A stretch of 64,000 bases of DNA. Origin: a virus. Positions 1 through 64,000 of the stretch are shown piece by piece (within the stretch, counting starts at the first letter, position 1; each line of letters starts with the position of its first letter). Location of the stretch: IMG/VR virus record IMGVR_UViG_3300045988_107973. One strand, given 5' to 3'. Made by a program: the position numbers and the translations under genes. The notes under the pieces are model-generated. The model ran no database searches. It was given only the letters and a program-made list of their open reading frames with translations, and was not told the origin of the DNA.

Positions 1-8
1 GCAAAGTT

Positions 9-296
9 GTGAAGCAGATTGCCGAATGGATGGTCAAAGAAGGTACAAAAAATACTACAGAAGGCAATTGGATTTTTCATATTGACGAAATCACAAAAGA
101 ATTTAACGTAAGCAAAATGTTTGTTGCGGCCTATTGTGGAGAGATTTTTGATTCACTTTATGAACACGAATCGGTTGCTGACGTGGAATGTACTCTACAA
201 GAAGGCTCTGATTTTTATGTGAAAACTTTTGACGTTGATTTTTATACAAAATTTTGTCCCAATGTAGAGGATAAAGATTGGAGTGAGATTGTATGA
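9..296 (+). CDS. hypothetical protein; paralog of the 4120..4614 product
   Basis: ORF. By eye it shares motifs with the 4120..4614 product (IAxxMVxxGTKNT, VADVE, FDVxFYTxxCPN). Confidence 0.5.
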   Translation: MKQIAEWMVKEGTKNTTEGNWIFHIDEITKEFNVSKMFVAAYCGEIFDSLYEHESVADVECTLQEGSDFYVKTFDVDFYTKFCPNVEDKDWSEIV

Positions 297-478
297 CAAA
301 CATTGAAAAGAACATTGTTCTCGCAGCTCTTTCTTCTTATCGGCGTAAGCTTATGGATCAGAGCATTAGTTTTCTAAAAGCTGGCAATCACGAGGATGCA
401 AAGCAGTCAACGATGGAAGCGGCCAACGTGAATGCGCTGGTGATTAAGTTTACAAGAAAAAAGGAGTTTGCAATATGA
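293..478 (+). CDS. hypothetical small protein
   Basis: ORF with start/stop overlap to its neighbours, consistent with phage-type gene packing. Confidence 0.35.
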   Translation: MTNIEKNIVLAALSSYRRKLMDQSISFLKAGNHEDAKQSTMEAANVNALVIKFTRKKEFAI

Positions 479-795
479 ATAACGAAAATAAGATTGTTGT
501 GACTAGCTGGAATGGGAAGTCTTGGGAGATGACACCTGAACAGATTGAAGCAGCTTACCGTTATAAAGAGCGTCAGTATCGTATTGATGACGCTCTTTAT
601 CAGCTCGAACTTAATGCAGACTGGATTGAAGAAGAATATGGCTATTCATACAATGAAATTATCGATTTTTCGGAAGAGTTAGCTGAACGATTTCAGGATT
701 ATTTCGATTGCAATGAATCAGAAAATGACGCATGGATTGACCGTATCACAGAAATGTTTGACAGACTTGGAAGAAAGGAGAGCAACAATGACTAA
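475..795 (+). CDS. hypothetical acidic protein
   Basis: ORF preceded by AAGGAG, with ATGA overlap to the upstream gene. Confidence 0.4.
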   Translation: MNNENKIVVTSWNGKSWEMTPEQIEAAYRYKERQYRIDDALYQLELNADWIEEEYGYSYNEIIDFSEELAERFQDYFDCNESENDAWIDRITEMFDRLGRKESNND

Positions 796-1021
796 TCCCT
801 GCCGTTACTGTGTGGCACCGGAGCGTTATCCTGGTTGCCACGACCATTGCAAAAAGCTGAAAGCTCATCGTGAAAGTGACGAGTATAAGAAGCTGTGCGA
901 GTATAAGAATACATACTTAAAAAGCCCTCCAGAGAGTAGCGCAAAAATAGATAGAGTAATGCGTCGTTTTAAGCAAAAAGGATACCACTTGAATGGTTTC
1001 AAATCGGTAAGGAGTGTATAA
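788..1021 (+). CDS. hypothetical Cys/His-rich small protein
   Basis: ATG at 788 after GGAGAG. Product contains CRYC...CHDHC. Confidence 0.4.
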   Translation: MTNPCRYCVAPERYPGCHDHCKKLKAHRESDEYKKLCEYKNTYLKSPPESSAKIDRVMRRFKQKGYHLNGFKSVRSV

Positions 1022-1022
1022 A

Positions 1023-1253
1023 ATGTGGGATTTAATTGAAGATAGATACTCTGAAGAATATAAAATCGGAAGAGCAAAATTCAAGAACAAACAAACAGGT
1101 CATTACCTTACAATCATGTATGTAGTGTTTGATTTTTGTGTTTCTTTTTATTATCCAGAGTATTCTTTCTCTATCACTTTTGCTACCGCAAGAGATAAAG
1201 AAGAAATGAAAGAAATTATTATTTTAAGACGTTCTAAAACTTTTGAGGACTAA
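1023..1253 (+). CDS. MWDL-family small protein, copy 1 of 5 tandem paralogs
   Basis: ATG at 1023 after AAGGAGTG. N-terminus MWDLIEDRY matches the next four genes. Confidence 0.5.
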   Translation: MWDLIEDRYSEEYKIGRAKFKNKQTGHYLTIMYVVFDFCVSFYYPEYSFSITFATARDKEEMKEIIILRRSKTFED

Positions 1254-1255
1254 CT

Positions 1256-1492
1256 ATGTGGGATTTAATGGGTAACAATTATTCAGAAGTGTACGGTATT
1301 GGATATGCTTTACTGAATGGAATTTCAGCTGGGTTTTATGTAAGTGTCATGTACAAGAACCTTGGAAATGAAATTTACTTCTATTATCTTGATGATGCTC
1401 CTTACGGAGAACTCGATGATAATACCAAAAATAAAATTGAGGATATTATTTATGATGACCTTAGCAAGCGTCATATTTTTGGGGAGGACTGA
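1256..1492 (+). CDS. MWDL-family small protein, copy 2
   Basis: Begins MWDLMGNNY; GAGGA RBS; 2-nt spacing from the previous stop. Confidence 0.55.
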   Translation: MWDLMGNNYSEVYGIGYALLNGISAGFYVSVMYKNLGNEIYFYYLDDAPYGELDDNTKNKIEDIIYDDLSKRHIFGED

Positions 1493-1494
1493 TT

Positions 1495-1716
1495 ATGTGG
1501 GTTTTAATTGCAAACGAATATGCAGAAGATCACAAATTTGGCTGTGCAGAGTTTAGATATAAAGAAGATGATGGAAACTCGTATGGATATTCGGTTATGT
1601 ATCTTGTTATGGACTACTGCATTATGATTTATAAGCCGTATGAAATTGACGAAGATCATATGGATGAAATTCGAGACCTTCTTTTTGAAGATTTGAATAA
1701 GAATTACGGAGTTTAA
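1495..1716 (+). CDS. MWDL-family small protein, copy 3
   Basis: Begins MWVLIANEY; GGGGAGGA RBS. Confidence 0.55.
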   Translation: MWVLIANEYAEDHKFGCAEFRYKEDDGNSYGYSVMYLVMDYCIMIYKPYEIDEDHMDEIRDLLFEDLNKNYGV

Positions 1717-1719
1717 ATT

Positions 1720-1983
1720 ATGTGGGATTTAATTGAAAACAATTACCATAAAGAAGATGGTACTGGCCACGCTTTGATGTTCAACACGAATGATAAATAC
1801 TATTTCGATGTTATGTATGTGTGTAAGCGGTTGTACAATTCAATTCGTGTTTTTTATCATCTTAACGTTTCAGAAAATGAAAAAGAGGATATCGAGGAAG
1901 TGCTCGTGAAAGAACTAAGAAAAACTGGAGTTTTAAGGAGTGATGATTATGTGGGATCTGAGGGAAGTTCACGCTTGTTTTGA
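1720..1983 (+). CDS. MWDL-family small protein, copy 4
   Basis: Begins MWDLIENNY. Confidence 0.55.
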   Translation: MWDLIENNYHKEDGTGHALMFNTNDKYYFDVMYVCKRLYNSIRVFYHLNVSENEKEDIEEVLVKELRKTGVLRSDDYVGSEGSSRLF

Positions 1984-2197
1984 TGGTGATGGCTGGGTTT
2001 GGAATGAATCTTTCCATCACAAGAATGTGTTCGTAGGAGAGAATGAATATCCGAAAGAAATCTTTTGGCAGGAATGTCAGATGTTCTTCCTTCAGGATTA
2101 TTTGAGAAAGTGTGAGATTGTAGATGACGGCGATATTCTGGAACTTCAGCTGAAAAATTCCGGTGAACCAGTTCTCGCTATGATTATGGAAGAATAA
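1949..2197 (+). CDS. MWDL-family small protein, copy 5 (diverged)
   Basis: Begins MWDLREVH after AAGGAGTG. Overlaps copy 4 by about 35 nt. Confidence 0.45.
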   Translation: MWDLREVHACFDGDGWVWNESFHHKNVFVGENEYPKEIFWQECQMFFLQDYLRKCEIVDDGDILELQLKNSGEPVLAMIMEE

Positions 2198-2210
2198 AGG
2201 AGAATGAGTT

Positions 2211-2507
2211 ATGTTGCTTTTCAGTTGTGTTTTGGGCGACTGCGTAGTAATTGTTAAGGATGATAATGGCAACAATAGAGTTATTTTTGGCAGCGCCGAT
2301 TCAATGCTTTATGACTGGTGGCATGAATGCAATTATGTGGCAAGTAATGATTCTTTAATTATTTATGCAGCTTGTTTTGGAGTGGAAGTGAAATGCAAAA
2401 CATTCGGAGAGTATATGGAAATGATTGATAAGATTACATTCGGAGAGTATATGGAAATGATTGATAAGATTGCCGGAAGCTGTGATGGAATGGAAAGAGG
2501 AGAATGA
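2211..2507 (+). CDS. hypothetical protein containing a perfect 36-bp in-frame tandem duplication
   Basis: ORF. Product contains TFGEYMEMIDKI twice in tandem. Confidence 0.45.
   Translation: MLLFSCVLGDCVVIVKDDNGNNRVIFGSADSMLYDWWHECNYVASNDSLIIYAACFGVEVKCKTFGEYMEMIDKITFGEYMEMIDKIAGSCDGMERGE
2400..2471 (+). repeat. perfect 36-bp direct tandem repeat (2 copies) inside a CDS
   Basis: acattcggagagtatatggaaatgattgataagatt occurs twice back to back. Confidence 0.85.
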
Positions 2508-2510
2508 ATT

Positions 2511-2783
2511 ATGACTCGGTTTTATCTTAATGCAGGTGCTCTTGGCCGTTGGATGCACCAGAATAAAGCACAATACACTGGTGCTTATGTTGAGGGTGTT
2601 CTAATTGATAGTTTTGTCGTTGAAACAAAGCGTGGAGTCGCAGCTATCTATGAACACTGCCTGAATGAGTGGACAAGCAACTATTATGTTGAGTTTACCG
2701 ATTATAAGAATGGTTTTAAGAATGGCGAGGTCGATAAGATTTGGTCTGATTGGTACACATTTGAAGAAAAGGCAAGCGCATAA
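2511..2783 (+). CDS. hypothetical protein
   Basis: ORF with RBS GAGGAG and 4-nt spacing after the upstream stop. Confidence 0.4.
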   Translation: MTRFYLNAGALGRWMHQNKAQYTGAYVEGVLIDSFVVETKRGVAAIYEHCLNEWTSNYYVEFTDYKNGFKNGEVDKIWSDWYTFEEKASA

Positions 2784-2790
2784 GAGGTGA

Positions 2791-2985
2791 ATGAATATGA
2801 ATTTACTTACATTTCTTTCTTTGGTCACTGATGGCACAAGCGTAGCTCTTTGGGATGACTACAAGGAGCAAAAAATCAAAGATTATTGTAAACGTGACCA
2901 GATTTCAATTTCAGAAGCCAGTCGGTACGAAGTGTCGTTCTTTACGGCAGATTGCGAAGGTATGATTACAATTTTTGTGCATTAA
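2791..2985 (+). CDS. hypothetical small protein
   Basis: ORF preceded by AGAGGTG. Confidence 0.35.
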   Translation: MNMNLLTFLSLVTDGTSVALWDDYKEQKIKDYCKRDQISISEASRYEVSFFTADCEGMITIFVH

Positions 2986-3013
2986 AAGGATTGATAAAAG
3001 GGAGATTTTAAAT

Positions 3014-3214
3014 ATGGAAGAGGCAATGGAATATATTGAAGATAAATTTACATTAAGTAGTGGACTTTGTAGTCATATCATATCAGATATTTTATGTTTT
3101 TTGAAAAAATCTTCTGGTTCTCGAATGGATAAAATCACTCTCCTTAATAATTTACTTAATTCACTTGGTCTTACGATAGAAGAAGAGAAACAGATTATTG
3201 ATTGGCTCGTATAA
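3014..3214 (+). CDS. hypothetical small protein
   Basis: ATG at 3014 after AAAGGGAG. The longer ORF from 2975 would overlap the upstream gene. Confidence 0.35.
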   Translation: MEEAMEYIEDKFTLSSGLCSHIISDILCFLKKSSGSRMDKITLLNNLLNSLGLTIEEEKQIIDWLV

Positions 3215-3232
3215 TGTAAGGAGATTTTAGAT

Positions 3233-4099
3233 ATGGAAAACTTATATTGCTACGATAATGAAATCATAAAATGGACTTACGGCGATAACCTATATTGCTT
3301 ACATATTCAGCACGACGACGTTGCAGACAATAACCCTCGTTGGTGGGATGACCATGATTCCGTGATGGCTTGTTTCCATTCTCGTTATCGTCTTGGTGAT
3401 AAGATTGATGCGAGTACGGCAGAAGAGTTTTGGAACAATCTGGTTTATAAGTATTGTTCTGATGAAGAAATTCTGGATGCACTTTTTAATATGAAGCTGG
3501 AAGATACTTGTGTCGTTGTTGATGAAAATTATAGCGATGAAAAACGATATACCATCTGCGGTATTGGAACTCTTTTTGGTGAAAAGGTTTCTGAAGACCC
3601 GATGTATGTGGGATTGAAATATAACGAAATCATTACATACGTTACTGATGAGTTTTCTATTCGTGATTGTCAGATTCTTCTTGATAAGTATATTGCATGG
3701 CTTCCTCTTTGGCTTCATGACCATTCTGGCTTGTCTATGGATTGCGATACCCGGTTTAGAGGTTCATGGGATGATAGTAATATTGGTTGGATTGTGACAG
3801 CTGTTACGGATGGTTCGGATGATACCAAAAATGAAGCAGAACGAATTATGCGTAATGAGGTGAAGGAATACAGTGACTATCTTTCTGGTGAGAACTATGG
3901 CTATACGCTTTATCGAGAAGAACACGGAGAATGGAAGGAGATTGACAGAGCATTTGGATTTATCGGTTCTGACGTGTTTGAAAACGGTATCACGTACAGC
4001 GCAGGCTGTGGTCTTGAAAAGGCATTGAGGGAAGATCGATGCCGTATTGGTGATGTAGAGAAGGTCGTTACTGTTACTTATAATTTTGATAAATGTTGA
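3233..4099 (+). CDS. hypothetical protein (288 aa)
   Basis: Long ORF after AAGGAG. No recognisable motif. Confidence 0.5.
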   Translation: MENLYCYDNEIIKWTYGDNLYCLHIQHDDVADNNPRWWDDHDSVMACFHSRYRLGDKIDASTAEEFWNNLVYKYCSDEEILDALFNMKLEDTCVVVDENYSDEKRYTICGIGTLFGEKVSEDPMYVGLKYNEIITYVTDEFSIRDCQILLDKYIAWLPLWLHDHSGLSMDCDTRFRGSWDDSNIGWIVTAVTDGSDDTKNEAERIMRNEVKEYSDYLSGENYGYTLYREEHGEWKEIDRAFGFIGSDVFENGITYSAGCGLEKALREDRCRIGDVEKVVTVTYNFDKC

Positions 4100-4119
4100 A
4101 TTTTAGGAGGAAAATAAAG

Positions 4120-4614
4120 ATGGATGACAACATGATGGAACGTCAGATTGCTGATTATATGGTAGAGTATGGCACTAAGAATACAAATTATGGCACATGG
4201 GTGTTTGAGGTTGATGAACTGGCGAAAAAGTTCAATATTACAGAGAAATGGATTCAGGAACATGAAGACGGTATTATGTCTGAGCTGTATCTCAGAGAAG
4301 AAGTGGCTGACGTTGAACGTGAATTAAGCGGCAATGATATGACTATCACACTTTTTGATGTGAATTTCTACACCGACTATTGCCCTAACTATATTGAAGA
4401 CGAACAGGAAAAGGATGATGGCGTAAATCAATATTGGTTTGCTGAAACTCGTTGGTGTATCGATGATATTATCGGTATTGCAAAAGACAATGGAATTGAA
4501 ATGACTCCGCAGCAAGCAGAACAGTGGTGGAAAAAGAATGAAAATTGGTTCAGAAATGCTCTTGTTGAATATGGCAATGAAGTTCTTGCCAACGCGGATT
4601 TTAGTGAGGTGTAA
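4120..4614 (+). CDS. hypothetical protein; paralog of the 9..296 product
   Basis: ATG at 4120 after AGGAGG. N-terminal ~90 aa alignable to the 9..296 product. Confidence 0.55.
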   Translation: MDDNMMERQIADYMVEYGTKNTNYGTWVFEVDELAKKFNITEKWIQEHEDGIMSELYLREEVADVERELSGNDMTITLFDVNFYTDYCPNYIEDEQEKDDGVNQYWFAETRWCIDDIIGIAKDNGIEMTPQQAEQWWKKNENWFRNALVEYGNEVLANADFSEV

Positions 4615-4616
4615 AT

Positions 4617-4853
4617 ATGTGGTGTGTTATCGAATGCGGTTTCAAAGGTGAAATTTTTGAGCCTGAGTTTTTTCAAAACGAAAAAGAAGCTATGAAATAT
4701 ATCGTGGATGATTCGAAAAAATGCTATGCAATGTATTCTGACCTTCCTAATGTTCTGGCTTATCATGACAATGACGAACTCGAAGCACAGGTTTGGACGG
4801 ATGAATTTGGTTTTAGATGGAAAGCATTTGATATTTCTAATAAATTGATGTAA
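4617..4853 (+). CDS. hypothetical small protein
   Basis: ORF 2 nt after the upstream stop. Confidence 0.4.
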   Translation: MWCVIECGFKGEIFEPEFFQNEKEAMKYIVDDSKKCYAMYSDLPNVLAYHDNDELEAQVWTDEFGFRWKAFDISNKLM

Positions 4854-4868
4854 AAGGAGAGTTTTATT

Positions 4869-5054
4869 ATGAAATATGACACTCAATCGATGGCCGAGGT
4901 CCTTTGTAAAACAGCAGGCGTTGAATACAGCTCTGATTTGGAAAAATTGCTGTACCATTTATATGTTCAAGCACGAAATCCTTACAATGCAGATTTTCTG
5001 CGTACAGGTTTGGCTATCATTGTAAAAGTGTGTGAGGAGTTGGAAAAACGATAA
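4869..5054 (+). CDS. hypothetical small protein
   Basis: ORF preceded by AAGGAGAG. Confidence 0.35.
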   Translation: MKYDTQSMAEVLCKTAGVEYSSDLEKLLYHLYVQARNPYNADFLRTGLAIIVKVCEELEKR

Positions 5055-5248
5055 TGTATTACCACCTTGAATATTCTGTCAGGCACTTTATGTACGGCGA
5101 TACATATAGAGGACATGAAATATATCCAACAAAAGAACTGCGTGACGCAGAGCTTGACTGGATGAAAACGTGTTACAGCAGGCCGACAGAGCTTGTCTAT
5201 GCAACGTATGAAACCGAAACTCTTAGTGAAGATAAGATAATAATATAA
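5054..5248 (+). CDS. hypothetical small protein
   Basis: ORF with ATGA-type overlap. Confidence 0.35.
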   Translation: MYYHLEYSVRHFMYGDTYRGHEIYPTKELRDAELDWMKTCYSRPTELVYATYETETLSEDKIII

Positions 5249-5261
5249 AGGAGAAAGATAT

Positions 5262-5522
5262 ATGTGTAATGTTGGTGAACATGATTTCAAAGTCAAAATT
5301 CATAATGGTTGGTTGATTGCCACGGGGTCGGCAGACAAAGAATGCTATCCGGGTATGCTGATTTTTTACTCTAAAGACGGAAAGACATTTTCGTGGTACG
5401 ATTTAATTACGGTTATTGAGCAAGATGCAGTAAATGATAAGATTCAAACCGACCTGTATAAGAAAGGCTGCGAAGATTGTTGTCATGTTTTTGATTACGA
5501 AGATGGTGAATTGAGAGGGTGA
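5262..5522 (+). CDS. hypothetical small protein
   Basis: ORF preceded by AAGGAGAAAG. Confidence 0.4.
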   Translation: MCNVGEHDFKVKIHNGWLIATGSADKECYPGMLIFYSKDGKTFSWYDLITVIEQDAVNDKIQTDLYKKGCEDCCHVFDYEDGELRG

Positions 5523-5713
5523 GTGTTGTGATTGTTTCCAATGGTGGATGGGATAACTCGATGGACGAGATTAAGGAAGCACTTGATATACTTTCTTATT
5601 GGTTAAGAGAAGGTGCGACGGTTGGAATTTTTAATGAAGAAACCGATAAATTTGAGTTACTAAAACCTTTTGATTCAAAAAAGGCTTTTATTTTAGGGAG
5701 TGTGAGTTTATGA
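5519..5713 (+). CDS. hypothetical small protein
   Basis: ORF with non-ATG start and overlapping stop/start. Confidence 0.3.
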   Translation: MSVVIVSNGGWDNSMDEIKEALDILSYWLREGATVGIFNEETDKFELLKPFDSKKAFILGSVSL

Positions 5714-6027
5714 CGGCGCGTGAAATTGCAAGAGATTTTCTTTCTAAGATGAATCCTTCTGGATGGAATGGACGTGGATACAAACCAGATACATTTAATG
5801 ATAAAAATCAGATTAAATATCATGTAGATGGTCACCCTGAAATTGATGTGGATGTTTATTATGAATATGATGCTGGCGATAATAGCTGGTGGCATTTTTG
5901 TGATGCACGTGATAATGCTTCTGGCGATAAAATTTTTGGTGTGTGTAATCCTAATGTTTGGTCTATTGATGCGATTGAAGAATCTGTTCAATATTTATTT
6001 AGCAAAATGAATATTGAAATTAAATAG
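5710..6027 (+). CDS. hypothetical protein
   Basis: ORF preceded by GGGAGTG. Confidence 0.4.
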   Translation: MTAREIARDFLSKMNPSGWNGRGYKPDTFNDKNQIKYHVDGHPEIDVDVYYEYDAGDNSWWHFCDARDNASGDKIFGVCNPNVWSIDAIEESVQYLFSKMNIEIK

Positions 6028-6043
6028 AATCGAGGTTTTAGAT

Positions 6044-6301
6044 ATGAAAAGTTATTTATTTGATATGAATAATGTATTTTGTATTGCGACAGGAGCAAGC
6101 AAAAAGATTGTTGTTTTCGATGAAGATTTTACAAGCAAGAACGTAGTTCTTTATTATTTGTGTAAACGAATTGTTGACCTCGAAAATGCTGGTTATTTAG
6201 TTTGCGGGGTCACAGAATTAAATCCAGATGGTTCTCATCCGAAGGTTGCGTTTCGTAATACGAAAGAATATAAGAGAGCTAAAAAGGAGTATAAATTGTG
6301 A
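6044..6301 (+). CDS. hypothetical protein
   Basis: ATG at 6044 after GAGGTT. Confidence 0.4.
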   Translation: MKSYLFDMNNVFCIATGASKKIVVFDEDFTSKNVVLYYLCKRIVDLENAGYLVCGVTELNPDGSHPKVAFRNTKEYKRAKKEYKL

Positions 6302-6507
6302 TGAATGTCAATGAAATTCGTTACTTTGAACGCAAGATGACCGACAGTGCATTTGACGATGCGGTGAAATACGATCCAGCGATTGCGGTTCGTGCAAAGC
6401 GAGCATGGGTTATGAAGATGCAAGGGCTGATTTCGTTCCGGGAGTACATTTCTTGCTTGCAAGATATCACAGGCAATGCGCGACTGTTCTGGAAATACCA
6501 GTTTTGA
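6298..6507 (+). CDS. hypothetical small protein
   Basis: ORF preceded by AAAAGGAG; overlapping stop/start. Confidence 0.4.
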   Translation: MMNVNEIRYFERKMTDSAFDDAVKYDPAIAVRAKRAWVMKMQGLISFREYISCLQDITGNARLFWKYQF

Positions 6508-6536
6508 TAAAACAGTTCTTCTAAGGAGATAGTAAT

Positions 6537-6788
6537 ATGAATGAAAAGAGATTTGAAATTGACACGCCCATCGGAAAACTGGTTGCTGAAGCTGGTGGAG
6601 ATTATAAGGATTATCCAGGAATTTATATTTATCTTCAGAGAGAAGATGGCGTTCAAATTGATTTATCTTGTACGGAAATTGATAAAGAAACTGGCGAAGG
6701 CAGGGTCTTTATCTGGGGAAATACGTCTACGGATGAATACACTAGGATGATGCGCTGGACTAAAGAACAACTTATGATTAAAGAGTGA
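6537..6788 (+). CDS. hypothetical small protein
   Basis: ORF preceded by AAGGAG. Confidence 0.4.
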   Translation: MNEKRFEIDTPIGKLVAEAGGDYKDYPGIYIYLQREDGVQIDLSCTEIDKETGEGRVFIWGNTSTDEYTRMMRWTKEQLMIKE

Positions 6789-6807
6789 GCGGAGGGAGTA
6801 AAACAAA

Positions 6808-8109
6808 ATGACTACTAACAATTCTATGACTGTAATAACCTCTAAGCCATTCGGCGCACTGAATGTGGACGTGTACCAGAATGATAAACACCAGTATTAT
6901 ATGACCCGTGAACAGATTGGGCGAGCACTGGAATGTAAAGAACCTCGGAAGTACATTGCGAAGATTCATGAGCGTAATGCAGACCGTCTTGACCCGTTGA
7001 GCTCGGTCGTCAATTTGACGACTGAGGTCGGAAATTATACGCAAGAACGTCAAACATATATGTACAGTTTGCGTGGTGTTATGGAAATCTGTCGTTTGTC
7101 TCGTCAGCCGAAGGCGGATGCGTTTATGGATTTCTGCTGGGACATTATGGAATCTCTGATGCGTGGCGATTCCGTTCTGGCTACTCCTCAGATGGATGCT
7201 GCACTGAGTAAGGAGTTCATTGATGTAAGACTTCACGCTCTGTTTGATAGCATGAAGAACCTTCAGAGTGAACTTGATTCCACTCGCAAGGAGCTCGGTG
7301 ACCAGATTGAGGAAGCTCGTGCTACTAGCAACGAAGCACTGAATATAATCAGCAGCGTGTCTCAGTGTGTCCATCAGATTAAGGATAAGCAGATGGATAA
7401 TTCGATTCGTGCTAAGAGCTATACTCCTCGCAATGTGTTTCAGGATGAAATGAGTGACTGGCGTAAAGATTTGTATAGCAAGATTGGTGTGATTGCAAAT
7501 ACCAAAGGCTATACGAATAAGGAAACGCTTCACAAGATATATGAATATCTGAATCGTAATTATGGTTTCGTTTTGGAAGACGCTCGTGCGAAGTATGTTA
7601 AAAGAACGAATCGTAGTGGGAAAATCTCTACGATTGATATTATCGAAGAGGACTCCACTTGGAAATCCGTTATGGGTGCTGTTGTCGCAGATATGTACGC
7701 GGCATCTATTGAACGTCTGCATCAGAATCAGAATGAACTTCGTCTGACTCCAAAGGCTGTCGAAGCTGTTTCTGAAGTAAACGTGAGCGACGCTCCCGTG
7801 GTTGAGGTGGAAGCCAAGGAAGTTGTTAATGAGAAGCCTAAGAAGCAGAGTGAGACGGCAAAGATTCTTTTCCCAATTATGATGCCTCTGGCGGAAAACC
7901 TTGGTGATAGGCCGCAATACAAGCACACTTATACCCTAATCTATGAGTGTATTGGTTATAAGAAAATGAATAATTTGTTTATTGCTTACGAGAAGGCTCA
8001 TGGTAAAGCACCAAGTCCGAAAACAAAGGTGTTTATCGAAAACGAAAAGAATCTCGCACTGTTTAAAAAGGCTGTAAAGCAGCTGATGAAAGAACGGGAG
8101 AACAAGTAA
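6808..8109 (+). CDS. phage antirepressor-like protein (Bro-N/ORF6N-type N-terminal domain)
   Basis: N-terminal ~115 aa has the shape of Bro-N/ORF6N Ant domains (FGALNVDVY..MTREQIGRAL...YSLRGVMEICRLSRQPKADAFMDFCWDIM). RBS GGAGGGAG. The antisense 382-aa ORF is judged spurious. Confidence 0.5.
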   Translation: MTTNNSMTVITSKPFGALNVDVYQNDKHQYYMTREQIGRALECKEPRKYIAKIHERNADRLDPLSSVVNLTTEVGNYTQERQTYMYSLRGVMEICRLSRQPKADAFMDFCWDIMESLMRGDSVLATPQMDAALSKEFIDVRLHALFDSMKNLQSELDSTRKELGDQIEEARATSNEALNIISSVSQCVHQIKDKQMDNSIRAKSYTPRNVFQDEMSDWRKDLYSKIGVIANTKGYTNKETLHKIYEYLNRNYGFVLEDARAKYVKRTNRSGKISTIDIIEEDSTWKSVMGAVVADMYAASIERLHQNQNELRLTPKAVEAVSEVNVSDAPVVEVEAKEVVNEKPKKQSETAKILFPIMMPLAENLGDRPQYKHTYTLIYECIGYKKMNNLFIAYEKAHGKAPSPKTKVFIENEKNLALFKKAVKQLMKERENK

Positions 8110-8733
8110 ATGTACGTAATATCGAACGGTCATAATTATATTATGAAACGGAAAGGGGGTCGGATTTGTGCCACCTGTGATATTAACCTAGCATTACAGT
8201 TTGAATCTAAGGGTCTGGCGATTTGTGAAATCAACAAGCTTCCCGCCGGGTATAAGAATGGACACTATGTACCGAAATCAATGGATGAAATCGAAGCTGC
8301 AAATAAGAGTCCGAATATAACAAATCAGGTTGCAAAGCCGAATACATACGCATTTCATATGAAAGATTCTGAATGGCTGATAGAGTTGAAGAAAAATCTT
8401 GAGGTCACAGACAAAACCATGGCCAGCCTCGATGATTTATATGCCAAAGTCTACAGTGATTTAACTGCGGCTAGTGATGAGATTGCTGATATTGAACACG
8501 CAATTGAGTTCAAAACAGTGAACGCAGCGCAAGGTTATCAACTTATGGCGGAATTAAAGAAGGCTCGTCGTAAGAGGAGAGAAGCCAAGGATGCAAAGTT
8601 TCTAATTGAAATTGCGATGAGTCATCGAAACAACAATGATTGGGGTCATAGTCGGCTTGAGACTGCCATTGAGCAACTTGACACTCGTCAGTTTACTCCG
8701 AAAGTTCGCAACGATCTGTTTGAAAAGAATTGA
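8110..8733 (+). CDS. hypothetical protein
   Basis: ORF directly after the upstream stop. Confidence 0.4.
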   Translation: MYVISNGHNYIMKRKGGRICATCDINLALQFESKGLAICEINKLPAGYKNGHYVPKSMDEIEAANKSPNITNQVAKPNTYAFHMKDSEWLIELKKNLEVTDKTMASLDDLYAKVYSDLTAASDEIADIEHAIEFKTVNAAQGYQLMAELKKARRKRREAKDAKFLIEIAMSHRNNNDWGHSRLETAIEQLDTRQFTPKVRNDLFEKN

Positions 8734-8744
8734 GGTACATAAAA

Positions 8745-8999
8745 ATGACGATTCATATTTTACATGAATGTATTGATTCTAGCGATTTCTACGCGGAAGG
8801 TAATATTATTACCATTAACAAAGATAAAGAGAAGTTGTCTGAAAAGATGTTCTCGCTTTATAAGGATTGCCGGGACTCGGAAGGAAATAGTGTGAACCAG
8901 GACGAAACGTGGTGTGATTCATGTGAGGCGTCCGTTGTTAGTGGGAGCTCTGGAAATTACTATCGACATCATTGGAAAATTGACAAGTTTGAGGTGTGA
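8745..8999 (+). CDS. hypothetical small protein
   Basis: ATG at 8745 after TTGAGGT. Confidence 0.4.
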   Translation: MTIHILHECIDSSDFYAEGNIITINKDKEKLSEKMFSLYKDCRDSEGNSVNQDETWCDSCEASVVSGSSGNYYRHHWKIDKFEV

Positions 9000-9002
9000 A
9001 TT

Positions 9003-9227
9003 ATGATGGTATATGGAAACATAACGTGTAATCGCTGTGGCATTACATGGTATGGCCCTAAATGTGGAAAGCTCTATTGTGATAAATGTCGTAAGATAAT
9101 AAGAAATGAGGCATCCATTCGATGTAAGAACAAAAAGAAACATAAACCAACATTTGTTGAGATTGTAAGAATGGCAGATGCTGAAGGATTATCTTACGGT
9201 AAGTATTGTTTGAAGTATGGAGTTTGA
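9003..9227 (+). CDS. hypothetical zinc-ribbon protein
   Basis: Product contains CNRCG...CGKLYCDKC. Confidence 0.35.
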   Translation: MMVYGNITCNRCGITWYGPKCGKLYCDKCRKIIRNEASIRCKNKKKHKPTFVEIVRMADAEGLSYGKYCLKYGV

Positions 9228-9237
9228 GGTGAATGTG

Positions 9238-10086
9238 ATGAGTGCGCTTGAAAACGAAAAGAAAATCGAAAATACTGTTGCTCTTGATTTTTCTGACTAC
9301 GATTCTTCTAAAGAAGAAAGGCACCAGAAAGTAATCAAAAGGAATTATAACCTGACTCGGATGGAAGCGAATCATGGAACGGTTCAGCCGATTAAGGACA
9401 AAGAAGATATTAAACGTATTTCAGAATATTTCTGGATTAAACGTCAGTACCGCAACTGGTGTTTGTTTAATGTAGGATGTTGCACAGGATTCAGAGCAAG
9501 TGATTTGCTTCGTTTGAAGGTTTCTGATGTAGCAGCTACAGATATGAATGGAAAGGTTGTGGTGAATTTCAACGCAAAACTTCGTGTTAAGGAAAAGAAA
9601 ACAAATAAGTATCGCATTCTTAAAGTTCCGGTCCCGGCACTAAAGTGTATTCAAACTTATATCAATATTGATGGATTGTCTTATGACGATTGGCTCTTCC
9701 CGTCTCGGCAAGGCAGTTGGAAGAACTCCATGAGAACAAACGGTGGAACAAGCGTAAGTAAATCTGATGTGTTCCGTAAGTATGATGCAAATCCAAAAGA
9801 AATGGGCGATCCGCTTGATGTGGATTCTTTTGGTAGAATCATGCGTCAAGTTGGTAAGGAGCTAAATCTTCCTGTCCAGCTTGGTTCTCATAGCTGCCGC
9901 AAAACTTTCGGATATCAGTTTATTGCATCTCGTCCAAATGACATAAAAGCTCTTGCGTGGTTGCAGCATAGTCTAAATCACAGTAGTCAGGCAATTACGC
10001 TTCGCTATATTGGTCTGGATGAAGAAGTGGATGATGAATACTACTCTGGGATTGATTATGGCGTGGACTGCCATGAAAACTCTTGA
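9238..10086 (+). CDS. tyrosine recombinase (short phage-integrase family, ~283 aa)
   Basis: Catalytic-domain signatures GFRASDLLRLK, LGSHSCRKTFGY, ITLRYIG and HxxR...Y. ATG at 9238 after GAGGTG. Confidence 0.65.
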   Translation: MSALENEKKIENTVALDFSDYDSSKEERHQKVIKRNYNLTRMEANHGTVQPIKDKEDIKRISEYFWIKRQYRNWCLFNVGCCTGFRASDLLRLKVSDVAATDMNGKVVVNFNAKLRVKEKKTNKYRILKVPVPALKCIQTYINIDGLSYDDWLFPSRQGSWKNSMRTNGGTSVSKSDVFRKYDANPKEMGDPLDVDSFGRIMRQVGKELNLPVQLGSHSCRKTFGYQFIASRPNDIKALAWLQHSLNHSSQAITLRYIGLDEEVDDEYYSGIDYGVDCHENS

Positions 10087-10094
10087 GGTGTGTT

Positions 10095-10775
10095 ATGGCT
10101 GATACTTATATTAAAATCTGGGATACTTATGAGAGCTACTTTGAGCCCCTTAGTGCTGCTGAGGTGGGGCGTCTAGTACTGGCGATGATGAAATATAAAT
10201 CGTCTGGAATGGAGCCTGAACTCAACGGAAATGAGCGGTATGTGTGGCCTGCTGTAAAGAGAGATTTAATTAAAGATGCCGAATACATCGAAGGTAAGCG
10301 CATTTCTGGAAAAGCTGGCGGTGAAAGCAAGCGTAAGCAAAACGAAGCAAACGCAAGCAAGAGCAAGCTAGAAAAAGAAAAAGAGAAAGAAAAAGATAAG
10401 ATATCGTCTTCGTCTTATGAAGAGACGACAACGACGAAATCTATCGAGGATGTATTTCGAGAGAATATCGGGAAGCTCGGTGCCACAGGAAAGAAGGCTC
10501 TTGATGGATATGTTGAGCGCATGGGCGATGAACTTGTGCTTGCCGTGATTGGAAAGTGTTCTGATCTAGGTGGTAGTAAATGGGCTTATGTGCGAAAAGC
10601 TCTGGATGAAGCGGAATCTTTTGGTTGCAAGACTGCCGATGATTATCGCCGGGTGTGTCCGACTGGTTGTGGTCGCAATACAAGAGTGGATAGACAAGCT
10701 CCCAGTGGAAACGATTGGCTAAAAAACGCAACAAAACGTCGTCCGCTGGTTAAAAGAGAGCTGGAAACAGCATGA
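10095..10775 (+). CDS. DnaD-domain replication initiation / replisome-organizer-like protein
   Basis: C-terminus (ALDGYVERMGDELVLAVIGKC...WAYVRKALDEAESFG) resembles the DnaD/DnaB_2 domain. The N-terminus is replisome-organizer N-domain-like. Confidence 0.45.
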   Translation: MADTYIKIWDTYESYFEPLSAAEVGRLVLAMMKYKSSGMEPELNGNERYVWPAVKRDLIKDAEYIEGKRISGKAGGESKRKQNEANASKSKLEKEKEKEKDKISSSSYEETTTTKSIEDVFRENIGKLGATGKKALDGYVERMGDELVLAVIGKCSDLGGSKWAYVRKALDEAESFGCKTADDYRRVCPTGCGRNTRVDRQAPSGNDWLKNATKRRPLVKRELETA

Positions 10776-10790
10776 ATGGAGGTTTGAATT

Positions 10791-11192
10791 ATGGGGTTGT
10801 TACTTGGTTTGGGTTTGCTTGGAGCAGCGTTTGGTATTGATGCGGTAAAGCAAGCACCGTTCGATAGGGCATATCGCCGTTTGGAAAATGAATGGGGCAC
10901 TTGTACATCGGAAGAGAGTAAGCGGTGTGATGCTTTGAAGTATGCCGTGCAGAACGGTTTATGTTTTGAGAATGAAAAGAAGCCTGTGATTGAGTGGCAG
11001 AAGCTGAGAGATCTTCAGTGGAAGTATCAGCTGGCTGGCATCTCTTGGCCGAGAGAATCTGCGATTCGAGATGTGTGCCGTCTGGCAGCTCGTGATCGTG
11101 GATTTGAGTATAAGGGGTATCTGCGAAACACGTTGACGTTTGGTTATATCACTGATCCGAAAAACATTTGCAAGCTTGGTATTGTAGATTGA
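10791..11192 (+). CDS. hypothetical protein
   Basis: ORF preceded by GGAGG. Confidence 0.4.
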   Translation: MGLLLGLGLLGAAFGIDAVKQAPFDRAYRRLENEWGTCTSEESKRCDALKYAVQNGLCFENEKKPVIEWQKLRDLQWKYQLAGISWPRESAIRDVCRLAARDRGFEYKGYLRNTLTFGYITDPKNICKLGIVD

Positions 11193-11206
11193 AAGGGGAT
11201 TTGAAA

Positions 11207-11512
11207 ATGAATAATAATCGCAGAAAAGCTATTAAGCAGACCATTGATCGCTTTGATTTCATCCGTAAGAAGCTGGAAGAGCTTGTATCGGAGGTCGAAA
11301 GTGTAAAATCAGACGTCGAGAACATCCAGTGGGAAGAAGAAGAGTATCGTGACAACATGCCGGAGAATCTGCAGGGGGGTGAGCGGTATGATAAAGCAGA
11401 TGATGCTTGCACGAATTTGTCTGATGCTGTGGATGCTCTGGAGGATATGATTGGTGCTCTGGATTTTGACTTTGGTGATGTGACCACATCTCTGGAGGAA
11501 GCGATGGAATGA
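11207..11512 (+). CDS. hypothetical acidic coiled-coil protein
   Basis: ATG at 11207 after AAAGGGGA. Confidence 0.4.
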   Translation: MNNNRRKAIKQTIDRFDFIRKKLEELVSEVESVKSDVENIQWEEEEYRDNMPENLQGGERYDKADDACTNLSDAVDALEDMIGALDFDFGDVTTSLEEAME

Positions 11513-11697
11513 TTAACACAACAAACCCATTGAGGAGAAATGCATGGGCTGTGTTCTTGTATAGAGGTAGGCAAGTTTGTTCGTATCTTTTGCGTAATAG
11601 CAATCTTGGGGACAAGGAACGCATGGTAGAACTGCTGGCACGAAGGTACATGACAGAGCCAGAAAATATTGTTGTCGATATTGAATTTAGAGATTGA
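11509..11697 (+). CDS. hypothetical small protein
   Basis: ORF with ATGA overlap. Confidence 0.3.
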   Translation: MINTTNPLRRNAWAVFLYRGRQVCSYLLRNSNLGDKERMVELLARRYMTEPENIVVDIEFRD

Positions 11698-11798
11698 GGT
11701 GATAAAGAATGACCGCGTTTATGATATTTGCTTTGAATGTGGTGTTGATAATGGCAGTGAATAGTAATCCGTTTGCGTTTTGATTAAGAGGTGTGGAT

Positions 11799-11987
11799 AT
11801 GAGTATGTTGCAAGAAGAGTATAATTTGACGGATGAAGCACTTAAACAGTTGCTTTATGATATTCGACATCCGAGTATGGAAGCTGCTATACGTCGTGAA
11901 AAGATGTACAAAACATATTTATCGAATGTAGATGTTGAATATGATGGTGAATCAGAAGTGGTTGATTTTAAAGATTTAGATATTTGA
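11799..11987 (+). CDS. hypothetical small protein
   Basis: ATG at 11799 after AAGAGGTG. Confidence 0.35.
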   Translation: MSMLQEEYNLTDEALKQLLYDIRHPSMEAAIRREKMYKTYLSNVDVEYDGESEVVDFKDLDI

Positions 11988-12001
11988 CTGGAGGTGTAAA
12001 T

Positions 12002-12259
12002 ATGAATATTCTGAGTTTTAATGGAAATGAAAATCCAAAAGGGAGAGATGGTGATGCCGTTGTCAAGTTAAGTTATCAGGAACTGTTTAAGTTAAATAAT
12101 ATTTTGTATCACGCTCAAAAAGGCGGTGAGATAAAGGACGTAGTGGACTTTAATATTCGAAGGAATTTTTACATGGCGCTTAATTTGGTTCAATATGGTA
12201 GTCTGGATTCTGTTTCGCTAGAAATTATGTTAAAACTTTATGAAAACAATAAAACCTAA
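12002..12259 (+). CDS. hypothetical small protein
   Basis: ATG at 12002 after GGAGGTG. Confidence 0.35.
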   Translation: MNILSFNGNENPKGRDGDAVVKLSYQELFKLNNILYHAQKGGEIKDVVDFNIRRNFYMALNLVQYGSLDSVSLEIMLKLYENNKT

Positions 12260-12276
12260 ATTCTTTGAAAGGATAA

Positions 12277-12528
12277 ATGGGAATGGATAGTAAGAAAACA
12301 AAAGAACTGCGGGCTGGTGTTATGAAAGTTGTCAGCTGGTTGGATAATAATTGGCGTTGGATTCATACCAATGATTTTGGAAATGAAGAAAAGGCAATGG
12401 ATTCCGTTGAGATTTACCATACAGTCTTGAATACTGTTGAGATGCTTGGTGGTGATTGGCAGCGTGACGAGAATGGAAAGCATCGGGTGTTTATCGCCGG
12501 AGTTGGTGGAAAGGCAGAGACGGAGTAA
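12277..12528 (+). CDS. hypothetical small protein
   Basis: ORF preceded by AAAGGA. Confidence 0.4.
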   Translation: MGMDSKKTKELRAGVMKVVSWLDNNWRWIHTNDFGNEEKAMDSVEIYHTVLNTVEMLGGDWQRDENGKHRVFIAGVGGKAETE

Positions 12529-12633
12529 AATCCGGGTTCTTATGAGATTGCTGTAAAAAGCTTGACGATAACTGGTTATGCTGTTAAACTTTGCATAATC
12601 ACAGAATGCGCAAGCATGGAATGAGGTGGACTT

Positions 12634-12933
12634 ATGAATTTACAAGGACTTGAAAATAAAAAATGGGACTTTAATAAACAAGAGGAACTAGCTATCTCTT
12701 GGCTATTAAAACATGGCTTTGAGGTGAAATTGAAAAAACAGTATACATCAAAGGATATTTATACGGTAACAAAAGATGGTATTTTAGATGAATTTATCTT
12801 TCCGAATAACCAGAAGAACATGAACGTTCGGGCTTTTATGGAAAGATATGAGAAAAATTTTGAAACAAAGAAAGAACTCATAAAATTAAGAGCAGAGGCA
12901 TCGGCTAATGGTTTGATTAAAGAACGTAGTTGA
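12634..12933 (+). CDS. hypothetical protein
   Basis: ORF after GAGGTGGA. A TTGACG-N17-TAAACT promoter-like sequence lies at about 12566-12600. Confidence 0.4.
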   Translation: MNLQGLENKKWDFNKQEELAISWLLKHGFEVKLKKQYTSKDIYTVTKDGILDEFIFPNNQKNMNVRAFMERYEKNFETKKELIKLRAEASANGLIKERS

Positions 12934-12966
12934 TGTGATAAAAGTTAAGATTTAGGAGGATGTGTT

Positions 12967-13140
12967 ATGGAAGATAATACGAAGGAATTTGCAAGAGCTA
13001 TTGATACTGTAAATAAATTTTTGGATTGTGGAGCAATTGTTTTTGTCAAAGTAAAAGGAAATGAAAAATTGGTAAGACTTGAACAGATTGATATGTGTGC
13101 GCCATTATCATGCCGTTTTAAAAATTCTGATAAGAGCTGA
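12967..13140 (+). CDS. hypothetical small protein (58 aa; below the ORF-track cutoff)
   Basis: ATG after the conserved AGATTTAGGAGG leader shared with the next four genes. Confidence 0.3.
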   Translation: MEDNTKEFARAIDTVNKFLDCGAIVFVKVKGNEKLVRLEQIDMCAPLSCRFKNSDKS

Positions 13141-13159
13141 GATTTAAGGAGATTGTAGG

Positions 13160-13435
13160 ATGGTTAAATTGAATAAGTGCCCATTTTGTGGGCATGAAGC
13201 GATTTCCATTAGTGTGTACGATGTTGACGAAAAGTGGAAAGGTTCGCTCGGATGTGATTTTGAGAAAGACCCGGATTACGGTATGGCATTGTATGCCTTA
13301 CATCACGAAGAATGGATGAGCTGCATTCTTCGCTGTGATGACCAAGAAGAAGCACTTGGCGGGTTGTTTTTCAATTCTGCTAAAGAGGCTGAAAAGTATT
13401 GGAATGAAAAGACTGCAATGCTTGACAAAAGCTGA
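13160..13435 (+). CDS. Lar-family restriction alleviation-like protein, copy 1
   Basis: N-terminus LNKCPFCGHEA matches the Lar-family signature K/xPCPFCG. Confidence 0.5.
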   Translation: MVKLNKCPFCGHEAISISVYDVDEKWKGSLGCDFEKDPDYGMALYALHHEEWMSCILRCDDQEEALGGLFFNSAKEAEKYWNEKTAMLDKS

Positions 13436-13454
13436 GATTTAGGGAGACATAGTT

Positions 13455-13685
13455 ATGAGTGAATATAAATTAAAGCCGTGTCCTTTTTGTGGTGGAGAAG
13501 TTACCGTTGCAGAGGGCAGTTATCGCCAAACACGATGGATGTATGTTACGAGAGGAAACAAAGAAAATAGGTGCAACTGCCATGTTTTCATGGAAAGCAA
13601 AACTTACTACTTTGATTCCTCTGAAAAAGACAAGGAAAGAATCAAAGCCGACCTTATCGAAGCGTGGAATAAGCGAGTCGAATAA
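13455..13685 (+). CDS. Lar-family restriction alleviation-like protein, copy 2
   Basis: N-terminus MSEYKLKPCPFCGGEV is the canonical Lar-like start. Confidence 0.55.
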   Translation: MSEYKLKPCPFCGGEVTVAEGSYRQTRWMYVTRGNKENRCNCHVFMESKTYYFDSSEKDKERIKADLIEAWNKRVE

Positions 13686-13712
13686 AAACTAAGATTTAAG
13701 GAGAGATACATT

Positions 13713-13910
13713 ATGAAAAAATTCGTTGCTCTTTTTGAAGGTTGGAACGATAAGCATGACCATGAGTGTATGTGCTATGTTGTTGATGTAGATGATGACT
13801 TTGAAAGTATTTTGAGTATTGAAGAACAGGCAGAAAAGATGGCTCGAAGCGAATATCCTAATCTGAAAAATTTTGAGACGCTTTACATCAAAGAACTGCT
13901 TAACAGATAA
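13713..13910 (+). CDS. hypothetical small protein
   Basis: ORF after the conserved AGATTTAAGGAG leader. Confidence 0.35.
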   Translation: MKKFVALFEGWNDKHDHECMCYVVDVDDDFESILSIEEQAEKMARSEYPNLKNFETLYIKELLNR

Positions 13911-13936
13911 GAATTAAGATTTAGGAGGAAATAGTT

Positions 13937-14713
13937 ATGCCGAGAAGGAAAACAGTAGAAGCACTGCAATTAACGCCGAAAGAAATAGCTCGGAAGTCGC
14001 CTACTTTTATGGAGCTTCCTGAGATGGTAAGCCGTGCTGGTGAGCCTACATACTATTATGATGTGGGAGATGCTGTAGAGATTGGTCATCTTAGCGGATG
14101 CAAGATTGATGAAGTCTGCGACGGTGGTTTATATTACGGTGTTTCTTACGATGATGGATATAGGTACGAAACGTGGTTTAACATTCGTAAAGCAGGTGTT
14201 GAGAAGAAATCTCAACTGACAGAGAATGAAGATATTAAGATTTCTTACTCAAACGTGACCATTGAATCCTTGCTCCACAGGTATTACTTTTTTGGCATCA
14301 ACTGCAATCCGAGTTATCAACGCGGATCTGTGTGGACGGATGATGACCGTGAACTGCTTTTTGAGACAATTTTTATGGGTGGTGAAATCGGTCGATTTGT
14401 TCTAAAAAACATTGACATGGACGAATGGCATGAAAATCAGAACTACCTTTATGAAATCATTGACGGTAAGCAGAGACTTCTGACACTTGCTGCGTTCTAC
14501 GAAGATCGGTTCCGTTATAAAGGATATCTGTACAGTGAACTCTCTAAGAAGGATAAGAGAACCTTTGATGAGACTGCAATTGCTATCGCGGATTTGCGGA
14601 ATCTTTCTAAGAAGGATACGTTGCGTGTGTTCTTGCTTCTGAATCGTGGTGGCAAGGTCGTTTCCAATGCTGTGCTTGACCATGCAAAAGAGCTTCTGAA
14701 CGAAATGGAGTGA
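13937..14713 (+). CDS. DUF262 (ParB/Srx-like, GmrSD N-domain-type) protein
   Basis: Product contains NPSYQRGSVW...LLFETIFMGGEIGRFVL...YEIIDGKQRLLTL, the DUF262 signature (DGQQR-type). Confidence 0.6.
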   Translation: MPRRKTVEALQLTPKEIARKSPTFMELPEMVSRAGEPTYYYDVGDAVEIGHLSGCKIDEVCDGGLYYGVSYDDGYRYETWFNIRKAGVEKKSQLTENEDIKISYSNVTIESLLHRYYFFGINCNPSYQRGSVWTDDDRELLFETIFMGGEIGRFVLKNIDMDEWHENQNYLYEIIDGKQRLLTLAAFYEDRFRYKGYLYSELSKKDKRTFDETAIAIADLRNLSKKDTLRVFLLLNRGGKVVSNAVLDHAKELLNEME

Positions 14714-14719
14714 GTGAAT

Positions 14720-14875
14720 ATGAGTAGTGTACTTATTTATCGAAAAGTAGCTAAGAAGGTGGAGTTTATCTTCGAGCATCCTGGTAAGGTCTATTCGGTG
14801 TATTTGAAGGCTGGCGGAGATGTCGTTTGGCTGCAAAGTGAAATTGAACTGTATGAATTTTTGCGCAGCTTATAA
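14720..14875 (+). CDS. hypothetical small protein (51 aa)
   Basis: ATG after GGAGTGAG. Not in the ORF track because it is under 60 aa. Confidence 0.25.
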   Translation: MSSVLIYRKVAKKVEFIFEHPGKVYSVYLKAGGDVVWLQSEIELYEFLRSL

Positions 14876-14896
14876 AACCAATATTTTTGAAGGGAA

Positions 14897-15523
14897 GTGA
14901 TTTTTATTAACTCTAATTTGTTAATAAATCGTGAGCAAAGTGTTGCCATCGTGTGTATAATGTGCTTGCTGGCAGGGAATCTGGTATCGAAGATCAGCCC
15001 GGTAATTCAAAATCAGAGCAATTCGTACCTTTATAATAGTAGTCCTCCGGCAGTAAGTGTTGTGCAGCAAGAGGAAAAGGAACCAGAAGTCATCGTAAAA
15101 ACTGTTATCGAGACGCGTGTGGTAAACTTCAGTCAGGGAAAGCGCGAACTCACTAATGATGAGCGTGCTCTTGCGGAGCAGATCGTTGCTTGTGAAGCAG
15201 GTGCTGATAGCCTAGAAGGTCAGATGGCTGTGGCTCAATGTCTTTATGATTCTGCTGTACTTGATGGTCTAACCATCCAGCAGGTCTTTAAGAAGTATGG
15301 TTATAGTTCCTTATATAATAGGAAGGTGACGGCAGAGAACGAATTGGCTGTGTCTATGGTGTTTGATTACGGCGCTAAAATTTCAAACAAACCAATTCAA
15401 TGGTTTGTGACCCCGGCGGCAGCTTCCGGCAGTTGGCACGAGCGCGGAGCAACGTTCGCTGGACAATTTGGCGCACATAGGTTCTATTACAACGCGGAAC
15501 TGGTTGTGGATGATGCCGAGTGA
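14897..15523 (+). CDS. SleB/Hydrolase_2-like cell wall hydrolase with N-terminal hydrophobic anchor
   Basis: Product contains ERALAEQIVACEAGADSLEGQMAVAQCLYDS, the SleB-type signature, with a TM-like N-terminus. The start codon is uncertain (GTG 14897 or ATG 14960). Confidence 0.5.
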   Translation: MIFINSNLLINREQSVAIVCIMCLLAGNLVSKISPVIQNQSNSYLYNSSPPAVSVVQQEEKEPEVIVKTVIETRVVNFSQGKRELTNDERALAEQIVACEAGADSLEGQMAVAQCLYDSAVLDGLTIQQVFKKYGYSSLYNRKVTAENELAVSMVFDYGAKISNKPIQWFVTPAAASGSWHERGATFAGQFGAHRFYYNAELVVDDAE

Positions 15524-15577
15524 ATGGCATCATCTAAAATTTTAAACTTTTACAACAACAAAAAGATGTATAATATA

Positions 15578-15605
15578 TTGACCAAAACAAAAAGATGTGT
15601 ATAAT
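15578..15605 (+). promoter_or_regulatory. sigma70-like promoter (TTGACC-N16-TGTGTATAAT) within a duplicated 20-bp element
   Basis: TTGACC 15578-83 and TATAAT 15600-05 with a TGn extended -10. The element aaaaagatgt(g)tataatata occurs twice, at about 15559-15580 and 15586-15608. Confidence 0.45.
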
Positions 15606-15647
15606 ATATCTTGAAAGTTGTCTAAATGAGTGGAGGGCGGTGTTTTA

Positions 15648-15974
15648 ATGCGTGAGAGAAATGTTCTGAAGGTCATACGAGTTGATGACTTTTTAAAGTA
15701 CATAAGAAAAAAGAGAGTGTGGGTTTGTTTTATTTGCAATGGTGTAGATGTTCACATGGTCTGTAACAAAATGAACGATGTTGGAGCAGAGACACATGGG
15801 ATCGTTAAAGGCATTGGCTTCTTCGGAAACGAAAGTCATATTGAGCTGCGGCAAGAATGCCACGAAGTAAGGAGGATTGAGCTTAGACCGGGCGATAAAG
15901 AGAAAGCGTATGAGATGATCTTCGATAACACAAGCGTGTTCGTATCAGAGAACCCCGAGTTGTACGGGCACTAA
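15648..15974 (+). CDS. hypothetical protein
   Basis: ATG at 15648 after GGAGGG. Lies downstream of the tandem promoter element. Confidence 0.35.
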   Translation: MRERNVLKVIRVDDFLKYIRKKRVWVCFICNGVDVHMVCNKMNDVGAETHGIVKGIGFFGNESHIELRQECHEVRRIELRPGDKEKAYEMIFDNTSVFVSENPELYGH

Positions 15975-15992
15975 AAATATTTAAAAAACCTC

Positions 15993-16021
15993 TTGACTTC
16001 TGCAAGGGTATCCTGTATAAT
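15993..16021 (+). promoter_or_regulatory. strong sigma70-like promoter (TTGACT-N17-TATAAT) containing an inverted GTATCCTGT motif
   Basis: TTGACT 15993-98, 17-nt spacer, TATAAT 16016-21. GTATCCTGT lies inside the spacer. Confidence 0.55.
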
Positions 16022-16064
16022 ATAGCTATGGAACGGAGCTACACTATTATAGAGGAGAAAGACT

Positions 16065-16484
16065 ATGGATAGTAATATTGACCCAAAGGTCGGAGAGGTT
16101 TGGTTGGTTGATCTATCCAATGCGACAGGTCACCAGCAGCGCGGTATTCGACCGTTTGTTGTGACGAGCAACAACAAGCGCAACTTCTTCAGTCCCACAA
16201 TCAAAGGGAATCCGTTGTCTTCCAGAATATACAAGCGTTCTCCGGTTCATGTCCTGCTCTCAAAGGAAGATTGCGATTTTCTGGATGTTGACAGTATCGT
16301 TCTTTGTGAAGAGACCGATACACTTAACAAAGGACAGTTCATCAAGAAACTTGGTGTCTTATCGGAGCGTCAGATGAATATGATCGCAATGGCAAGATGC
16401 AAGGATGAACCGTTCTTACTCGCAGCATTCCTGAGCGGCGTACAACATACTATGGAATTTCAGAATTTTGCCGCATTTGCTTGA
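16065..16484 (+). CDS. MazF/PemK-family toxin-like endoribonuclease homolog (solo)
   Basis: N-terminus VGEVWLVDLSNATGHQQRGIRPFVVTS fits the MazF/PemK consensus (G-x-[IV]-x-x-V-D-[FL]...G-x-E-Q-x-G-x-RP-x-VV[VI]S). C-terminus is extended to 139 aa. RBS GAGGAG. Confidence 0.55.
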   Translation: MDSNIDPKVGEVWLVDLSNATGHQQRGIRPFVVTSNNKRNFFSPTIKGNPLSSRIYKRSPVHVLLSKEDCDFLDVDSIVLCEETDTLNKGQFIKKLGVLSERQMNMIAMARCKDEPFLLAAFLSGVQHTMEFQNFAAFA

Positions 16485-16537
16485 TTTTTTATAAGGGTTA
16501 ATGGTACACTACATATAATAAGAAGGAGTGTGCCACT

Positions 16538-17464
16538 ATGCTTACTGAAGAGAAAATCAACGCTTTTGCCGAAAAGTATTCTGATAGAAGCGGTGAGTTT
16601 GTTATATCGACACTTAACCATGTTATGGATTACGAGGCCGAGCGTGGGTATGAGTTGTTTGACTTCACAAAAGATGATTTTGTAAAGATGTTTGCCAAAT
16701 ACAATTGGGTGAATTCAAGTCGGTCGTTCAGAAATGTAAAGTCAATAATTACAGGTTACATCAAAAGTGAGTATCGAGCGAGCATGTATGACTTAGCTGA
16801 ATTCTCGGAGAGCGACGTGAGTTCAGACAATATGTACGAGGACAAGTATTTTGCGTCAGCTGATGAGTTTGTTGATTTCTTGGACAAGTATGAAGAACCA
16901 TATCAGATTCGTATGAACGTGATTGCCGTGCTGTACTGGATTGGTCTTACTTCCGAAGAGGTTTCTAATCTGACAATTAACGATGTTGATTTTGAATCAT
17001 GTACTGTTCTGAATAAGACCGGTGTTGACGCGAGATTGATGAATATCATTAAGCAGTGTTATGAAATGAAACAATACGATGCTCCAAATATGGGAGGATA
17101 CAGAACGTTTTATGTCATAAATGGTGATTACATTCTTCGCAAAACAGAGGATAGAACTGGTGCAGACAGTGACTCAAGAATGTCTACAAATACGATTCAT
17201 AGTTATTTCACGCGCTTGAATGATATTCTCGAAAGAAGATATCATTCAAAGGCTTTAGACCGAAGACATCTGACCAGAAACGGCGAGTATGTCAAGGTTT
17301 ATAACTACTGTAAAACTCATCCAGAATTTAATCTTGCAGAACTTAGTTTCGGAAATGGTAAAGATCCTCTTGCGGACATTATCGGAAGAAAGTGCAGCAA
17401 GGTTGCCTACATTAGTTTCCGGCAAGGATACAAGGGCTGGATCGAATACTTCCACAAAAATTAA
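16538..17464 (+). CDS. hypothetical protein with a degenerate tyrosine-recombinase-like central segment
   Basis: IRMNVIAVLYWIGLTSEEVSNLTINDVDF resembles the start of an integrase catalytic domain, but the catalytic Arg is replaced by Thr. Downstream motifs are unclear. Confidence 0.4.
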   Translation: MLTEEKINAFAEKYSDRSGEFVISTLNHVMDYEAERGYELFDFTKDDFVKMFAKYNWVNSSRSFRNVKSIITGYIKSEYRASMYDLAEFSESDVSSDNMYEDKYFASADEFVDFLDKYEEPYQIRMNVIAVLYWIGLTSEEVSNLTINDVDFESCTVLNKTGVDARLMNIIKQCYEMKQYDAPNMGGYRTFYVINGDYILRKTEDRTGADSDSRMSTNTIHSYFTRLNDILERRYHSKALDRRHLTRNGEYVKVYNYCKTHPEFNLAELSFGNGKDPLADIIGRKCSKVAYISFRQGYKGWIEYFHKN

Positions 17465-17468
17465 AAAC

Positions 17469-17492
17469 AGGGGGCTTCAGCCCCTTGATTTT
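17469..17492 (+). terminator. rho-independent terminator-like hairpin
   Basis: aGGGGGCttcaGCCCCtt followed by gatttt, immediately after the 16538..17464 stop. Confidence 0.5.
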
Positions 17493-17511
17493 AACATTGT
17501 AACTATATAAC

Positions 17512-17520
17512 ACAGGATAC
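17512..17520 (+). promoter_or_regulatory. conserved motif AACTATATAACACAGGATAC (copy upstream of 17544 gene)
   Basis: Exact 20-mer shared with 42241-42260; the 9-mer core recurs five times in direct orientation. Confidence 0.5.
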
Positions 17521-17543
17521 AGAAAATAGTATTTGAATGGAGA

Positions 17544-19619
17544 ATGATAACAATGTCTGATTTCAAGAAATTTCGTGCACTGCTGCAGGACCACTTCAAT
17601 GAGATGGTGAAGGGCGAAAACCCTCTGTTTATCACCGATGCAGACGAGGATGAACTGTATAACCTGTATCTCGACAGCTTCCCAGCTGGCACGAATGAGT
17701 TGTTCCGTAAGCGGCGCGAGTATGACTGTTCCTGCTGCCGCCGTTTCGTAAAGAACATCGGTAAGCTGGTTTCCTTTATGGATGGTCAGATGGTTACCGT
17801 CTGGGATTTCGATACCAAGTCCGATGTTTATCAGCCGGTTGTGGATGCGCTGGCTGCCTATGTGAAAACCTGCGCTGTTGTGAACCCGTATTACGTCAGC
17901 CGCAATATGATCTCTGATAGCAAGTTTGGCACTGAGATGAACTATGAGTATGACGCTGATCATAAGGCGGTTCATACCTGGGATCATTTCGTTGTCGAGA
18001 TTCCTCAGCGGTTCATTGTGCGTCCCGATGACGTACCTACCAAGATGGCTCAGTGGCGTGATTCCGCCAATGTGTTCAAGCGCTCTCTGGAGGAGCTAAC
18101 CATGGATGCCGTGGACACCGTGCTTGAGCTGATTGCGCAGAACAGCCTGTATCGCGGTAAGGAGTTTGAATCTCTGGTTCGTGGCTTCAAAATCGATAAG
18201 CAAGTGTATGATCGTCTGCCTGATGAAAAGAAGTCCGCTTATGTTTGGATGGCTCCCGGCGGAGCTTCGATGAACCGGCTTCGCATCCGCAATACGGCAA
18301 TCGGTACTCTGCTGGTGAACCTGAGCGAGGGCATGGACGTGGATGCTGCTGTGTCTGCGTTTGAGGCCATTGTTGCTCCCGCCAACTATAAGCGTCCTAA
18401 GGCGATTTTTACCAAGAAGATGCTGGAAGACGCACAGAAAACCGTCACTGAGTTGGGCTATATGAACAGTCTGGGTCGCCGGTTTGCTACTCTGGACGAC
18501 ATCACCGTAAATAACGTTTTATTCTGTAACCGAGACGCAGCCCCTCGTATTACTGGCGCTGTGAATCCGTTTGAAGCAATGGCGAAGACTGTCGCAATCG
18601 ATCCTAAGAAGTTCGGCCGCGCAGAGGAAATCGGTATTGATAAGTTTATCAAGGACGTGCTGCCCACCGCGACTGGTCTGGAACTGTTTATGGAGAATCG
18701 GTTTGAGAAGAATATGACGTCTCTGATTGCTCCGCAGGATAAGAACGCGCCGTCTATGTTCAAGTGGGCGAATGGTTTCAGTTGGGCGTATACGGGTAAC
18801 GTGGCTGACAGCCAGATCCGTGAGAACGTCAAGAATGCAGGCGGTAAGGTTGATGGCGTGTTGCGTTTCTCTATTCAGTGGAACGATAAGCAGTGCGAGT
18901 GGGATGGAAATGACCTTGATGCCCACTGTGTTGAACCGAACGACTTTGAGATCTATTTTGGCAACAAACGAGATTGGAGTACTGGTGGCAATCTGGATGT
19001 AGATATTATTCATCCTGATCGCGATGAGGCCGCTGTTGAGAATATTACATGGCCTGACATCAAAAAGATGAAGGATGGTAAATACGAGTTCTTTGTTCAT
19101 TGCTTCTCTAACCGTGGCGGCAAAACCGGCTTCCGCGCAGAGATTGAATTTGATGGTCAAATCTACTCCTTCAATTACAATATTCCGCTGCGTCAGACTC
19201 AGAATGTTTCTGTTGCTACTGTTGTGTTGAATGATGGGCAGTTTACTATTAAGGAACATCTCAATAGTTCTACTTCTTCCCGTGAAATCTGGGGTGTGAA
19301 TTCCAATCAGTTTGTACCGGTGTCCGTAGCAATGTATTCTCCGAACTACTGGGACGAGCAGAGTGGTAACGGTAATCGTCATTACTTCTTCATGCTCAAG
19401 GATTGTGTAAACCCTGAAAAGCCCAATGGATTCTACAATGAATTCCTGAAGGCGGAACTGCTACAGCATAAGCGAGTATTCGAGGCTCTTGGTTCTCAGA
19501 TGGCAGTTCAGTCGGTAGATGACCAGCTGTCCGGCGTTGGGTTCTCTGAGACGAAACATGATTCCTTTGTTGTCAAGGTTCAGGGCGCTACTGAGCGGGT
19601 TCTGAAAGTTGTTATTTAA
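17544..19619 (+). CDS. large hypothetical protein (691 aa), first gene of the Pnkp/tRNA operon
   Basis: Long ORF after GGAGAATG. No confident family assignment. Antisense ORFs are judged spurious. Confidence 0.5.
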   Translation: MITMSDFKKFRALLQDHFNEMVKGENPLFITDADEDELYNLYLDSFPAGTNELFRKRREYDCSCCRRFVKNIGKLVSFMDGQMVTVWDFDTKSDVYQPVVDALAAYVKTCAVVNPYYVSRNMISDSKFGTEMNYEYDADHKAVHTWDHFVVEIPQRFIVRPDDVPTKMAQWRDSANVFKRSLEELTMDAVDTVLELIAQNSLYRGKEFESLVRGFKIDKQVYDRLPDEKKSAYVWMAPGGASMNRLRIRNTAIGTLLVNLSEGMDVDAAVSAFEAIVAPANYKRPKAIFTKKMLEDAQKTVTELGYMNSLGRRFATLDDITVNNVLFCNRDAAPRITGAVNPFEAMAKTVAIDPKKFGRAEEIGIDKFIKDVLPTATGLELFMENRFEKNMTSLIAPQDKNAPSMFKWANGFSWAYTGNVADSQIRENVKNAGGKVDGVLRFSIQWNDKQCEWDGNDLDAHCVEPNDFEIYFGNKRDWSTGGNLDVDIIHPDRDEAAVENITWPDIKKMKDGKYEFFVHCFSNRGGKTGFRAEIEFDGQIYSFNYNIPLRQTQNVSVATVVLNDGQFTIKEHLNSSTSSREIWGVNSNQFVPVSVAMYSPNYWDEQSGNGNRHYFFMLKDCVNPEKPNGFYNEFLKAELLQHKRVFEALGSQMAVQSVDDQLSGVGFSETKHDSFVVKVQGATERVLKVVI

Positions 19620-19633
19620 GAGGAGAAATTATT

Positions 19634-20017
19634 ATGGAAAAGAATCTGTTTGAAATTGCAACCCGTAATCGCTATCGCTTCAACTATAAGGGTATTATGA
19701 CTGTTGAAGATCTGTGGGCTCTGAGTGTCGAGGCACTAGATGCGATTTTTAAGACCCTGAATCGTCAGAAGAAGACCGCAGACGAAGACTCCCTGCTGGC
19801 TGTTAAGAGTGCCGAAAATACCGAACTGGCAAACAAGATTGAGCTGGTCAAGTATATCGTGTCTGTCAAGCTGGCTGAATCTGAGGCTCGTGTGGATGCA
19901 GCCGAGAAGAAGGCGCAGCGCGATAAGATTATGAAGATTGTGGCAAAGAAGAAGGACAAGGAGCTGGAAGATATGGACGTAGACCAGCTGATGAAGAAGC
20001 TGGAAGAGTTGAACTAA
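19634..20017 (+). CDS. hypothetical coiled-coil protein (127 aa)
   Basis: ORF after AGGAGAAA. K/E-rich and heptad-like. Confidence 0.45.
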   Translation: MEKNLFEIATRNRYRFNYKGIMTVEDLWALSVEALDAIFKTLNRQKKTADEDSLLAVKSAENTELANKIELVKYIVSVKLAESEARVDAAEKKAQRDKIMKIVAKKKDKELEDMDVDQLMKKLEELN

Positions 20018-20086
20018 AATAGACATTTTATCGTGATTTGGCAACAAATAAATGACGATAATACGTTAAATAAAGGGAGAAAAACG

Positions 20087-22297
20087 ATGAGAACTTTGCT
20101 TCTTTTCCGTGGAGCACCCGGATGCGGGAAGTCCACCTATATTAAAGAGCATGATCTGGAAAAGTATACGCTTAGTGCAGATACGATTCGCCTTATGTGT
20201 CAGGGTGGTCAGGAAACCCCGGCTGGCACAATGGAAATCTCTCCCCAGAACGATGATGTTGTCTGGGATATGCTCTTTAAGCTGTTGGAGGTTCGGATGT
20301 CTCACGGTGAATTTACCGTGATTGATGCAACGAATTCCAAGACGGTCGAAATGAATCGTTATAAGAATCTTGCAAAACAGTATCGTTATCGGATGTATGT
20401 TATTAACATGACGGACCTTCCGATCGAGGAATGCAAACGAAGAAACGCTCAGAGAGAATGGCTGAAGCGAGTTCCTGAAGCGGCTATTGATAAGATGTAC
20501 GCTCGGTTTGCTACTCAAAAAGTTCCTTCTGGCGTGACAGTTCTTCCTTCTACTACGGATGTGATGTCCGATTTGAACTACTGTCCGAATGACTTCAACC
20601 AGTGGAAGAAGATTCATGTCATCGGTGATGTTCATGGCTGTTATACTTGTTTAAGTGAATACCTTGGTGAGATGAAGGACGATGAACTTTATATCTTCGT
20701 TGGTGATTATCTCGATCGTGGCATTGAAAACGTTGAGGTATTCAAGTTCTTGTGTGATGTTGTAAATAACAACCGCAAGAATGTGATCCTTTTGGAAGGG
20801 AATCACGAGCGTTGGCTGAACAAGTGGGGGCATGATGAACCGGTTCAGAGTGAAGAGTTTGCAAACTACACTCGTCCGCAGCTCTTTAAAGCCGGTATTG
20901 ACAAGAACACTGCTCGTAAAATCTATTCCAGAGTTGGCCAATGTGCCTACTTTGAGTATGATGGGAAGCGGTACTTCGTGAGCCACGGTGGTTTGAGTTA
21001 TCTGCCTTATTTTCTTCCTTTTGTATCTGCTGACCAGATGATTAAAGGTGTAGGTCGCTATCCTGATATGCTAACCGTGGCTGAGTCTTGGGAAAAATCG
21101 ATGCCGGATAGCTACATTCAGATCTTCGGTCATCGAAATGTGCAGGATGTTCCTATTGATATGGGGCATCGGTGCTACAACCTCGAAGGAAAAATCGAGT
21201 TTGGTGGATATCTCCGTTGCGTGGAACTTGAACACGGTCAGTCAATCAAATGTGTAGAAACAAAGAACGATGTGTTCCGAAAAGAGGAGCCAAAGACTGA
21301 AACTGCCGTTGAAATGAAAACTGAGTTCGATAACGCAGAACTTGTCAGTAAGATGCGTCAAAGCAAATATGTGTTTGAGAAGCGATTCGGAGATATTTCT
21401 TCTTTCAACTTCTCTCGTGAAGCATTTTATAAGAAGCACTGGGATGAGGTTTCTACCAAAGCAAGGGGGCTGTTCATTAACACAAAGACGAATAAGATTG
21501 TAGCTCGAAGCTATGATAAGTTCTTTGCGGTCGATGAGCGGAATGAAACGAGAATTGGAAACCTACAGAACACTTTGAAGTTCCCGGTGACTGCATATCT
21601 GAAGGAAAACGGATTTCTTGGCATTGTCTCGTATGATGCAGAACAGGATGGTCTGTTCATTGCAAGTAAATCCACTCCTGAAGGGCCTTTTGCAGATATG
21701 TTCCGAAAGATTCTCATGGATACGACTTCCGATGAAGACCGTAAGAATCTGAAGGAAGTTGCAAAAGAGAATGGTTCAGTCATTTTTGAAGTGATTGATC
21801 CTGTAAATGACCCGCATATCATCGAATACATGACACCATATATTGTTTTGCTGGATATTGTTGCGAATGATATGAACTTCAGTGTGATGGATTACGATGA
21901 TCTGAAGCGTGTTGCTGAAAAGTGTCATTTGCAGATTAAGGAGAAGGTTAAGATCTTTGAGAGCTGGAGTGAATTCTATCCTTGGTATGAAGAAGTCATG
22001 AATGAGAATTATCTGTACCGTGGCATCGAGCATATTGAAGGCTTTGTTTTGAGAGATAACAACAATTTTATGTTTAAGCTGAAGCTTCCTTATTATAAGC
22101 ACTGGAAGTTCTTGCGTGGTGTTATGCAGAGCGTCCAGAAGCGTGGCTATTACGAAAATACCGCAAAGTTGTTTACTGCTGAGGATAACCTGTTCTATGG
22201 TTGGATGCGTGAGCAACGAGAGAAAGACCAGGAATCTTTCTGCAAGAAGGGTATTATTCAGTTACGGAATGAATTCTATGAGAATCGGCACGAATAA
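20087..22297 (+). CDS. Pnkp-like polynucleotide kinase-phosphatase with C-terminal ligase-like region (RNA repair enzyme)
   Basis: N-terminal P-loop LLFRGAPGCGKST (kinase). Central calcineurin-like phosphoesterase motifs GDVHGC, GDYLDRG, GNHE, GHR. About 330 further C-terminal residues contain a KENG candidate adenylyltransferase motif I. The domain order matches bacterial Pnkp. Confidence 0.6.
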   Translation: MRTLLLFRGAPGCGKSTYIKEHDLEKYTLSADTIRLMCQGGQETPAGTMEISPQNDDVVWDMLFKLLEVRMSHGEFTVIDATNSKTVEMNRYKNLAKQYRYRMYVINMTDLPIEECKRRNAQREWLKRVPEAAIDKMYARFATQKVPSGVTVLPSTTDVMSDLNYCPNDFNQWKKIHVIGDVHGCYTCLSEYLGEMKDDELYIFVGDYLDRGIENVEVFKFLCDVVNNNRKNVILLEGNHERWLNKWGHDEPVQSEEFANYTRPQLFKAGIDKNTARKIYSRVGQCAYFEYDGKRYFVSHGGLSYLPYFLPFVSADQMIKGVGRYPDMLTVAESWEKSMPDSYIQIFGHRNVQDVPIDMGHRCYNLEGKIEFGGYLRCVELEHGQSIKCVETKNDVFRKEEPKTETAVEMKTEFDNAELVSKMRQSKYVFEKRFGDISSFNFSREAFYKKHWDEVSTKARGLFINTKTNKIVARSYDKFFAVDERNETRIGNLQNTLKFPVTAYLKENGFLGIVSYDAEQDGLFIASKSTPEGPFADMFRKILMDTTSDEDRKNLKEVAKENGSVIFEVIDPVNDPHIIEYMTPYIVLLDIVANDMNFSVMDYDDLKRVAEKCHLQIKEKVKIFESWSEFYPWYEEVMNENYLYRGIEHIEGFVLRDNNNFMFKLKLPYYKHWKFLRGVMQSVQKRGYYENTAKLFTAEDNLFYGWMREQREKDQESFCKKGIIQLRNEFYENRHE

Positions 22298-22363
22298 CTA
22301 AGATATTTTCTTCCTCCGAAAATGCCCTGCGCGGGGCTGACAGCCGGGAAAGACCGGCAATAT

Positions 22364-22446
22364 GGGGATATGGCGGAATTGACAGACGCAAACGATTCAA
22401 ACTCGTTCGGGAAACCATGTGGGTTTAAATCCCACTATCCCTACCA
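22364..22446 (+). tRNA. tRNA-Leu (anticodon CAA), type II, CCA encoded
   Basis: Hand-folded. Acceptor GGGGATA/TATCCCT. D-arm TGGCGGAATTGACAGACGC is nearly identical to the E. coli tRNA-Leu D-arm. Anticodon stem AACGA/TCGTT with loop TTCAAAC. T-arm GTGGGTTTAAATCCCAC. 3' end ACCA. Confidence 0.55.
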
Positions 22447-22522
22447 GTTCATTTACAGATGAGCATGAGTTAGAATGGCAAATCGGAAAGACGGTTGACT
22501 CTTGGACAGACAGGGTTGATAT

Positions 22523-22610
22523 GCCGCAGTGATGGAGTGACATACATTTCCCGCTTAAACCGGGACGCCTGAAACATGGATCGTGGGTTTGAATCCCACC
22601 TGCGGCACCA
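22523..22610 (+). tRNA. tRNA-Leu (anticodon TAA), type II, CCA encoded
   Basis: Acceptor GCCGCAG/CTGCGGC. Anticodon stem TCCCG/CGGGA with loop CTTAAAC. 17-nt variable arm. T-arm GTGGGTTTGAATCCCAC. Confidence 0.55.
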
Positions 22611-22613
22611 TAT

Positions 22614-22687
22614 CCAGAATGTAGTGTAATGGCAGCACGCTGCGTTTGGGACGCAGAAGAGCGATTCGAATTCGACATTTTGGACCA
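22614..22687 (+). tRNA. tRNA-like element with a Pro(TGG)-type anticodon arm; T-arm non-canonical (possible pseudogene)
   Basis: Acceptor CCAGAAT/ATTTTGG + A + CCA pairs perfectly. Anticodon arm CTGCG-TTTGGGA-CGCAG matches E. coli tRNA-Pro. No 5-bp T-stem could be found around TTCGAAT. Confidence 0.25.
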
Positions 22688-22783
22688 GTAGAGTATTCCA
22701 TTTGCTTTTCATGAATACCTTCCTATTATTCTTGGCTCTCCAAAAAAACGGAGCAGTAGGACGCAGCAAGCCAAGTTACATAA

Positions 22784-22873
22784 TGAGGGTTCGCCAAGTG
22801 GTAAATGGCATCTGGCTTTGACCCAGACAGCGTGCTTTATAGCCGATCGTCGGTTCGATCCCGACACCCTCAA
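22784..22873 (+). tRNA. tRNA-Gln (anticodon TTG)-like with an abnormal 21-nt variable region
   Basis: U1-A72 acceptor TGAGGGT/ACCCTCA and D-arm TCGCCAAGTGGTAAATGGC resemble E. coli tRNA-Gln. Anticodon stem TCTGG/CCAGA with loop CTTTGAC. T-arm GTCGGTTCGATCCCGAC. The segment CAGCGTGCTTTATAGCCGATC is inserted at the variable position. No encoded CCA. Confidence 0.45.
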
Positions 22874-22878
22874 TTTAT

Positions 22879-22967
22879 GGACACGTGATGGAATCGCAGA
22901 CATGAAAGATTTAGGCTCTTTTGCCGTTAACAGCGGTGTGCCCGTTCAAATCGGGTCGTGTCCACCA
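22879..22967 (+). tRNA. tRNA-Leu (anticodon TAG), type II, CCA encoded
   Basis: Acceptor GGACACG/CGTGTCC. Anticodon stem AAAGA/TCTTT with loop TTTAGGC. Variable-arm hairpin CCG-TTAACAG-CGG. T-arm GCCCGTTCAAATCGGGT. 3' end ACCA. Confidence 0.6.
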
Positions 22968-23066
22968 TTATCAACTTATGGTTGCGTACCGTTTGTTGAT
23001 CTCCTTTACTATTATTCCCGGCTCGCCAGTGATGGTGCAGTAGTGCTTTGTAAGCTGGGTTTTCAT

Positions 23067-23141
23067 GCAGCGGTCGTACAACGGCTAGTACATCAGCCTT
23101 CCAAGCTGAGGATGAGGTTTCGACTACCTTTCGCTGCTCCA
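23067..23141 (+). tRNA. tRNA-Gly (anticodon TCC), CCA encoded
   Basis: Acceptor GCAGCGG/TCGCTGC. D-stem GTAC/GTAC. Anticodon arm TCAGC-CTTCCAA-GCTGA is identical to E. coli glyT. T-arm GAGGTTTCGACTACCTT. Confidence 0.65.
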
Positions 23142-23322
23142 ATCTTGTATGGGTAGGATCTTTAGCGGTCAGATCCGGCCGCGCCTGTGCAAGATACCAC
23201 CCCGAAAGGGGCTAACGAAATTTTCTATGTCAATTATTCTCGGCTCACTTAAAAGAGTGCAGTTGACCTTTGTAAGCCGAGTATCCCAGCCTAGTGATGC
23301 CAGTTGCTAGGTTGGTTCTTAT

Positions 23323-23398
23323 GCGACTGTAGTTCAATTGGTAGAGCGTCAGATTTCCAATCTGAATGTTGCGGGATCGTGCCCCGTCAGTCGCTCCA
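23323..23398 (+). tRNA. tRNA-Gly (TCC)-like second copy with a non-canonical T-loop (ATCGTGC)
   Basis: Perfect acceptor GCGACTG/CAGTCGC. D-arm TAGTTCAATTGGTAGAGC. Anticodon arm TCAGA-TTTCCAA-TCTGA. T-arm GCGGG-ATCGTGC-CCCGT lacks T54/A58. CCA encoded. Confidence 0.4.
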
Positions 23399-23529
23399 CA
23401 CGCAGCCCATGACGCTGCACCGGTTACTCAGAGCCGAAAGGAACCTATATGTTACGACATGGTTGCTAAGAGTGATCATATTGGAACGCGACGTAGCTTT
23501 GATAGTGGGAATTAAATTCTGAGGTATAC

Positions 23530-23598
23530 GGCTGGATAGCTTAATGGTAAAAGCGCTCGGAAACACCGAGAGATGAGGTTCGATTCCTCCGCTGGCAT
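23530..23598 (+). other. tRNA-like remnant (good D-arm and T-arm, no acceptor pairing, defective anticodon arm)
   Basis: TAGCTTAATGGTAAAAGC D-arm and GAGGTTCGATTCCTC T-arm. The anticodon region CTCGG-AAACA-CCGAG has a 5-nt loop. The ends are a direct repeat (GCTGG), not complementary. Confidence 0.2.
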
Positions 23599-23625
23599 CG
23601 CGCCGACGAAAGTCGGCGTTTGCAT

Positions 23626-23702
23626 GGGATAGTAGCTCAGTTGGTCAGAGCTGGCGGCTCATAACCGCTTGGTCGCGAGTTCAAATCTTGCCTGTCCCAC
23701 CA
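23626..23702 (+). tRNA. tRNA-Met (anticodon CAT; elongator or Ile-lysidine type), CCA encoded
   Basis: Acceptor GGGATAG/CTGTCCC. D-arm TAGCTCAGTTGGTCAGAGC. Anticodon stem GGCGG/CCGCT with loop CTCATAA. T-arm GCGAGTTCAAATCTTGC. Confidence 0.6.
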
Positions 23703-23817
23703 GCCCGAAAGGGCGTACATAAAACCTGCTAGAACTTTTGTTTTATAGGCGAATGAATAATATGACGTTAATACGTCTATCACTTTTCGCTTATTTTCGG
23801 GAGTTTAACTATATTAC

Positions 23818-23826
23818 ACAGGATAC
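23818..23826 (+). promoter_or_regulatory. conserved motif AACTATATTACACAGGATAC (copy upstream of methyltransferase operon)
   Basis: 19 of 20 nt match the 17501-17520 and 42241-42260 copies. AAGGAGG lies 4 nt downstream. Confidence 0.5.
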
Positions 23827-23844
23827 GAAAAGGAGGAATGAAAC

Positions 23845-25305
23845 CTGAAGCATTACGGAGATATCACACAACTTCATGGATGGCAGATTGAACCGGTTTC
23901 CTGTATCACAGGAGGCAGTCCATGCCAAGATTTGAGTCAGGCCGGTAAACGTGAAGGTTTGACTGGTGAACGCTCTGGATTGTTCCTTGAAATGATTCGT
24001 GTGATTACAGAAATGAGGGAGGCCACCAATGGGGAATGTCCAAAATTCGCAATCTGGGAAAATGTCAGAGGAGCTTTTAGCTCAAGCAAAGGTGAAGACT
24101 TCAGATGTGTGTTGGAAAGATTTGCACGCATTGTCGAGCCAGACGTTTCAATTCCTCGACCTTCAGGAAAGAACGGAAAGTGGGCAAAATCTGGAGCGAT
24201 TTCCGGTAATGGATGGTCTCTTGCATGGAGATTGTTCGACGCTAAATACTGGGGAGTCGCCCAGCGCCGCCAAAGAATCGCGCTTGTCATGGATTTTGGA
24301 GGACAACGTGCCTCAGAAATTCTATTTGAGCGCACGAGCATGTCAGGGGATTCTTGTGAGAGCATCCCGGCGTGGAAAACCTTTGCCCGAACTCCTGAAG
24401 CAAGCGTTGCTGGATATGATCGAATGGTGGAATCCAGGAACTCTGTCACAGGTGGTGCAGAAAGTGAAGGAACAAGAAGGTCTGGAAGAGAAGGAATTGG
24501 ACGAGTATTGGAGTCAAACCATCGAGAGACTTCGACTCGATGCACAGAACCTACAGCCTACACTCTAAAAATCCGCTCTGGATGTGAAGGTGGCGGTAAA
24601 GGCGCTCTGGTTCAAACTGAATTGAGCGCAACGATTTCTACGTTGCAAGACCAGACGCTAATTTGCTTGGTAGAAAATCCCTCCTTACATAATTTAAAAC
24701 AAAAGATCTCGCCGGTAGTATTTGAGAGTCACAGCCAGGACGCTCGATACACTCAGCAGGGTGATACAAGTCCGACTTGTACTGCTCAGTGGGGAACAGG
24801 CGGTAATAATATGCCGCTGGTCGTTGAAAAGAAAGCCTTTGCAATGCAGCGCATTGGTGAGTACAAGGAAAGCGAACACGCCAGCACGATGAAATCTCGT
24901 GATTATAAGGACGCTACTGATCTGATTGCAGAGAAGGAAACGAAGAATCTACGATGGATTGTTCGCCGCTTGACTCCTTTGGAGGATGAACGGTTACAGG
25001 GTTTCCATGACGGATGGACTGATATCGGTGATTGGATCGATGAGAATGGGAAGAAGCACAAGACTTCTGACGCAGCTCGTTACAAGGCGCTCGGCAATTC
25101 GATTGCTTTGCCTCAGTGGTATTGGATTTGCCAGAAGATGAAACCGTATATTGGTGAAAATCCCACGCTTGGCAGTCTTTTCGATGGAATTGGTGGCTTT
25201 CCGCTTGTCTTTGAAAGTACGTATGGTGATGGTACTGCTATCTGGGCGAGCGAAGTGGATAGTTTTTGCATCGCAGTTACAAAGAAAAGATTCCCAGAAA
25301 ATTAA
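23845..25305 (+). CDS. circularly permuted DNA (cytosine-5)-methyltransferase (motif order IV-VI-VIII-TRD-X-I-II/III)
   Basis: In the frame opening after TGA 23839-41: GDITQLHGW...GGSPCQDLSQAGKREG (IV), FAIWENVRGAF (VI), QRRQRIALV (VIII), ALGNSIALP (X). At the C-terminus: SLFDGIGGF (I) and ASEVDSFCIAVTKKRFPEN (II/III). There is no in-frame ATG. CTG 23845 sits 8 nt after AAGGAGG. ATG 23838 is in the -1 frame (17-aa ORF). Confidence 0.6.
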   Translation: MKHYGDITQLHGWQIEPVSCITGGSPCQDLSQAGKREGLTGERSGLFLEMIRVITEMREATNGECPKFAIWENVRGAFSSSKGEDFRCVLERFARIVEPDVSIPRPSGKNGKWAKSGAISGNGWSLAWRLFDAKYWGVAQRRQRIALVMDFGGQRASEILFERTSMSGDSCESIPAWKTFARTPEASVAGYDRMVESRNSVTGGAESEGTRRSGREGIGRVLESNHRETSTRCTEPTAYTLKIRSGCEGGGKGALVQTELSATISTLQDQTLICLVENPSLHNLKQKISPVVFESHSQDARYTQQGDTSPTCTAQWGTGGNNMPLVVEKKAFAMQRIGEYKESEHASTMKSRDYKDATDLIAEKETKNLRWIVRRLTPLEDERLQGFHDGWTDIGDWIDENGKKHKTSDAARYKALGNSIALPQWYWICQKMKPYIGENPTLGSLFDGIGGFPLVFESTYGDGTAIWASEVDSFCIAVTKKRFPEN

Positions 25306-25314
25306 AAGGAGATA

Positions 25315-25863
25315 TTGATGCCAGAAAACAAAGGATATCTTACATCTGACCGATCTACGGCAGGCGACGAGCGATACACTCCGGTTTACGCAGTTGTTCC
25401 ATTGCTTGAATTTGCCCCCCCCCCATCGAGTAAAGCAGTGATTTGGTGTCCGTTTGATAAAGAATGGTCTGCTTTTGTGCAGGTGTTTAGAAATGCTGGG
25501 TACAAAGTAGAGTGTAGCCATATCGATAATGGGCAAGATTTCTTTACATATGAACCAGAACGTTGGGATGTTATGATTTCGAATCCTCCTTTTAGTAAGA
25601 AGGATGATGTGCTGCGTAGAGCATATGAACTTGAAAAACCGTTTGCTCTACTGCTTCCTGCAAATAGTATTCAGGGGAAAACACGATTTGACATTTTTAA
25701 AAATGATGTACAGATGTTGTGTTTTGATTCTCGAATCGGATTTATGGACCCTGAACACACAGACAGTCCTGTCGAGGGAGTGTCGTTTGGAAGTGCATAC
25801 TTCTGTAGAAATTTTCTTCCAAGTAAGTTAGAACTGCGGAAGCTTGATAAGAAAATCTCATAA
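25315..25863 (+). CDS. putative DNA N6-adenine methyltransferase (NPPF motif)
   Basis: Product contains DVMISNPPFS (motif IV, (D/N)PP(F/Y) type) and an N-terminal DERYTPVYAV phage-MTase-like segment. It lies 10 nt after the C5-MTase stop. Confidence 0.5.
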   Translation: MMPENKGYLTSDRSTAGDERYTPVYAVVPLLEFAPPPSSKAVIWCPFDKEWSAFVQVFRNAGYKVECSHIDNGQDFFTYEPERWDVMISNPPFSKKDDVLRRAYELEKPFALLLPANSIQGKTRFDIFKNDVQMLCFDSRIGFMDPEHTDSPVEGVSFGSAYFCRNFLPSKLELRKLDKKIS

Positions 25864-25891
25864 AAGGCTAATTCAAATAAGAGGTGACCTA

Positions 25892-26122
25892 ATGAACAGC
25901 AAAACTCCTATCAATATATCTATCGACCACGGTTCATTGAGCCTTCCGGCAAGTCCTATCTTTCAGAAGGAGAAGAACACGTATCTCTGTCCGTTTTGCG
26001 TGACGAAGCTGGAAAAGTTCGAGTGTGAATGTTCTGATTGTCATCGCAAGATGGATTGGAGTGTGTGGATGGATAAGAATGCAAAGCATAACTATGCATG
26101 TGCTGAAAGTGGTGTGTTATGA
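25892..26122 (+). CDS. hypothetical zinc-ribbon protein
   Basis: ATG at 25892 after AAGAGGTG. Product contains CPFC...CECSDC. Confidence 0.35.
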   Translation: MNSKTPINISIDHGSLSLPASPIFQKEKNTYLCPFCVTKLEKFECECSDCHRKMDWSVWMDKNAKHNYACAESGVL

Positions 26123-26343
26123 AAGATTGGCTCCATGCAAGAAAAAAAGAAATTGAGAACATGACTTTCGACCAGGCAAAGGAAATTGTAGAGAAACAAA
26201 TCCGACTTGGCAAGGAAGGTGGAATGTGGTGTCCTCGTGAGCACACCACCCGCGCATATGAGATGATTCTTAAACGAGCTGTCGATTATGAGATTTTTCT
26301 AAGCACTTATAGAGACTGTCTAAAGAGGTTGGGCTATTTATGA
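26119..26343 (+). CDS. hypothetical small protein
   Basis: ORF with ATGA overlap. Confidence 0.35.
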   Translation: MKDWLHARKKEIENMTFDQAKEIVEKQIRLGKEGGMWCPREHTTRAYEMILKRAVDYEIFLSTYRDCLKRLGYL

Positions 26344-26618
26344 ATATAGATTTCTTCCAACGGCGTAAGACTCAGCTTGAAGATGCACTTCTTTTGAAGA
26401 ATCAGGCGGTCGATATGCTTGATTATCTAAAGATACACTATATCAGCAGTGACCAGTATTGTGCAATTCGAGATTATATTGAAGAAGCTGCTAAGATTTT
26501 GGAGAGTGACCTCGAATACGCAAACAACAAGCTGCAGTCCGCATTCAGACCTAAGTATAGTCGGAATAATAGATTGACTCGTGCTCAATCTAAGATGTTC
26601 CGTGATAGGGAATATTAA
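26340..26618 (+). CDS. hypothetical small protein
   Basis: ORF with ATGA overlap. Confidence 0.35.
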   Translation: MNIDFFQRRKTQLEDALLLKNQAVDMLDYLKIHYISSDQYCAIRDYIEEAAKILESDLEYANNKLQSAFRPKYSRNNRLTRAQSKMFRDREY

Positions 26619-26634
26619 AATGGGGTGATGCCGT

Positions 26635-26847
26635 ATGAACACATGTAAGAAAATATGCAACTGGTGTGGTCGTGAAATCAAGCCGATAGGCAGCGAGCAG
26701 GGAATCAGTTTTGAACATCAATACTCTTACGGTAGCCAACTTGATGGTTCGTTTTTGAGTTTTGATTTGTGTCCTGAGTGTTCAGAACGGCTCCCAGTAG
26801 TGCTCGGCGCGATGTTTTTACATAATCCCTTAAAGGACGATTTCTAA
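26635..26847 (+). CDS. hypothetical zinc-ribbon protein
   Basis: Product contains CNWCG...CPEC. RBS GGGGTGATG. Confidence 0.35.
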   Translation: MNTCKKICNWCGREIKPIGSEQGISFEHQYSYGSQLDGSFLSFDLCPECSERLPVVLGAMFLHNPLKDDF

Positions 26848-26993
26848 CGGCAAAAGCCGTATGAAAATATAAGCCATCAATAAGCCAGACGGAGGACAAT
26901 ATATAGAATGAATAGTGCATGAATTGACTCGAGACAATAAAAAGAAACATAAGTGATTACCGATGAAACAAAATTACATAAAGGAGACTTGAT

Positions 26994-28097
26994 ATGGCAG
27001 ATAGAATTTTTAATCTTCCTCAGACCCGTGGTTCTTTTGAGATGGCTGGTAAGGTCACCGGCACCCAGCGTAGTAACTTCTATAACGAGAAGGAGACTAA
27101 GAGTGGTGCTATGCGCCGTGTCCTGAGCTTTGGCGTTCAGACTTCCAATGAAAACACTTTCTATGTTGATCTGGCTGGTATGCCTCGTGATAAGGTTTAC
27201 TTCTTCCGCCGTGCCGATAAGGACAAGGGCATCGAGAAGGATAAGAAGGAAGTTGCTTGGAAGGATCGTCTGACTTATGTTGCACCGGAAGGCTATGATA
27301 TGATTGGCGTCAAGGTCGGTGTTACCAAGAAGACGAATGAGTCTGGTAAGGTCGTCAATGATAACAAGACTCTGACCGATTTTGATGCAGCTAAGGAGAT
27401 TTCCGAGAATCTGCATGACGGTGACAACGTGTATGTCCGTGGTAACATCGAGTACAGCACTTACAACGATAAGCACCAGATTCGATTTGTTCCTACTCAG
27501 GTTTCTCTGAGTTCTAAGGAAATCGACTTCGATGCAGAGGACTTTGAAGAGCTGGCTCTGTTCACTCAGACCATTGTGTACACTAGTTGCCGTAAGAGCG
27601 ATGAGGACGATGAAGTAGTTGTCGATGCAAAGATCGTGAATTACAACACCATCGAGGATGCAGAGTTCTTCATTGACTATAAGGCAAACACTCAGAATAA
27701 GGTTCTGGCTGATTCTATTCGCAAGCGTCTGAAGCCCTACACCAGTTTCGAGTGCTTTGGTCCCATCGTTAATCAGCAGAAAGTTGAGGAAGTTGAGACT
27801 GAGAATATCTGGGGTGGTCCTAACAAGATGAAGCGTCAGGGCACTCCGGCAGTTCGCAAGCTGTATATCGAGGGTGTTAATCCTGATTCCTTTGATCCGA
27901 ATCCTGGTGATAAGGATGCGGAGCCCACTTACACTGAGGACAATATCTCTGAGGCACGGGCAAAAATTGCTGCCAACGCTCAGGCAAAGAAGGACTTCGA
28001 CGGCAAGGCTGCTGAGAACGACACTTCTTGGTGGGGTGGTTCTAACAAGTCTACTGCAACTCCTGTAAACGAGGAAGAGGATGACTGGGGAGTGTAA
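26994..28097 (+). CDS. putative phage ssDNA-binding protein (SSB-like, acidic C-terminal tail)
   Basis: 367-aa ORF after AAAGGAGA. Ends in the acidic tail NEEEDDWGV. Sits immediately upstream of the Sak4-like ATPase, a common SSB position. The assignment is weak and rests on position and tail. Confidence 0.35.
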   Translation: MADRIFNLPQTRGSFEMAGKVTGTQRSNFYNEKETKSGAMRRVLSFGVQTSNENTFYVDLAGMPRDKVYFFRRADKDKGIEKDKKEVAWKDRLTYVAPEGYDMIGVKVGVTKKTNESGKVVNDNKTLTDFDAAKEISENLHDGDNVYVRGNIEYSTYNDKHQIRFVPTQVSLSSKEIDFDAEDFEELALFTQTIVYTSCRKSDEDDEVVVDAKIVNYNTIEDAEFFIDYKANTQNKVLADSIRKRLKPYTSFECFGPIVNQQKVEEVETENIWGGPNKMKRQGTPAVRKLYIEGVNPDSFDPNPGDKDAEPTYTEDNISEARAKIAANAQAKKDFDGKAAENDTSWWGGSNKSTATPVNEEEDDWGV

Positions 28098-28119
28098 TTT
28101 TTAGTCTTAGCTAAGTAAT

Positions 28120-28128
28120 ACAGGATAC
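28120..28128 (+). promoter_or_regulatory. conserved ACAGGATAC motif copy upstream of 28144 gene
   Basis: agtaatACAGGATACataaggag lies directly before the RBS. Confidence 0.45.
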
Positions 28129-28143
28129 ATAAGGAGTTTAGTT

Positions 28144-28437
28144 ATGCAGAATACTCTTGAGTATACCGCTTATAATGGTATGAAATTTTACATTGTCTAT
28201 ATCGAAGCGCTTGAAAAGGAACCTGAAGAAGACTCTCCGATGATGTCTATTGTGTTTACTACGCATCCTGAGATTATTGCAGAAGCTAAAGCCGACGCGG
28301 AATGCAATGGTGGTGCTGTTCCGGTAGGGTGTAAAGACCTTCTGGTTGATAGTGTGGATAACATCACCCGTCAGTTGGATTATGTTGCTCATGCAGTTGA
28401 AACGGGTGATCCGTGGTATGAGTGTTTGAAAGTTTAA
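28144..28437 (+). CDS. hypothetical acidic protein
   Basis: ORF after AAGGAG. Confidence 0.4.
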   Translation: MQNTLEYTAYNGMKFYIVYIEALEKEPEEDSPMMSIVFTTHPEIIAEAKADAECNGGAVPVGCKDLLVDSVDNITRQLDYVAHAVETGDPWYECLKV

Positions 28438-28470
28438 TAAAAGAAAAGATTTAGAGAGGAATTTACATAT

Positions 28471-29619
28471 ATGGCTATGATTCGTAAGGCATCTGCTGTT
28501 CGTAAGAAGCTTCATATGCTGATTTATGGTGAACAGGGAACTGGTAAATCTCGTACTGCTATGCAGCTGTGCTATCTGAAGAATGCAGACGGTAAGCCAT
28601 TCCGTGTTCTGTATTTGGATACCGAGAATGGTTCTATTGATAATTACACCGAGGAACTGGAAGCTAATGGTGTGAATCCTGACAATCTGTTGATTGTTTA
28701 CACCCAGTCTCTGGCAGAAGTTCAGGATTATATCAAAATGGTTACCAACGATGAGGACATCGAGGATGAGAATGGAGATGTTTATCTGGACGCAAATGGC
28801 AAGCCGTTCCGTGCAGACGCTTTGGTTGTTGACTCTGCATCTATTCTCAAGATGACAGCCACTCAGGGGCTCACCGCCTTCTCGCAGAAGCGTGCCAAGG
28901 TTAAGGCCGCATCTCAGGGTCTGACTGGTGATGAAAAGGCAGTTAAGATTGAGGGTGCTGGCATGGAGCTCAAGGATTTCAATACCCTGAACTTCAAGGG
29001 TCAGTCTCTGATTTTGGATCTGAATGCATCTGGTGTGAACTACATCGTTGTTTGCCGAGAGAAGGACGAGAAGCATACTAAGGTTGTGAATGGTTCTATC
29101 GTAAGTGAGCCTACTGGTCGTAAGATTCCTGATGGGTTTGCTGGTCAGGAGTATAACGTTGATACGGAGTTCCGTCTGTATTTCCAAGATGGTCAGCAGC
29201 TCGCTTTCTTTGATAAGGATCGTACTGGTATGCACAAGGGCGGTGAGGTTGTCGAGGATCTGACCCTGCTTGAGTATCAGGATATTATTTCTAGCAGTGC
29301 AAAGAATCGAGAGAACATTATCAAAAACGGTCTGAATGATGCTGTTAAAACTGAGGTTAAGTTGAGTATGCGTGACCTTGGCATCGAAAATGATGAGACG
29401 GATGATGTTCCAGTGCACAAGAATTCTGAATCTAAGGAACCTTCCATGGATGACATCAAGAAAAAGCTGAACGACCTGGTTGCCGCAGCTTCTCCTGTAA
29501 AGAGCAGTGCCGCACAAAAGGCTGTGCGGGCAGCAGGTCTGTCTACTGCGTTCCGTTCTATGACTGATATCGAGGAACTGAAGAAGGTTGCCGCAATCAT
29601 GGAGAAGGAACTGGCTTAA
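28471..29619 (+). CDS. AAA_24 / Sak4-like RecA-fold ATPase (phage recombination protein)
   Basis: Walker A KLHMLIYGEQGTGKSRTA. Walker B-like RVLYLDTENG and ALVVDSAS. The antisense 459-aa ORF is judged spurious. Confidence 0.55.
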   Translation: MAMIRKASAVRKKLHMLIYGEQGTGKSRTAMQLCYLKNADGKPFRVLYLDTENGSIDNYTEELEANGVNPDNLLIVYTQSLAEVQDYIKMVTNDEDIEDENGDVYLDANGKPFRADALVVDSASILKMTATQGLTAFSQKRAKVKAASQGLTGDEKAVKIEGAGMELKDFNTLNFKGQSLILDLNASGVNYIVVCREKDEKHTKVVNGSIVSEPTGRKIPDGFAGQEYNVDTEFRLYFQDGQQLAFFDKDRTGMHKGGEVVEDLTLLEYQDIISSSAKNRENIIKNGLNDAVKTEVKLSMRDLGIENDETDDVPVHKNSESKEPSMDDIKKKLNDLVAAASPVKSSAAQKAVRAAGLSTAFRSMTDIEELKKVAAIMEKELA

Positions 29620-30311
29620 TGGAACTTACCCGTAAATGTATGATTTGCGGGAAGAATATTTTCATCGAGCGAGACCGTAGCACGTTTTTCTACGACAAGA
29701 CTGGTTTTTGTCATAAGGATTGTTTTGTAGAAAAAAAGAAAAATCAAAAACGCCCTTGGACAGATGACCTGCTAAGGGCATTTTTTGACAAAGCAAAACC
29801 CGCTACGGATAAAAAGGTCGATGATCTTCTTTCCAAAAAGAGAGAACAAGACCACAATCGTGAGCTTGCACATATCAAACAGGAAGAAAAAAAGATTCTT
29901 TTCGACCATATTCGAGATACATACGCCCCGGCGGTTGTTCCTGGTAGCTTCTACTCGAAACTTACGCAGTTGATTTCCGGTAATTATTACAAATATAGAG
30001 GTTCTATTCCTCCGCTAGAACTCTACGATATGTGGGTTCTAGCGAAACCCCGACTAGATAAGATAATTGCCGAGAAAGAAGCAAAGGGTTGCGATATGAG
30101 CCAGCGATGGAATTACGACTTGGCTATTTTGCTGGCTCAATATCCTAGTTATCTCGAACGAAAAGAAAAACTAGCTTCGATTCGCAGTGAAAGCGAGGGC
30201 AAAACGAAGGAAAATTTGACTGAAACGGTACTGAAACGGATGAAAACAGCACCGAAACAGAGTAAAAACGAGAATGAAATCGATATAAGTGCAATTCTCG
30301 ATGAGATATAA
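29619..30311 (+). CDS. hypothetical protein with N-terminal zinc finger
   Basis: Product contains CMICGK...CHKDC. Confidence 0.4.
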   Translation: MELTRKCMICGKNIFIERDRSTFFYDKTGFCHKDCFVEKKKNQKRPWTDDLLRAFFDKAKPATDKKVDDLLSKKREQDHNRELAHIKQEEKKILFDHIRDTYAPAVVPGSFYSKLTQLISGNYYKYRGSIPPLELYDMWVLAKPRLDKIIAEKEAKGCDMSQRWNYDLAILLAQYPSYLERKEKLASIRSESEGKTKENLTETVLKRMKTAPKQSKNENEIDISAILDEI

Positions 30312-30328
30312 AAGAGGGAGGTGGATGA

Positions 30329-31852
30329 GTGGAACTCATTTCAAATATCCCGAACGAAATTCTATTTGTTGGCGCAATTTACAAGCATCCTGACTATTTG
30401 GTCGAGTATGGGCATTATGTCAAGAGCAAGTACGATTTTGCCGATGAAGCAACAAAATTTTTCTACGATGCAGCGCTAATTATTTATGAAACTCGGACTC
30501 AAGAATTTAATAAAACATCTGTTTTAACGTTTATGGCTGAAGACGAGTCCAGATTGTCCCAATACAAGCGGCTGAAGGGCTGGTCAACCATTGAATACTA
30601 CATAAGCCTTGCGAATGACGATGACATCAAGGGGTACTTCAATATCCTGAAGAAATATTCTCTACTTCGTGAGTACCAGAGAAACGGATTTAACATTGAG
30701 GGAATCTTGAAGCATCGACAGTTTGAAATGTTTGGTGCTCAGGACATTTACAAATTGATTCGTGGCAAGGCAGACAAGATCAATACGGTTATCATCACAA
30801 ACGATGATGCTGAGATTTTGAATAATGGTCTGCTGCCAATGGTTAATGAACGTCTGAGTGTTCCTGATATGGGCTTGCCGTTCCAGTATCCTATCATGAA
30901 TGATTTGTTTCGAGGATTGAAGCTGGGCACTGTGATGTTCAATGGTATGCCATCTAACGCTGGTAAGACTAGATACATGATGGCGATTGTTGCATACGTC
31001 ACATTGGTTCAAAAGCAAAAAGCACTCCTGCTGCTGAACGAGATGGATCTTGAATCAGTCCGGTATTGCTTACTGGTCACCGCCATCAATAATCCTGAGT
31101 TTCAAGAGTTGCATGGTCATCGTTTCCATAAGGATGAGCGAGAGATCACTCTTGGAATGTACCGGGATGCAAACGGAAATTTCATCTTCCGAAAACAAAA
31201 TGAGGATGGAGAATACATAGAAAGCATTGATGAGTTCACCGCCCGTGTCTACGAGGAAAGCGAAGAGTACCGCAATGTGCTTGATGTTTGCCAGTGGATT
31301 GAGAGCGAATCACAAGGCTTGATTATCGCAAAGGATGTTTCAGCTGATTACAGTGATAAGTCTCTGCGATTCGAGATCCAAAAGGCAGCTCTCACTCAGG
31401 GAGTTAAGTATGTGTTCTACGATACTCTAAAGAACGACATTGCATCTATTGGTGAATGGGCAGCGTTCAAGGTCACGGCCACCGAGCTTGAAGAGATTGC
31501 GAAAAATCTGAAGATCTTTATCTACGGTAGCATCCAGTTGGCTGAAAATGCCCATGAGTATCTTCCTGATGAGCTGAATTCAAACAACATTGCTGAGTCA
31601 AAAATGATTAAGCATGTTGCTTGGACAATGGTTCTGTTCAAGGAGATTCCAAAAGATAAGTTCGTGAAGTATCAATACATCTCTCATGACCCTGAGTGGG
31701 GCGGTGACTGTGCCCATCGGCTAAATCCAGATAAGCGGTATTACGTTGGAAACATCGATAAGAACCGCTTTGGTGAGAAAAAGAAAATCATGTTTGAAGT
31801 GAATTTGAACCAGAATGTCTGGAAAGAGGTCGGTGTCTGCACCAGAAAGTAA
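30329..31852 (+). CDS. dnaB: DnaB-like replicative DNA helicase
   Basis: N-terminal DnaB-N-like segment (IPNEILFVGAIYKHPDYL). RecA-fold core with GLPFQYPIMNDLFRGLKLGTVMFNGMPSNAGKTRYMMAI (Walker A). GTG start after GGAGG. Confidence 0.6.
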   Translation: MELISNIPNEILFVGAIYKHPDYLVEYGHYVKSKYDFADEATKFFYDAALIIYETRTQEFNKTSVLTFMAEDESRLSQYKRLKGWSTIEYYISLANDDDIKGYFNILKKYSLLREYQRNGFNIEGILKHRQFEMFGAQDIYKLIRGKADKINTVIITNDDAEILNNGLLPMVNERLSVPDMGLPFQYPIMNDLFRGLKLGTVMFNGMPSNAGKTRYMMAIVAYVTLVQKQKALLLLNEMDLESVRYCLLVTAINNPEFQELHGHRFHKDEREITLGMYRDANGNFIFRKQNEDGEYIESIDEFTARVYEESEEYRNVLDVCQWIESESQGLIIAKDVSADYSDKSLRFEIQKAALTQGVKYVFYDTLKNDIASIGEWAAFKVTATELEEIAKNLKIFIYGSIQLAENAHEYLPDELNSNNIAESKMIKHVAWTMVLFKEIPKDKFVKYQYISHDPEWGGDCAHRLNPDKRYYVGNIDKNRFGEKKKIMFEVNLNQNVWKEVGVCTRK

Positions 31853-31861
31853 GGAACTACA

Positions 31862-32884
31862 ATGGTAAATATCGCAGATCTGAAAAATTACATTCTTGAA
31901 GAACAGCAGATTGAACCGATTCTGGAGGAACTTGGTTGTCATCATATCAGTCACAAGACTGGTTATTACCAGTGTACAAATCCAGATGGTGACAATAGAA
32001 CGGCACTCTGTATCTACGAGAATGAAAATCTTACTGCGGTAGATTACACACGAGATATTGCCAATGGAAAGACCAGTTATGATTTGATTTCTGTCGTCCA
32101 GTTCTTTCTGGAACTGTCTTTCCCAAAAGCTATCAAGCAAATCTGCGAATGGGTTGGTCTTGACTACTATCACAACTTCGAGGAAGACCTTCCTAAAAGT
32201 ATGTTGATTCTAAAAGAGCTCATTACCATGCAAAATGAAAGTGAAGAACACGAGGATGATCGTCCGATAGTCCCCATCTCCGAAGCCATCCTCGGTTATT
32301 ACAAACCTTATGTGAACCAGATTTTTGCTGACGATGGGATATCTTATGAGACGCAGCGGGAGTTTGAGATTGGCTTTGATGAACTGACAAATAGAATCAC
32401 GATTCCAATTAGAGATGAAATTGGTACTCTGGTTGGTGTAAAGGGAAGATATTTTGGTAAGCCGCCTGAAGGTGAATTGAAGTATCTATATCTTGAGCCG
32501 TGTGCCAGAAACCGTATTCTGTATGGTCTGTATAAGACAGAGCCATACATTAAGAATGAAGGTCTGGTATATGTTGGTGAAGCTGAAAAGTCTGTCATGC
32601 AGATGTGGAACATGGATGTTTATAACTGTGTGGCGACTTGCGGTAAGAAGGTTTCACAGAATCAAATTGAAATTTTAACACGTCTTTGCGTTGATATTTG
32701 TTTTGTATTTGATAAAGACGTTCGGCTTAGTGAGCTTATGGTTCTCGCCAATCGATTTGTCGATGGCGTAAGTGTGTATGCTGTAGTAGATGATAAAGGG
32801 ATTCTGGATGAAAAGGAAGCCCCGACTGACAATCCTGAAAAATTTAAAGCATTGATTGAGAATTGTGTTAGGAGAATTAAATGA
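31862..32884 (+). CDS. DnaG-like DNA primase (zinc-binding + TOPRIM)
   Basis: Zinc-binding segment CHHISHKTGYYQCTNPDG. TOPRIM-like segment VYVGEAEKSVMQM...CVDICFVFDKD. Confidence 0.55.
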   Translation: MVNIADLKNYILEEQQIEPILEELGCHHISHKTGYYQCTNPDGDNRTALCIYENENLTAVDYTRDIANGKTSYDLISVVQFFLELSFPKAIKQICEWVGLDYYHNFEEDLPKSMLILKELITMQNESEEHEDDRPIVPISEAILGYYKPYVNQIFADDGISYETQREFEIGFDELTNRITIPIRDEIGTLVGVKGRYFGKPPEGELKYLYLEPCARNRILYGLYKTEPYIKNEGLVYVGEAEKSVMQMWNMDVYNCVATCGKKVSQNQIEILTRLCVDICFVFDKDVRLSELMVLANRFVDGVSVYAVVDDKGILDEKEAPTDNPEKFKALIENCVRRIK

Positions 32885-34605
32885 ATGTAAAACTCTGGAA
32901 GGGGAGTAGGAACGACCTATCAGACCCGATTGGAACGATTATGGAGAACAGAGGGGTTGAGGATTATAAGACCTACATGAACCTAGATGATTCTTGTCTG
33001 AATTCTCCGTGGGAACTGGACAACATGGAAGATGCTGTCCGGCTGTTGAACAAACATATCTGGAATAAGTCTATTATCTCTATCCTTGTAGACTGTGATG
33101 TGGATGGATTCACAAGTGCTTCAATGATGTTTCAGTATTTGAAGACGATTGGTTATTTTGGAAAAATCAATGTTCTGCATCATAGTGGCAAGGAGCATGG
33201 ACTCTCTAAAGAAATTGAGGTTCCACCTGAAACTACCTTGCTGATTATTCCTGACGCTGGTAGTAACGATGTTGAGCAGTGTAAGGAACTCCGCGAAAAG
33301 GGCATCGATATTTTGATTCTTGACCATCATATCTGTGACAGAGAAAATCCTTACGCAGTGATCGTCAACAACCAGAAGGGTACATATTCTAACAAGGAAT
33401 TGTCTGGCGCTGGCGTAGTGTACAAGTTCCTTCAGGCTGTTGATGAATATAATTGGACTGATGTTGCAGACCGATATCTTGATCTGGTGGCTGTCGGAAA
33501 TATCGGTGATGTCATGGATATGCACTCGCATGAGACGAAACGTCTTTGCACGAAAGGTTTGGCACGAATTGTAAATCCGATGATTTGTGCTTTGATTGAG
33601 GCAAACAGTTTCAATATCAAGGGTGATCCGACCATCAATGATGTTCAATTCTACATTGTTCCCATGATGAACGCACTGATTCGCGTTGGCTCATCCGAGC
33701 AAAAGAAACGGATGTTCCGTGCGATGGTAGGTGAGGAACAGACTTTCCAGTATACTCCAACTCGTGGCAAGAATGCCGGTATCACAATTGATGAGACTCT
33801 GGCGCAGCATGTAGCTCGTGAGTGTTCCTCTTGTAAGTATCAGCAAAATAAAATCAAGGACAAGGCCGTCACAGAGCTTCAGAAACTGATTGAGAAGCAC
33901 AGTGCAGACCAGGACAAGATTCTCTTCTGCAACTCCACTGGCATTCTTGATAATACTCTGACTGGTGTTGTGGCAATTAAGCTGGCTGAAATGTATGCAA
34001 AACCGTGCGTACTACTTCGTACTTTCGCTGATGAACCAGACTATTACGGTGGTTCAATGAGAAATCCTGATGGTTCTCCGATTGAAAGCTTAAAGGAATT
34101 TTTGATGAGCACCGGAGATTTTGAGTCGGTTCTTGGTCATGATAATGCAGCTGGTGTGAAAATCAAGAAAGAAAATGTGCCAAAGGCGATTGCGGATTGC
34201 AATGAGCTGCTTAAAGATGTCACGATGAGTAAGGCAATCGTAGTTGACTTTGATTTTGACTATAGTAGGCTGACTGTTGCACTGCCGAAGACCATGTATG
34301 AAATGCATAAAATCTGGGCACAGGGAATCTCGGAGCCATATTTCTACATTAAAAATATTCCGCTGATTCATAGTGCGTGTGCTCCGATGGGCAAGAATGG
34401 AAACATGTGGAAGTATTCTGATGAAGAAAAAGGCATTGATTTTGTGTGCTTTGCTGATAATGGCCGGATGATTGGCTGGATCAACAATGACTTCTATGGT
34501 GGTCAAGAAGAAAAGTATATCAATGCCGTGTGCCGGTTGTCTTTGAATCAGTATGGAAACAAGGTGACTCCGCAGGCACAGATTGTTGATTTTGAGGTGA
34601 TTTGA
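32881..34605 (+). CDS. RecJ-like DHH-family phosphoesterase / ssDNA exonuclease
   Basis: DHH motifs ILVDCDVDGFTS, LLIIPDAG and ILILDHHI, followed by GAGVVYKF. Confidence 0.55.
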   Translation: MNVKLWKGSRNDLSDPIGTIMENRGVEDYKTYMNLDDSCLNSPWELDNMEDAVRLLNKHIWNKSIISILVDCDVDGFTSASMMFQYLKTIGYFGKINVLHHSGKEHGLSKEIEVPPETTLLIIPDAGSNDVEQCKELREKGIDILILDHHICDRENPYAVIVNNQKGTYSNKELSGAGVVYKFLQAVDEYNWTDVADRYLDLVAVGNIGDVMDMHSHETKRLCTKGLARIVNPMICALIEANSFNIKGDPTINDVQFYIVPMMNALIRVGSSEQKKRMFRAMVGEEQTFQYTPTRGKNAGITIDETLAQHVARECSSCKYQQNKIKDKAVTELQKLIEKHSADQDKILFCNSTGILDNTLTGVVAIKLAEMYAKPCVLLRTFADEPDYYGGSMRNPDGSPIESLKEFLMSTGDFESVLGHDNAAGVKIKKENVPKAIADCNELLKDVTMSKAIVVDFDFDYSRLTVALPKTMYEMHKIWAQGISEPYFYIKNIPLIHSACAPMGKNGNMWKYSDEEKGIDFVCFADNGRMIGWINNDFYGGQEEKYINAVCRLSLNQYGNKVTPQAQIVDFEVI

Positions 34606-34606
34606 T

Positions 34607-34948
34607 GTGGGAAATTGGAAACGTGCTATCGCCATCGACTTTGATGGCACTCTTTGTGAGAATAATTATCCTGATATCGGTGAGCCAAACTGGAATATAA
34701 TTTATGAAGCAATTCAGGAACAGAAGCATGGTGCTGGGTTGATTCTCTGGACTTGCCGGGAAGGAAAGCTTCTGTATGATGCGATGGAAGCTTGTTTTGA
34801 TTGGGGAATCCAGTTTGATGCCATCAATGAAAGTCTTCCTGAGTGGAAAGAGCATTTTGGTACTGCACCTAGAAAGGTCGGTGCTGATGAATATTGGGAT
34901 GACAAGGCTGTGCCAGTGAAGAATGGAGGGTTGGTTTATAATGACTAA
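34607..34948 (+). CDS. small HAD-superfamily hydrolase-like protein
   Basis: HAD motif I AIAIDFDGTLCEN. Confidence 0.4.
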   Translation: MGNWKRAIAIDFDGTLCENNYPDIGEPNWNIIYEAIQEQKHGAGLILWTCREGKLLYDAMEACFDWGIQFDAINESLPEWKEHFGTAPRKVGADEYWDDKAVPVKNGGLVYND

Positions 34949-35246
34949 TGCGAATAATTACGATTTGTCGTTAAATCTGTTGGATGGCGCATGTCAATCG
35001 CTTGCAAATGCTTCAAAAAACTTGAAGCTGCTTCGGGAAGGAACCGCATTTAATCAGGTTCTGAACAATGCTACACATATTATTGAACCGGATGAGCTAA
35101 CTCATATTCTTGATAAATTCGCAGAGCAGCATCCTGACTGGGAAATCTGTCTTGAAACTGACCATGGGACGGTTAGTGAAAAACTTAAAATGAATCATAA
35201 TTTCTACGAAGGAATGGGTAATATGATTGTCCTTGATTTTGAATGA
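34941..35246 (+). CDS. hypothetical protein
   Basis: ATG at 34941, overlapping the upstream stop. Confidence 0.3.
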   Translation: MTNANNYDLSLNLLDGACQSLANASKNLKLLREGTAFNQVLNNATHIIEPDELTHILDKFAEQHPDWEICLETDHGTVSEKLKMNHNFYEGMGNMIVLDFE

Positions 35247-35512
35247 AGATGACAAAACGACGATGACGATATAGACATTACATAATTGATTATCGCACAT
35301 ACAATTGTACGCTCAAGAAATATCATAATTTGCATAGAGAGATCTATGCTAAAAACGCAAGAGATGCAGTTAGAATGTTAAGAAGTAAAGAGTGTAATCG
35401 TGAATTTGAAATTGTTAAAGTCTGGTTTGTTGATATCTTTGGATATCGAAATGATAGGTTTTATCCACGAACTTATGTAATAGATAAAGAGGATTATGAG
35501 TGAGGTGAGTGT

Positions 35513-36274
35513 ATGGTTTACATTACAGGTGATATTCATGGCGAATTTTACCGTTTTTTTAAATTAGAGAAATTCTGCCATAAACATAATCTTGGAAAGA
35601 ATGACTGGATCATTTGCCTTGGCGATGTCGGTTTGAACTACTACGGCAAAGACGACCCTCGTGAATGGAGTATTAAGACTATTGCCGCAGATATCCCTGC
35701 GAATCTGTTTTGTATTCATGGAAATCATGAACGCCGCCCATCTCGTAAAGATGGCTATAAAATAAAGGAAATCAGTGGAGATATTTGCGGTAAAGTGTGG
35801 TATAACCCACATTATCCTAATCAGTATTTTGCTATTGATGGCGAGGTTTACCAGATTCTTGCTGATAGGGAAATTTTAAACTGTCTTGTCTGTGGCGGAG
35901 CCTATTCTGTAGATAAATATTATCGGTTAGATCGTGGATGGAATTGGTGGCCGGATGAACAGCCTAATGAGAAGACTAAGAAAAAGATCTGGAATATTAC
36001 ACATGACCATCAAATCGATGATATTGATGTTATGCTCACGCATACCTGTCCATTCTGGTTCATTCCAACTGAATTGTTTATCGGTGGTATTGATCAAAGC
36101 ACAGTAGACCAGTCAACTGAAATATTCTTTGATAATATATACGAATGCTATCCTAACGATTGTAAACCATTCTGGTACTTCGGCCATTTCCATGGTAACA
36201 AGTACACCGATGACTATGTGATGCTTTTCGACGATATTATTAAGTTTGGAGATAAGGTGAAGAGTGATGAGTGA
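35513..36274 (+). CDS. calcineurin-like metallophosphoesterase (lambda Ser/Thr phosphatase-like)
   Basis: Motifs GDIHGE, LGDVG, HGNHE and GHFHG. Confidence 0.55.
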   Translation: MVYITGDIHGEFYRFFKLEKFCHKHNLGKNDWIICLGDVGLNYYGKDDPREWSIKTIAADIPANLFCIHGNHERRPSRKDGYKIKEISGDICGKVWYNPHYPNQYFAIDGEVYQILADREILNCLVCGGAYSVDKYYRLDRGWNWWPDEQPNEKTKKKIWNITHDHQIDDIDVMLTHTCPFWFIPTELFIGGIDQSTVDQSTEIFFDNIYECYPNDCKPFWYFGHFHGNKYTDDYVMLFDDIIKFGDKVKSDE

Positions 36275-36509
36275 ATATCATGTGAGCTGTGGTATGTTTG
36301 GTATTTACGCAGGAACTGTTAAAAAGAATGGAACCGAATGGAAGGATAAAACTCGTGTCACGGATGAAGCTATTGAAGCAGTTCGTGATTGGCTTCTTTC
36401 TGGAACTCAGTTCAACAATAAAACTTCTAATGGATACTCATGGACAACAAAGGAAGGTAATACTGTAACTTTGAAAGTGTCTATCGAAGGTAAGGAGCAG
36501 ACAGAATGA
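36264..36509 (+). CDS. hypothetical small protein
   Basis: ORF overlapping the upstream stop. Confidence 0.35.
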   Translation: MMSEYHVSCGMFGIYAGTVKKNGTEWKDKTRVTDEAIEAVRDWLLSGTQFNNKTSNGYSWTTKEGNTVTLKVSIEGKEQTE

Positions 36510-36540
36510 ATTCAAATAGTATGAAAGGTGGTGTTGCCTG

Positions 36541-39500
36541 ATGAGTAGTAGTTTACATACGCACTCATACTTTTAGCTTACTCGACGGATTCTCTTCTCC
36601 TGAAGAAAATCTAAAAAGAGCATCAGAACTTGGTTTAAAAGCCATTGCCATTACGGAACATGGTGAGGTAACAAGCTGGCCGTACTACTCAGAACTGAAA
36701 GACAAGTATCCGAATGTAAAACTTCTTTATGGTATTGAGGCATATGAGTGTGAGGACAGGGAAGTTAAGGATAAGAACAGTAAATACTGGCACTTGATTA
36801 TCATTGCAAAAAACGAAGCTGGTCGTCAGGCTGTTAATCGCTTGTCTACACTCGGTCATCTTCATGGTTTTTATAGCCGTCCTCGTATCACAAAAGAGGA
36901 TATCGCTAAGGAAGATACGAATAATTTGATTATCCTGTCTGCTTGTTTAGTAAGTAGGCTATCCAGAACAGATGATTATAACGCTTGTATTAAGCTGGTT
37001 CAAGAGTATAAGAGCTTATTTCCTCACTATTATCTTGAAGTTCAGGCTCATGCAAACAGTGAACAGGCAAAATACAATCAAAAAATCATGCGGCTGGCGA
37101 ATGATACTCATACAAAAGTAGTTGTCACAAACGATGTTCACGCTGCCACCAAAGAAGATCTTTATTATCAAGATTATTTCCTTCGTATCGCTCATGATAC
37201 GGAAACCGCCGCAGAAATCTATGAAGGATGCTACTTCATGTCTCGTGAGGAACAGCATAGAGTTCTTGATAGCCAGATTGGATACGAAGCGGCAGAATGG
37301 TGTATCAATAATACTGACGAGGTTGCCGACCTGTGTGATGATGTAGATATGCCTTGGCATGAACCTGAACTTCCCAAAATTGAGATTCCGCCACAGTATT
37401 CTAATTCGGCAGCTTACCTGAAAGACCTTGTAAAAGAGGGATGGAAGAAACGTGGAATTGATAAGTTTGATGCAGAAAAGCAGAAAATCTATCGCAAACG
37501 TGTTGATGATGAGTTGTTTGTCATCGAGAAGAAAGACTTCTGTGACTACTTTTTGATTCTAGTCGATTACATCAACTGGTGTAAACAGAACGATGTTATT
37601 GTTGGCCCAGGGCGAGGTTCTGCTGCTGGTTCACTTGTATGTTACTTGATTGGTATTACGCAGCTTGACTCTATCAAATACGAGCTTGATTTCGGACGAT
37701 TCCTTACTATTGAACGAAAGGACCTTCCTGACGTTGATGTGGACGTTAGCGACCGTGCGAAGGTTGTTGAGTATTTGACACAGAAGTATGGAGAAGATCG
37801 AGTGGTTCAGGTTATGAATATCGTGTACACTACTCCGGTCACTTCGATTCAAGACGTTGGTAAAGTTCTCGGCTTTCCGTATGCTGAAATAAGAAAAATC
37901 AGCGAGAAGTTTGTTCAAAAGACATGGAAGGATTGCCTTGATGCCAACCCGGAAGTGGCTGAAAATCCGAAGTATAAGGAACTACTTGACATCGCAAGTC
38001 ATATCAATGGTCGCCCACGAGGATATGGTATTCATGCTGGCGGTGTTATTGTCTGCCGACATCCTTATTATGAGTATATCGGCATTCGGCACGGCACTGA
38101 CGGAGAACATGTTATTTCTGTTGATAAAGTGATGAACGAGAAGATTGGACTCGTCAAGTTTGATATTCTTGGTGTTGCGTCGCTGGTTGCTATCGATGAG
38201 GCAAAACGTGAAGACAATATTCCAGACTGGGAGATTGATATTAACAATCCAGAGTTTGAAAACGATAAGGCAACTTACGATTTGATTTGCTCCGGGCGGA
38301 CAGACAATCTATTCCAGATTGAGTCTTCGGGAATGAAGGATCTGGTTGCACAGCTTCAGCCGAGGTCGATTGAAGAGCTATCCGCTTTGATTGCACTTTA
38401 TCGCCCTGATGCAATGCCGTCCATTCCTACATACGTTGATTGCAAATACCATCCTGAGCACATTCATTATTTTCATCCTGATATGGAACCGATTTTCCGC
38501 AGCACATACGGTGTGAATATTTATCAGGAACAGAGTATGAAGCTCACGAAGGTGTTCGGTGGTCGAAACGATGCCGGAGCTGACAGAATGCGTAAGTGCT
38601 TGGCAAAGAAAAAACCTGAGAAAGTCAAGGAAGAGGTCGAGCTTCTTTACGATGAGATTCTTGCAAACGGATACGATAAAGCAACCGCCGAATATATTTG
38701 CGATGAACTGTCAACGAAGGGCGGCTACGGATTTAACAAGTCACATTCTCAGGCGTATGCCGTTATCTGCCTTCAAACAGCATACTTAAAAACACACCAT
38801 CCGCTTGCATTCTTTAAGGCTATGCTAAACCTGAATAAAGCAAAGGTCGGTAAGGTAAACAAGATTATGGTGGATGCACGGAGTTTTGGTGTTCAGGTTC
38901 TTCCTCCGAGTATCAATCGTTCCGGCATGGATTTTACTGTATCGAATGGGAAAATTCTATTTGACCTATCCGCAATCGGTGGTATTGGTGATACGCTTGC
39001 CGATGCTATTATTGCCGAAAGAGATAAGAATGGAAAGTTCAAGGGTCTTGATGACTTCACGAGCCGTGTCCGTGCAACAAAGGCACAGATCATCGCACTG
39101 GTTAAGTCTGGTGCCATTCCTACAAAGAATAAACGAGCATTCTTGGAAAAGTACATTGCGAGTGGTTTGGAGCAATCTGAGTTCAAACCGGTAAGCACAC
39201 TTCCTACAAAAGCTGTCCTGCTGAGTAAGTGGGATATTGATACGGAGCATTATAAGGTTGGTAAGAAGGTTGATAAAGAAACTGTCCTACGAATCTATAA
39301 CGAAAAACGCCGTGTTGTATATGAAACTGAAAAGCTCAAGAAAAAAGAAGCATACATGACTGAGCAGTCAGAGAAGTATTTGAAGGACGAGCAATTCTGG
39401 GAGTTCCAGACATTACAGACGTTCATCATCGATAAGAATCCGTTTGAAAAGGCATACGAGTACATTCAGGATTTCTCAGAGATTGAGAGTGGCGACTCTT

Positions 39501-39757
39501 GTGTGCTGGTTGGTATTATCGCAAAGATTCAGAAGAAGAAAACAAAGACTGGTATGCAGTTTGCATTTGTAAATCTGTACTCTGGTGATGGTATCATTGA
39601 GCTAACTGTGTGGCCGAGAATCCTTTCTGATTATCAGGATTTGATTGTTAAGGGAAGTCAGGTAGCTGTGCTTGGTAAGAAGGAAGATGATTCGCACGTT
39701 ATTGCAAATGACTTCAAGCCTTACAAGCAATGGCTGCATGATAGAGAGATAAGGTAA
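36541..39757 (+). CDS. dnaE: DNA polymerase III alpha subunit (DnaE-type, PHP + polymerase core + C-terminal OB); N-terminal +1 frameshift at a T4 run
   Basis: ATG 36541 after GGTGGTG gives MSSSLHTHSYF then TAG. The +1 frame continues SLLDGFSSPEE...AIAITEHG (canonical PHP HxHSxYSLLDG). Further on: GYGIHAGGVIV, FDILGV, and OB fold QFAFVNLYSGDG. The frames join inside tttt at 36571-74. Confidence 0.7.
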
Positions 39758-39769
39758 GAGGGTTGTAAG

Positions 39770-42100
39770 GTGGCAGATAAGAAATTTAATGAAAATATGA
39801 TCCGTTGCTATATCAGGATAAAACGAGTCTTTTATCCGAAAGATGGGAAGGGGGTGGAGCCCGGCGGCTTCGCCACCTTCTCTGCCGAGGTGGTAAAAGT
39901 CAAGCAGGGAAATCCTATCATGAGCCGATACAGCGACCTCCGACTGAAAGGCAACGTCCCTAGTCTTGATATGGATAAAACTTATTCATTCTGTGGTAAG
40001 TATGTTCATCATGAAAAGTTTGGTGACCAGTATAAAATCGTCTACATGAACGAGTTCCAAGAGATTACCGACCCAGAAGAACAGAAAAGCTTTCTCCGTT
40101 TTATCTTGACAGAACATCAGTTTGAGATGCTTTATGAAGCATTTGATAATCCGTATGAGATCATCAAGAACGGTGATATCAAGTCTCTTTGCACTGTTAG
40201 TGGCATCACAGAAGGTCGAGCACAGAAAATTATCGATGCCTTTGAAAATAACATTGATAACAGCGAAGCATACACGAAGCTGATTGAGTATGGCTTGACT
40301 CCCAGTGCTATCGGAAAACTTGTTCATCAATATCACGGTGCAGACACTCTTGTAAGAAAGATTGAAGAGAACCCTTATGTTTTGATTGACGATGTATATG
40401 GTATTGGTTGGAAGAAAGCTGACGCTCTTGCATTGAATATGGGATTAAAGCCAAACTCTCAATTCCGAATTGAAGCTTACGTTATGCATTTTCTTGCCGA
40501 CCGTGCCGAAGAAGGCAATTCTATCATCCCGGCAAACCAGACAATCAATAGTTGCATTAAGGAACTTGGCTTGGATGAGGGTGACCAAGAGATTATCAAG
40601 AGAGCACTTTTCCATCTGCACGATGTCCGCGAAACGCTTTGGTGGAGTGATGATCGTCAGGAATTTGCTTTAACAAGAGTGTGGAATCTGGAAGATAAGA
40701 TTGCAAAGGAAATTAAGCGTCTGGCGGATGCACCTGTCGAGCCGATTGGTCGAAACACGGATGCTGCAATCGATGAGGCAGAACGTGCTCTTGGCATCGA
40801 GTACACCGAGGAGCAAAGAGATGCTATTAAAAAGGTATGCTCTAGTAATGTCTGTATCTTGACGGGCTACGGAGGAACCGGTAAAAGTACCGTTGTCGCT
40901 GGTGTCCTAAAGGTTCTTCGTGGTAAGTCGTTTGCCCAGACTGCACTCTCTGGTCGTGCTGCTGCTCGTATGCAGGAGATTACTGGTCAGGACGGCAAGA
41001 CAATTCACCGCCTCCTTGGTTACGACATTGAAAATGGTGGCTTTATTCATAATAAGAACAATCCTTTAGAGGAGGATATCATCATTCTGGACGAGACCTC
41101 TATGGTTGGCGCTCAACTGTTTTACGATTTAATTCAGGCAATCGAAACTGGTAAACGATTTATCATGATTGGTGATGACGGCCAGCTTGAGAGTATTGGT
41201 ATGTGCAACATCTTCAAGGATATGCTTGCCTCCAAGGTTGTTCCGGTTGCTCGCTTGACTAAGATTCACCGTCAGGCTGCTAAGTCAGCGATTATCACTG
41301 AGAGTATCAAGGTTCGTAATGCCACGCAGTTGGTTCCTTACGGTTGGGCTGGTAATGAGATTCGTGGCGAGCTGCGTGATTTGGAGCTTAATATCTATAA
41401 GGATGCAGGCGAGTCATTTAGCCACATCATCAATCAGTATCGTACCTTATATAATAAGGTAGGGAACGATAGCGCAAAGATTCAGATTGTACTTCCGCAG
41501 AAGCTCCGTGGCAGCATCTGCACCTACGAGGTAAATAATGCTATTCAGGAAATTGTGAATCCGAGTCGTGGTCAGACCGAAGCGAAGATTTCTATCTATG
41601 GTGATGGCAAGGACAGAGTGTACACTCTGCGTGAGGGCGATCAGGTCATTATCAACAAGAACAATTATGAACTTCACACATACAATCTCAAGACAAAGAA
41701 AAAGGAAGAGAAGTGTCCGGTGTTCAACGGAAACCGTGGCATTATCCGAAAGATTGAGACTAGTTTTATTCTGGTTGATTTTGACCAATGGGGAACGATC
41801 TTCATTCCGCATTACTTTGGTGGGAATAACATCTGGGCAACGCTTGAACTTGCTTATGCTTTAAGTTGTCATAAACTACAGGGCAGTGAGGCTCCGTATG
41901 TGATTGTTGGTATGGACAACTCTGCATACCTGATGCTGACGAGAGAATGGCTCTATACGGCCATTACTCGTGCCAAGAAGTATTGTGTGATTTGCGCCGA
42001 AACTCATGCTCTTGATCGGGCTGTAAAGACTTCGAGGGTGCCATACAAGCGGACGTTCTTGAAGGAATTTTTACGGAAAGAATTTTCAGAAAAGCATTGA
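39770..42100 (+). CDS. RecD2/Dda-like SF1 DNA helicase
   Basis: Helix-hairpin-helix SGITEGRAQKIIDAF. Walker A ILTGYGGTGKST. Also IILDETSMV, IMIGDDGQL, and C-terminal LSCHKLQGSEAPYVIV..YTAITRAK. Confidence 0.6.
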   Translation: MADKKFNENMIRCYIRIKRVFYPKDGKGVEPGGFATFSAEVVKVKQGNPIMSRYSDLRLKGNVPSLDMDKTYSFCGKYVHHEKFGDQYKIVYMNEFQEITDPEEQKSFLRFILTEHQFEMLYEAFDNPYEIIKNGDIKSLCTVSGITEGRAQKIIDAFENNIDNSEAYTKLIEYGLTPSAIGKLVHQYHGADTLVRKIEENPYVLIDDVYGIGWKKADALALNMGLKPNSQFRIEAYVMHFLADRAEEGNSIIPANQTINSCIKELGLDEGDQEIIKRALFHLHDVRETLWWSDDRQEFALTRVWNLEDKIAKEIKRLADAPVEPIGRNTDAAIDEAERALGIEYTEEQRDAIKKVCSSNVCILTGYGGTGKSTVVAGVLKVLRGKSFAQTALSGRAAARMQEITGQDGKTIHRLLGYDIENGGFIHNKNNPLEEDIIILDETSMVGAQLFYDLIQAIETGKRFIMIGDDGQLESIGMCNIFKDMLASKVVPVARLTKIHRQAAKSAIITESIKVRNATQLVPYGWAGNEIRGELRDLELNIYKDAGESFSHIINQYRTLYNKVGNDSAKIQIVLPQKLRGSICTYEVNNAIQEIVNPSRGQTEAKISIYGDGKDRVYTLREGDQVIINKNNYELHTYNLKTKKKEEKCPVFNGNRGIIRKIETSFILVDFDQWGTIFIPHYFGGNNIWATLELAYALSCHKLQGSEAPYVIVGMDNSAYLMLTREWLYTAITRAKKYCVICAETHALDRAVKTSRVPYKRTFLKEFLRKEFSEKH

Positions 42101-42125
42101 CAATTATATTCGTATCCTGTATAAT
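42097..42125 (+). promoter_or_regulatory. strong sigma70-like promoter (TTGACA-N17-TATAAT) with an inverted GTATCCTGT motif in the spacer
   Basis: TTGACA 42097-102 and TATAAT 42120-25. The spacer is nearly identical to that of the 15993 promoter. Confidence 0.55.
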
Positions 42126-42182
42126 ATAGTTATAAAAAGTCTCCATCCCGGAGGCTTAAAATTCTCTCTTTAGATGCATAAC

Positions 42183-42191
42183 ACAGGATAC
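42183..42191 (+). promoter_or_regulatory. conserved ACAGGATAC motif copy (between promoter and terminator-like hairpin)
   Basis: Sequence gcataacACAGGATACgag. Confidence 0.45.
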
Positions 42192-42200
42192 GAGAAAGAG

Positions 42201-42236
42201 AAGGCTTGCTCGTAACGACAAGCCTTTCTTTATTAG
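42201..42236 (+). terminator. hairpin + T-tract terminator/attenuator-like structure in the ligase leader
   Basis: AAGGCTTG-ctcgtaacga-CAAGCCTT followed by tctttatt. Confidence 0.45.
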
Positions 42237-42251
42237 CTATAACTATATAAC

Positions 42252-42260
42252 ACAGGATAC
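42252..42260 (+). promoter_or_regulatory. conserved motif AACTATATAACACAGGATAC (copy upstream of ligase gene)
   Basis: Exact 20-mer also at 17501-17520, followed by AAGGAGG. Confidence 0.5.
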
Positions 42261-42273
42261 ACAAGGAGGCTTT

Positions 42274-43587
42274 ATGACAGATAAAGAGCTCATAGGTAAG
42301 CTTGATGCGATGGTTAAGGCATTGCAGAAAGCAAAGAAAAAGACGGACAAGACCCGCATTTTGCTGGATGCACGTAAGGATTTTGGAGATGAAGCTGATG
42401 AGTTAATGGCATTCTTTCGATTCCTGCTTGACCCGGCAATTGTTACTGGCCTGTCTAATGCAAAGATCAATAAGAAGGTAACCGCAAGGCCGGATTTCGA
42501 TGTTCAGTATCTCAGCTGCGGATACCTTTATATTATGGGTGCTAGTCACAATACAGGCTCTGATACATCCATCGCAACAATCCAGAATTATTTACATAAA
42601 AATCCTGAATACGAAGAGTTTCTGAAACGACTGTTCACTAAGAACCTGCCGATCGGAGTCGAGGCAGCTACCATCAATAAGGTGTACGGCGAAGAGATTG
42701 TTCCTGTCTGGGAGGTTCAGCAGGGATATCCGATTGACAAGGTTAAACTGAAGCGGAATGAAATGATTTTTGTATCGCGCAAATTAAATGGAGTGCGCGG
42801 CACCTTTATCAATGGTCAGCTCATTTCCAGACAGGCGCAAAAGTTTACTGGACTTGACCACATTATCAACGATATTAAAAATACTGGCTATTTTGGTTAT
42901 GTATTTGATGGAGAGTTAATTCGTAAGAATGTCGATGGTCTGTCAGATAACAAAAATTTCGTTGTTGGGACAGGCATTATTAACAGCGATTCTACAGATA
43001 AGAGCTGCATCAAGTTCGTAATTTTCGATATGGTTCTACAGAGACAGTTTGAAAATGACGAGTGTGTTGAACGGTATTCAGTTCGTAAACAGCGGCTTCT
43101 TGAGCTGAAAGAGAAAATCAAGCAGCACAATCTTCAAAACATTGAAGTTGTCGAGATGGTCTACGAAGGAACCGACCATTCACAGATTGCTAAATGGCTT
43201 GATTATGCTGTTGCAAATGACTGGGAAGGACTTGTCTGTAACAGAGATGTCCCTTACCGCCGGACACGACATAATGGATGCCTGAAAATAAAACGTTTCT
43301 ATACCGTTGACCTGCGAATCATCGCGATTGAGGAAGGTCAGAACCGTCTGGCTGGTACGATGGGTGCTCTGGTCGTTGACTACAATGGTAACGAGCTTCG
43401 TGTTGGTTCCGGTTTTGATGATACTACGAGAGCTACCGTTTGGGCGAATCCGGGTGACTATATCGGAAAAATCGTAGAAGTAAAATACAAGGAAAAGTCG
43501 TGCGACAAGAAAACTGGTGCTGAATCCCTGCAGTTCCCGACATTTGTGAGATTCCGAAATGACAAAAATGAGGTGTCTTATGGCTGA
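42274..43587 (+). CDS. ATP-dependent DNA ligase
   Basis: Motif I SRKLNGVRG (KxxGxR with Asn variant), III FDGELI, IV DWEGLVC, V GCLKIKR. Confidence 0.65.
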   Translation: MTDKELIGKLDAMVKALQKAKKKTDKTRILLDARKDFGDEADELMAFFRFLLDPAIVTGLSNAKINKKVTARPDFDVQYLSCGYLYIMGASHNTGSDTSIATIQNYLHKNPEYEEFLKRLFTKNLPIGVEAATINKVYGEEIVPVWEVQQGYPIDKVKLKRNEMIFVSRKLNGVRGTFINGQLISRQAQKFTGLDHIINDIKNTGYFGYVFDGELIRKNVDGLSDNKNFVVGTGIINSDSTDKSCIKFVIFDMVLQRQFENDECVERYSVRKQRLLELKEKIKQHNLQNIEVVEMVYEGTDHSQIAKWLDYAVANDWEGLVCNRDVPYRRTRHNGCLKIKRFYTVDLRIIAIEEGQNRLAGTMGALVVDYNGNELRVGSGFDDTTRATVWANPGDYIGKIVEVKYKEKSCDKKTGAESLQFPTFVRFRNDKNEVSYG

Positions 43588-43879
43588 TGTTAGGTTGATT
43601 GACGCAAATGCTTTGCTTGACAAAAATAATTGGACAATCAAGCAATACAGTGAAGAAGAAGCCAATGCTTGGAGAGACGGCATTGCCCTTATGAAGAAGA
43701 ACATTGAAAACGCTCCAACCATCGACCCGAAAACGCTGCGGCCGGTGGCACACTGGGAAGAGAGCGTTTGCTTCGACGATGCCTTTTGGGTGTGCTCGAA
43801 CTGCAAGTTTCCTAGTGAAGCGATAGCTGCACCCCGTCTTTATCACTATTGCCCGGTGTGCGGGTCGAAGATGGAGTGA
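43580..43879 (+). CDS. hypothetical zinc-ribbon protein; paralog of the 54370..54738 product
   Basis: C-terminus VAHWEESVCFDD...CSNC...YHYCPVCGSKME aligns to the 54370..54738 C-terminus (IAHWDHWSCDDEED...CSNC...YCPYCGAKMEG). Confidence 0.4.
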   Translation: MADVRLIDANALLDKNNWTIKQYSEEEANAWRDGIALMKKNIENAPTIDPKTLRPVAHWEESVCFDDAFWVCSNCKFPSEAIAAPRLYHYCPVCGSKME

Positions 43880-43967
43880 ATCATGGCTAAAAATAAGTTA
43901 AAAGATTCCTTTTATTGGATGGACGGGAATGATAAGAATGAAGTAAGTTTCGGCTAAGGAGAAGATT

Positions 43968-44351
43968 ATGAAAACTTATTATGCAGTAACTGAAGGCGAA
44001 TACTCAGACTATCGAATTATTACCATCACTGAAAACAAAGAAAAAGCGGAAAGAATCGCTGCGGCATACGACGGTGATGTCGAAGAGTATGAGGATTGTA
44101 TCATAAATCCGATTGGCGTTTGGAATGTTTATTACTACGAAAAAATAAAAAACTGGTTCGTAATCCATTCCAATAGAGATGTTGAAGATATTAAAGACAA
44201 AGAGTGGAAACCTGATTATTTTGATTCAGCTCCTTATGATAAGGGGATGGTGTGGACTATTTATGTAACCGCTGAGAATAGAGAGCTTGCTCAAAAGATT
44301 GCTTATGATAAGTATGCTCAGTGGAAAGCCGAACGGGAGGGGCTGGTATGA
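43968..44351 (+). CDS. hypothetical protein
   Basis: ORF after AAGGAGAAG. Confidence 0.4.
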   Translation: MKTYYAVTEGEYSDYRIITITENKEKAERIAAAYDGDVEEYEDCIINPIGVWNVYYYEKIKNWFVIHSNRDVEDIKDKEWKPDYFDSAPYDKGMVWTIYVTAENRELAQKIAYDKYAQWKAEREGLV

Positions 44352-44626
44352 ATCTTTCCAAGAAGTCCATTAAACACATTCTTCGGATTCTGGATAACAA
44401 ATGTGTTGAGAATCCATCCAAAACCACAACAATTAGCTTCGGCGGCAATCGAATTCCAACTCGTGAATTCACGCCTAAGAATAAAGAAGCGTATGGATGG
44501 TGGACTATTGTTTACGTTCCATCCGAAGGTTACTTTTGGGGAATCAAAAATGAAATGTCTGAGGAGTTTGGGATGGATTTGGATAGTCCAGATATCGATT
44601 CTCCTGCACAGCTTGCCGATTTGTGA
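44348..44626 (+). CDS. hypothetical protein
   Basis: ATG at 44348 with ATGA overlap. Confidence 0.4.
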   Translation: MNLSKKSIKHILRILDNKCVENPSKTTTISFGGNRIPTREFTPKNKEAYGWWTIVYVPSEGYFWGIKNEMSEEFGMDLDSPDIDSPAQLADL

Positions 44627-44634
44627 GGTGTAAA

Positions 44635-44850
44635 ATGCTACTTTTAACGCAAAACAAAGAAATCGTAAATCTTGACCGTATAGCCATCATTGATACTGCA
44701 AGCCTTAATATTTACGCAAGACAGGGAAATGGTGAGCGCGGAATCATTCTTGGAGGATACGATTCCGAAGAAAGGTGTAAGAGTGTTATTTGCGATATTT
44801 TTTATTGCTATAAGTTGAATGCACTTGCTTATATTATGCCAAATAACTAA
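44635..44850 (+). CDS. hypothetical small protein
   Basis: ATG at 44635 after GAGGTG. Confidence 0.3.
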   Translation: MLLLTQNKEIVNLDRIAIIDTASLNIYARQGNGERGIILGGYDSEERCKSVICDIFYCYKLNALAYIMPNN

Positions 44851-44851
44851 A

Positions 44852-45091
44852 ATGAATGATTTCAAAAAACTAGCTATCCCAAAGAAAGAACGACTTGAAG
44901 TTCAACTTACGGATGGCACAGAAGAACACAATATACTGTACATAATTACATCTCTAGCCACTATTAAAGGTGCTGAGATTTTTAAAAATTTTCGTTTGTA
45001 TTCTGTAGGCTCCGCCGGGGAGCTCAACTTATTAGAGAAGCGAGACGGCGATCCCTACTTTGATAAGCTGAAAGGAACAGAATATGAGTAA
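44852..45091 (+). CDS. hypothetical small protein
   Basis: ATG at 44852. Start uncertain; the alternative start is 44819. Confidence 0.3.
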   Translation: MNDFKKLAIPKKERLEVQLTDGTEEHNILYIITSLATIKGAEIFKNFRLYSVGSAGELNLLEKRDGDPYFDKLKGTEYE

Positions 45092-45431
45092 TTCGATGAA
45101 TCGAGAAGACCGGCGCAGAGAGCAGCGTAAGGCACGAATCCTTGCCCGGCGAATCAAAAAGGCCGGTGGTCCCGACTTTCTGGCTGGGATGCCAGTTGAA
45201 GAGTGGGAACCCAAGATTGGTGATGAGGTCACTATTAAGGTAAAGAGGATTCAGGGTAAGAAGGATTTCTTCAAGATGAGTCCGCAGTATCAGGACTTTA
45301 TCAATAGCCTTGAAGACGGAAAGCCTTACAAGATTACCAGTACCGGTATGAAGGGTCAGGTCTACGGCATTGATGCACATCCTTATTTTCAGATTTGGAA
45401 GGGTGATATGGAACCCTACAAGGAGTCCTAA
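45084..45431 (+). CDS. hypothetical basic protein
   Basis: ATG after AAAGGAACAG. Confidence 0.4.
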   Translation: MSNSMNREDRRREQRKARILARRIKKAGGPDFLAGMPVEEWEPKIGDEVTIKVKRIQGKKDFFKMSPQYQDFINSLEDGKPYKITSTGMKGQVYGIDAHPYFQIWKGDMEPYKES

Positions 45432-45679
45432 TGAGGATGTACTTCAGGACGGATTATAAAGAGTGGGGCCCGGCAGAAGCCACTTTGCAGAAAGGACGCT
45501 GGTATAAGGTTCTTTGTGATGCTGGCGACTTCTACATAATTGACAACAGACCAGAAAGTAACAAGTGCGGCCTGCGACTAGGAGAAATATCGTTTGTTGA
45601 TAAAGAAAATCTCGAAGATGACGTCTATGTCGTGACCGGAAAGAGTGAAGAATTTGAGGAAGGAGGTGGGGCGATATGA
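45431..45679 (+). CDS. hypothetical small protein
   Basis: ORF overlapping the upstream stop. Confidence 0.35.
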   Translation: MRMYFRTDYKEWGPAEATLQKGRWYKVLCDAGDFYIIDNRPESNKCGLRLGEISFVDKENLEDDVYVVTGKSEEFEEGGGAI

Positions 45680-45879
45680 TTGGTATTGACCATCGTGAGC
45701 AGGGTCGTAAGGAACGAGCCCTTGCAGAGTATTATAGAACCTTAGCTCGATATCCTGTCGAGTGTGGAGAGCCGATTACATATCAGTTATCGGAAGAGCA
45801 GCTTAAACAGGTTCTCTGTGGAGAGGTTACCGTGGATGAGTTGATTGAAAGAGGTGAGGTAGATGAGAGACAGGATTAA
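45676..45879 (+). CDS. hypothetical small protein
   Basis: ORF with ATGA overlap. Confidence 0.3.
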   Translation: MIGIDHREQGRKERALAEYYRTLARYPVECGEPITYQLSEEQLKQVLCGEVTVDELIERGEVDERQD

Positions 45880-46027
45880 AATGTGGATCGCTTTCATTAA
45901 GATTTTTAAGGATTATCTTATTGCGGTCGGAATCATGATTGCGTTGTGGTTATTGTCTTGCCTTATCAAGTATGGGATTTCAGTATCCAACTTCCCAGAT
46001 TGGTTTAAGTTTGCACTTCTAAAGTAA
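45863..46027 (+). CDS. hypothetical small membrane protein (54 aa)
   Basis: ATG after GAGGTGAGG. Hydrophobic core IAVGIMIALWLLSCLI. Not in the ORF track because it is under 60 aa. Confidence 0.25.
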   Translation: MRDRIKMWIAFIKIFKDYLIAVGIMIALWLLSCLIKYGISVSNFPDWFKFALLK

Positions 46028-46038
46028 TGGAGGATTAA

Positions 46039-46830
46039 ATGGTAGTTAAACTGATTACACATACTCCTGACCCTGAAAAGGTGGTAGCTGCCGCTGCAAA
46101 ACTGTGTTACTCCAATTCGAGTATTCAGGATTTGATGGATGGACTGACCGATGAGAAGGTCGATGAGTTTCTGAATCGGCTTTCTAGCCTTGGTCACGCT
46201 AGTCCTACGGAGCACGCGACTTTTACTTTTGGAATTGAAGATGTGAGCCGGTCTTTACTTACCCAGATTACCCGGCATCGCATTGCGTCATTCAGTGTAC
46301 AGAGTCAGCGCTATGTGCGAATGAATAATGTAGAGGTCATCGTCCCTGACGTTATCGATGATGATAGCGAAGCAAGAGAGGTATTCAAACAGGCAATTCA
46401 GACAGCTGAATATTCATATAAGCACCTGTGTCAGATTCTTGAGGACAAGATTACTGAGGAACTAATGGTTGCTGATTCTCGTCTGACTGAGAAAAAAGCA
46501 CGCGCAAAAGCATCCAAGATTGCAAATGAGAATGCACGTTCCGTTTTGCCAAATGCTTGTTCTACGAAGATGATTGTTACAATGAACGCTCGTTCGCTGA
46601 ATAATTTCTTTAACCTGCGTTGTTGTGAGCGAGCGCAGCCGGAAATCAGGGAGCTTGCAACTGAGATGCTGAAGCTTGTTTATCCGATTGCTCCTCATCT
46701 GTTTAAGTGTGCTGGTCCCAACTGCTGTGGTAACGGTTGTACCGAAGGTATGATGTCTTGTGGTAAATCCCATGAGATTCGTGATAAATACAACAAATTG
46801 AAACAGGAGGCATTAAATGGAAACACTTGA
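46039..46830 (+). CDS. thyX: flavin-dependent thymidylate synthase ThyX
   Basis: ThyX signature RHRIASFSVQSQRYV (RHRxxSxxxxSxRY). Confidence 0.75.
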   Translation: MVVKLITHTPDPEKVVAAAAKLCYSNSSIQDLMDGLTDEKVDEFLNRLSSLGHASPTEHATFTFGIEDVSRSLLTQITRHRIASFSVQSQRYVRMNNVEVIVPDVIDDDSEAREVFKQAIQTAEYSYKHLCQILEDKITEELMVADSRLTEKKARAKASKIANENARSVLPNACSTKMIVTMNARSLNNFFNLRCCERAQPEIRELATEMLKLVYPIAPHLFKCAGPNCCGNGCTEGMMSCGKSHEIRDKYNKLKQEALNGNT

Positions 46831-47257
46831 CGAAATTAAGAAGAACGTCGAGCACCCGTCTTATTACGGCGGTGCAGACAATCCCTATGAGGCTATCAAA
46901 GTGCTGCGAGAGTGGCAACTGGACAAGGATGCTTATCTTTGGAATGTTGGTAAATATTTGAGCCGGGCAGGACACAAAGATGGCAATTCTCAACTTCAAG
47001 ATTTGACGAAGGCACGTTGGTATTTGGACTATAAAATCCGGCTTTTAGAGGAACAGCAGAAGGTTGCTGAAAGTGTCGTAGATACGCTAAAGAAGATTCC
47101 TAACGAGGTGACTGATGAGCTGACTACGATGTCGGATTACATTCCTCGTCATGCAAAGCCTGACTATACGGATGATTTGGTTTTCCGTCCAGAAATCCAT
47201 ACTCCAAACATTGAGACTGCCGTCGTTCCTGATTGTGCCGACGAGGTAAAATTTTAA
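46817..47257 (+). CDS. DUF3310-family protein (phage nucleotide-metabolism-associated)
   Basis: HPSYYGGADNPYEAIKVLREW...NVGKYLSRAGHKDG...DLTKARWYL matches the DUF3310 pattern. Often found beside thymidylate synthase genes in phages. Confidence 0.45.
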   Translation: METLDEIKKNVEHPSYYGGADNPYEAIKVLREWQLDKDAYLWNVGKYLSRAGHKDGNSQLQDLTKARWYLDYKIRLLEEQQKVAESVVDTLKKIPNEVTDELTTMSDYIPRHAKPDYTDDLVFRPEIHTPNIETAVVPDCADEVKF

Positions 47258-47385
47258 GAGGTTTACATAAATGAGATACACGAGATACAACTGGGAAGGA
47301 CCATTTGCGGCATTCGCCCTGTTTGTTACAATGTTGATTTTTGGCTTTTCCAAATTTGTTTTAAGATAATCAAGGAGAAAAATAC

Positions 47386-48909
47386 ATGAATATGATGTTT
47401 ATTGCAATTCCTGTCGTTATTGTTCTTCTGGTCGCCTTTGCATTTACTTGCTACAAGAAGGCTCCTCCTACTCAGGCAATTGTCGTAACAGGTTTTGGAC
47501 TGTCTAAGCCGAAAGTTATCTGTGGTCGTGGCGTGTTCGTCCTTCCGGTTATTCAGCGAGCTGACCGTCTGAATATGCGACTGCTCAAGATTGATGTCAA
47601 GACTCCTGAAACCGGTGTCAAGACTAAAGAGGGTGTTTCTCTGTGGCTGGACTCTGTTGTTACTGTTCAGGTTTACTCTGAAAACTCTACTGTAACTGAT
47701 GATGAGATTAAGAGCGCCGGTTGCGAGGATGCAAAGACTTACATTAGTGCTCGTCAGCAGGCTGCTATTTCCAACTTCCTGGGCATGAGTGAAGATGGAA
47801 TCAACGAGAAGATCAACGATGTCCTTCAGGGCAATCTGCGAGAGATTGTCTCTGAGATGACTGTCAACGATATCCTGACTAATCGTAAACAGATGGCAAT
47901 TTCCGTTGTTGAGAATGCTCGTCCCGATCTCGCAAAGATGGGTCTGGAAGTTGTTACTTTTAATGTTCAGGATATCAAGGATGCTATTGATGCTCAGGGT
48001 CATAATCATGGTGTCATCGAGGCAATTGGTGTTCAGCAGGAAGAGCTGGTGAAGAAGCAGGCAGAGATTGCTAAGGCTGAAGCCGCTCGTGATATTGCTC
48101 GCGCTAAGGCAGATACTGCTCGTGAATCAAATGAAAAGGAAATTGAATCTAAGACTGCTATTGCACAGCGTAACAATGAGTATCTTCTGACTCAGGCTGC
48201 TCTGAAGGCAGAGGCTGATAAGGCAAATGCTGATGCAGAAGCTGCTGGTGAGATTCAAATGAATCTGCGTGATAAGGAAATCAAGGAAGCTGAGGCTGAC
48301 GCAGCTATTGCAAAGCAGAAGAAGATGGTTGAGTTGGCCGCTCAGGAAGCAGAAGTTCGTCAGCAGAAGCTGGATGCAGAGATTCGTAAGCAGGCAGATG
48401 CTGATTTGTACAAGCGTCAGAAAGAAGCTGAAGCGAAAAAGTACGAGGCAGAACGTTTTGCAGAATCTGCGAAGTTTGCCAAGGAGCAGGAGGCTGAAGG
48501 TATTCGTATGGTCGGTATGGCCGAGGCAGATGCTATCAAGCAGAAAGGTCTTGCTGAGGCAGAAGCTATGCTAAAGAAGGCTGAGGCTTACAAGCAGTAC
48601 AATGGCGCAGCAATGGGAGAGATGATTATCAAAATTCTGCCTAGCATTGCAGAGCAGGTTGCAAAGCCTCTGGCATCTATTGACAAGGTTTCTATTATCG
48701 GCGGTAATGCTAATGGTGTTTCTGAGATTTCTGGAAATGTCCCAGCAGTCATGGCACAGACTTTTGAGGCTGTCAAGGAAGCCACCGGCATTGATATGCG
48801 AGAAATCGTCCGTGCCAATAGTTACGATGCCAAGGTTACCAAGAATGTGAATCTGGTAAGTGATTCTACTATCACTTCCGACAAAGGTGAGACCCATGAC
48901 GCAGAGTAA
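47386..48909 (+). CDS. flotillin-like SPFH/band-7 protein (N-terminal TM, SPFH domain, long EA-rich coiled coil)
   Basis: N-terminal TM IAIPVVIVLLVAFAF. SPFH-like core. About 200 aa of AEAxxxA repeats typical of FloT/YuaG-type flotillins. Confidence 0.6.
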   Translation: MNMMFIAIPVVIVLLVAFAFTCYKKAPPTQAIVVTGFGLSKPKVICGRGVFVLPVIQRADRLNMRLLKIDVKTPETGVKTKEGVSLWLDSVVTVQVYSENSTVTDDEIKSAGCEDAKTYISARQQAAISNFLGMSEDGINEKINDVLQGNLREIVSEMTVNDILTNRKQMAISVVENARPDLAKMGLEVVTFNVQDIKDAIDAQGHNHGVIEAIGVQQEELVKKQAEIAKAEAARDIARAKADTARESNEKEIESKTAIAQRNNEYLLTQAALKAEADKANADAEAAGEIQMNLRDKEIKEAEADAAIAKQKKMVELAAQEAEVRQQKLDAEIRKQADADLYKRQKEAEAKKYEAERFAESAKFAKEQEAEGIRMVGMAEADAIKQKGLAEAEAMLKKAEAYKQYNGAAMGEMIIKILPSIAEQVAKPLASIDKVSIIGGNANGVSEISGNVPAVMAQTFEAVKEATGIDMREIVRANSYDAKVTKNVNLVSDSTITSDKGETHDAE

Positions 48910-48921
48910 AGGAGTGATTGC

Positions 48922-51117
48922 ATGGAATATGTGATTAAACGTGATGGAACGAAAGTTCCTTTTGATAAAAGTAAGATTGTAAACGCGATTGAGAAGGCAA
49001 TGACGAATACGACTGGAGGAGTTGATTCTCGCGTATCTAACGCCATTGCAGACTACATCGCAGACATCCCTGATACGATGTCTGTAGAGCAGATTCAGGA
49101 TGTGGTTATTGACCAGTTGAAAAATAGCCCTCTTTCGGATGTGGCTGATGCTTATAGTCACTGGCGTATTCTTCGGCAGGAGATTCGTGAGAAGCAGCGA
49201 GCATATGGCGAAATTCTTTCCATCTGTGATGTAGATAATGAGAAGGTCAAGCAAGAGAACAGTAACAAAAATCCTGTTGTGAATAGCGTACAGCGTGACT
49301 ATATGGCTGGCGAAGTCTCCAAAGATCTGAGCTTTAATCTGCTTCTTCCAAAAGATATTGTGGATGCTCACTATGATGGTAGAATTCACTTCCACGATTC
49401 CGACTACTTTGCCCAGCATATGTTTAACTGCTCGTTAGTTAATCTGGAAGATATGTTGCAAAACGGCACTGTGATTTCTGGTACAGGAATTGACAAACCA
49501 CATAGTTTCTCTACAGCGTGCAATATTGCAACCCAGATCATTGCACAGGTTGCTTCAAATCAGTATGGTGGTCAGAGTATTACTCTGTCTCATTTGGCTC
49601 CCTTCGTGGATATCTCTCGAAAGAAGATCGCGGGTGAAGTCTATGAGGAATTTTACGACATGATTCAAAACAATGAGATTGACAAAATGCCAAATCAGGA
49701 GACTATCAATCGAATTGTAGAGAAGCGTTTACATAAAGAAATCGTTGCAGGCGTTCAGACTATTCAGTATCAGGTTATTACTTTGATGACCACCAACGGG
49801 CAGGCTCCTTTTATTACCATTTTTATGTACCTTGATGAAGTTCCTGAAGGCCAGACCCGTGATGACCTTGCAATTATCATTGAAGAAGTCCTTCGTCAGC
49901 GCATTAAAGGTGTGAAGAATGAGACTGGAGCATGGATTACTCCGGCTTTCCCAAAGTTGATTTATGTGCTGGAAGAAGACAACATTCGAGATAATTCTAA
50001 GTATTATTATCTGACTGAACTGGCAGCTAAATGTACGGCCAAGAGATTCGTACCTGACTACATTTCTGAGAAGAAGATGTTGGAGTACAAAGGTGCTTGC
50101 TACCCCTGTATGGGATGTCGCAGCTTCCTGACTCCTGATCGAACCACCGAGAATATTTCTGGTGCCATGAATTGGGAGAAGGGTCACAAGTATTATGGTC
50201 GCTTTAATGCCGGTGTTGTCACCATCAATCTGGTAGATGTTGCTTGTAGCTCTAAAAAGGATGTTTCTGAGTTTTGGAAAATTTTTGATGAGCGTCTTGA
50301 ACTATGCCATCGAGCACTTCAGATTCGGTATAAGCGATTGATGGGTACGCCTTCTGATGTGAGTCCAATTCATTTTCAGCATGGTGCAATCGCACGTTTA
50401 AAGAAGGGTGAAAAGATTGATAAGCTCCTGTTTGACGGATATGCAACTATCAGTCTTGGTTATGCTGGTCTGTACGAGTGTGTAAAATATATGACCGGCA
50501 AGAGCCACACCGACGATGAAGCAAAACCTTTTGCCCTCGAAATCATGCAGCACATGAATGACAAGTGCAATGAGTGGAAAGCCGCTGAAAATATTGATTA
50601 TAGTTTGTACGGAACACCGTTGGAATCCACTACATTCAAGTTTGCTAAGTGCTTACAGAAGAAGTTCGGTATCATTCCAGATGTAACAGACCATGATTAC
50701 ATCACCAATAGCTATCATGTCGTGGTTCGTGAGCATATTGACGCATTCAAGAAGCTGGAGTTTGAGTCTGAATTTCAGCAGCTGTCTCCCGGCGGAGCCA
50801 TCTCGTATATCGAGTGCCCTAATATGACCAACAATATTCCTGCCGTGATGAATGTTATTAAGTACATTTACGACACCATTATCTACGCAGAACTGAATAT
50901 CAAATCTGATTATTGCCAGGTCTGTGGTTACGACGGCGAGATTAAGATTGTTGAAGATAACGGTAAGCTCGTTTGGGAATGCCCGAACTGTGGTAATCGT
51001 GACCAGAATAAACTGAATGTTGCACGACGTACCTGCGGATTTATCGGCACTCAGTTCTGGAATCAGGGTCGCACTCAGGAAATTCGAGATCGAGTGGTTC
51101 ATTTGAGCGATAATTAA
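48922..51117 (+). CDS. nrdD: anaerobic ribonucleoside-triphosphate reductase NrdD (class III)
   Basis: N-terminal ATP-cone (VIKRDGTKVPFDKSKI). C-terminal zinc ribbon CQVCGY...CPNCG. Glycyl-radical motif RRTCGFIG. Confidence 0.75.
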   Translation: MEYVIKRDGTKVPFDKSKIVNAIEKAMTNTTGGVDSRVSNAIADYIADIPDTMSVEQIQDVVIDQLKNSPLSDVADAYSHWRILRQEIREKQRAYGEILSICDVDNEKVKQENSNKNPVVNSVQRDYMAGEVSKDLSFNLLLPKDIVDAHYDGRIHFHDSDYFAQHMFNCSLVNLEDMLQNGTVISGTGIDKPHSFSTACNIATQIIAQVASNQYGGQSITLSHLAPFVDISRKKIAGEVYEEFYDMIQNNEIDKMPNQETINRIVEKRLHKEIVAGVQTIQYQVITLMTTNGQAPFITIFMYLDEVPEGQTRDDLAIIIEEVLRQRIKGVKNETGAWITPAFPKLIYVLEEDNIRDNSKYYYLTELAAKCTAKRFVPDYISEKKMLEYKGACYPCMGCRSFLTPDRTTENISGAMNWEKGHKYYGRFNAGVVTINLVDVACSSKKDVSEFWKIFDERLELCHRALQIRYKRLMGTPSDVSPIHFQHGAIARLKKGEKIDKLLFDGYATISLGYAGLYECVKYMTGKSHTDDEAKPFALEIMQHMNDKCNEWKAAENIDYSLYGTPLESTTFKFAKCLQKKFGIIPDVTDHDYITNSYHVVVREHIDAFKKLEFESEFQQLSPGGAISYIECPNMTNNIPAVMNVIKYIYDTIIYAELNIKSDYCQVCGYDGEIKIVEDNGKLVWECPNCGNRDQNKLNVARRTCGFIGTQFWNQGRTQEIRDRVVHLSDN

Positions 51118-51239
51118 ATAACGTGTAAGTGGTGGGTTGGTGGGATTACATATGAAAGAAATCATTGTTTTCTTTGTGATTGTATGGGTTATCGCCTATT
51201 ACATTTTAAAAGGTAACTATAAAGATTAAGGAGATACTT

Positions 51240-52091
51240 ATGAAGAAATTTATGGCAATTTTCGTTGCATTCCTCATTGCAGTCGGTGCGGTGCTTTGTA
51301 CCGAGCGAGTACATACTGGCTATGTTGGTGTTGTTTATTCTGCAAAGGGTGTTGAGCAGCAGACTATTTCTCAGGGCTGGCATTTCATGAGTCCACTGAA
51401 GCATGTGTCTGAGTTCCCGATTACTCAGCAGCGAGTGGTATTTTCTAATGCTCCGTCCGACTATGGCGTAAAGGAACACGCAGATTGGCACATTGATGCC
51501 CCTGCTAATGGCGGTACGATTGCAATCAACCTGACTGTCAATTATAACTTCCTGCCGGAGCATGTTGTTGAACTGTACACCAAGTTTGGTGGTATGGACG
51601 GTGAGAGCCTGATGGAGAGCAAGATTCAGAACGATATTATTGCTTACGTCAAGGAAGTTACTCCTCAGTTCAGTGTCATGCAGATTTATTCCGATGATCG
51701 AGCAGGTGTGAATACTGCAATCACCAACTATCTGAATGAGAAGCTGACCGCAGAGTATGGAATCAATGTTTCCTCTGCTCTGATTGTGGATGCACAGCCT
51801 GATGATACCCTGATGCAGAAGATTCGCGCAAAGGAGCAGGCAAAGCAGGACGCAGAGATTGCAGAGCTGAATAAGCAGACCGCTCTGGCTCAGGCGGAGA
51901 CTGATAAGGTTAAGGCACAGACGGAAGCTGACGTTAAGATGATTGAAGCACAGGCCGAGGCTGATGCAAATAAGGTGCTTTCCGAGTCTATCACTCCTGA
52001 GCTGATTCAGATGAAGGAAGCAGAAGCTCGTCTGAAGCATGGTTGGGTGACTGTACAGGGTGCTGATACCGTTGTAACTAAGGGTGAGTAA
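51240..52091 (+). CDS. SPFH/band-7 domain membrane protein (HflK/C- or prohibitin-like)
   Basis: Signal/TM N-terminus. SPFH-like core (GYVGVVYS...). C-terminal coiled coil (AKEQAKQDAEIAELNKQTALAQAE). Confidence 0.55.
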   Translation: MKKFMAIFVAFLIAVGAVLCTERVHTGYVGVVYSAKGVEQQTISQGWHFMSPLKHVSEFPITQQRVVFSNAPSDYGVKEHADWHIDAPANGGTIAINLTVNYNFLPEHVVELYTKFGGMDGESLMESKIQNDIIAYVKEVTPQFSVMQIYSDDRAGVNTAITNYLNEKLTAEYGINVSSALIVDAQPDDTLMQKIRAKEQAKQDAEIAELNKQTALAQAETDKVKAQTEADVKMIEAQAEADANKVLSESITPELIQMKEAEARLKHGWVTVQGADTVVTKGE

Positions 52092-52288
52092 GTAACATCT
52101 TATTGATGGAATAAAAGCAGGGTGGGTGTGGTGGCATGAAAACATGGATGTGGAACGTATACGTCAGTTGATTCTCGAAATTATTCGAGTCATACAACAA
52201 GCGAACAATATTAGTCAAAATGAAATGGAAGATATTATTTCTGATGTTGAGTTTGATTTTTATAACGGTCGATAAAGAAAGGAGTCTT

Positions 52289-52465
52289 ATGGATTATTGG
52301 TCTGTTGAAGTAATGTACTACGATGATGGGAATCAGGCATTCAATACATATATGGTAAAGGCGCAGGATCAGAATGATGCTATAAACAAGGCGCATCATC
52401 GCTTTGAAAAGGCTCATCCTAACATGAGCTGTATGATTCAGAGCATTGAAAAGGCAGGTGGCTGA
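52289..52465 (+). CDS. hypothetical small protein
   Basis: ATG at 52289 after AAAGGAG. Confidence 0.3.
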   Translation: MDYWSVEVMYYDDGNQAFNTYMVKAQDQNDAINKAHHRFEKAHPNMSCMIQSIEKAGG

Positions 52466-52466
52466 G

Positions 52467-52817
52467 ATGGACTTCAAATGTAAGTGTGGCAGTGAATCCT
52501 TCTTTATCCAGAGTAAAGGTAGCCAGATTGGTCTGTATTGCTCTGCTTGTGGCAAGTGGCAGAAATGGCTCACTAAGAATGAAGTGAGACAGTTTGAGTA
52601 CGAGACGAATACGTTGGACTCAAAAGAAAACAATCCTGATGATGATTTTTATGAAAAATTCGCCTTAACTCCATGGGGCTGCCTACACTGTGCTTTTAGA
52701 GATTTTGGACTAGATCTCCCTGAAATACCTGGTAAGATGGCCGATACTCTTATGGAAGATTTCTTCGAGATTATGAAAAAGCACGGATTATGGAGAAAGA
52801 GTAAGAATGATTGCTAA
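52467..52817 (+). CDS. hypothetical zinc-ribbon protein
   Basis: Product contains CKCG...CSACG. Confidence 0.4.
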   Translation: MDFKCKCGSESFFIQSKGSQIGLYCSACGKWQKWLTKNEVRQFEYETNTLDSKENNPDDDFYEKFALTPWGCLHCAFRDFGLDLPEIPGKMADTLMEDFFEIMKKHGLWRKSKNDC

Positions 52818-52962
52818 ACTTTTGAAACGTCTACTCCATTGGTTCCTTCCCGAATGCAGTAGCTGTGGCGGTGTTATGCTTTACGATAACACTCATAGCT
52901 GGCATGATAAATGGCACTTTGTATGTGATACATGTGGTAGAGAAAAGTGGGGTGCTTTATGA
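52807..52962 (+). CDS. hypothetical zinc-ribbon small protein (51 aa)
   Basis: ATG after GGAGAAAGAG. Product contains CSSCG...CDTCG. Under 60 aa, so not in the ORF track. Confidence 0.3.
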   Translation: MIAKLLKRLLHWFLPECSSCGGVMLYDNTHSWHDKWHFVCDTCGREKWGAL

Positions 52963-53210
52963 GTGTTGAGTCAAAATGTCACTTCAATATTGAGCCTCTG
53001 CTTAACCCATCATATAAGGAAGTGCTCATTATCGAAACCGACAATTGGGCATCTTGTGAGATTGTAAATAAAAACACTTATTATAAAGTGGAAGGTACAA
53101 TAAGGTACGAATACCGCAATAATGAACCAAATGAAACAAAATATCTTGAGGCAAAAAAGATAAATGGAATTCCGTTGAGAAATCTTTGGATAGAAATTCA
53201 TTCACGATAA
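52959..53210 (+). CDS. hypothetical small protein
   Basis: ATGA overlap with the previous gene. Confidence 0.35.
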   Translation: MSVESKCHFNIEPLLNPSYKEVLIIETDNWASCEIVNKNTYYKVEGTIRYEYRNNEPNETKYLEAKKINGIPLRNLWIEIHSR

Positions 53211-53236
53211 AAGTGCCGTTTTAGCGAGGTAAATGT

Positions 53237-53491
53237 GTGGAAAAGAAATACGTAAAAATCTTTAAATGCCGTGGATGTGATCGCTACATCACTTTTTATG
53301 ATGTTGATTTATCTGCTGTTGAGGAATGGACTCTTTCCGAAATGTTTAAAGATGGTCGTGAACCCGCTGAAGTGTCTGGCGGTTCTAGGCTTTCTGGACA
53401 GAATAAATTCCTGCTTCATCGGTGTGATCAAGAGAAGCTTTGTGTTTGTGATTTCATTGGATGGAAAGAAATCGAGGCTAAAAATGATTAA
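53237..53491 (+). CDS. hypothetical zinc-ribbon protein
   Basis: Product contains CRGCDRY. GTG start. Confidence 0.35.
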   Translation: MEKKYVKIFKCRGCDRYITFYDVDLSAVEEWTLSEMFKDGREPAEVSGGSRLSGQNKFLLHRCDQEKLCVCDFIGWKEIEAKND

Positions 53492-53816
53492 CAATCCTTT
53501 TGCAGAAGATGGTATTGTCGCTTGCCAGAATTGTGGTAGCGGCGAATACCTTTATAACGAAGACGAGGATCGAAATAGCTACTGCGGTCAGTGTGGCACT
53601 CGAATTGACTGGCCGGAAGATGAAGACGGTTGGAAGAGTACAAATACTGACCTTCCGAAATATGGAGTACTGTGCAAGATTAAATATAAAGATGGTCGAG
53701 AAGATACGGCTGTTTTAAGTTCTTATATCGGATGGCATACTGACGGCATGTTTAATACTCTCAAGGAGCCGGATTATTGGCGATACATGACGGAGGAAGA
53801 GAAGAATGGGGCTTAA
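53484..53816 (+). CDS. hypothetical zinc-ribbon protein
   Basis: ATG at 53484. Product contains CQNCG...CGQCG. The N-terminal part of the track ORF 53271.. is an alternative frame of the upstream gene. Confidence 0.4.
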   Translation: MINNPFAEDGIVACQNCGSGEYLYNEDEDRNSYCGQCGTRIDWPEDEDGWKSTNTDLPKYGVLCKIKYKDGREDTAVLSSYIGWHTDGMFNTLKEPDYWRYMTEEEKNGA

Positions 53817-53871
53817 AAACACAAAACAGGATGCGCTTTCTAAAATTCCGCTTTTAACAGAAAGGAAGGGT

Positions 53872-54180
53872 ATGTTTAAAATTTTTAAAAATACTGCCGT
53901 ATGCATACTTCTAGCAACGATTATACTGACTGGATGTAGTACAAGGGTGAAAGACTCAGTAGGAAATGTAACTGTAGCGAATGGCTGGTTCTATCGTATC
54001 GGTGACACTCCTATGGTGTACGACAAGGATACACACATCATGTATTATTTGTTCGGAAAAGGTGCAGGCTACACAGGCTACGGCTATATGTCTCCTTATT
54101 ATAATGAGCACGGTCAGATGTGCCACTACGTTGATGGTCAGATTATTCCTATCGAGGAGGTGCTAATCGATGTGGATTGA
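53872..54180 (+). CDS. phage-encoded lipoprotein (signal peptidase II substrate)
   Basis: MFKIFKNTAVCILLATIILTGCS: hydrophobic signal plus lipobox LTGC. RBS AAAGGAAGGG. Confidence 0.5.
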   Translation: MFKIFKNTAVCILLATIILTGCSTRVKDSVGNVTVANGWFYRIGDTPMVYDKDTHIMYYLFGKGAGYTGYGYMSPYYNEHGQMCHYVDGQIIPIEEVLIDVD

Positions 54181-54358
54181 TTTTACGATTGCTGTCTTAG
54201 CAACTCTAATTATGATGGGCTGTTGCATCCGATGTGAGCAGCTTATCGTTGAAGTGTCCAAGACAAGTTTTGATGACGAAAGCACACAGAAGTTCTTTTG
54301 TGGAGTTGTGAATGTTGCTATTGTCGTGTTTGCAGCATTACAGACGTTTAAGCATTGA
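54170..54358 (+). CDS. hypothetical small membrane protein
   Basis: Two hydrophobic segments. Confidence 0.3.
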   Translation: MWIDFTIAVLATLIMMGCCIRCEQLIVEVSKTSFDDESTQKFFCGVVNVAIVVFAALQTFKH

Positions 54359-54369
54359 GGTGGTTTAAG

Positions 54370-54738
54370 ATGGCGAAATACATTCCTGAAAATGCTCGAT
54401 GGGCGGATATCACTCCTTTGCTAGATGAGATTGACAGTGGCTTAAAACATATGCGCTTTTATGACGAACAAGATGACTATTCTGATTTTCTAGCAGAAGA
54501 ACGCGAAGATCTACTGAGGCTTCCGAAAGCAGAATCTAATACGGTTCGCGCTATCGCACACTGGGATCACTGGTCATGCGATGACGAAGAAGACTTTGTA
54601 TATCATTGCTCTAACTGTAGTGAACAGTTTTACGAAGATTTCTTTTATCCTCGTGAGAATCCTTGTGTTGGTTCTGAAAAGTATAAACCTTTTAAGTATT
54701 GCCCTTATTGCGGGGCGAAAATGGAGGGCGTTAAATGA
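54370..54738 (+). CDS. hypothetical zinc-ribbon protein; paralog of the 43580..43879 product
   Basis: C-terminal AHWDHWSCDDEED...YCPYCGAKMEG. Confidence 0.4.
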   Translation: MAKYIPENARWADITPLLDEIDSGLKHMRFYDEQDDYSDFLAEEREDLLRLPKAESNTVRAIAHWDHWSCDDEEDFVYHCSNCSEQFYEDFFYPRENPCVGSEKYKPFKYCPYCGAKMEGVK

Positions 54739-55262
54739 ACTACGCTAAAATTGTTCCATGTGATATTGCGAATGGGCCAGGCGTAAGAGTCACGTTGTTC
54801 TGCGCGGGATGTAACCATCATTGCCCCGGCTGTCAGAATCCTACCACATGGGACCCGAATGGTGGTCAGCCATTCACAGATGAAATGCTTGATAAAATTG
54901 TAGATTTACTTCGACCTGATTATATTCAAGGGCTTACGCTCACTGGTGGAGATCCACTATATCCTGAGAACAGAGAAGTTGTTGAGAAAATCGTCCGTCG
55001 TGTATGGGCTGAATTTCAGGACAAAAAAGACGTTTGGCTCTGGACTGGATATAAGTGGGAAGAATTGTGGAATCAGGATGGGCTCGTAGCTGACATTCTT
55101 GCTAACATCAACGTCCTCGTAGATGGTCCTTTTATTGAAGCAGAAAAAGATATTTCACTTCCATACATGGGAAGCAAGAACCAACGAGTAATTGATATTA
55201 AATGGAGTCTTGGATATAAAGAGCCAACCCTTTGGTGGGCTCCAGAAGAGAAAGGAAAATAA
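54735..55262 (+). CDS. nrdG: anaerobic ribonucleotide reductase activating protein NrdG (radical SAM)
   Basis: Product contains CDIANGPGVRVTLFCAGCNHHCPGCQN, the CxxxCxxC cluster typical of NrdG. Confidence 0.7.
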   Translation: MNYAKIVPCDIANGPGVRVTLFCAGCNHHCPGCQNPTTWDPNGGQPFTDEMLDKIVDLLRPDYIQGLTLTGGDPLYPENREVVEKIVRRVWAEFQDKKDVWLWTGYKWEELWNQDGLVADILANINVLVDGPFIEAEKDISLPYMGSKNQRVIDIKWSLGYKEPTLWWAPEEKGK

Positions 55263-55263
55263 T

Positions 55264-55797
55264 ATGGATTTAGGAAACGCAACTACTAATCTTGGCTATG
55301 GCATGAGTCGAATGCCGTATCGCCCAAACATTAAAATCAATAAACTACACGATGATGCTCATCTTCCGACTTATGGTTCTAAAAATGCTGCTTGTGCAGA
55401 CCTGTATGCCTATATCGGTTTTGATGACGCAACGATGGTAAACAAGAATGGTGACCGTTGCATCATGATTCAGCCGGGCGAAACCGTTAAGGTATCCACT
55501 GGGCTGCGGATGGCTCCGCCGGAAGGCTGGTACGTTGCTATCTATGCTCGCAGCGGTATGGCAACCAAGCAGGGTTTGGCTCCTGCGAATAAAACAGGAA
55601 TTTGTGATCAGGATTACCGTGGGGAATACATCGTAGCACTACATAATCATTCTAATATCCCTCAAATGATTACTCACGGTGATCGCATTGCTCAGATGGC
55701 GGTTGTTCCGTTCTGGCAGGCTGATTTTGAAGAAGTTTCCGAATTGGACGAAACTGAGCGTGGCGGCGGTGGGTTTGGATCTACTGGGGTGAAGTAA
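55264..55797 (+). CDS. dut: dUTP diphosphatase (trimeric dUTPase)
   Basis: Motifs AACADLYA, ARSGMATKQGL, GICDQDYRGE, GDRIAQM and GGGGFGSTG. Confidence 0.75.
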   Translation: MDLGNATTNLGYGMSRMPYRPNIKINKLHDDAHLPTYGSKNAACADLYAYIGFDDATMVNKNGDRCIMIQPGETVKVSTGLRMAPPEGWYVAIYARSGMATKQGLAPANKTGICDQDYRGEYIVALHNHSNIPQMITHGDRIAQMAVVPFWQADFEEVSELDETERGGGGFGSTGVK

Positions 55798-55809
55798 TGG
55801 AGAGTGTAT

Positions 55810-56121
55810 ATGAAGTATTACATTATTGAATCTCATTACGAGAAAGAAGCTCCATTTGGAATTGCATGGCAAGTAAAGCTGTTTGACAAGCACACGCTTC
55901 TGGAAGAGTACGACCACATCTTCTATAACGAGATTGCTGGCTACTGCAAGTGTCTTGAGGATATAGGATTCGTGGATGAGCGATGGACTTTTAAAAGGCC
56001 ACAGGACGAAGAAAATCATGACTTTGTTAAAATGTGCATAAAGGAAAAGGAGAATGCACTTCAGACGGAGTGGTATGAAATGACCGGTAACTGGCCGAAT
56101 GGCGCAGTGATTCTCGATTAA
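55810..56121 (+). CDS. hypothetical protein
   Basis: ATG at 55810 after GGAGAG. Confidence 0.35.
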   Translation: MKYYIIESHYEKEAPFGIAWQVKLFDKHTLLEEYDHIFYNEIAGYCKCLEDIGFVDERWTFKRPQDEENHDFVKMCIKEKENALQTEWYEMTGNWPNGAVILD

Positions 56122-56146
56122 AAGGTAAATTTTACGGAGGTTTTTT

Positions 56147-56620
56147 ATGATTGTTATTGGATATCCATGTGTTGGTAAAAGTACATACGCAGTTGGTCAT
56201 CCGTATCGTGCAATCGACCTTGAAAGTAGTAATTTTGTAAAGGATGATAATTGGGTCAAATCGTATTGCAATGTCGCTATTGATTTATCGAGACAGGGAC
56301 ATGTTGTGTTCGTATCTTCACATGATGCAGTTCGTAAACAGCTTTTGAAGAGTAATTACGAATATGTTTTTGTGATCTATCCAGCTCTTGATATTAAAGA
56401 AGAGTGGCTTGAACGGCTTCACGAAAGATATTCAGAAACTGAACTCGATAAAGATTATCGTGCATGGCAGCGTGCTCTGAATTATTACGATGAAGATATT
56501 GCAAAACTCAAAGAAGACGCAAAGAACTTTAGTGGGTTTTATGAAATTGGTCATGGCCGATATGACCTTACTGTAATTCTGGATGAATTTGACTATGGTT
56601 CGACTTGGGACCATTCGTAA
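56147..56620 (+). CDS. P-loop NTPase, putative (d)NMP/polynucleotide kinase-like
   Basis: Walker A IVIGYPCVGKST at the N-terminus. Small size and position among nucleotide-metabolism genes suggest a kinase role. Confidence 0.45.
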   Translation: MIVIGYPCVGKSTYAVGHPYRAIDLESSNFVKDDNWVKSYCNVAIDLSRQGHVVFVSSHDAVRKQLLKSNYEYVFVIYPALDIKEEWLERLHERYSETELDKDYRAWQRALNYYDEDIAKLKEDAKNFSGFYEIGHGRYDLTVILDEFDYGSTWDHS

Positions 56621-56665
56621 TTGTTAATTGAGCTTAACGGGTGGGTGGGAGAAATAAAAATCATT

Positions 56666-56896
56666 ATGCATAAGACTGATAGTTTGAAAAATCCAGTAAT
56701 CGTATTCCATTGTAAGAACTGCGGTTGTACAACTAAGATTCGAGTGACTTCTTTTGAAAATACTGATTTGAATATTCCTGAGAACAATGTGATTGCGTGC
56801 TATAGATGTAGAGCAGAAGTTGTTGGATCGGAGTTTATTTCTTGGAAAGAAGCAACTAAAACTATTTTTACCGTGGAGGTGCCAGATGGCGATTAA
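56666..56896 (+). CDS. hypothetical zinc-ribbon protein
   Basis: Product contains CKNCG...CYRC. Start uncertain. Confidence 0.35.
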   Translation: MHKTDSLKNPVIVFHCKNCGCTTKIRVTSFENTDLNIPENNVIACYRCRAEVVGSEFISWKEATKTIFTVEVPDGD

Positions 56897-57119
56897 AATT
56901 ATTCAACATAAGCAGACTCCAAAAGAACTTGCATATCATTTTAAATGTGGTTGTGGTTGTGAATTTTGGTCTGATTCGGGATTCGGAAGGTGTTTTGGTT
57001 GCGAAGTCATTAAATGTGATTTTATTTTATCAAACATAATGTCCAGAATGCGGCAGTCGTGCAGTCGTGTAGAGAGTCATGATGAGCCTGTTTTGAGAGA
57101 AGAAATTTTTGACGATTAA
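56886..57119 (+). CDS. small zinc-ribbon protein; paralog of the 58507..58743 product
   Basis: HFKCGCGCEFWSD...EIFDD aligns with HFECSCGCEFWAD...EVFDD in the 58507..58743 product. Confidence 0.4.
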   Translation: MAIKIIQHKQTPKELAYHFKCGCGCEFWSDSGFGRCFGCEVIKCDFILSNIMSRMRQSCSRVESHDEPVLREEIFDD

Positions 57120-57161
57120 AATGTAAATTTAGGGGTGGGTGGGAGGAATGAGAGGATGTGA

Positions 57162-57899
57162 ATGGAACTTTATAATGATGATTGTCTGAAAATTATGCCA
57201 CAAATCACAGATAAATCTATCGATATGATTCTTTGTGACTTGCCATATGGTGTCACTCACAATAAATGGGATTCTGTGATTCCTTTCGACAAGCTGTGGG
57301 AACAATACAATCGAATCATCAAAGATAACGGTGCGATTTGTCTGTTTGCTGATGGAATGTTCATGGCAGATCTTATGGAAAGTAACCGCAAAATGTGGCG
57401 ATATAATCTCGTGTGGGATAAAGTTCTTTCATCTGGATTTTTGAATGCAAAACGAATGCCACTCCGCAGTACAGAAGAAATTGTTGTTTTTTATAAGAAG
57501 CTTCCTACATATAATCCACAATTCACAGAAGGTAAACCGCTCCACGGAATGGGCACAAAATATAAAGAAGGAAACCGTAAAAACAACAACTACGGCAACT
57601 TTAATTCTACAAATCAGGCATCTGCGGAAAGAGCGGGTGACACGAAAAAGTATCCGAAATCGCTGGTGACATTTCAAAGAGCACATAGTTCCGTTATGCT
57701 CCATCCAACCGAGAAACCGGTAGCTTTGATGGAGTGGCTTATCAGTACTTACACAAATAAGGGTGAGATCATTCTTGATAATTGTATGGGTGTTGGTGGA
57801 AGTGGTATTGCCGCTAAAAATCTTGAACGAAATTATATTGGTATAGAACTTGACCAAAAATGTTTTGAGATTGCCAAAGAAAGAATCGAGGTATCATGA
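57162..57899 (+). CDS. DNA methyltransferase, N6_N4_Mtase family (beta-class; N6-adenine or N4-cytosine)
   Basis: Motif IV ILCDLPYG (DPPY type). C-terminal motif I HPTEKPVALMEWLI...DNCMGVGGSG. Confidence 0.65.
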   Translation: MELYNDDCLKIMPQITDKSIDMILCDLPYGVTHNKWDSVIPFDKLWEQYNRIIKDNGAICLFADGMFMADLMESNRKMWRYNLVWDKVLSSGFLNAKRMPLRSTEEIVVFYKKLPTYNPQFTEGKPLHGMGTKYKEGNRKNNNYGNFNSTNQASAERAGDTKKYPKSLVTFQRAHSSVMLHPTEKPVALMEWLISTYTNKGEIILDNCMGVGGSGIAAKNLERNYIGIELDQKCFEIAKERIEVS

Positions 57900-58132
57900 A
57901 AGCACATATTCAAAAAGAAAAGAAAACAACTCCATTAAAACTTGGTAAGGGAACTCTATTTCAAAATAAAGACGGCAAACTGTATAAGATTTGCGACACA
58001 GCAGAATATGACGAGACGCATACTGACGATGAAGTTATCAAGGTTGCTCTATCCGAAGAGAATATGATTCAAGAAAGAAATCTCCAAGATATTTTTAATA
58101 TGTCGTTTGTGTTTGCGGCGAATAATATTTGA
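57896..58132 (+). CDS. hypothetical small protein
   Basis: ORF with ATGA overlap. Confidence 0.3.
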   Translation: MKAHIQKEKKTTPLKLGKGTLFQNKDGKLYKICDTAEYDETHTDDEVIKVALSEENMIQERNLQDIFNMSFVFAANNI

Positions 58133-58142
58133 GGAATAAAAT

Positions 58143-58496
58143 ATGGTTTACGACATTAAAACAGTCCCAGAAGATACCCCTCTATGGTGTACTGGATTTA
58201 GATTTGACGATACAAAGGCTGGCATCAAATGTGAGCCTGTCTTTGGTACTTTTGAAGAAAGAAGTTGCTATTCTAAGTTCCATACCTTGAGTAACAAAAC
58301 TAGATCAAAGACTTTTAGCGTTGGGGCAAATCCTGATTGTTATCGTTTCGCAGACACTTATGAAGAAGCGGCAACTGAATATAATGGTATGATTTTCGCT
58401 GCCAAATACGAGCTTATGAAAAAACAAGAATATCTAGAGCAGTGCTTGCTGGCTGATAAGAATGGGTCAGTATATAATCGTGTGAGTATGCAGTAA
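58143..58496 (+). CDS. hypothetical protein
   Basis: ORF after GAGGAATAAAAT. Confidence 0.35.
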   Translation: MVYDIKTVPEDTPLWCTGFRFDDTKAGIKCEPVFGTFEERSCYSKFHTLSNKTRSKTFSVGANPDCYRFADTYEEAATEYNGMIFAAKYELMKKQEYLEQCLLADKNGSVYNRVSMQ

Positions 58497-58506
58497 GGAG
58501 TATAGT

Positions 58507-58743
58507 ATGGCATATCAAATTATTAAACATAGAATTGTGAAACCTATAGAGTACGCGGTACATTTCGAGTGCAGTTGTGGCTGTGAGTTTTGGGCAGACC
58601 AAAATTCTGTTACGGAATATTGTATGCGTGGAGGACTGGACGTTTCTAAGTTCCTTCATTATGAAACAAGATGCCCAGAATGTACTAGCATTGCTTATAG
58701 CGTAGAGGTAGCTGTTCCAAGGGACGAGGTTTTTGACGATTGA
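58507..58743 (+). CDS. small zinc-ribbon protein; paralog of the 56886..57119 product
   Basis: See the 56886 feature. RBS AAGGAG. Confidence 0.4.
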   Translation: MAYQIIKHRIVKPIEYAVHFECSCGCEFWADQNSVTEYCMRGGLDVSKFLHYETRCPECTSIAYSVEVAVPRDEVFDD

Positions 58744-58763
58744 AATGTATGTTTTAGAAAGAG

Positions 58764-59171
58764 GTGAGAACAATAGAAATTTGGGAGTTGAATCTTCTAC
58801 ATGATGGTGATATAGAACGAATATGTGTGTGCTCTGACGAGCAACCACTATTCGAAATGGCGGTCGATAGGGCAGTTAGTTTACTTGAAAAAATAAATGA
58901 ATGGCCGCTTGAACAAGAACATTGCTATACTTCTGTAAATGTAAACGCACATCTTCGTTCTATTTTTGTGAAAATCAGTACACAAGATAATAGTACAGTT
59001 GAACTCTGGGAGTATAAATGGGAATGTATTTATAAAGAACCTCATGAAGACAAAGCTAGTAACACCTTACTTCAGGAAGTTGTTTCTTGTGTACGAGACA
59101 TTCCAAAACTATTTTATGATTGGGCAGAGAATTTCTGTTGGAAAGCGAGAAAAAATGGCTATTTGCAGTAA
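58764..59171 (+). CDS. hypothetical protein
   Basis: ORF after AAGAGGTG (GTG start). Confidence 0.35.
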   Translation: MRTIEIWELNLLHDGDIERICVCSDEQPLFEMAVDRAVSLLEKINEWPLEQEHCYTSVNVNAHLRSIFVKISTQDNSTVELWEYKWECIYKEPHEDKASNTLLQEVVSCVRDIPKLFYDWAENFCWKARKNGYLQ

Positions 59172-59222
59172 ATGTTTACATAAAGAAGTATGCGCTTATA
59201 GAAAGCATTCAGGAGATTGATT

Positions 59223-59519
59223 ATGAAAGTTGTAGAGCTCATCAACAAACTAAACGAAATCGGATACGACGAGAATACTGAACTGACATTTGGATTCGCA
59301 GACGGTAATACTGGAGAATGGTACAATGCTCCATTTGATGAGATCACCTATGGTATTGATTTGACCGGAGAACCATACCATAATGATGTACTCAATATTG
59401 ATGTTGATGTTGATTCTGTAAAAGAATATCAAAAAGATAAAGCAGAGTGCGCTGTTATTGATATTGTAGAAGAAATGCAGGATGTTTTGAATAGACACAT
59501 TCGGAGGGTTAATTTTTAA
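59223..59519 (+). CDS. hypothetical acidic protein
   Basis: ATG after AGGAGATTG. Confidence 0.35.
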   Translation: MKVVELINKLNEIGYDENTELTFGFADGNTGEWYNAPFDEITYGIDLTGEPYHNDVLNIDVDVDSVKEYQKDKAECAVIDIVEEMQDVLNRHIRRVNF

Positions 59520-59842
59520 TGGTCGAAATTAACGGAAAGAAATACGAAATCGTAGGAATCTCTTTTGACACATCAAACAATCCAAACAAGAAGTTCTTCA
59601 AACCGGTTTACATAATGCCGGATGGAGATGTCGTAGCTTGCGATGGGACTCACGATTTCAATTATGATCCTAACAAAGAAATTCAAATTGTTCCAAAGGA
59701 ATCTATCCCATTTTATGGCAAGCCAACAGAGCCTGCTGTTTATTGTGATGATGATGGCAACTATGTGGATGTTGACGGTAATCCTCTCGGTATGAAATGG
59801 GACGACTTTATGGAGAAACAGTTCCGAACAGTAAATAAATAA
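59519..59842 (+). CDS. hypothetical protein
   Basis: ORF with ATG overlapping the upstream stop. Confidence 0.35.
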   Translation: MVEINGKKYEIVGISFDTSNNPNKKFFKPVYIMPDGDVVACDGTHDFNYDPNKEIQIVPKESIPFYGKPTEPAVYCDDDGNYVDVDGNPLGMKWDDFMEKQFRTVNK

Positions 59843-59906
59843 CGTATCATCGCTATAAAAATTAGAAAATAATACGGTAAAACTAGACTTTTATGAGGTG
59901 GATTGA

Positions 59907-60368
59907 TTGGACGATAGATTTTCAATCGAAAAAAATCACTGGGAAATACAAAATCCAGAATGGGAGAGCTATTCTCATTTCATCTGCACTAAAGACCATT
60001 ATTGGACTGGTGTACACGGTATCAGCAACTATTTTCTTCAATATAAGAATTTTGGCAGAAGTAAACCAGTCGAACGATTTTCTGTAGAATGGCCGAACTT
60101 CGTAGAGCACATGTGGTTTATCCATTGGCGTGGCCCATGGGACTATATCTTTGCTTCATATAAATTATCCGAGATTAAACGATTTTTAGAACTTGATATT
60201 GATACTATTAAAAAGAACCATTGGCCGGATGGACGCTGTACTTGCTACAGTATTTATGACTACGTGAAGAAAAAATGGTACTATTTTAAAATCGAAAATT
60301 TGGGAACATTTTATGGATGCAAGTGGCCGTTAGGTGATGATACTGGTGAGGTGATTAGTTGTGACTAA
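59907..60368 (+). CDS. hypothetical Trp-rich protein
   Basis: ORF after GAGGTGG. Confidence 0.4.
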   Translation: MDDRFSIEKNHWEIQNPEWESYSHFICTKDHYWTGVHGISNYFLQYKNFGRSKPVERFSVEWPNFVEHMWFIHWRGPWDYIFASYKLSEIKRFLELDIDTIKKNHWPDGRCTCYSIYDYVKKKWYYFKIENLGTFYGCKWPLGDDTGEVISCD

Positions 60369-60849
60369 GCAAATAGGCTGTTATAAATCCGACTGGTACA
60401 TTATGGGCATCGATGGAAAATATAACAATGCCTGTATCTCGCATACAGAATCACAGCTTCGGTATACAGTTCCAAGGTCGCCAGAATGGACTATCAATGG
60501 ATTGGGCTTTGCTTACCTTAGAGAACATGGATTTGAAGATTATCCTGAACTCTATGGTATTGTATTCTATGATATGGAGTGGTGGCGACGAAAACGCTAT
60601 CCGGGTGACTTTTATGTAGAGATACCAATTTGCGATTCGTGTGCGGATACCTTTCATTTAAAATGGCGTTGTAAGGAATTTCGTGTACACCAGTGGTCTA
60701 ACTTGAGAAAAGAAACAAAGTGGGTGAAAGGCAGAAGTAGTTACACTGTTTGTGAACTTGCACATAAGTTGCCACACGAAGAATTTATAGAATATCTTAA
60801 AGACAACGGCATCTATATTGTAAACGAAGGTGGTGTTGAACTTGGATGA
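60361..60849 (+). CDS. hypothetical Trp/Cys-rich protein
   Basis: ORF overlapping the upstream stop. Confidence 0.4.
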   Translation: MTKQIGCYKSDWYIMGIDGKYNNACISHTESQLRYTVPRSPEWTINGLGFAYLREHGFEDYPELYGIVFYDMEWWRRKRYPGDFYVEIPICDSCADTFHLKWRCKEFRVHQWSNLRKETKWVKGRSSYTVCELAHKLPHEEFIEYLKDNGIYIVNEGGVELG

Positions 60850-61288
60850 TAAAATTTGTTTTGTGAATTACCGACCATACCTTACAATAGTAGATTACGG
60901 AGATTGGACTCCAAGATGGAAAATCGCATATTGGATTGATATAGATGGATTTAAGCCTGGATTTAGAATCTCAAGGAACTTCATTCATCCATATCTAAAT
61001 AACGTCACGCGCCCATGTTTAAACGTAGTAGCCTATGTCGATATGTATGATCCATTCGTTAAAACACTTTTGTTGAGTTGTATGACAACAGATAAGTCAA
61101 ACCTAATTCCGGGTGATTTATATCTTGTGTGGAGATGTCCCGGTAATTTTTCATGGCCGGACTGCGAGCCACATTTTACATTAAGAAAGTTCAATCAGAA
61201 ATATTTATTCAAAGATGGCGACGTGAAATGTTGGGTGAATATGAAAAATATCGATTGGAGCAAACAATGGCTCCTTCATCGTATTTGA
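60830..61288 (+). CDS. hypothetical protein
   Basis: ORF with non-ATG start (GTG/TTG). Confidence 0.35.
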   Translation: MVLNLDDKICFVNYRPYLTIVDYGDWTPRWKIAYWIDIDGFKPGFRISRNFIHPYLNNVTRPCLNVVAYVDMYDPFVKTLLLSCMTTDKSNLIPGDLYLVWRCPGNFSWPDCEPHFTLRKFNQKYLFKDGDVKCWVNMKNIDWSKQWLLHRI

Positions 61289-61382
61289 GGCAATAAATGA
61301 GTAAAAATAATAGCGATAATTCGTTAAATAAAAGCGACAAATTTACAGTAGAATTAGGGTTTTATAAAGGAGAATGTTTATA

Positions 61383-61646
61383 ATGGATTACAAAGATGCA
61401 GATAGTCTTTCTTCTAAAATATTTGCGTTGATTGCTTCGGCTACAGTGTTGATTATAGCCATTGTTTTTCTTCGTATTATTCAAGTGGATTTTAATAATG
61501 CCAAGTGGCATGATGGCATCTGTCTAAAGGACAATACTCATTGGCAGTATAGTAATAGCACCCACAACAGATTTTGGAGATGCGACTATTATATATGCGA
61601 TAACGGTCATGTCATTGAACTTGTCAACGATTATGAAATACGATAA
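61383..61646 (+). CDS. hypothetical membrane protein
   Basis: ATG after AAAGGAGAATG. TM segment IFALIASATVLIIAIVFL. Confidence 0.35.
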   Translation: MDYKDADSLSSKIFALIASATVLIIAIVFLRIIQVDFNNAKWHDGICLKDNTHWQYSNSTHNRFWRCDYYICDNGHVIELVNDYEIR

Positions 61647-61675
61647 AACTTGAATTCTTATAAAGGAGGTTCACA

Positions 61676-62569
61676 ATGATTATTGATTGCAAATCTATTG
61701 CACAAGATATCAAAAATAAAATCAAGAATATTATCGCAGAAGCTGACTACGCTCCTGTTTTACTTATTTATCAAGTAGGGGACAACCCTGCATCCAATGC
61801 TTATATTCGCGGCAAGCTGCGTGACTGTGAAGAGGTTGGAATCGAAGCGGAGCTTATCAAGCTGCCAGAAAATATTACCGAAGATGAATTGAACAACAAG
61901 ATCTTAGAAGATTATAAGATCTTAGAAGATTATAATTGGGAAGATGTGGACGGTATTATTGTTCAGCTCCCGCTGCCAAAACATATCAATCCTAAGAATA
62001 TCATTATTCCAGACGAACTTGACGTTGATGGTTTTAATTCTACATCACCATTTCAGCCTTGCACTCCACTTGGCGTTATGAAGATTTTTGATTCCATCGG
62101 TTACAATTTGGATGGCAAGAATGTGCTTGTATGTGGTCAGTCTGATATTGTGGGTCGTCCACTGGTCAATATGCTGATTAAGCGGCATTGTAATGTGATT
62201 AGTATTAACAGCTCTACGGAGAAATACGTTCGTGATGAAATGCTTCTTCGTGCAGATGTTCTTATAACAGCTACTGGTCGCATGAATCTTATCACAGAGA
62301 ACGACCTTGATTATAAATGGTGCACTGAAATCAATGGCTATGAAAACTCTGGCTCTTGTCCAGATCTTATTATTGACGTTGGTATCAATTACAAGGATGG
62401 CAAGCAGTATGGGGATTGCTCCGATGAGCTGCGCTCTGAGAAATATAACCATTGCTTCGATATTACCCCTCGTATCGGCGGAGTTGGACTTATGACACGT
62501 GCCATGCTACTTTATAATGTATGTGTGGCAAGGTATGGGGAAGAGAAGATGGAGGAGGTGATTGAATGA
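61676..62569 (+). CDS. folD: bifunctional methylenetetrahydrofolate dehydrogenase/cyclohydrolase FolD
   Basis: FolD-typical motifs YIRGKLRDCEEVGI, DVDGFNSTSPFQPCTPLGVMKI, VLVCGQSDIVGRPL, and GGVGLMTRAMLLYN (GG-G-TxAxL). Contains an 18-bp in-frame tandem duplication (KILEDYKILEDY). Confidence 0.7.
   Translation: MIIDCKSIAQDIKNKIKNIIAEADYAPVLLIYQVGDNPASNAYIRGKLRDCEEVGIEAELIKLPENITEDELNNKILEDYKILEDYNWEDVDGIIVQLPLPKHINPKNIIIPDELDVDGFNSTSPFQPCTPLGVMKIFDSIGYNLDGKNVLVCGQSDIVGRPLVNMLIKRHCNVISINSSTEKYVRDEMLLRADVLITATGRMNLITENDLDYKWCTEINGYENSGSCPDLIIDVGINYKDGKQYGDCSDELRSEKYNHCFDITPRIGGVGLMTRAMLLYNVCVARYGEEKMEEVIE
61898..61933 (+). repeat. perfect 18-bp tandem duplication inside folD
   Basis: aagatcttagaagattat occurs twice in tandem. 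Confidence 0.85.
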
Positions 62570-62760
62570 AGGAAGTCCCAATTTGGGAAAAGACGACCTT
62601 GACGTTAGATGAAGCGGCTGCTTACACGGGGATTGGGGTCTGCCGACTAAGAGAGATTACTGATGATGAAAACTGTCCATTGGTACTTTGGGTGGGGAAT
62701 AAACGTCTTATCAAACGTAAAGCTCTCGAAAAATATATAGATCAAACGTATTCTGTTTGA
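62566..62760 (+). CDS. xis: excisionase-like HTH DNA-binding protein (Xis/HTH_17-type)
   Basis: LTLDEAAAYTGIGVCRLREIT is an Xis/MerR-type helix-turn-helix. 64 aa, directly upstream of the integrase. Confidence 0.5.
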   Translation: MKEVPIWEKTTLTLDEAAAYTGIGVCRLREITDDENCPLVLWVGNKRLIKRKALEKYIDQTYSV

Positions 62761-62766
62761 AATATA

Positions 62767-62805
62767 GGCTCTGATGTGATATACTCATGGTGTCACACCA
62801 GAGCT
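62767..62805 (+). promoter_or_regulatory. imperfect inverted repeat (13-bp arms) spanning a TATACT -10-like box upstream of the integrase: candidate operator/P_int
   Basis: GGCTCTGATGTGA-tatactcatgg-TGTCACACCAGAGCT with 11 of 13 arm matches. Confidence 0.4.
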
Positions 62806-62833
62806 TCTTATATAACGTAAGGAGTTCTGCATC

Positions 62834-64000
62834 ATGATAAGACGTAAAGATAATAATGGCAAAGTTTTAAAAGACGGCGAGAGCCAGAGAAAGGATGGGA
62901 GATACCAATATAGATGGACAAACAAACTTGGAAAACGCTCAATAATATACGCCACTTCACTTAAAGAATTGAGAGAAAAAGAAGCTGAAATCCAAGAAAA
63001 ACTTAATTTGGGTATAACATCTACTTCAAAAATCACAGTGTACCAATTAGCAAAAAGACATCTCGAAGAAACAAAACTCACTATTAGGCCAAGCAGCTAT
63101 AAAACAAAATCGCAGAATTTGAAAATCTTTCAGAATCACCTAATTGGGGAAATGAATGCAACCGATATTTTAGTGCGTGATGTAAAACAATTTGCACGAG
63201 AATTGGATAACGAAGGATATTGTTATACAACAATCAGAGATGTCATGTCTTTAGCTAGACCGGCATTTCAAGAAATGTTTGATGAGAATATAATTCCTAG
63301 AAATCCATTCGTTTTTAAATTAAATACAGTTGTCAAATGTGACTCAAAAGAAAAAGAAATATTAACAGAAGAGCAGTATCAAAATCTGATCAAGTTCATG
63401 AAATCTAGTCGAGTATATAAAAGGCATGTTGGCATGGTGATGCTTTTGCACGAGACAGGACTTCGAGCAGGAGAATTATGCGGGCTAACAAAAAAGTCAT
63501 TTGATTTTGATAACAACACTGTTACTATATCTCATCAGATGGTGTACGATGGAAAGAGCGGCGGGCTGTATTTAGCACCTACAAAAACAGAAAGTGGGAT
63601 AAGGACTATCCCATTATCTAAAGACGCCATCATTGCTTTTGAAGAAGCGATAAAACAACGACCGATTGTAAAAGCAGAGAGAATAATAGATGGGCAAGCC
63701 GACTTCTTGTTTATAGCAAAAACTGGAAGGCCCTATACAAATAAAAACCTTGTTAGAATTTTTGAAGGACTAATCAAAGCCTATAATAGTTGCCATGATG
63801 AACCATTGCCTGAAGTCACTGCCCATAGTATGCGTCACGAATATTGTACACGACTTGTCAAAGCCAAGATGGATGTTAAATCGGTTCAATACCTCATGGG
63901 ACATTCGTCGCCCGATATAACCTTGAAAGTGTATACTCATATCTTAAAAGAAGAGACCGAAGCAGAGGCAATCAAACAGTTTAATAGGATTGTTTCCTAA
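62834..64000 (+). CDS. int: tyrosine integrase (phage integrase family, N-terminal arm-binding/SAM-like + catalytic domain)
   Basis: Catalytic-domain segments LLHETGLRAGELCGLTKKSFDF and HSMRHEYCTRLVKAKMDVKSVQYLMGHSSPDITLKVYTHI (R...HxxR...Y). Stop is TAA at 63998-64000. Confidence 0.75.
   Translation: MIRRKDNNGKVLKDGESQRKDGRYQYRWTNKLGKRSIIYATSLKELREKEAEIQEKLNLGITSTSKITVYQLAKRHLEETKLTIRPSSYKTKSQNLKIFQNHLIGEMNATDILVRDVKQFARELDNEGYCYTTIRDVMSLARPAFQEMFDENIIPRNPFVFKLNTVVKCDSKEKEILTEEQYQNLIKFMKSSRVYKRHVGMVMLLHETGLRAGELCGLTKKSFDFDNNTVTISHQMVYDGKSGGLYLAPTKTESGIRTIPLSKDAIIAFEEAIKQRPIVKAERIIDGQADFLFIAKTGRPYTNKNLVRIFEGLIKAYNSCHDEPLPEVTAHSMRHEYCTRLVKAKMDVKSVQYLMGHSSPDITLKVYTHILKEETEAEAIKQFNRIVS

What the first reader, a model, noticed from the sequence alone, without database searches (positions are those of the whole stretch)
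12940..14875. Anti-restriction-like islet: two tandem Lar-family paralogs plus a standalone DUF262 (ParB/GmrSD-N-like) protein, each small gene preceded by the same ~15-nt leader
13160..13435 and 13455..13685 both begin with the Lar restriction-alleviation signature ((K)CPFCG / KLKPCPFCGGE) and have since diverged. 13937..14713 carries the DUF262 signature (NPSYQRGSVW...IIDGKQRLLTL), the nuclease/NTP-binding N-domain of GmrSD-type type IV restriction enzymes. Here it stands alone without the DUF1524 HNH half, as in some phage anti-defence or DNA-modification-sensing proteins. Five consecutive genes (12967, 13160, 13455, 13713, 13937) share the leader (A/G)AGATTTA(A/G)GGAG just before the start codon. 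This suggests serial duplication of a gene-plus-leader cassette or a shared translational control element.
Basis: partly seen in the sequence, partly recalled or inferred. Interest (0 to 1): 0.6.

Follow-up and report, generated by a model that had tools for sequence, protein, structure and literature searches.

The report
Shared linker joins swappable phage genes
The repeated "leader" is a roughly 25-base adaptor (stop codons in all three frames plus a ribosome-binding site) that joins small, swappable accessory genes in an uncultured gut phage and also in an unrelated phage-plasmid, so it marks a gene-exchange hotspot and is not the trace of gene duplication.

Summary
AGATTTA(N0-1)GGAG occurs five times in 64 kb, always 8-10 nt before the start codons at 12967, 13160, 13455, 13713 and 13937 (0.09 expected).

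The conserved unit is longer than reported, about 25 nt: YYGATAAAAGYTRAGATTTA(R)GGAGR. It has stop codons in all three frames, then an A/U-rich spacer and a strong Shine-Dalgarno sequence.

Comparison with 152 related metagenomic loci changes the interpretation:
- The islet lies in a hypervariable array between conserved blocks of a roughly 130 kb uncultured Firmicute-type phage.
- The same linker precedes at least 41-48 unrelated small-gene families.
- 33 of 36 homology breakpoints fall inside linkers.
- Whole cassettes, including the Lar-like 13160 gene and the 13713-14713 module, recur linker-to-linker in an unrelated phage-plasmid-like backbone of about 58 kb.

This is a PeSL-like shuffling junction, but without a promoter or stem-loop.

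On the proteins:
- 13455-13685 is a Pfam Lar member.
- 13160-13435 is a divergent Lar-superfamily branch, not a recent paralog.
- 13937-14713 is a Tudor-like domain plus a minimal DUF262 core with all three motifs. It has no DNA-binding or nuclease half, and no DUF1524 was found in the proteins scanned.

Anti-restriction function remains an inference from homology.

The parts
12246..12276 (+). Diverged linker variant (AATAAAACCTAAATTCTTTGAAAGG) before the cassette starting at 12277. It is the left-hand relative of the junction family.
   Evidence: The same variant precedes families F13/F16/F18/F86 in related loci, and homology breaks at 12268-12294.
12936..12966 (+). Linker copy 1 (subtype AAAGTTAAG). 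Core AGATTTAGGAG lies at 12948-12958. TGA/TAA/TAG stops in three frames, then the Shine-Dalgarno sequence.
   Evidence: Breakpoints at 12936/12938.
12967..13140 (+). Cassette gene F25, 57 aa, with no family match. It ends ...DKS*, a tail encoded by linker 2.
   Evidence: Present in 10 linker-preceded sites. Too few variants to test whether it is coding.
13127..13159 (+). Linker copy 2 (subtype AAGAGCTGAG). Core at 13140-13151.
   Evidence: Breakpoints at 13127-13152.
13160..13435 (+). Cassette gene F30, 91 aa: a divergent Lar-superfamily zinc ribbon (CPFCG...C32...C55/C59...YWNEK). It is a mobile 315-bp cassette.
   Evidence: Pfam Lar 16.3 bits, below the gathering score. Its own family has 65 representative clusters, and 16 of 46 members hit the Lar model. 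hhalign to the Lar family gives 95.6% probability over 24 columns. The cassette recurs with ends at 13127-30 and 13438-46 in 14 loci on two backbones.
13422..13454 (+). Linker copy 3 (GACAAAAGCTGAGATTTAGGGAG). Core at 13435-13446.
   Evidence: Breakpoints at 13441-13458.
13455..13685 (+). Cassette gene F37, 76 aa: a Lar-family zinc ribbon (C9, C12, C40, C42; EAWNKR tail).
   Evidence: Pfam PF14354 at 39.0 bits, above the gathering score of 28.6. NCBIfam anti_R_Lar at 33.9 bits, below its 39.6 cutoff. 39 of its 43 listed homologs carry PF14354. Invariant Cys/W/N/R columns.
13680..13712 (+). Linker copy 4 (subtype AAAAACTAAG). Core at 13692-13703.
   Evidence: Breakpoints at 13681/13682/13702/13708.
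13713..13910 (+). Cassette gene F11, 65 aa, with no family match. It often, but not always, sits immediately upstream of the DUF262 gene.
   Evidence: Coding-type substitutions at codon positions 1/2/3 of 132/78/301. It moves with F0 into the phage-plasmid-like backbone.
13905..13936 (+). Linker copy 5. Core at 13917-13927.
   Evidence: Breakpoints at 13906/13907/13920.
13937..14713 (+). F0, 258 aa: an N-terminal helices plus Tudor/SH3-like barrel (residues ~40-95), followed by a minimal ParB-type DUF262 NTP-binding core (residues ~105-258). Motifs I QRxxxW, II DGKQR and III FxxxN are all present. There is no ParBDB DNA-binding domain and no DUF1524. It is the conserved right-hand anchor of the array.
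14714..14875 (+). F1, 51-53 aa, whose start overlaps the F0 stop (GGAGTGAGTGAATATG). It is usually linked to F0, and other genes are inserted between them in some relatives.
   Evidence: Substitutions at codon positions 1/2/3 of 73/62/139.
14876..14896 (+). Diverged junction (TTATAAAACCAATATTTTTGAAGGGAA) at the right edge. It is the site of insertions in relatives.
   Evidence: (breaks at 14869-14888).
11698..12933 (+). Left part of the same hypervariable array: cassettes 11799-11987, 12002-12259, 12277-12528 and 12634-12933. They are joined by other conserved junction types, not the AGATTTA linker.

Best explanation
The five 'leaders' are copies of a ~25-nt inter-cassette linker with consensus YYGATAAAAGYTRAGATTTA(R)GGAGR followed by 7-9 nt and then ATG.

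What the linker does at the RNA level: it closes whatever reading frame arrives from upstream, because it has stop codons in all three frames. It then presents an unstructured A/U-rich stretch and a strong Shine-Dalgarno sequence to restart translation of the next small gene. A string of promoterless genes can therefore be expressed from one transcript regardless of which genes are neighbours.

What the linker does at the DNA level: it is the only sequence shared by otherwise unrelated cassettes. Recombination between linker copies inserts, deletes, reorders and exchanges cassettes. The likely mechanism is short-homology recombination or annealing by phage recombination functions during replication or co-infection.

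The window shows one state of such an array. It lies in a ~130 kb uncultured phage between a conserved upstream block and a conserved DUF262 gene. The same linker and some of the same cassettes occur in an unrelated ~58 kb phage-plasmid-like element, so the adaptor links the accessory-gene pools of different mobile elements.

The cargo here is two independently acquired Lar-superfamily zinc-ribbon genes (probably anti-type-I-restriction, by homology only), three ORFans, and a Tudor-like plus minimal ParB/DUF262 NTP-binding protein. That last protein is not a restriction enzyme and its role is unknown.

Shown: the motif, its distribution, the three-frame stops and their use, the breakpoint positions, cassette sharing across backbones, and the domain assignments.

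Inferred: the recombination mechanism, co-transcription, the effect on translation, and all protein functions.
For: Motif:
- 5 of 5 copies lie in the islet against 0.09 expected, and it is absent from the other ~110 gene starts.

Variability:
- In 27 loci whose DUF262 gene is 88-100% identical at the protein level (93% or more for all full-length matches), gene content between the conserved blocks differs, with more than 40 small-ORF families in the variable stretch.
- The two Lar-like genes are in reverse order in L005.

Breakpoints:
- 33 of 36 BLAST endpoints in 12900-14000 (14 of 17 distinct coordinates) fall in linkers that cover 14.7% of the span, p about 1e-9.

Spread:
- In 596 Gb of bacterial genomes there were only 83 singleton hits. 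This is roughly the ~69 I estimate from pattern degeneracy and collection size, and none is homologous to these elements.
- The relaxed motif gave 316 sites. 284 are followed by an ORF, and these fall into 41 unrelated families with a median length of 67 aa.
- There are 190 distinct junctions and 156 different upstream/downstream pairings. 30 of 48 downstream families have two or more different upstream neighbours, up to 11.

Linker properties:
- Stops at offsets +9, -1/+2 and +16 are used by 154, 111 and 27 upstream ORFs, so all three frames are used.
- 10 of 41 cassette families end D[KR][SN]*, a tail encoded by the linker.
- The Shine-Dalgarno-proximal half co-varies with the downstream gene (mutual information 4.11 vs 3.02 shuffled) but not with the upstream gene (3.49 vs 3.34).

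Cross-backbone sharing:
- Of 119 linker loci, 42 are phage-type, 63 are of the ~58 kb type and 14 are neither.
- The ~58 kb type has Rep3, ParA and an RHH protein, plus a GH25 lysin, a collagen fibre protein and Bro/ANT.
- The F30 cassette recurs with ends at 13127-30 and 13438-46 at 86-96% identity on both backbones. The F11-F0 module recurs at ~91% identity with breaks at 13708 and 14714.

Expression context:
- No sigma-70-like promoter or terminator lies in the linkers, the RNA is unstructured, and there is no Rfam match.

Recombination genes:
- The phage encodes a Sak4-like/AAA_24 annealing-type protein and a RecJ-like exonuclease.

Precedent:
- PeSL-mediated modular shuffling in T4-type phages (PMC2839356, PMC4122927).
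Against: - No recombination event was observed directly. Breakpoints necessarily fall between genes when whole genes differ, so part of the clustering is expected.
- 18-25 nt with polymorphisms is short for RecA-type recombination.
- All comparators are metagenome-assembled contigs, most from one IMG data set (3300045988). Assembly chimeras at repeats cannot be fully excluded. However, the repeat is shorter than usual assembler k-mers, the same arrangements recur in independent contigs, and hits come from several other samples.
- Only stretches of up to ~15 kb around each hit were available, so the genome-wide distribution of the linker is unknown.
- Conservation of the AGATTTA core beyond what a ribosome-binding site needs might reflect a trans-acting factor that I could not identify.
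Confidence: 0.66

Rival explanations
1. The linker is primarily a cis-acting post-transcriptional control element. It would be an operator for a phage translational repressor or a cleavage site for a phage endoribonuclease, as RegA and RegB act on T4 early mRNAs (recalled from memory, not checked here). It would be conserved because all these early accessory genes are co-regulated. Recombination at it would be incidental.
For: The AGATTTA core and the stretch 5' of it are conserved beyond what Shine-Dalgarno pairing needs. The motif always sits at a fixed distance from start codons. It is restricted to one class of small genes in the window. There is no promoter or terminator in it.
Against: No RegA-, RegB- or other RNA-binding regulator was recognised among the 38 window proteins scanned. 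There is no RNA structure or Rfam family. The same motif is kept on an unrelated phage-plasmid-like backbone that would need the same regulator. This idea does not by itself explain the cassette-exact homology ends. It is compatible with the best explanation as a second role.
Confidence: 0.2
2. The array is an integron-like platform. A site-specific recombinase, for example the tyrosine recombinase at 9217-10086 about 1.6 kb upstream of the variable region, would recognise the linker as its recombination site and capture or excise cassettes.
For: A tyrosine-recombinase-like gene (phrog_216, E 1e-39) is conserved next to the array in the phage-type loci. The cassettes are promoterless, have one orientation and are bounded by a repeated site.
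Against: The recombinase is absent from every phage-plasmid-type locus that carries linker arrays, within the ~5-15 kb available. The linker has no inverted-repeat core (only TAAA..TTTA) and no hairpin potential like attC. Linker subtypes follow slot order, and their two halves segregate with different neighbours, as expected for homology-driven exchange.
Confidence: 0.07
3. One reading: the leaders are similar because one gene-plus-leader unit was serially duplicated in this genome and the copies then diverged.
For: Two adjacent genes share a CPFCG start and a WN(E/K)(K/R) tail. Five identical-looking leaders occur in a row.
Against: The five downstream proteins share no detectable similarity except the 14-24-column zinc knuckle of the two Lar-like proteins. 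Linker subtypes are conserved by position across genomes and are not most similar within a genome. The same linker precedes 41-48 unrelated families. The Lar-like genes occur singly, or in reverse order, elsewhere.
Confidence: 0.03
4. There is nothing special here: the similarity is just convergent, strong Gram-positive ribosome-binding sites in an A/T-rich intergenic context.
For: All genes in the window have GGAG-type Shine-Dalgarno sequences.
Against: There are 0.09 expected against 5 observed copies of the 11-12-mer. The conserved stretch reaches 12 nt 5' of the Shine-Dalgarno sequence. The exact 18-mer occurs at chance level in 596 Gb of genomes but is clustered in two families of mobile elements.
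Confidence: 0.02

Closest known systems
PeSLs (promoter-early stem-loops) of hyperplastic regions in T4-type phages (Arbiol et al. 2010, PMC2839356; Comeau et al. 2014, PMC4122927)
   Same: Both are short conserved intergenic motifs that run from the upstream stop codon to the downstream Shine-Dalgarno sequence and start codon. Both are concentrated in hypervariable regions full of small ORFans of large lytic phages. Both act as the points where unrelated genes are inserted, deleted or replaced between close relatives.
   Different: PeSLs are about 60-100 nt composite elements with a sigma-70 promoter and a terminator-like stem-loop, so each ORFan is its own transcription unit. This linker is ~25 nt with no promoter, no terminator and no structure. 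It has three-frame stops plus a ribosome-binding site, implying polycistronic expression. It occurs in a Firmicute-type phage lineage and is shared with an unrelated phage-plasmid-like replicon.
Integron gene cassettes (attC sites plus IntI)
   Same: Both are arrays of promoterless, same-orientation, mostly small genes of unknown or adaptive function. Each cassette is bounded by a repeated site, and arrays differ between close relatives and are shared among replicons.
   Different: Here there are no attC-like hairpins, no co-occurring integrase on one of the two backbones, and the repeat also supplies stop codons and the ribosome-binding site.
Lar (Rac prophage restriction-alleviation protein; Pfam PF14354 / TIGR03655)
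   Same: 13455-13685 has the family's CxxC...CxC zinc ribbon and AWNxR tail and passes the Pfam gathering score. 13160-13435 shares the N-terminal knuckle and the WN tail.
   Different: Only Rac Lar itself has been tested for alleviating EcoKI restriction (my recollection of King & Murray 1995, not checked here). 13455-13685 is below the NCBIfam cutoff. 13160-13435 is below both cutoffs and carries a ~35-residue insert with its own conserved motif. No solved structure exists for the family.
DUF262/ParB-type sensor domains of GmrSD/BrxU, SspE, DndB and NsnA (Menshen)
   Different: The protein stops 22 residues after motif III, so it has no ParBDB DNA-binding domain, no DUF1524/HNH and no NsnB/NsnC neighbours. 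Instead it has an N-terminal Tudor/SH3-like barrel. It is encoded by phages and a phage-plasmid-like element, not by host defence islands.

Membership tests
PeSL-type shuffling junction (T4-type hyperplastic regions) | Conserved intergenic motif repeated between unrelated small genes in a hypervariable region | tested here: met
PeSL-type shuffling junction (T4-type hyperplastic regions) | Indel and replacement breakpoints between close relatives map to the motif | tested here: met
   33 of 36 endpoints fall in linkers. Cassette-exact ends.
PeSL-type shuffling junction (T4-type hyperplastic regions) | Contains a sigma-70-type early promoter | tested here: not met
   No promoter-like site overlaps any linker. 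25 nt is too short for -35 and -10 elements.
PeSL-type shuffling junction (T4-type hyperplastic regions) | Contains a stable stem-loop (terminator or attenuator) | tested here: not met
   MFE of -2 to -6 kcal/mol and z-scores of -1.5 to +1.2. No terminator-like site in the linkers.
Integron cassette array | attC-like imperfect inverted repeats that fold as hairpins | tested here: not met
   Only a 4-bp TAAA/TTTA dyad is visible in the sequence.
Integron cassette array | Adjacent integron-type tyrosine recombinase wherever arrays occur | tested here: not met
   The recombinase is found only in phage-type loci, not in the 63 phage-plasmid-type loci within the sequence available.
Lar restriction-alleviation family (PF14354), for 13455-13685 | Score above the Pfam gathering threshold, with a four-Cys zinc ribbon and a WNxR tail | tested here: met
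   39.0 bits vs 28.6. Invariant C9, C12, C40, C42, W71, N72 and R74. 39 of 43 listed homologs carry PF14354. It is below the NCBIfam cutoff, 33.9 vs 39.6 bits.
Lar restriction-alleviation family (PF14354), for 13160-13435 | Score above the Pfam gathering threshold | tested here: not met
   16.3 bits vs 28.6 and 18.7 vs 39.6 for NCBIfam. Only 16 of 46 family representatives hit Lar at E<=0.01. hhalign gives 95.6% probability but over 24 columns only. This indicates superfamily-level relatedness only.
Lar restriction-alleviation family | Alleviates type I restriction or enhances modification in vivo | not testable with these tools
   Needs plating assays on hosts that carry type I R-M systems.
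DUF262 / ParB-DUF262 domain (PF03235) | Motifs I QRxxxW, II DGxQR and III FxxxN on a ParB/Srx-like fold | tested here: met
GmrSD-type type IV restriction enzyme | DUF1524 (His-Me/HNH) nuclease domain, fused or encoded adjacently | tested here: not met
   The protein ends at residue 258. None of the 120 listed homologs has PF07510. There is no such neighbour in three distant contexts. None of the 38 window proteins scanned has it. The rest of the ~130 kb genome was not visible.
Menshen NsnA | ParBDB helical DNA-binding domain after DUF262, with NsnB ATPase and NsnC effector genes downstream | tested here: not met
   The model has only ~22 residues after motif III. The downstream genes are a 53-aa ORF and a 208-aa protein that matched no confident family: best Pfam E 0.0067, below cutoff, and an unknown-function PHROG.
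ParB partition / CTPase clamp | HTH DNA-binding domain, C-terminal dimerisation domain and a parS site | tested here: not met
   There is no HTH in the model. The phage-plasmid backbone already has ParA plus an RHH protein.

The most novel reading that the evidence does not exclude
The ~25-nt linker is a dedicated 'universal adaptor': three-frame stops, a translational restart signal and a recombination handle in one unit. It would work as a recombinase-independent analogue of an integron attC site, letting promoterless accessory and anti-defence genes flow between unrelated co-resident mobile elements (a large lytic-type phage and a phage-plasmid) while staying expressed wherever they land.

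A bolder version is that the conserved ParB-like DUF262 protein at the 3' end of many arrays takes part in nicking or pairing linkers. The evidence does not exclude this. It is weakened by arrays that lack the gene within the sequence available.
Probability: 0.35. Interest if true: 0.75.

Novelty: new variant of a known kind. Interest (0 to 1): 0.58.

Why it matters
Where phages acquire and how they exchange small accessory genes, including anti-defence genes, is an open practical question. Documented sequence-level mechanisms are few, and PeSLs in T4-type phages are the main example.

This case offers a minimal and easily searchable junction in an uncultured gut Firmicute phage lineage. It combines expression signals with a recombination handle, and it connects the gene pools of a lytic-type phage and a phage-plasmid.

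If confirmed, the junction would help in three ways:
- It gives a simple computational handle for harvesting cassette cargo, a catalogue of candidate anti-defence genes. The pool already includes Lar-like proteins, an NAMPT enzyme and an RlaP nucleotidyltransferase.
- It gives a natural design for frame-independent polycistronic junctions.
- It singles out a widespread, uncharacterised viral family (Tudor-like plus minimal DUF262) as a candidate for functional testing.

Tried and rejected
- DNA search of the islet against 50,697 cultured phage records found no match. The phage has no close cultured relative, with Pol III alpha at most 34% identical.
- Host identification failed. The linker scan of 185,579 species genomes returned only chance singletons, none homologous.
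- Rfam at a permissive threshold found nothing.
- The promoter and terminator scan placed no promoter- or terminator-like site in any linker. The one terminator-like hit in the islet (13342-13359) lies inside the 13160-13435 coding sequence.
- RNA folding of the five junctions showed no structure.
- The integron-like idea was rejected because the recombinase does not co-occur with the arrays and there are no attC-like hairpins.
- Serial duplication was rejected.
- The radical-SAM fusion partners of two DUF262 homologs are NrdG, not QueE. The 7-deazaguanine modification idea was therefore dropped. The fusion may only reflect gene adjacency.
- The conserved-partner idea for the DUF262 gene did not hold. 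Contexts of distant homologs differ (a Dam methylase in one, nothing recognisable in the others), and F11 is absent from many loci.
- The AFDB50 fold library was unavailable.
- An apparent 284-aa N-terminally extended DUF262 form in L009 and L010 was an artefact of my ORF caller.
- PADLOC gave no hits for the small proteins.
- There is no solved structure for Lar-like proteins.


Full report
**1. What is in the sequence**

The region 12940-14875 holds six same-strand ORFs:
- 12967-13140 (57 aa)
- 13160-13435 (91 aa)
- 13455-13685 (76 aa)
- 13713-13910 (65 aa)
- 13937-14713 (258 aa)
- 14714-14875 (53 aa), whose start overlaps the previous stop

The motif AGATTTA(N0-1)GGAG occurs exactly five times in the 64-kb window. 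All five copies lie here, 8-10 nt upstream of the first five start codons. The expectation is 0.09, and none of 100 shuffles reached five. A stricter 12-mer finds only three, because two copies lack one base. Listing the 30 nt upstream of about 116 ORFs shows that every gene has a GGAG-type Shine-Dalgarno sequence but only these five carry the AGATTTA prefix.

Aligned, the junctions read (T/C)(T/C)GA(T/C)AA(A/G)A(G/A)(C/T)T(G/A)AGATTTA(A/G)GGAG(A/G), then 7-9 nt, then ATG. They include the stop codon of the preceding gene. Two preceding ORFs end in ...DKS* for that reason.

**2. Genomic setting**

The window is one-directional and encodes the following:
- a Pol III alpha-type DNA polymerase, a RecD2-like helicase and a DNA ligase
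- a RecJ-like exonuclease and an AAA_24/Sak4-like protein
- anaerobic NrdD, ThyX and FolD
- a Pnkp/RNA-ligase fusion next to eight tRNA genes
- at least two DNA methyltransferases

It is identical to an 82-kb IMG/VR contig (L001). It belongs to a group of 80-135 kb viral contigs with no close cultured relative. It is therefore a large, uncultured phage. The ribosome-binding-site style and the best polymerase matches suggest a Firmicute host.

**3. The islet is part of a hypervariable array**

Twenty-seven loci carry a relative of the 258-aa protein, at 93-100% identity for every full-length match. Gene content between a conserved upstream block (window ~10095-11697) and this gene differs from contig to contig. 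More than 40 small-ORF families appear in different combinations, and in L005 the two CPFCG genes are in the opposite order.

In these loci the same junction sequence precedes many unrelated families. BLAST of window 9000-17000 against the loci shows that homology stops and starts at the junctions. Of 36 alignment endpoints between 12900 and 14000, 33 lie in the five linker intervals, which make up 14.7% of that span. Counting distinct coordinates gives 14 of 17, binomial p about 1e-9.

**4. The linker is widespread in two unrelated backbones and at chance level elsewhere**

The same scan of 596 Gb of bacterial and archaeal genomes gave 83 singleton hits scattered over all phyla. That is roughly the ~69 I estimate from the pattern's degeneracy and the collection size, and none is homologous to the window or the viral loci.

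With a relaxed pattern there are 316 sites in 153 sequences. Of these, 284 are followed within a few bases by an ORF of at least 30 aa, and the ORFs fall into 41 unrelated families with a median of 67 aa. At positions the pattern did not impose, base -1 is G in 85% of 189 distinct contexts and +17 to +22 are purine-rich. Conservation vanishes outside roughly -3 to +23.

Of 119 new loci, 42 resemble the window, 63 resemble a second backbone and 14 resemble neither. The second backbone comes from contigs of about 55-60 kb. It encodes a Rep3 initiator, a ParA ATPase and an RHH protein, together with a GH25 lysin, a collagen-repeat fibre protein, a 1361-aa protein and a Bro/ANT antirepressor. It is therefore phage-plasmid-like. 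Its linker array sits directly after the rep-par genes.

**5. Cassettes move as units**

The 13160-13435 gene recurs in 14 loci with homology ending at 13127-13130 and 13438-13446, a 315-bp linker-to-linker unit. Identity is 86-96%, including on the phage-plasmid-like backbone. The 13713-14713 module recurs there at about 91% identity with breaks at 13708 and 14714.

Over all loci there are 190 distinct junctions, 68 upstream families, 48 downstream families and 156 different pairings. Thirty of the 48 downstream families have two or more different upstream neighbours, up to 11. The Shine-Dalgarno-proximal half of the linker co-varies with the downstream gene (mutual information 4.11 vs 3.02 when shuffled) but not with the upstream gene (3.49 vs 3.34). 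The polymorphic 5' half (AGTTA, AGCTG, AACTA, ACCTA) follows a slot order along the array. The region of exchange is therefore the shared core.

**6. What the linker provides**

It contains stop codons in all three frames: TGA/TAA, then TGA or TAA, then TAA or TAG. All three are used by real upstream ORFs, at 154, 111 and 27 sites. Ten of 41 cassette families end in D(K/R)(S/N)*, a tail the linker encodes.

The linker has no sigma-70-like promoter and no terminator, no RNA structure (MFE -2 to -6 kcal/mol, z about 0) and no Rfam match. It is followed by a strong Shine-Dalgarno sequence.

I infer that the cassettes are promoterless and co-transcribed, and that the linker serves as a frame-independent stop-and-restart junction. 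The nearest promoter-like sites are at 12562-12590 upstream and at 15578 and 15993 downstream.

**7. Mechanism and rivals**

The best-supported reading is a PeSL-like shuffling junction. In T4-type phages, conserved intergenic promoter/stem-loop cassettes in hyperplastic regions mediate insertion, deletion and replacement of ORFans by recombination between copies (PMC2839356, PMC4122927). Here the junction is much shorter and lacks both promoter and stem-loop, so it is a variant of that kind and not a member.

The recombination step is inferred. The phage encodes plausible short-homology recombination functions, a Sak4-like/AAA_24 protein and a RecJ-like exonuclease.

An integron-like, recombinase-driven mechanism is unlikely. 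The neighbouring tyrosine recombinase (9217-10086) is absent from the phage-plasmid-type loci, and the linker has no attC-like dyad or hairpin.

A role as a regulatory operator or RNase site cannot be excluded and would be compatible with the main reading. No candidate regulator was found.

Serial duplication and chance are rejected.

Caveat: all comparators are metagenome assemblies, most from one data set. However, the same arrangements recur in independent contigs, hits come from other samples as well, and the repeat is shorter than typical assembler k-mers.

**8. The proteins**

*13455-13685.* This is a Lar-family zinc ribbon.
- It scores 39.0 bits on Pfam PF14354, above the gathering score of 28.6.
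- 39 of its 43 listed homologs carry PF14354.
- C9, C12, C40, C42, W71, N72 and R74 are invariant.
- It is below the NCBIfam cutoff.

*13160-13435.* This gene is below both cutoffs.
- Its word-indexed homologs are all close relatives.
- An exhaustive profile search finds a family of its own, with 65 representative clusters of mostly 90-140 aa and a distinctive conserved insert.
- Sixteen of 46 members touch the Lar model.
- hhalign to the Lar family gives 95.6% probability, but only over the N-terminal knuckle and first strand, 24 columns.
- The two genes are therefore superfamily relatives acquired as separate cassettes, not local paralogs.
- Anti-restriction activity is inferred from the name-giving Rac Lar only (my recollection, not tested here).

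*13937-14713.* This protein belongs to a large family of standalone proteins, mostly about 250-280 aa, on big contigs. Of the 120 homologs listed, 116 carry PF03235, none carries DUF1524, a few are longer, and two are fused to NrdG.
- All three DUF262 motifs defined in PMC12065111 are present and invariant or nearly so.
- The chain ends 22 residues after motif III. It therefore lacks the ParBDB DNA-binding domain and any effector.
- The best defence-model hit is NsnA, but there are no NsnB or NsnC neighbours.
- Similar standalone viral DUF262 proteins exist but are uncharacterised.
- No DUF1524/HNH partner was found among 38 window proteins or in three distant contexts.

The function of this protein is unknown. 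My preferred guess is an NTP-gated binding switch used by mobile elements, possibly interfering with DUF262-based host sensors. This is speculation.

**9. Verdict**

The main result is a minimal junction combining stops in three frames with a ribosome-binding site. It marks exchangeable gene cassettes and is shared by a large phage lineage and a phage-plasmid-like lineage. I rate it a new variant of a known kind, of moderate to good interest.

Noticed in passing
window 15648-16484: A MazF/PemK-type toxin gene (16065-16484, Pfam E 3e-19) sits behind a near-consensus promoter at 15993-16021. The preceding 108-aa ORF (15648-15974) also follows a near-consensus promoter (15578-15605) and could be its antitoxin. 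A phage-borne MazF pair in a lytic-looking genome is unusual.
   Followed up: partly
window 20087-23702: A polynucleotide kinase-phosphatase/RNA-ligase fusion (736 aa) lies shortly upstream of a cluster of eight tRNA genes: Leu x3, Pro, Gln, Gly x2 and Met. It looks like a tRNA-repair and supply module against anticodon nucleases.
   Followed up: partly
window 9217-10086 and 16538-17464: There are two tyrosine-recombinase-like genes (the first at phrog_216 E 1e-39, the second only a weak MrpR_N match) in a genome that otherwise looks lytic. The first is conserved beside the variable array in phage-type loci only.
   Followed up: partly
window 12249-12264, 14876-14896, 61643-61658: Diverged relatives of the linker (ATAAAACCTAAATTCT, ATAAAACCAATATTTT, ATAAAACTTGAATTCT) lie before the genes at 12277, 14897 and 61676 (FolD). 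The junction family is therefore broader than the AGATTTA form.
   Followed up: partly
window ~11765-11792 and equivalent positions in L002-L025: A different conserved junction, GTGAATAGTAATCCGTTTGCGTTTTGA, marks the left edge of the variable region. It precedes several unrelated families (F15, F46, F64, F78).
   Followed up: no
L028/L029 (Logan SRR21280403/SRR21280395 contigs), 3486-7305: A phage-like contig encodes SecY, SecG-like and SecE-like proteins next to a DUF262 protein fused to an NrdG activase (434 aa). Both the Sec genes in a virus-like context and the DUF262-NrdG fusion are unexplained.
   Followed up: no
L071 1888-3366; family F21 (e.g. L007 5966-6718): Larger cargo also sits behind related junctions. 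In L071 a 492-aa NAMPT/NAPRTase (an NAD salvage enzyme) follows the AGATTTA linker. In L007 a 250-aa RlaP-type nucleotidyltransferase follows a diverged variant of the linker. The cassette pool may be enriched in counter-defence functions.
   Followed up: partly
window 47386-48909 and 51240-52091: Two SPFH/flotillin-family genes flank the anaerobic ribonucleotide reductase gene nrdD (48922-51117).
   Followed up: no
L030-L032 5095-6813: In a distant relative, the DUF262-family gene directly follows a Dam-type (MethyltransfD12) methyltransferase. This echoes the known association between ParB-like domains and methyltransferases.
   Followed up: no

Follow-up and report, generated by a model that had tools for sequence, protein, structure and literature searches.

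Organization of the locus

The window, by which we mean the whole stretch of 64,000 nucleotides of viral DNA that was analysed, carries a toxin/repressor operon, a replication operon and a DNA ligase gene, and its intergenic regions contain seven copies of a short sequence that we call the box. The features that bear on the argument are listed below.

15993..16021, + strand: sigmaA-type promoter TTGACT-N17-TATAAT (11/12), which drives the toxin/repressor operon
16008..16028, - strand: box copy 1, inverted, TAGCTATATTATACAGGATAC, over the spacer end and the -10 to about -1 of the 15993 promoter
16065..16484, + strand: MazF/PemK-like toxin, first gene of the operon (Pfam PF02452, E=2.8e-19; phrog_1936)
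16538..17464, + strand: candidate repressor, a 308-aa protein assigned to the integrase-fold MrpR/YopR/SroF family
17469..17492, + strand: intrinsic terminator that closes the repressor operon, GGGGGCTTCAGCCCC with a T-rich tail
17500..17520, + strand: box copy 2, direct, TAACTATATAACACAGGATAC, 8 nt past the terminator, with the RBS of the 691-aa gene 18 nt downstream
23806..23826, + strand: box copy 3, direct, TAACTATATTACACAGGATAC, past a tRNA cluster, with the RBS of a C5-methyltransferase gene 2 nt downstream
28108..28128, + strand: box copy 4, direct, TAGCTAAGTAATACAGGATAC, with the RBS of the replication operon 2 nt downstream
42097..42125, + strand: sigmaA-type promoter TTGACA-N17-TATAAT (12/12)
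42112..42132, - strand: box copy 5, inverted, TAACTATATTATACAGGATAC, over the spacer end and the -10 to about -1 of the 42097 promoter
42141..42153, no strand assigned: short GC hairpin between copies 5 and 6, inside a cassette whose length is constant
42171..42191, + strand: box copy 6, direct, TAGATGCATAACACAGGATAC, followed by a terminator and not by a gene
42201..42235, + strand: terminator, a strong hairpin AAGGCTTGCTCGTAACGACAAGCCTT (42201-42226) followed by a T-rich tail
42240..42260, + strand: box copy 7, direct, TAACTATATAACACAGGATAC, with the RBS of the DNA ligase gene 2 nt downstream

By its sequence, the source is an uncultured SPbeta-like temperate gut phage of ~135 kb. The replication operon downstream of copy 4 consists of a 97-aa gene followed by genes for a Sak4-like protein, DnaB, primase, RecJ and PolIII alpha, and the order Sak4-x-DnaB-primase-RecJ-PolIII alpha is that of yorG-yorL in SPbeta. 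In relatives of the phage, a gene for a 930-aa polymerase of the RdRP/YonO type (PF05183, E=9e-15; motif NGADFDGD) is followed by YonK, YonJ_N, YonG_N, terminase and YonD_N. Pfam and PHROG scans found no sigma or RNA polymerase gene among the 50 ORFs of the window. When the nearest cultured phage was sought among GenBank phages by megablast and tblastn, only unannotated faecal contigs were returned, with PolIII alpha matches of at most 34% identity. A single protein name ties the phage lineage to Faecalibacterium. The operon behind copy 2 had been called the Pnkp operon in the sequence-only reading; Pnkp does belong to it, but the first gene after 17520 encodes a 691-aa protein (phrog_1735) and Pnkp comes third.

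All seven copies belong to one asymmetric element

Exact matches to the core ACAGGATAC lie at 17512, 23818, 28120, 42183 and 42252 on the + strand and at 16008 and 42112 on the - strand, which confirms at all seven positions the five direct and two inverted copies described in the sequence-only reading. The same holds for its 20-mer, which occurs unchanged at both 17501-17520 and 42241-42260 and as a 19/20 match at 23807-23826. All seven matches are intergenic, and their number compares with 0.29 expected in the window, a count of seven being reached in none of 100 shuffles. Each copy belongs to a single asymmetric 21-bp element, TAGCTA-N6-ACAGGATAC, in which N6 is AT-rich. The inverted copies, too, are full 20-21-bp copies of the direct element, with 2-3 mismatches to the 20-mer and 0-1 to TAGCTA-N6-ACAGGATAC. 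The left arm of copy 6 is degenerate in the window and complete in relatives. A motif scan of the whole window found no copy beyond the seven.

Comparison of 18 independent site classes gave the box sharp edges at positions 0-20. In homologous alignments the flanks vary and the box does not, and within the box the arms TAGCTA and ACAGGATAC are better conserved than the centre, which resembles a -10 hexamer. The element recurs in related phages, with ~5 further copies just left of the window. Host genome contigs gave 27 matches in a motif scan, none of which resembled the window and which are consistent with chance, and no match in a protein-based scan. The box has no internal symmetry, and the same 21 bp are found in both orientations, with 2/7 copies in the window and 3-4 of ~12 site classes in the family pointing away from any gene. 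At three loci whose interiors are unrelated, oppositely oriented boxes pair with a constant spacing of 70-73 bp (39 unique sequences), which suggests cooperative or looped binding; in the window, the core of copy 6 starts at a distance of 71 bp from that of copy 5.

Inverted repeats of this kind could also be recombination sites or terminal inverted repeats, whether of an invertible switch, of the ends of a mobile toxin/recombinase cassette or of integron-like junctions. Indeed, inverted 21-bp repeats flank a 1.5-kb module with an integrase-fold gene as well as 40-bp segments, and a mosaic junction, with alternative genes beyond it, lies at the 3' edge of the direct copies. We nevertheless regard such a role as very improbable. 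The interior of both promoter-linked cassettes had one orientation in 46/46 instances (27 unique), with no inverted variant, and an interior of 40 bp is too short for inversion. In every relative that was examined, the 1.5-kb toxin/repressor module has the same place and spacing, and the variable cassette at 17521-20013 has no box at its right end. Moreover, recombination between direct copies would delete essential genes, and the integrase-fold protein lacks most catalytic residues.

Inverted copies overlie strong sigmaA-type promoters

Of the sites that carry the box in the window, only 15993-16021 and 42097-42125 show the two hexamers of a sigmaA-type promoter (-35 TTGACA and -10 TATAAT, 16-18 nt apart). 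They are the two sites that had been proposed as TTGACT/TTGACA-N17-TATAAT promoters, and no other strong sigmaA-type promoter was found between 16 and 42 kb. The inverted copies had been located inside the 17-nt spacers of these promoters. They do overlap the spacer, of which they cover the last 8 nt, but they extend across the entire -10 and the next 6-7 bp as well. Relatives have a third inverted-box promoter just left of the window. At all three promoters, conservation extends to the -35 and the box but not to the 9 nt of spacer that separate them, which argues that the three are under selection and strengthens the earlier proposal of an operator on strong promoters.

The position of the inverted copies also bears on whether the motif acts in RNA, through MazF-like cleavage, through RNase III acting on an inverted/direct duplex, or as a translation leader element. 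A MazF-like gene adjoins copy 1, ACA occurs within the motif, and read-through RNA could pair 42112-42131 with 42241-42260. Against this, transcripts from the promoters that the inverted copies overlie start downstream of those copies, which are moreover antisense. All 21 bp are conserved there all the same, so that recognition is at the level of DNA, which speaks against the RNA processing signal suggested in the sequence-only reading. In addition, copies 3 and 4 have no partner, Rfam reports tRNAs only, and the fold of the 42130-42285 leader is unremarkable (z = -2.3), with the terminator as its sole robust feature. Action in RNA is thus extremely doubtful.

The operon carries a candidate repressor of the MrpR/YopR/SroF family

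The 308-aa protein encoded at 16538-17464 matches phrog_5830 (integrase) at 6e-11. Members of its family carry precomputed PF22823 MrpR_C_cat annotations, and MrpR_N_CB matches to the family are borderline at 21-28 bits. The top Foldseek matches in the PDB were phi3T SroF (9rgl/9rd5, probability 0.99-1.0) and then YopR/MrpR, for a structural model with a mean pLDDT of 63 and TM-scores near 0.3. A profile search started from the protein reached proteins that are matched by YopR itself (P0266, 1.8e-23), and also P0210, P0211 and P0232, which pass the Pfam threshold for MrpR_N_CB. Direct comparison with YopR was not significant (BLASTP E=0.67; hhalign probability <1%), so that the link to YopR runs entirely through the fold search and intermediate sequences. 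A PDB sequence search gave no significant match, and no phage record matched the protein.

In the family alignment, catalytic Arg I, Lys, His II and His/Trp III are replaced (I135/T138, T161, R243 and C286), and E141 and Y298 are retained, a residue pattern like that of MrpR (PMC10516654). We assign the protein, from profiles and the structural model, to the MrpR/YopR/SroF family with an integrase fold of CB and CAT domains, and its homology to MrpR appears remote. In SPbeta and phi3T, proteins of this family bind as monomers to an asymmetric box that is repeated at early promoters. The SroF monomer, whose complex with DNA has a crystal structure, reads 24/26 bp of an asymmetric 26-bp box (bioRxiv 10.1101/2025.11.27.690993). 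An asymmetric 21-bp box that occurs in both orientations and has no symmetry fits this mode of binding. The sequence-only reading had missed the MrpR/SroF-type repressor, the SPbeta-like nature of the phage and the identity of the direct and inverted elements.

The box changes with the repressor allele

Three syntenic contigs (L159, L160 and L161) encode a toxin that is 94% identical to that of the window and a repressor that is only 35% identical. They have no ACAGGATAC-type box. In its place, both positions carry AGTATAGTAWACAGAATTT with orientations unchanged: inverted within TTGACA-N17-TATACT ahead of the toxin gene, and direct behind the same terminator that follows the repressor gene. 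The alternative box reads AGTATAGTAAACAGAATTT; ENA ERZ15610570 NODE_3134 is among the contigs of such phages, and a repressor allele of this kind is a 309-aa protein (P0278). Related variants of it stand after the terminator in L156 and L164, whose repressors are second-group alleles. A repressor allele with 74% identity goes together with boxes in which both arms are kept, and one of these copies has CGTGAC in place of the -10-like centre (TAGCTACGTGACACAGGATAC). A scan of viral contigs for the alternative box gave two unrelated chance matches. The comparison covers the box, the repressor and the toxin, and the box may also co-vary with the polymerase of these phages. As a side observation, a third allele (L157, 27% identical), which does not enter the argument, gives a weak hint of the same layout, with TAACAA-containing repeats.

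The box thus co-varies with the allele of the repressor gene that lies between two of its copies, which supports the earlier proposal of a phage-specific regulator site that acts as an operator on the two strong promoters. The box sequence appears to be specific to the repressor allele. That the toxin is still 94% identical where the box has been replaced also counts against action of the motif in RNA. The pattern resembles the lambdoid immunity regions (imm434, imm21), in which the repressor allele and its flanking sites change together next to nearly identical neighbours. The lambdoid sites, however, are palindromes for helix-turn-helix dimers and are clustered at two divergent promoters, whereas the sites of this phage are asymmetric and dispersed over >40 kb.

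Direct copies precede operons and lack a -35

The direct copies are all co-oriented with genes and follow a terminator or the end of the gene before them, with an RBS next. The gap to the RBS is 2-18 nt, with the exception of copy 6, which has no RBS; the earlier statement that every direct copy lies 5-20 nt before an RBS therefore fails in its distances and for the copy at 42183, which precedes a terminator hairpin. The direct copies had also been said to lack obvious -35 and -10 boxes. A -35 is indeed missing, since none was found at 16-18 nt in a search at 15-19 nt and those at 15 nt were only T-rich terminator tails, but a -10-like hexamer is present: TATAAC, TATTAC or AGTAAT in the window, and often TATAAT in relatives. 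The hexamer has C at the -7 position (TATAAC) in 7/18 site classes. Because the -35 is absent and the -7 base is often C, no sigmaA promoter that a repressor might block can be recognised at the direct copies.

Co-orientation with genes and a position abutting the RBS are not needed by a pure operator and would suit a compact promoter. The box could accordingly be the promoter of a YonO-type single-subunit polymerase or of another phage-specified transcription factor, with the direct copies starting middle-gene transcripts and the inverted copies shutting host-type promoters or firing antisense. Relatives encode a YonO-like polymerase, the promoter of YonO is undefined (PMC5467207) and we found no later paper that defines it. 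As expected of a T7-type or YonO promoter, the direct copies are sharp units of ~21 bp, co-oriented with genes, after terminators and just before the RBS; the missing -35, the often poor -7 base and the lack of any other strong sigmaA-type promoter from 16 to 42 kb point the same way.

Several observations nonetheless make this promoter reading unlikely. Three site classes are inverted, would direct antisense transcripts into upstream genes and lie in exact register with host-type sigmaA promoters, and copy 6 leads to a terminator rather than a gene. The box precedes the polymerase gene itself, and the 10 kb behind that gene in contig L126, where the YonK/YonJ/YonG late genes start, contain none; YonO in SPbeta transcribes the late operon only. 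Phages with 61% and 49% identical polymerases have no similar box near the polymerase gene. Furthermore, the box changes with the repressor allele next to a toxin that is still 94% identical. The site for a sigma-like factor proposed in the sequence-only reading is not supported, as no sigma gene turned up and the box leaves too little room for a -35/-10 pair. A combined arrangement, in which the direct copies double as the compact promoter of the YonO-type polymerase for middle (DNA-metabolism) genes and the repressor binds the same 21 bp, is given little weight here; if true, the YonO/RdRP-like polymerase family would have its first defined promoter.

Alternatively, the direct copies might be weak host sigmaA promoters without a -35, with flanks derived from duplication of a promoter cassette and with no dedicated binding protein. 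Many relatives do have a perfect TATAAT at box positions 6-11 and T-rich DNA upstream. This explanation is quite improbable given that the arms are more conserved than the -10-like centre, that one copy has CGTGAC at its centre and that 7/18 site classes have C at -7. It is further weakened by the inverted copies, which keep the same arms although these have no promoter role there, and by the co-variation of the box with the repressor allele.

Comparison with SPBRE and the SroF box

In SPbeta, SPBREs bound by the master repressor MrpR (YopR) lie at yopM-yopR, yorE, yorM and yonP-yonO (PMC10516654), and a map of SPBRE that we made was used for the comparison as well. The box resembles them in its distribution, being found at the repressor operon, the replication operon and the operon after the polymerase, with an RNA polymerase gene added in relatives. 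Both are elements of ~15-21 bp at about ten intergenic sites, directly before an RBS, in a phage of ~135 kb; both overlap a promoter core, and both phages encode an integrase-fold protein without catalytic residues. The sequences are unlike, SPBRE being tAGACAAATACAAAtAATATGTATATAAT, and the sole exact ACAGGATAC core in SPbeta, at 2685 (- strand), has no TAGCTA arm and lies in an unrelated region. The yonN-yonK region of SPbeta, which contains the YonO start site, shows no sequence like the box. Each SPBRE is a complete sigmaA promoter that has the element in its spacer and is co-oriented with the gene, whereas in this phage complete promoters occur only at the inverted copies, and the direct copies have no -35. 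Pairs at 70-73 bp are not described for SPBRE.

The likeness to the SroF box lies in an asymmetric, non-palindromic sequence of >20 bp with an AT-rich centre, which fits a monomer that reads nearly every bp through its CB and CAT domains, and SroF is the best structural match of the model of the 308-aa protein. The phi3T box is rich in A-tracts (CAGTAATTTTATTTTTATTCTTAATG), whereas the box described here has GC-containing arms around its AT-rich centre, and the identity between the two proteins is too low for direct pairwise detection.

A predicted operator for lysogeny control

Taken together, we consider it probable that the box is the repeated operator of the phage's integrase-fold master repressor, encoded at 16538-17464, and the counterpart of SPBRE and of the phi3T SroF box. 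One repressor monomer would clamp each box. On the inverted copies, the repressor is predicted to exclude host RNA polymerase from the strong sigmaA-type promoters, because the inverted box reaches from the end of the spacer across the -10 as far as the start site. It would also regulate its own operon, since one of the inverted-box promoters drives that operon. The direct copies precede the DNA-metabolism, replication and ligase operons, and in relatives also the RNA polymerase operon; repressor bound there may prevent secondary promoters from initiating or may stop read-through as a roadblock. Lytic modules, including the one directly downstream of the repressor gene, would thereby stay silent in the lysogen.

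On this operator model, lysogeny control of the SPbeta type, with a monomeric integrase-fold repressor and a dispersed asymmetric operator, would extend from Bacillus phages to an abundant uncultured gut lineage. It would include architectures that are not described for SPBRE, namely a reversed operator over the -10, operators after terminators and without a -35, and pairs at fixed spacing. The ACAGGATAC type and the ACAGAATTT type would represent two natural repressor-operator pairs that could be used to decode how the fold reads DNA. The boxes mark likely control points of lytic modules and may thus aid in annotating and engineering such prophages.

A repeated asymmetric box between genes

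The core ACAGGATAC has seven exact matches in the 64-kb window, against 0.29 expected, a count reached by none of 100 shuffles.

Exact core matches in the window
16008, minus strand
17512, plus strand
23818, plus strand
28120, plus strand
42112, minus strand
42183, plus strand
42252, plus strand

The sequence-only reading had described a 20-mer identical at 17501-17520 and 42241-42260, with a 19/20 match at 23807-23826, and this was reproduced. Since the 20-mer can also be aligned, with 2-3 mismatches, to the minus-strand sites at 16008 and 42112, a single element accounts for the direct and the inverted copies. A consensus built from 18 independent site classes, taken from the window and ~120 related contigs, delimited a conserved, sharply bounded block of 21 bp (T-A-G/A-C-T-A, an AT-rich N6 and A-C-A-G-G-A-T-A-C). 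Scanning the window for TAGCTA-N6-ACAGGATAC with at most 3 mismatches recovered these seven sites plus one match that is probably due to chance. All seven copies lie between genes.

Inverted copies in promoters and direct copies behind terminators

Inverted copies comprise two in the window and a third site class ~3 kb to its left, every one within a TTGACW-N17-TATWAT promoter. The window promoters, TTGACT-N17-TATAAT (15993-16021) and TTGACA-N17-TATAAT (42097-42125), are as first described, and are two of the three best intergenic sigmaA-type matches in the window. The GTATCC arm forms the end of the spacer, the AT-rich centre contains the -10, and the TAGCTA arm reaches to about -1. Relatives keep the -35 and the box but differ in the 9 intervening spacer bases, so these promoters are under selection.

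Direct copies had been said to lack obvious -35/-10 boxes; no -35 is found at 16-18 nt, but a -10-like hexamer (TATAAY) is present. C occupies the -7 position in 7 of the 18 site classes, and one relative has CGTGAC as the box centre with both arms intact, so that the arms, not the -10-like centre, are constrained. We regard it as quite unlikely that the copies are plain sigmaA promoters. Direct copies lie 3' of intrinsic terminators (17469-17492, 42201-42235) or hairpins, with the RBS 2-18 nt downstream; copy 6 (42171-42191) is the exception, having its terminator downstream. That the box is a signal acting at the RNA level is the least likely of the readings considered here.

Copies of opposite orientation are paired in cassettes whose cores lie a constant 70-73 bp apart, at 3 loci and in 39 unique sequences (42112-42191 in the window; related contigs L012, L047, L069, L126 and others). 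Their interiors are unrelated, two holding different hairpins and one a TTGAAT-N17-TATAAT promoter, and at the ligase locus a third box copy lies another 69 bp on. Convergent box pairs were not found. The constant distance within pairs is a hint of cooperative binding.

At their 3' edge, direct copies form a mosaic junction (17520/17521, 23826 and 28128 in the window; also relatives), where sequences are identical through GGATAC and alternative genes then follow at once. The segment 17521-20013, with genes for 691-aa and 127-aa proteins, is present or absent as one unit; in the related contig L037 the box is joined straight to the sequence at 20014.

A candidate repressor encoded between box copies

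Two genes open the box-bearing region.
16065-16484, plus strand, MazF/PemK-like toxin, first in gene order
16538-17464, plus strand, integrase-like ORF, second, after the toxin

The toxin gene is upstream of and co-operonic with the repressor-like gene, and no antitoxin gene for it is evident. ORF 16538-17464, between the first two box copies, matches phrog_5830 (integrase) along almost all of its length. It falls slightly under the cut-off of Pfam MrpR_N_CB and one close homologue slightly over it; family members have precomputed matches to MrpR_C_cat, a family name confirmed by a scan of YopR itself. An AlphaFold model of moderate quality (mean pLDDT 63) had phi3T SroF as its best PDB matches (9rgl, 9rd5; probability 0.99-1.0), followed by Tn1549 integrase and YopR/MrpR. 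A family profile searched against 1.8 billion representative proteins recovered 74 proteins of ~320-340 aa, 14 of which were also matched by YopR (best 1.8e-23); 3 of the 10 scanned passed the MrpR_N_CB threshold. Direct pairwise comparisons with YopR were not significant, and the family assignment therefore draws on fold and intermediate sequences, by which the protein appears to be of MrpR/SroF type.

In a joint alignment, I135/T138, T161, R243 and C286 occupy the recombinase positions Arg I, Lys, His II and His/Trp III, while E141 and Y298 are retained. This pattern echoes that of MrpR, which keeps 3 of 7 catalytic residues, the tyrosine among them (PMC10516654). The loss of catalytic residues, together with a single cassette orientation in 46 of 46 instances, speaks against the copies being recombination sites or terminal repeats, which we hold to be very improbable.

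An alternative box accompanies an alternative allele

A remote-homologue search led to the syntenic contigs L159, L160 and L161, and to L156 and L164, whose integrase-fold protein is only 35% identical to that of the window. In L159 the upstream toxin is 94% identical, persisting across the allele exchange, and DNA identity in the flanks is 75-86%. None of these contigs carries the ACAGGATAC box in the up to 17 kb searched. Instead, AGTATAGTAWACAGAATTT occurs inverted within TTGACA-N17-TATACT upstream of the toxin, and direct just past the same terminator 3' of the repressor gene. With place, orientation and neighbours unchanged, the element thus varies together with the allele of the protein whose gene lies between its copies. 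Related box variants sharing CAGAATTT occur in alleles 53-78% identical to each other. Such joint change of box and protein is what an immunity module shows, where repressor and operators are swapped as a set.

A distant SPbeta-like phage

All window genes are on the plus strand. After the integrase-like ORF come the 691-aa protein, Pnkp fused to RNA ligase, eight tRNAs, methyltransferases and an SSB-like protein, then a replication block (Sak4-like, DnaB, primase, RecJ, PolIII alpha, RecD2) and last an ATP-dependent DNA ligase. The replication gene order is that of SPbeta yorG-yorL. To the left of the window, relatives have a gene for a 930-aa protein that contains NGADFDGD, matches Pfam RdRP (E=9e-15) and is of the same type as YonO; contigs with this protein or its 88-49% homologues carry YonK, YonJ_N, YonG_N, terminase and YonD_N downstream of the polymerase. 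Replication order, polymerase and Yon-type genes together mark it as a distant SPbeta-like phage, probably temperate. No close cultured phage was found; IMG/VR holds many contigs of 120-140 kb, ~90% identical, with the motif. The phage has three integrase-type genes, homologues of one of its proteins occur on contigs of up to 784 kb, and a single NCBI protein name suggests a link to Faecalibacterium.

In all lineages examined, a conserved ~250-aa gene overlaps the YonO-like polymerase gene at its stop codon (left of the window in L012, L047, L123, L124 and L126). It has no counterpart beside yonO in SPbeta, and its product could be a partner of the polymerase. The lineage also has two separate tRNA clusters, one of 8 tRNAs in the DNA-metabolism region (22364-23702) and one between YonJ-like and YonG-like late genes (L126, 16560-17560).

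Other elements and gene structures

A second intergenic element, ACGNTAWWWCGT(TAAAT), is partly palindromic (TAACG-N6-CGTTA) and lies just 5' of RBSs. It has 2 exact copies against 0.16 expected (20055-20066, 23765-23776), a variant at 61313-61324, and copies in L159 at 11029, 15134 and 16680; L159 carries it before the methyltransferase gene, where the window carries the box. A further regulator may use it as its site. At 15549-15605, two tandem sigmaA-type promoters from a repeated ACAAAAAGATGTRTATAATATAT unit lie 5' of a 108-aa gene of no known family, which an unrelated 105-aa gene replaces in other-allele phages.

The PolIII alpha gene (36541-36800 region) has its apparent start at ATG 36541 (MSSSLHTHSYF...), but a single extra T near 36570 (CTTTTAG) interrupts the frame, with ...SLLDGFSSPEEN going on in another frame, either a homopolymer error or a frameshift. 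The C5-methyltransferase frame (…KHYGDITQLHGWQIEPVSCITGGSPCQDL…; 23829-23935) has no ATG, GTG or TTG after the RBS; an in-frame CTG at 23845 is kept in relatives, and a 17-codon ORF in a different frame starts with the ATG at 23838. The 457-aa ORF carries motif I (FDGIGG) at its C-terminus, suggesting that the enzyme is permuted or fused.

The box as a probable dispersed operator

The box is probably a dispersed operator of an MrpR/SroF-type repressor, for which we infer both binding and repression. On inverted copies the repressor would cover the -10 and shut strong host-type promoters, including its own. On direct copies it would prevent the use of weak secondary promoters, or else form a roadblock 3' of terminators, and so insulate lytic modules.

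The main rival, that the box is a promoter for the YonO-like polymerase, would suit a compact, gene-co-oriented element that lies 3' of terminators and lacks sigmaA features, and no promoter has yet been defined for YonO (PMC5467207; no later defining paper was found in the library searched). However, inverted copies exist, one copy has a terminator downstream, the late operon has no box (none in the first 10 kb past the polymerase gene, which is where late genes start), phages with polymerases 61% and 49% identical lack a similar box near that gene, and it co-varies with the repressor; we consider this promoter reading unlikely. The 61% case is the more distant relative L123, where a palindromic repeat TATAATCTAGTACTAGAKTA (6702-6721 and 6790-6809) adjoins -10 elements in a divergent control region, which indicates a different, classical dimeric regulator there.

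Operators of this kind are already known, as SPBRE with MrpR and as the SroF box. phi3T SroF binds as a monomer to a 26-bp asymmetric box, reading 24 of the 26 bp (bioRxiv 10.1101/2025.11.27.690993). SPBRE, mapped in the SPbeta record as tAGACAAATACAAAtAATATGTATATAAT, is a full sigmaA promoter, gene-co-oriented and straight before the RBS, whose spacer contains the element. Locations correspond: the box in the toxin/repressor operon promoter to SPBRE at yopM-yopR, that ahead of the replication operon to yorE, that between the polymerase/helicase genes and ligase to yorM, and that straight before the RNA polymerase gene in relatives to yonP-yonO. In contrast to SPBRE, the box runs in reverse across the -10, has copies after terminators without a -35, and forms pairs at fixed spacing. 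What is new is a box for a very divergent candidate repressor allele in an uncultured gut phage lineage, for which nature provides a second allele/box pair.

Follow-up and report, generated by a model that had tools for sequence, protein, structure and literature searches.

In the window, by which we mean the whole 64-kb stretch of gut phage DNA analysed here, a gene for a putative RNA-repair enzyme forms a swappable cassette directly 5′ of a tRNA gene cluster. Three co-oriented ORFs precede the tRNAs, as the original prediction had it, all on the + strand: a 691-aa protein (17544–19619), a 127-aa coiled-coil protein (19634–20017), and the enzyme (20087–22297, or from 20033 in a longer reading). 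The element and terminator expected 5′ of this unit were also recovered. A terminator-like G+C hairpin with a T-run (17469–17485, + strand) ends an upstream integrase-like gene and is likewise found 5′ of the promoter-like element in relatives. It is followed by TAACTATATAACACAGGATAC (17500–17520, + strand), a putative promoter or regulatory element whose 9-mer core, ACAGGATAC, occurs seven times in the 64-kb window versus 0.29 copies expected. The core copy at 17512–17520 lies 24 nt 5′ of the start codon of the 691-aa gene, and the extended consensus of the element is A(A/G)CTATAT(A/T)A(C/T)ACAGGATAC. A second terminator-like hairpin (23764–23777, + strand) closes the unit, and the next copy of the element lies downstream at 23806–23826. 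A PemK/MazF-like toxin gene (16065–16484), present in all relatives of the clade, is located 1 kb upstream.

The interval 20087–22297 encodes 736 aa, not the 754 aa first reported, a length that counts from a GTG further upstream, at 20033. A strong ribosome-binding site (AAAGGGAG) precedes the ATG at 20087, the PHROG and Pfam alignments of the enzyme begin there, the ORF is 736 aa long in all relatives, and public data contain an identical 736-aa protein as a called gene. The predicted spacing of 14–15 nt was accurate for the 691-aa and 127-aa genes (14 nt); between the 127-aa gene and the enzyme gene the gap is 69 nt, because the enzyme starts at ATG 20087.

Judged by its sequence, the enzyme is a full-length member of the already catalogued phage family phrog_8238 (“RNA ligase”; E 2.3e-225, residues 19–751 of the 754-aa reading against profile positions 1–732 of 737). 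The proposed fusion of kinase, metallophosphatase, and ligase was confirmed: all catalytic motifs were present, including GAPGCGKST, GDVHG(C), GDYLDRG, GNHE, and KENG, and PF13671, PF00149, and PF09511 each scored above cutoff. The P-loop polynucleotide-kinase-like domain (20096–20512, + strand; P-loop G9–T17 and S30-A-D32-x-x-R35) matched PF13671 (AAA_33; E 1e-22) and the Pnkp kinase of Clostridium thermocellum (PDB ID: 4gp7; E 3e-6). The binuclear metallophosphoesterase domain (20609–21145, + strand; GDVHG 180, GDYLDRG 206, GNHE 238, H300, and GH 348–349) matched PF00149 (E 2e-15) and lambda phosphatase (PDB ID: 1g5b; E 2e-7). This phosphatase is of the calcineurin type, and no HAD (DxDxT) phosphatase was found in the enzyme.

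Next to these domains is an Rnl1/Trl1-type RNA ligase nucleotidyltransferase domain (21458–22096, + strand) with a C-terminal extension to 22297. It covered the complete PF09511 profile (RNA_lig_T4_1; positions 1–227 of 227; E 1.6e-39; 136.5 bits versus a cutoff of 28.3) and contained motif I (K506-E-N-G), E568, motif IV (E651-G-F-V), and motif V (K664-L-K666), which bore out the prediction that the C-terminal region is a nucleotidyltransferase. K506ENG lined up with KANG of Trl1, and the Trl1 ligase domain (PDB ID: 9qw7) matched the entire C-terminal ~300 aa (E 4e-17); T4 Rnl1 (PDB ID: 2c5u) matched the C-terminal region at E 6e-7. The motif residues of kinase, phosphatase, and ligase were invariant in the Twort and SPbetaL2 homologs, which are 42–45% identical to the enzyme. 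The ligase is predicted to seal 5′-PO4/3′-OH RNA ends in an ATP-dependent manner via lysyl-AMP.

The three-part layout of bacterial Pnkp, which had been assigned to this protein, thus applied to its kinase and phosphatase and not to its ligase, which is of the Rnl1/Trl1 type. The equivalog model of bacterial Pnkp (TIGR04075) scored 76.6 bits versus a cutoff of 750 and aligned only at profile positions 9–323 of 851, corresponding to kinase and phosphatase. A PDB sequence search with the C-terminal 305 aa (E ≤ 10) returned no Pnkp ligase chains, only Trl1 and T4 Rnl1. A Hen1-dependent Pnkp ligase was ruled out by this TIGR04075 score together with PDB matches to Trl1 and T4 Rnl1 alone. In the Pnkp ligase, an insertion domain obstructs the active site, hence its dependence on Hen1 (PMC4411300). 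As predicted, no Hen1-like methyltransferase was present among the ~36 window ORFs scanned, in which the methyltransferases were DNA methylases only. The ligase, being of the Rnl1 type, is self-sufficient and requires no Hen1-like activator, and the role of Hen1-replacing activator proposed for the 691-aa protein is not called for.

The enzyme gene leads directly into the tRNA cluster, in line with the original prediction of seven to nine tRNA genes. A conserved leader (22298–22363, + strand; ending in GCCCTGCGCGGGGCTGACAGCCGGGAAAGACCGGCAATATGG) precedes the array (22364–23702, + strand), in which ARAGORN identified eight tRNAs: Leu(CAA), Leu(UAA), Pro(UGG), Gln(UUG), Leu(UAG), Gly(UCC) twice, and Met/Ile(CAU). 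Rfam (RF00005) confirmed these eight at 44–66 bits and added a weak ninth candidate at 23531–23597 (30 bits versus a gathering score of 29). Of 80 relatives, 79 have the leader and array directly 3′ of the enzyme gene. The position in front of the leader constitutes a variable slot: counting the window, it was empty in 12 loci, held a 221-aa ligase (PF09414 RNA ligase; E 2e-16) in eight, and held the 736-aa enzyme in six, and the leader was present in all three states. Among 25 sister loci, 12 have kept the tRNA array but carry no ligase, which makes repair dispensable.

The 691-aa protein had been described as lacking a recognisable family; this was incorrect. It matched phrog_1735 at E 4e-257 (residues 4–690 against profile positions 1–672 of 673), and PF26675 was precomputed on 120 of 120 homologs among the matches listed. 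The family comprises 3982 cluster representatives at 50% identity, and the gene was found in 542 GenBank phage records. More than 500 cultured phages carry it, among them Ackermannviridae, Bastille-like Bacillus phages, phiCbK-like phages, and phages of cyanobacteria and Bacteroidota, and close homologs occur in Faecalibacterium prausnitzii genomes. In the AF2 model (pLDDT 87.7), the only recognisable fold was a TerD-like beta-sandwich at approximately aa 435–572 (inferred boundaries; 18846–19259, + strand). A local Pfam copy without PF26675 gave no match to TerD or any other Pfam family at E ≤ 10, no PDB relatives were found for the remaining ~550 residues, and neither a methyltransferase nor a nucleotidyltransferase fold was detected in the protein, which has invariant Cys, His, and acidic residues. 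The 127-aa protein belongs to phrog_2018 (E 2e-35) and is a conserved partner of the 691-aa gene. It shares 42% identity with BCU4_0074 and PhaxI gp089, each encoded directly 3′ of a 691-aa homolog. Among eight diverse cultured phages inspected, seven carry a 127-aa homolog, and in six an HMM search placed it beside the 691-aa gene, directly 3′ of it (BCU4, PhaxI, CcrSwift, AD45-P1, KpS11, and LMM01). None of the eight has an RNA ligase adjoining the 691-aa gene.

We then surveyed the neighbours of these genes in relatives. Among 80 close relatives chosen for the 691-aa gene, the enzyme was present in five, and the pair stood without it in 75; even three loci encoding a 691-aa protein with 100% identity lacked it. 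Conversely, in 71 of 80 enzyme-selected loci the enzyme gene directly follows the integrase-like gene, the terminator, and the promoter-like element, which lies ~20 nt 5′ of the 736-aa gene, and no 691/127 pair occurs within 5 kb, a count that refers to ±5 kb around the enzyme in each contig. The window and 9 of the 80 enzyme-bearing relatives have all three genes co-oriented and closely spaced behind one element. The two contig lists overlap in only four contigs, all with this adjacent arrangement, and in Twort and SPbetaL2 the enzyme is present with no pair nearby. The proposal that the 691-aa and 127-aa proteins are partners of the enzyme was thus not supported, and the genes part company in both directions instead of being kept across phages as one module; separation of the genes in related phages is an outcome that the original prediction had itself named as refuting it. 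The pair is best read as a separate two-gene module, ancient, widespread in large phages, and unrelated to the enzyme. In those few phages that carry both, the pair may interact facultatively with the enzyme, which would be compatible with this assortment.

The most probable interpretation, to which we assign a probability of roughly 0.75, is an autonomous RNA heal-and-seal enzyme that is co-transcribed with supplementary tRNAs and lies beside an unrelated module. With all catalytic motifs in place in front of a tRNA array, the enzyme is still best read as acting in RNA repair, possibly directed against anticodon nucleases, as originally suggested. The locus would be a mosaic of three independent elements, probably co-transcribed from one promoter-like element. 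The enzyme gene would be the cargo of the variable slot heading the 8–9-gene tRNA array, and in the lineage of the window the 691/127 pair would have dropped between the promoter-like element and the repair gene. The Pnkp-type P-loop kinase would phosphorylate 5′-OH ends, the lambda-phosphatase-type binuclear metallophosphoesterase would remove 2′,3′-cyclic or 3′-phosphate ends, and the Rnl1/Trl1-type ligase would be adenylylated on K506 and then seal the healed ends. When host ribotoxins or anticodon nucleases cleave tRNAs or other RNAs, the unit would reseal them and so most likely protect translation in the infected cell, beside the supply of extra tRNAs.

Comparison with known systems places the enzyme among several heal-and-seal arrangements. 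The phrog_8238 proteins (“RNA ligase / polynucleotide kinase”) of Staphylococcus phage Twort (ORF008) and of the SPbeta-like Bacillus phages SPbetaL2, Goe11, and Goe12 are collinear with it over their full length (38–45% identity); their kinase, metallophosphatase, and Rnl1 ligase come in the same order, and the motifs are invariant. Unlike the gene in the window, theirs have other neighbours and do not lie beside a tRNA array. To our knowledge, none of the members from these Twort- and SPbeta-like phages has been characterised biochemically. Bacterial Pnkp has the same domain order and a homologous kinase and metallophosphatase (TIGR04075 positions 9–323; 4gp7), whereas its Hen1-activated ligase forms a family of its own, distinct from the Rnl1/Trl1 type (76.6 versus 750 bits). 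Because Hen1 is absent here, the repaired junction is not expected to receive a 2′-O-methyl “immunisation”. T4 Pnkp and Rnl1, which repair PrrC-cut tRNA-Lys, offer a phage setting, the same ligase family, and what would be the same three chemical steps; however, T4 uses (PMC3592404) two separate proteins and a DxDxT/HAD 3′-phosphatase, whereas a single polypeptide with a calcineurin-type phosphatase is encoded here. For the ligase module together with its C-terminal domain, the best structural-sequence match came from fungal and plant Trl1 (9qw7; E 4e-17), and Trl1 is likewise a trifunctional heal-and-seal polypeptide. According to PMC6379707, Trl1 has the order ligase, kinase, and 2H cyclic phosphodiesterase, in contrast to kinase, metallophosphatase, and ligase in the enzyme, and seals 3′-OH,2′-PO4 ends.

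It is rather unlikely that the array serves codon-usage compensation in an AT-richer phage with a GC-richer host, and that the slot is a promoter-proximal accessory hotspot with no repair-plus-resupply unit. The window has 41% G+C, every tRNA decodes codons that end in A/G or are rare (TTA, TTG, CTA, CCA, CAA, and GGA type codons), and the occurrence of close 691-aa homologs in F. prausnitzii is consistent with this explanation. The adjacency of enzyme and tRNAs could also reflect a promoter-proximal insertion hotspot, as 12 of the 25 sister loci have nothing in the slot and the 691/127 pair lands at the same promoter-like element. However, phage tRNAs paired with RNA repair genes are a described theme (PMC7824862), and a neutral hotspot is improbable because the only cargo seen in the slot consists of two unrelated RNA ligase genes.

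A second alternative retains true RNA repair but assumes substrates other than tRNAs cut by host nucleases, namely, mRNA or rRNA cut by toxins, including the phage's own MazF-like protein, or other RNA processing, so that the adjacency of the tRNAs is incidental. We regard it as unlikely. The PemK/MazF-like gene at 16065–16484 in all relatives of the clade and the Twort and SPbetaL2 homologs located away from tRNAs would fit such substrates, but MazF is present with or without the enzyme, 79 of the 80 relatives have the enzyme linked with the tRNA leader, and both slot cargos are RNA ligases heading the tRNA array. Moreover, relatives of the Rnl1 and Trl1 types act on tRNA anticodon loops (PMC6379707).

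By far the least probable is the original model of a single tRNA-repair complex built from the Pnkp-like enzyme and the 691-aa and 127-aa proteins, in which the 691-aa protein would either stand in for Hen1 as activator or be a new repair component: the closely spaced, co-oriented genes behind one element in the window and 9 of 80 enzyme relatives, and a 691-aa protein without known function, speak for it, but it is largely refuted by gene assortment in both directions, by the spread of the pair in phages without an adjoining RNA ligase and of the enzyme family in Twort-like and SPbeta-like phages with no pair nearby, by a ligase of the Rnl1/Trl1 rather than the Hen1-dependent type, and by the TerD-like sandwich as the sole fold of the 691-aa protein, with no methyltransferase or nucleotidyltransferase fold.

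For the autonomous enzyme and the separate pair, we tentatively suggest a more specific picture, in which the fusion would be a self-sufficient one-protein tRNA-repair system, transcribed with replacement tRNAs as a single anti-ribotoxin unit, and the pair an ancient two-protein phage machine of an undescribed functional class, whose 691-aa member would combine a putative Ca2+-binding TerD-like core with otherwise novel folds. The 691-aa protein differs from the Ca2+-binding proteins of the TerD family in being phage-encoded, in having a coiled-coil partner, and in lacking a sequence-level match. Elsewhere, the neighbours of the pair are usually replication, nucleotide/NAD-metabolism, and counter-defence genes, and a role in host takeover or counter-defence is possible. 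In the gut-phage lineage, the 691/127 pair itself acts as a mobile cassette.

The three open reading frames and the tRNA cluster of the original prediction were present as described: a 691-aa gene (17544-19619) behind a promoter-like element (17500-17520) containing TAACTATATAACACAGGATAC, a 127-aa coiled-coil gene (19634-20017), an enzyme gene (20087-22297, + strand), and a tRNA array (22364-23702). The enzyme, previously given as 754 aa, was corrected to 736 aa, starting at ATG 20087 with the ribosome-binding site AAAGGGAG; the 736-aa reading frame was found in every relative, and an identical protein has been called as a gene in public data. This start places the enzyme gene 69 nt from the 127-aa gene rather than the predicted 14-15 nt, and therefore the only tight junction is that between the 691-aa and 127-aa genes (14 nt).

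The assignment of the enzyme as a Pnkp-like kinase/phosphatase/ligase was right in outline but named the wrong ligase family. Pfam searches matched AAA_33 (E 1e-22), Metallophos (E 2e-15), and RNA_lig_T4_1 (PF09511; E 1.6e-39), the last profile being covered in full. Among PDB sequences, the kinase part matched the Clostridium thermocellum Pnkp kinase domain and the phosphatase part matched lambda phosphatase and PPP enzymes. The C-terminal 300 residues matched only fungal Trl1 ligase domains (best E 4e-17, end-to-end alignment) and T4 Rnl1, with no Pnkp ligase chain at E <= 10. The NCBI equivalog model of bacterial Pnkp gave 76.6 bits, where its cutoff is 750, and aligned to the kinase and phosphatase regions only. 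Ligase motif I (K506-E-N-G) aligned to KANG of Trl1, motifs IV (E651GFV) and V (K664-x-K666) were present, and all kinase, phosphatase, and ligase motif residues were invariant in the homologs of phages Twort and SPbetaL2 (42-45% identical). Judged by these Pfam, PDB, equivalog, and motif results, the enzyme is a Pnkp-like healing half joined to an Rnl1/Trl1-like sealing half. In bacterial Pnkp, an insertion domain closes off the active site of the ligase until Hen1 unlocks it (PMC4411300). Whereas that ligase is Hen1-dependent, the one described here is of the Rnl1/Trl1 type, albeit with Pnkp-like healing domains, and the question of whether the 691-aa protein replaces Hen1 thus does not arise. 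The enzyme matched phrog_8238 over its full length (E 2e-225) and is, by sequence, a new member of this already catalogued phage family. Collinear homologs, annotated as 'RNA ligase' or 'polynucleotide kinase', were found in 113 GenBank phage records, mainly of Twort-like Staphylococcus and SPbeta-like Bacillus phages, and also of Lactobacillus and Brochothrix phages.

The 691-aa and 127-aa proteins had been proposed as partners of the enzyme; comparison of IMG/VR relatives and cultured phages answered this in the negative, as the genes assort independently. Among 80 IMG/VR loci picked by the 691-aa gene (80-100% identity), the 127-aa gene was kept in all 80 and the enzyme in only five, and the enzyme was absent from three loci whose 691-aa protein is 100% identical. 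In a second set of 80 IMG/VR loci, picked by the enzyme (89-99% identity), the conserved leader of the tRNA array directly followed the enzyme in 79. The enzyme lay directly behind an integrase-like gene, a terminator, and the same promoter-like element in 71 of these 80, where neither the 691-aa nor the 127-aa gene occurred within 5 kb, and the arrangement of the window was found in only nine. In one locus (L119), the sequence flanking the 127-aa gene on its 3' side is retained and abuts the promoter-like element, which is what deletion of the pair would be expected to leave. Only four contigs were common to both lists, all with the adjacent arrangement, and none of approximately 55 contigs of a second clade, which carry the pair with no tRNAs nearby, was among the enzyme-bearing contigs. 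Twort and SPbetaL2 encode the enzyme and have no similar pair within 5 kb of it.

The window contains seven copies of ACAGGATAC, where 0.29 would be expected. This sequence formed the core of an extended motif, A(A/G)CTATAT(A/T)A(C/T)ACAGGATAC, located 10-25 nt ahead of ribosome-binding sites (copies at 16008, 17512, 23818, 28120, 42112, 42183, and 42252); the motif may act as a promoter or as the binding site of a regulator. The copy at 17500-17520 is preceded by a terminator-like hairpin (17469-17485). The + strand has its next copy at 23806-23826, just beyond the tRNA array and another hairpin, so that one transcription unit could plausibly run from 17.5 to 23.8 kb. The copies at 16008 and 42112 are on the minus strand, although every gene is encoded on the plus strand; three of the seven copies are bunched at 42.1-42.26 kb, ahead of a DNA ligase gene. 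Rfam confirmed eight tRNAs, with a weak ninth candidate at 23531-23597. The first tRNA is preceded by the conserved leader of approximately 60 nt (22298-22363), which contains two short hairpins (GCCCTGCGCGGGGC and GCCGGGAAAGACCGGC). The tRNA-Gln(UUG) (22784-22873) measures 90 nt and has an extended, class-II-like variable arm; the tRNA-Gln at the same position in three sister phages (L005, L024, and L028) has a normal length of 71-72 nt. A tie between the 90-nt form and the ligase was rejected, since L024 and L028 carry the enzyme with a tRNA-Gln of normal length.

We compared the slot between the 127-aa gene and the tRNA leader within the sub-clade sharing a MazF-like gene, an integrase-like gene, and the tRNA array. 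The slot was empty (about 88 nt) in 12 loci, held a 221-aa protein with a PF09414 RNA ligase match (E 2e-16) in eight, and held the 736-aa enzyme in six, including the window; the leader was kept in all slot states, as in 79 of the 80 enzyme-bearing relatives. The stand-alone 221-aa ligase has the motif EKVDGTN in L001 (10546-11211) and also occurs in L003, L004, L006, L025, L071, and L076; its gene is disrupted in L062. That the other cargo of the slot is a second, unrelated RNA ligase speaks for a functional, not a chance, link between the enzyme and the tRNA array. This argument is weakened by the 12 of 25 sister loci that have kept the array but no ligase, and the tRNA set would also suit codon compensation in a phage of 41% G+C. 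Moreover, a PemK/MazF-like endoribonuclease toxin of the phage itself, encoded two genes upstream (16065-16484; PF02452, E 3e-19) and kept throughout the clade, is another possible source of repairable breaks; no antitoxin for it was identified. Near-identical gut phages that differ in the slot (empty, small ligase, or trifunctional enzyme) provide a useful natural experiment on a possible joint action of RNA repair and phage tRNAs against the tRNA-cleaving defences of gut Firmicutes.

In the proposed mechanism, the 736-aa enzyme would work alone, with no partner protein: the kinase domain would add phosphate to 5'-OH ends, the metallophosphatase domain would clear 2',3'-cyclic or 3'-phosphates, and the ligase domain would reseal through K506-AMP. 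The promoter-like element probably drives the enzyme gene and the tRNA array together, and the resulting unit would sustain translation while host ribotoxins or anticodon nucleases cut tRNAs. The pairing of RNA repair with tRNA provisioning in phages is an already described theme (PMC7824862). If the enzyme works in this way, it would represent a compact, one-polypeptide heal-and-seal RNA repair system combining Pnkp-type healing with a Trl1-like ligase.

The 691/127 pair is a separate and widespread module. The 691-aa protein was found in 542 GenBank phage records, including Ackermannviridae, Bastille-like Bacillus phages, phiCbK-like Caulobacter phages, Mydovirus, and phages of Alteromonas, Vibrio, Microcystis, and Cellulophaga, and its family comprises 3982 cluster representatives at 50% identity. 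A 127-aa homolog directly follows the 691-aa homolog in phages BCU4, PhaxI, CcrSwift, AD45-P1, KpS11, and LMM01 (42% identical to the 127-aa protein in BCU4 and PhaxI) and lies 3.6 kb away in Cellulophaga phage phi17:2; no RNA ligase adjoins the 691-aa homolog in any of these seven. Neighbours in the inspected phages were genes for a clamp loader, DNA polymerase, ribonucleotide reductase, thymidylate synthase, MazG, an Apyc1-like hydrolase, an AAA ATPase, or NAD salvage. Separating the pair from the enzyme stops a false annotation from spreading. Among the two-gene modules of large phages that await characterisation, the pair is one of the more widespread, and Kuttervirus, Bastille-like Bacillus phages, and phiCbK, for instance, offer tractable systems in which to study it.

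An AlphaFold2 model of the 691-aa protein built from 64 diverse homologs was confident (pLDDT 87.7). C65 and H148 are invariant and D61 and C62 near-invariant in its N-terminal alpha/beta domain, and H613 and E633 are invariant in its C-terminal domain. Neither structure nor profile comparison found PDB relatives of the N-terminal domain, the helical middle, or the C-terminal domain, and no methyltransferase or nucleotidyltransferase fold was present. Searches of Pfam, NCBIfam, and PADLOC gave no matches, nor did PDB sequences below E 0.1 (phmmer and a 64-sequence profile) or a related-locus search with distant representatives; Foldseek matches in BFVD were viral proteins, all 'uncharacterized'. 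The GenBank label 'DNA-directed RNA polymerase' on some homologs had no support in our analysis, and the label 'DUF2135/YfaP' on others probably reflects the same TerD-like beta-sandwich that we observed. The early-region, nucleotide/NAD, and counter-defence genes of its neighbourhoods led us to guess, with low confidence, at a role in host takeover or counter-defence.

In the second clade, one to six tandem paralogous genes of about 90-100 aa lie between the 691-aa and 127-aa genes (L007 10076-11250, L063 10079-11550, L012 10076-10670, and L033 10076-11560), and one more ends just ahead of the 691-aa gene. Their products start with KxGDxV, share the C-terminus WTD(D/E)MF…ECxCESLL, and had no Pfam match. 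Next after the 127-aa gene in this clade comes an AAA ATPase of 367 aa that shares 47% identity with BCU4_0073, the protein encoded behind the pair in Bacillus phage BCU4; this ATPase is absent from the window. Beyond it, PRPP-synthase-like, NAMPT, macro-domain, NadE-like, and nicotinamidase-like genes, recognised by eye from sequence, appear to form an NAD+ salvage set (with the ATPase, L012 11093-17100, L007 11677-17400, and L048 10773-16700); the PRPP-synthase-like protein, the only one scanned, gave a weak Pribosyltran match. In BCU4, an Apyc1-like (anti-Pycsar) hydrolase of the metallo-beta-lactamase fold is encoded two genes downstream of the 691/127/AAA trio (L081 9863-10609).

The window covers the early arm, devoted to DNA metabolism, of a large phage of the human gut (contigs of relatives, 46-150 kb), with close homologs in Faecalibacterium prausnitzii assemblies. 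It encodes a DnaB-like helicase, primase, RecJ, DNA polymerase, ExoV/Dda helicase, DNA ligase, NrdD, ThyX (46039-46830), several DNA methylases, and integrases, along with a GmrSD_N (DUF262)-like protein (13937-14713), a second calcineurin-like phosphoesterase (35513-36274), and a radical-SAM NrdG-like activase (54735-55262). A C5 cytosine methyltransferase (23932-25305) matched Pfam in two stretches, and looks circularly permuted or fused, as its ENV motif is near the N-terminus and FDGIGG (motif I) near the C-terminus.
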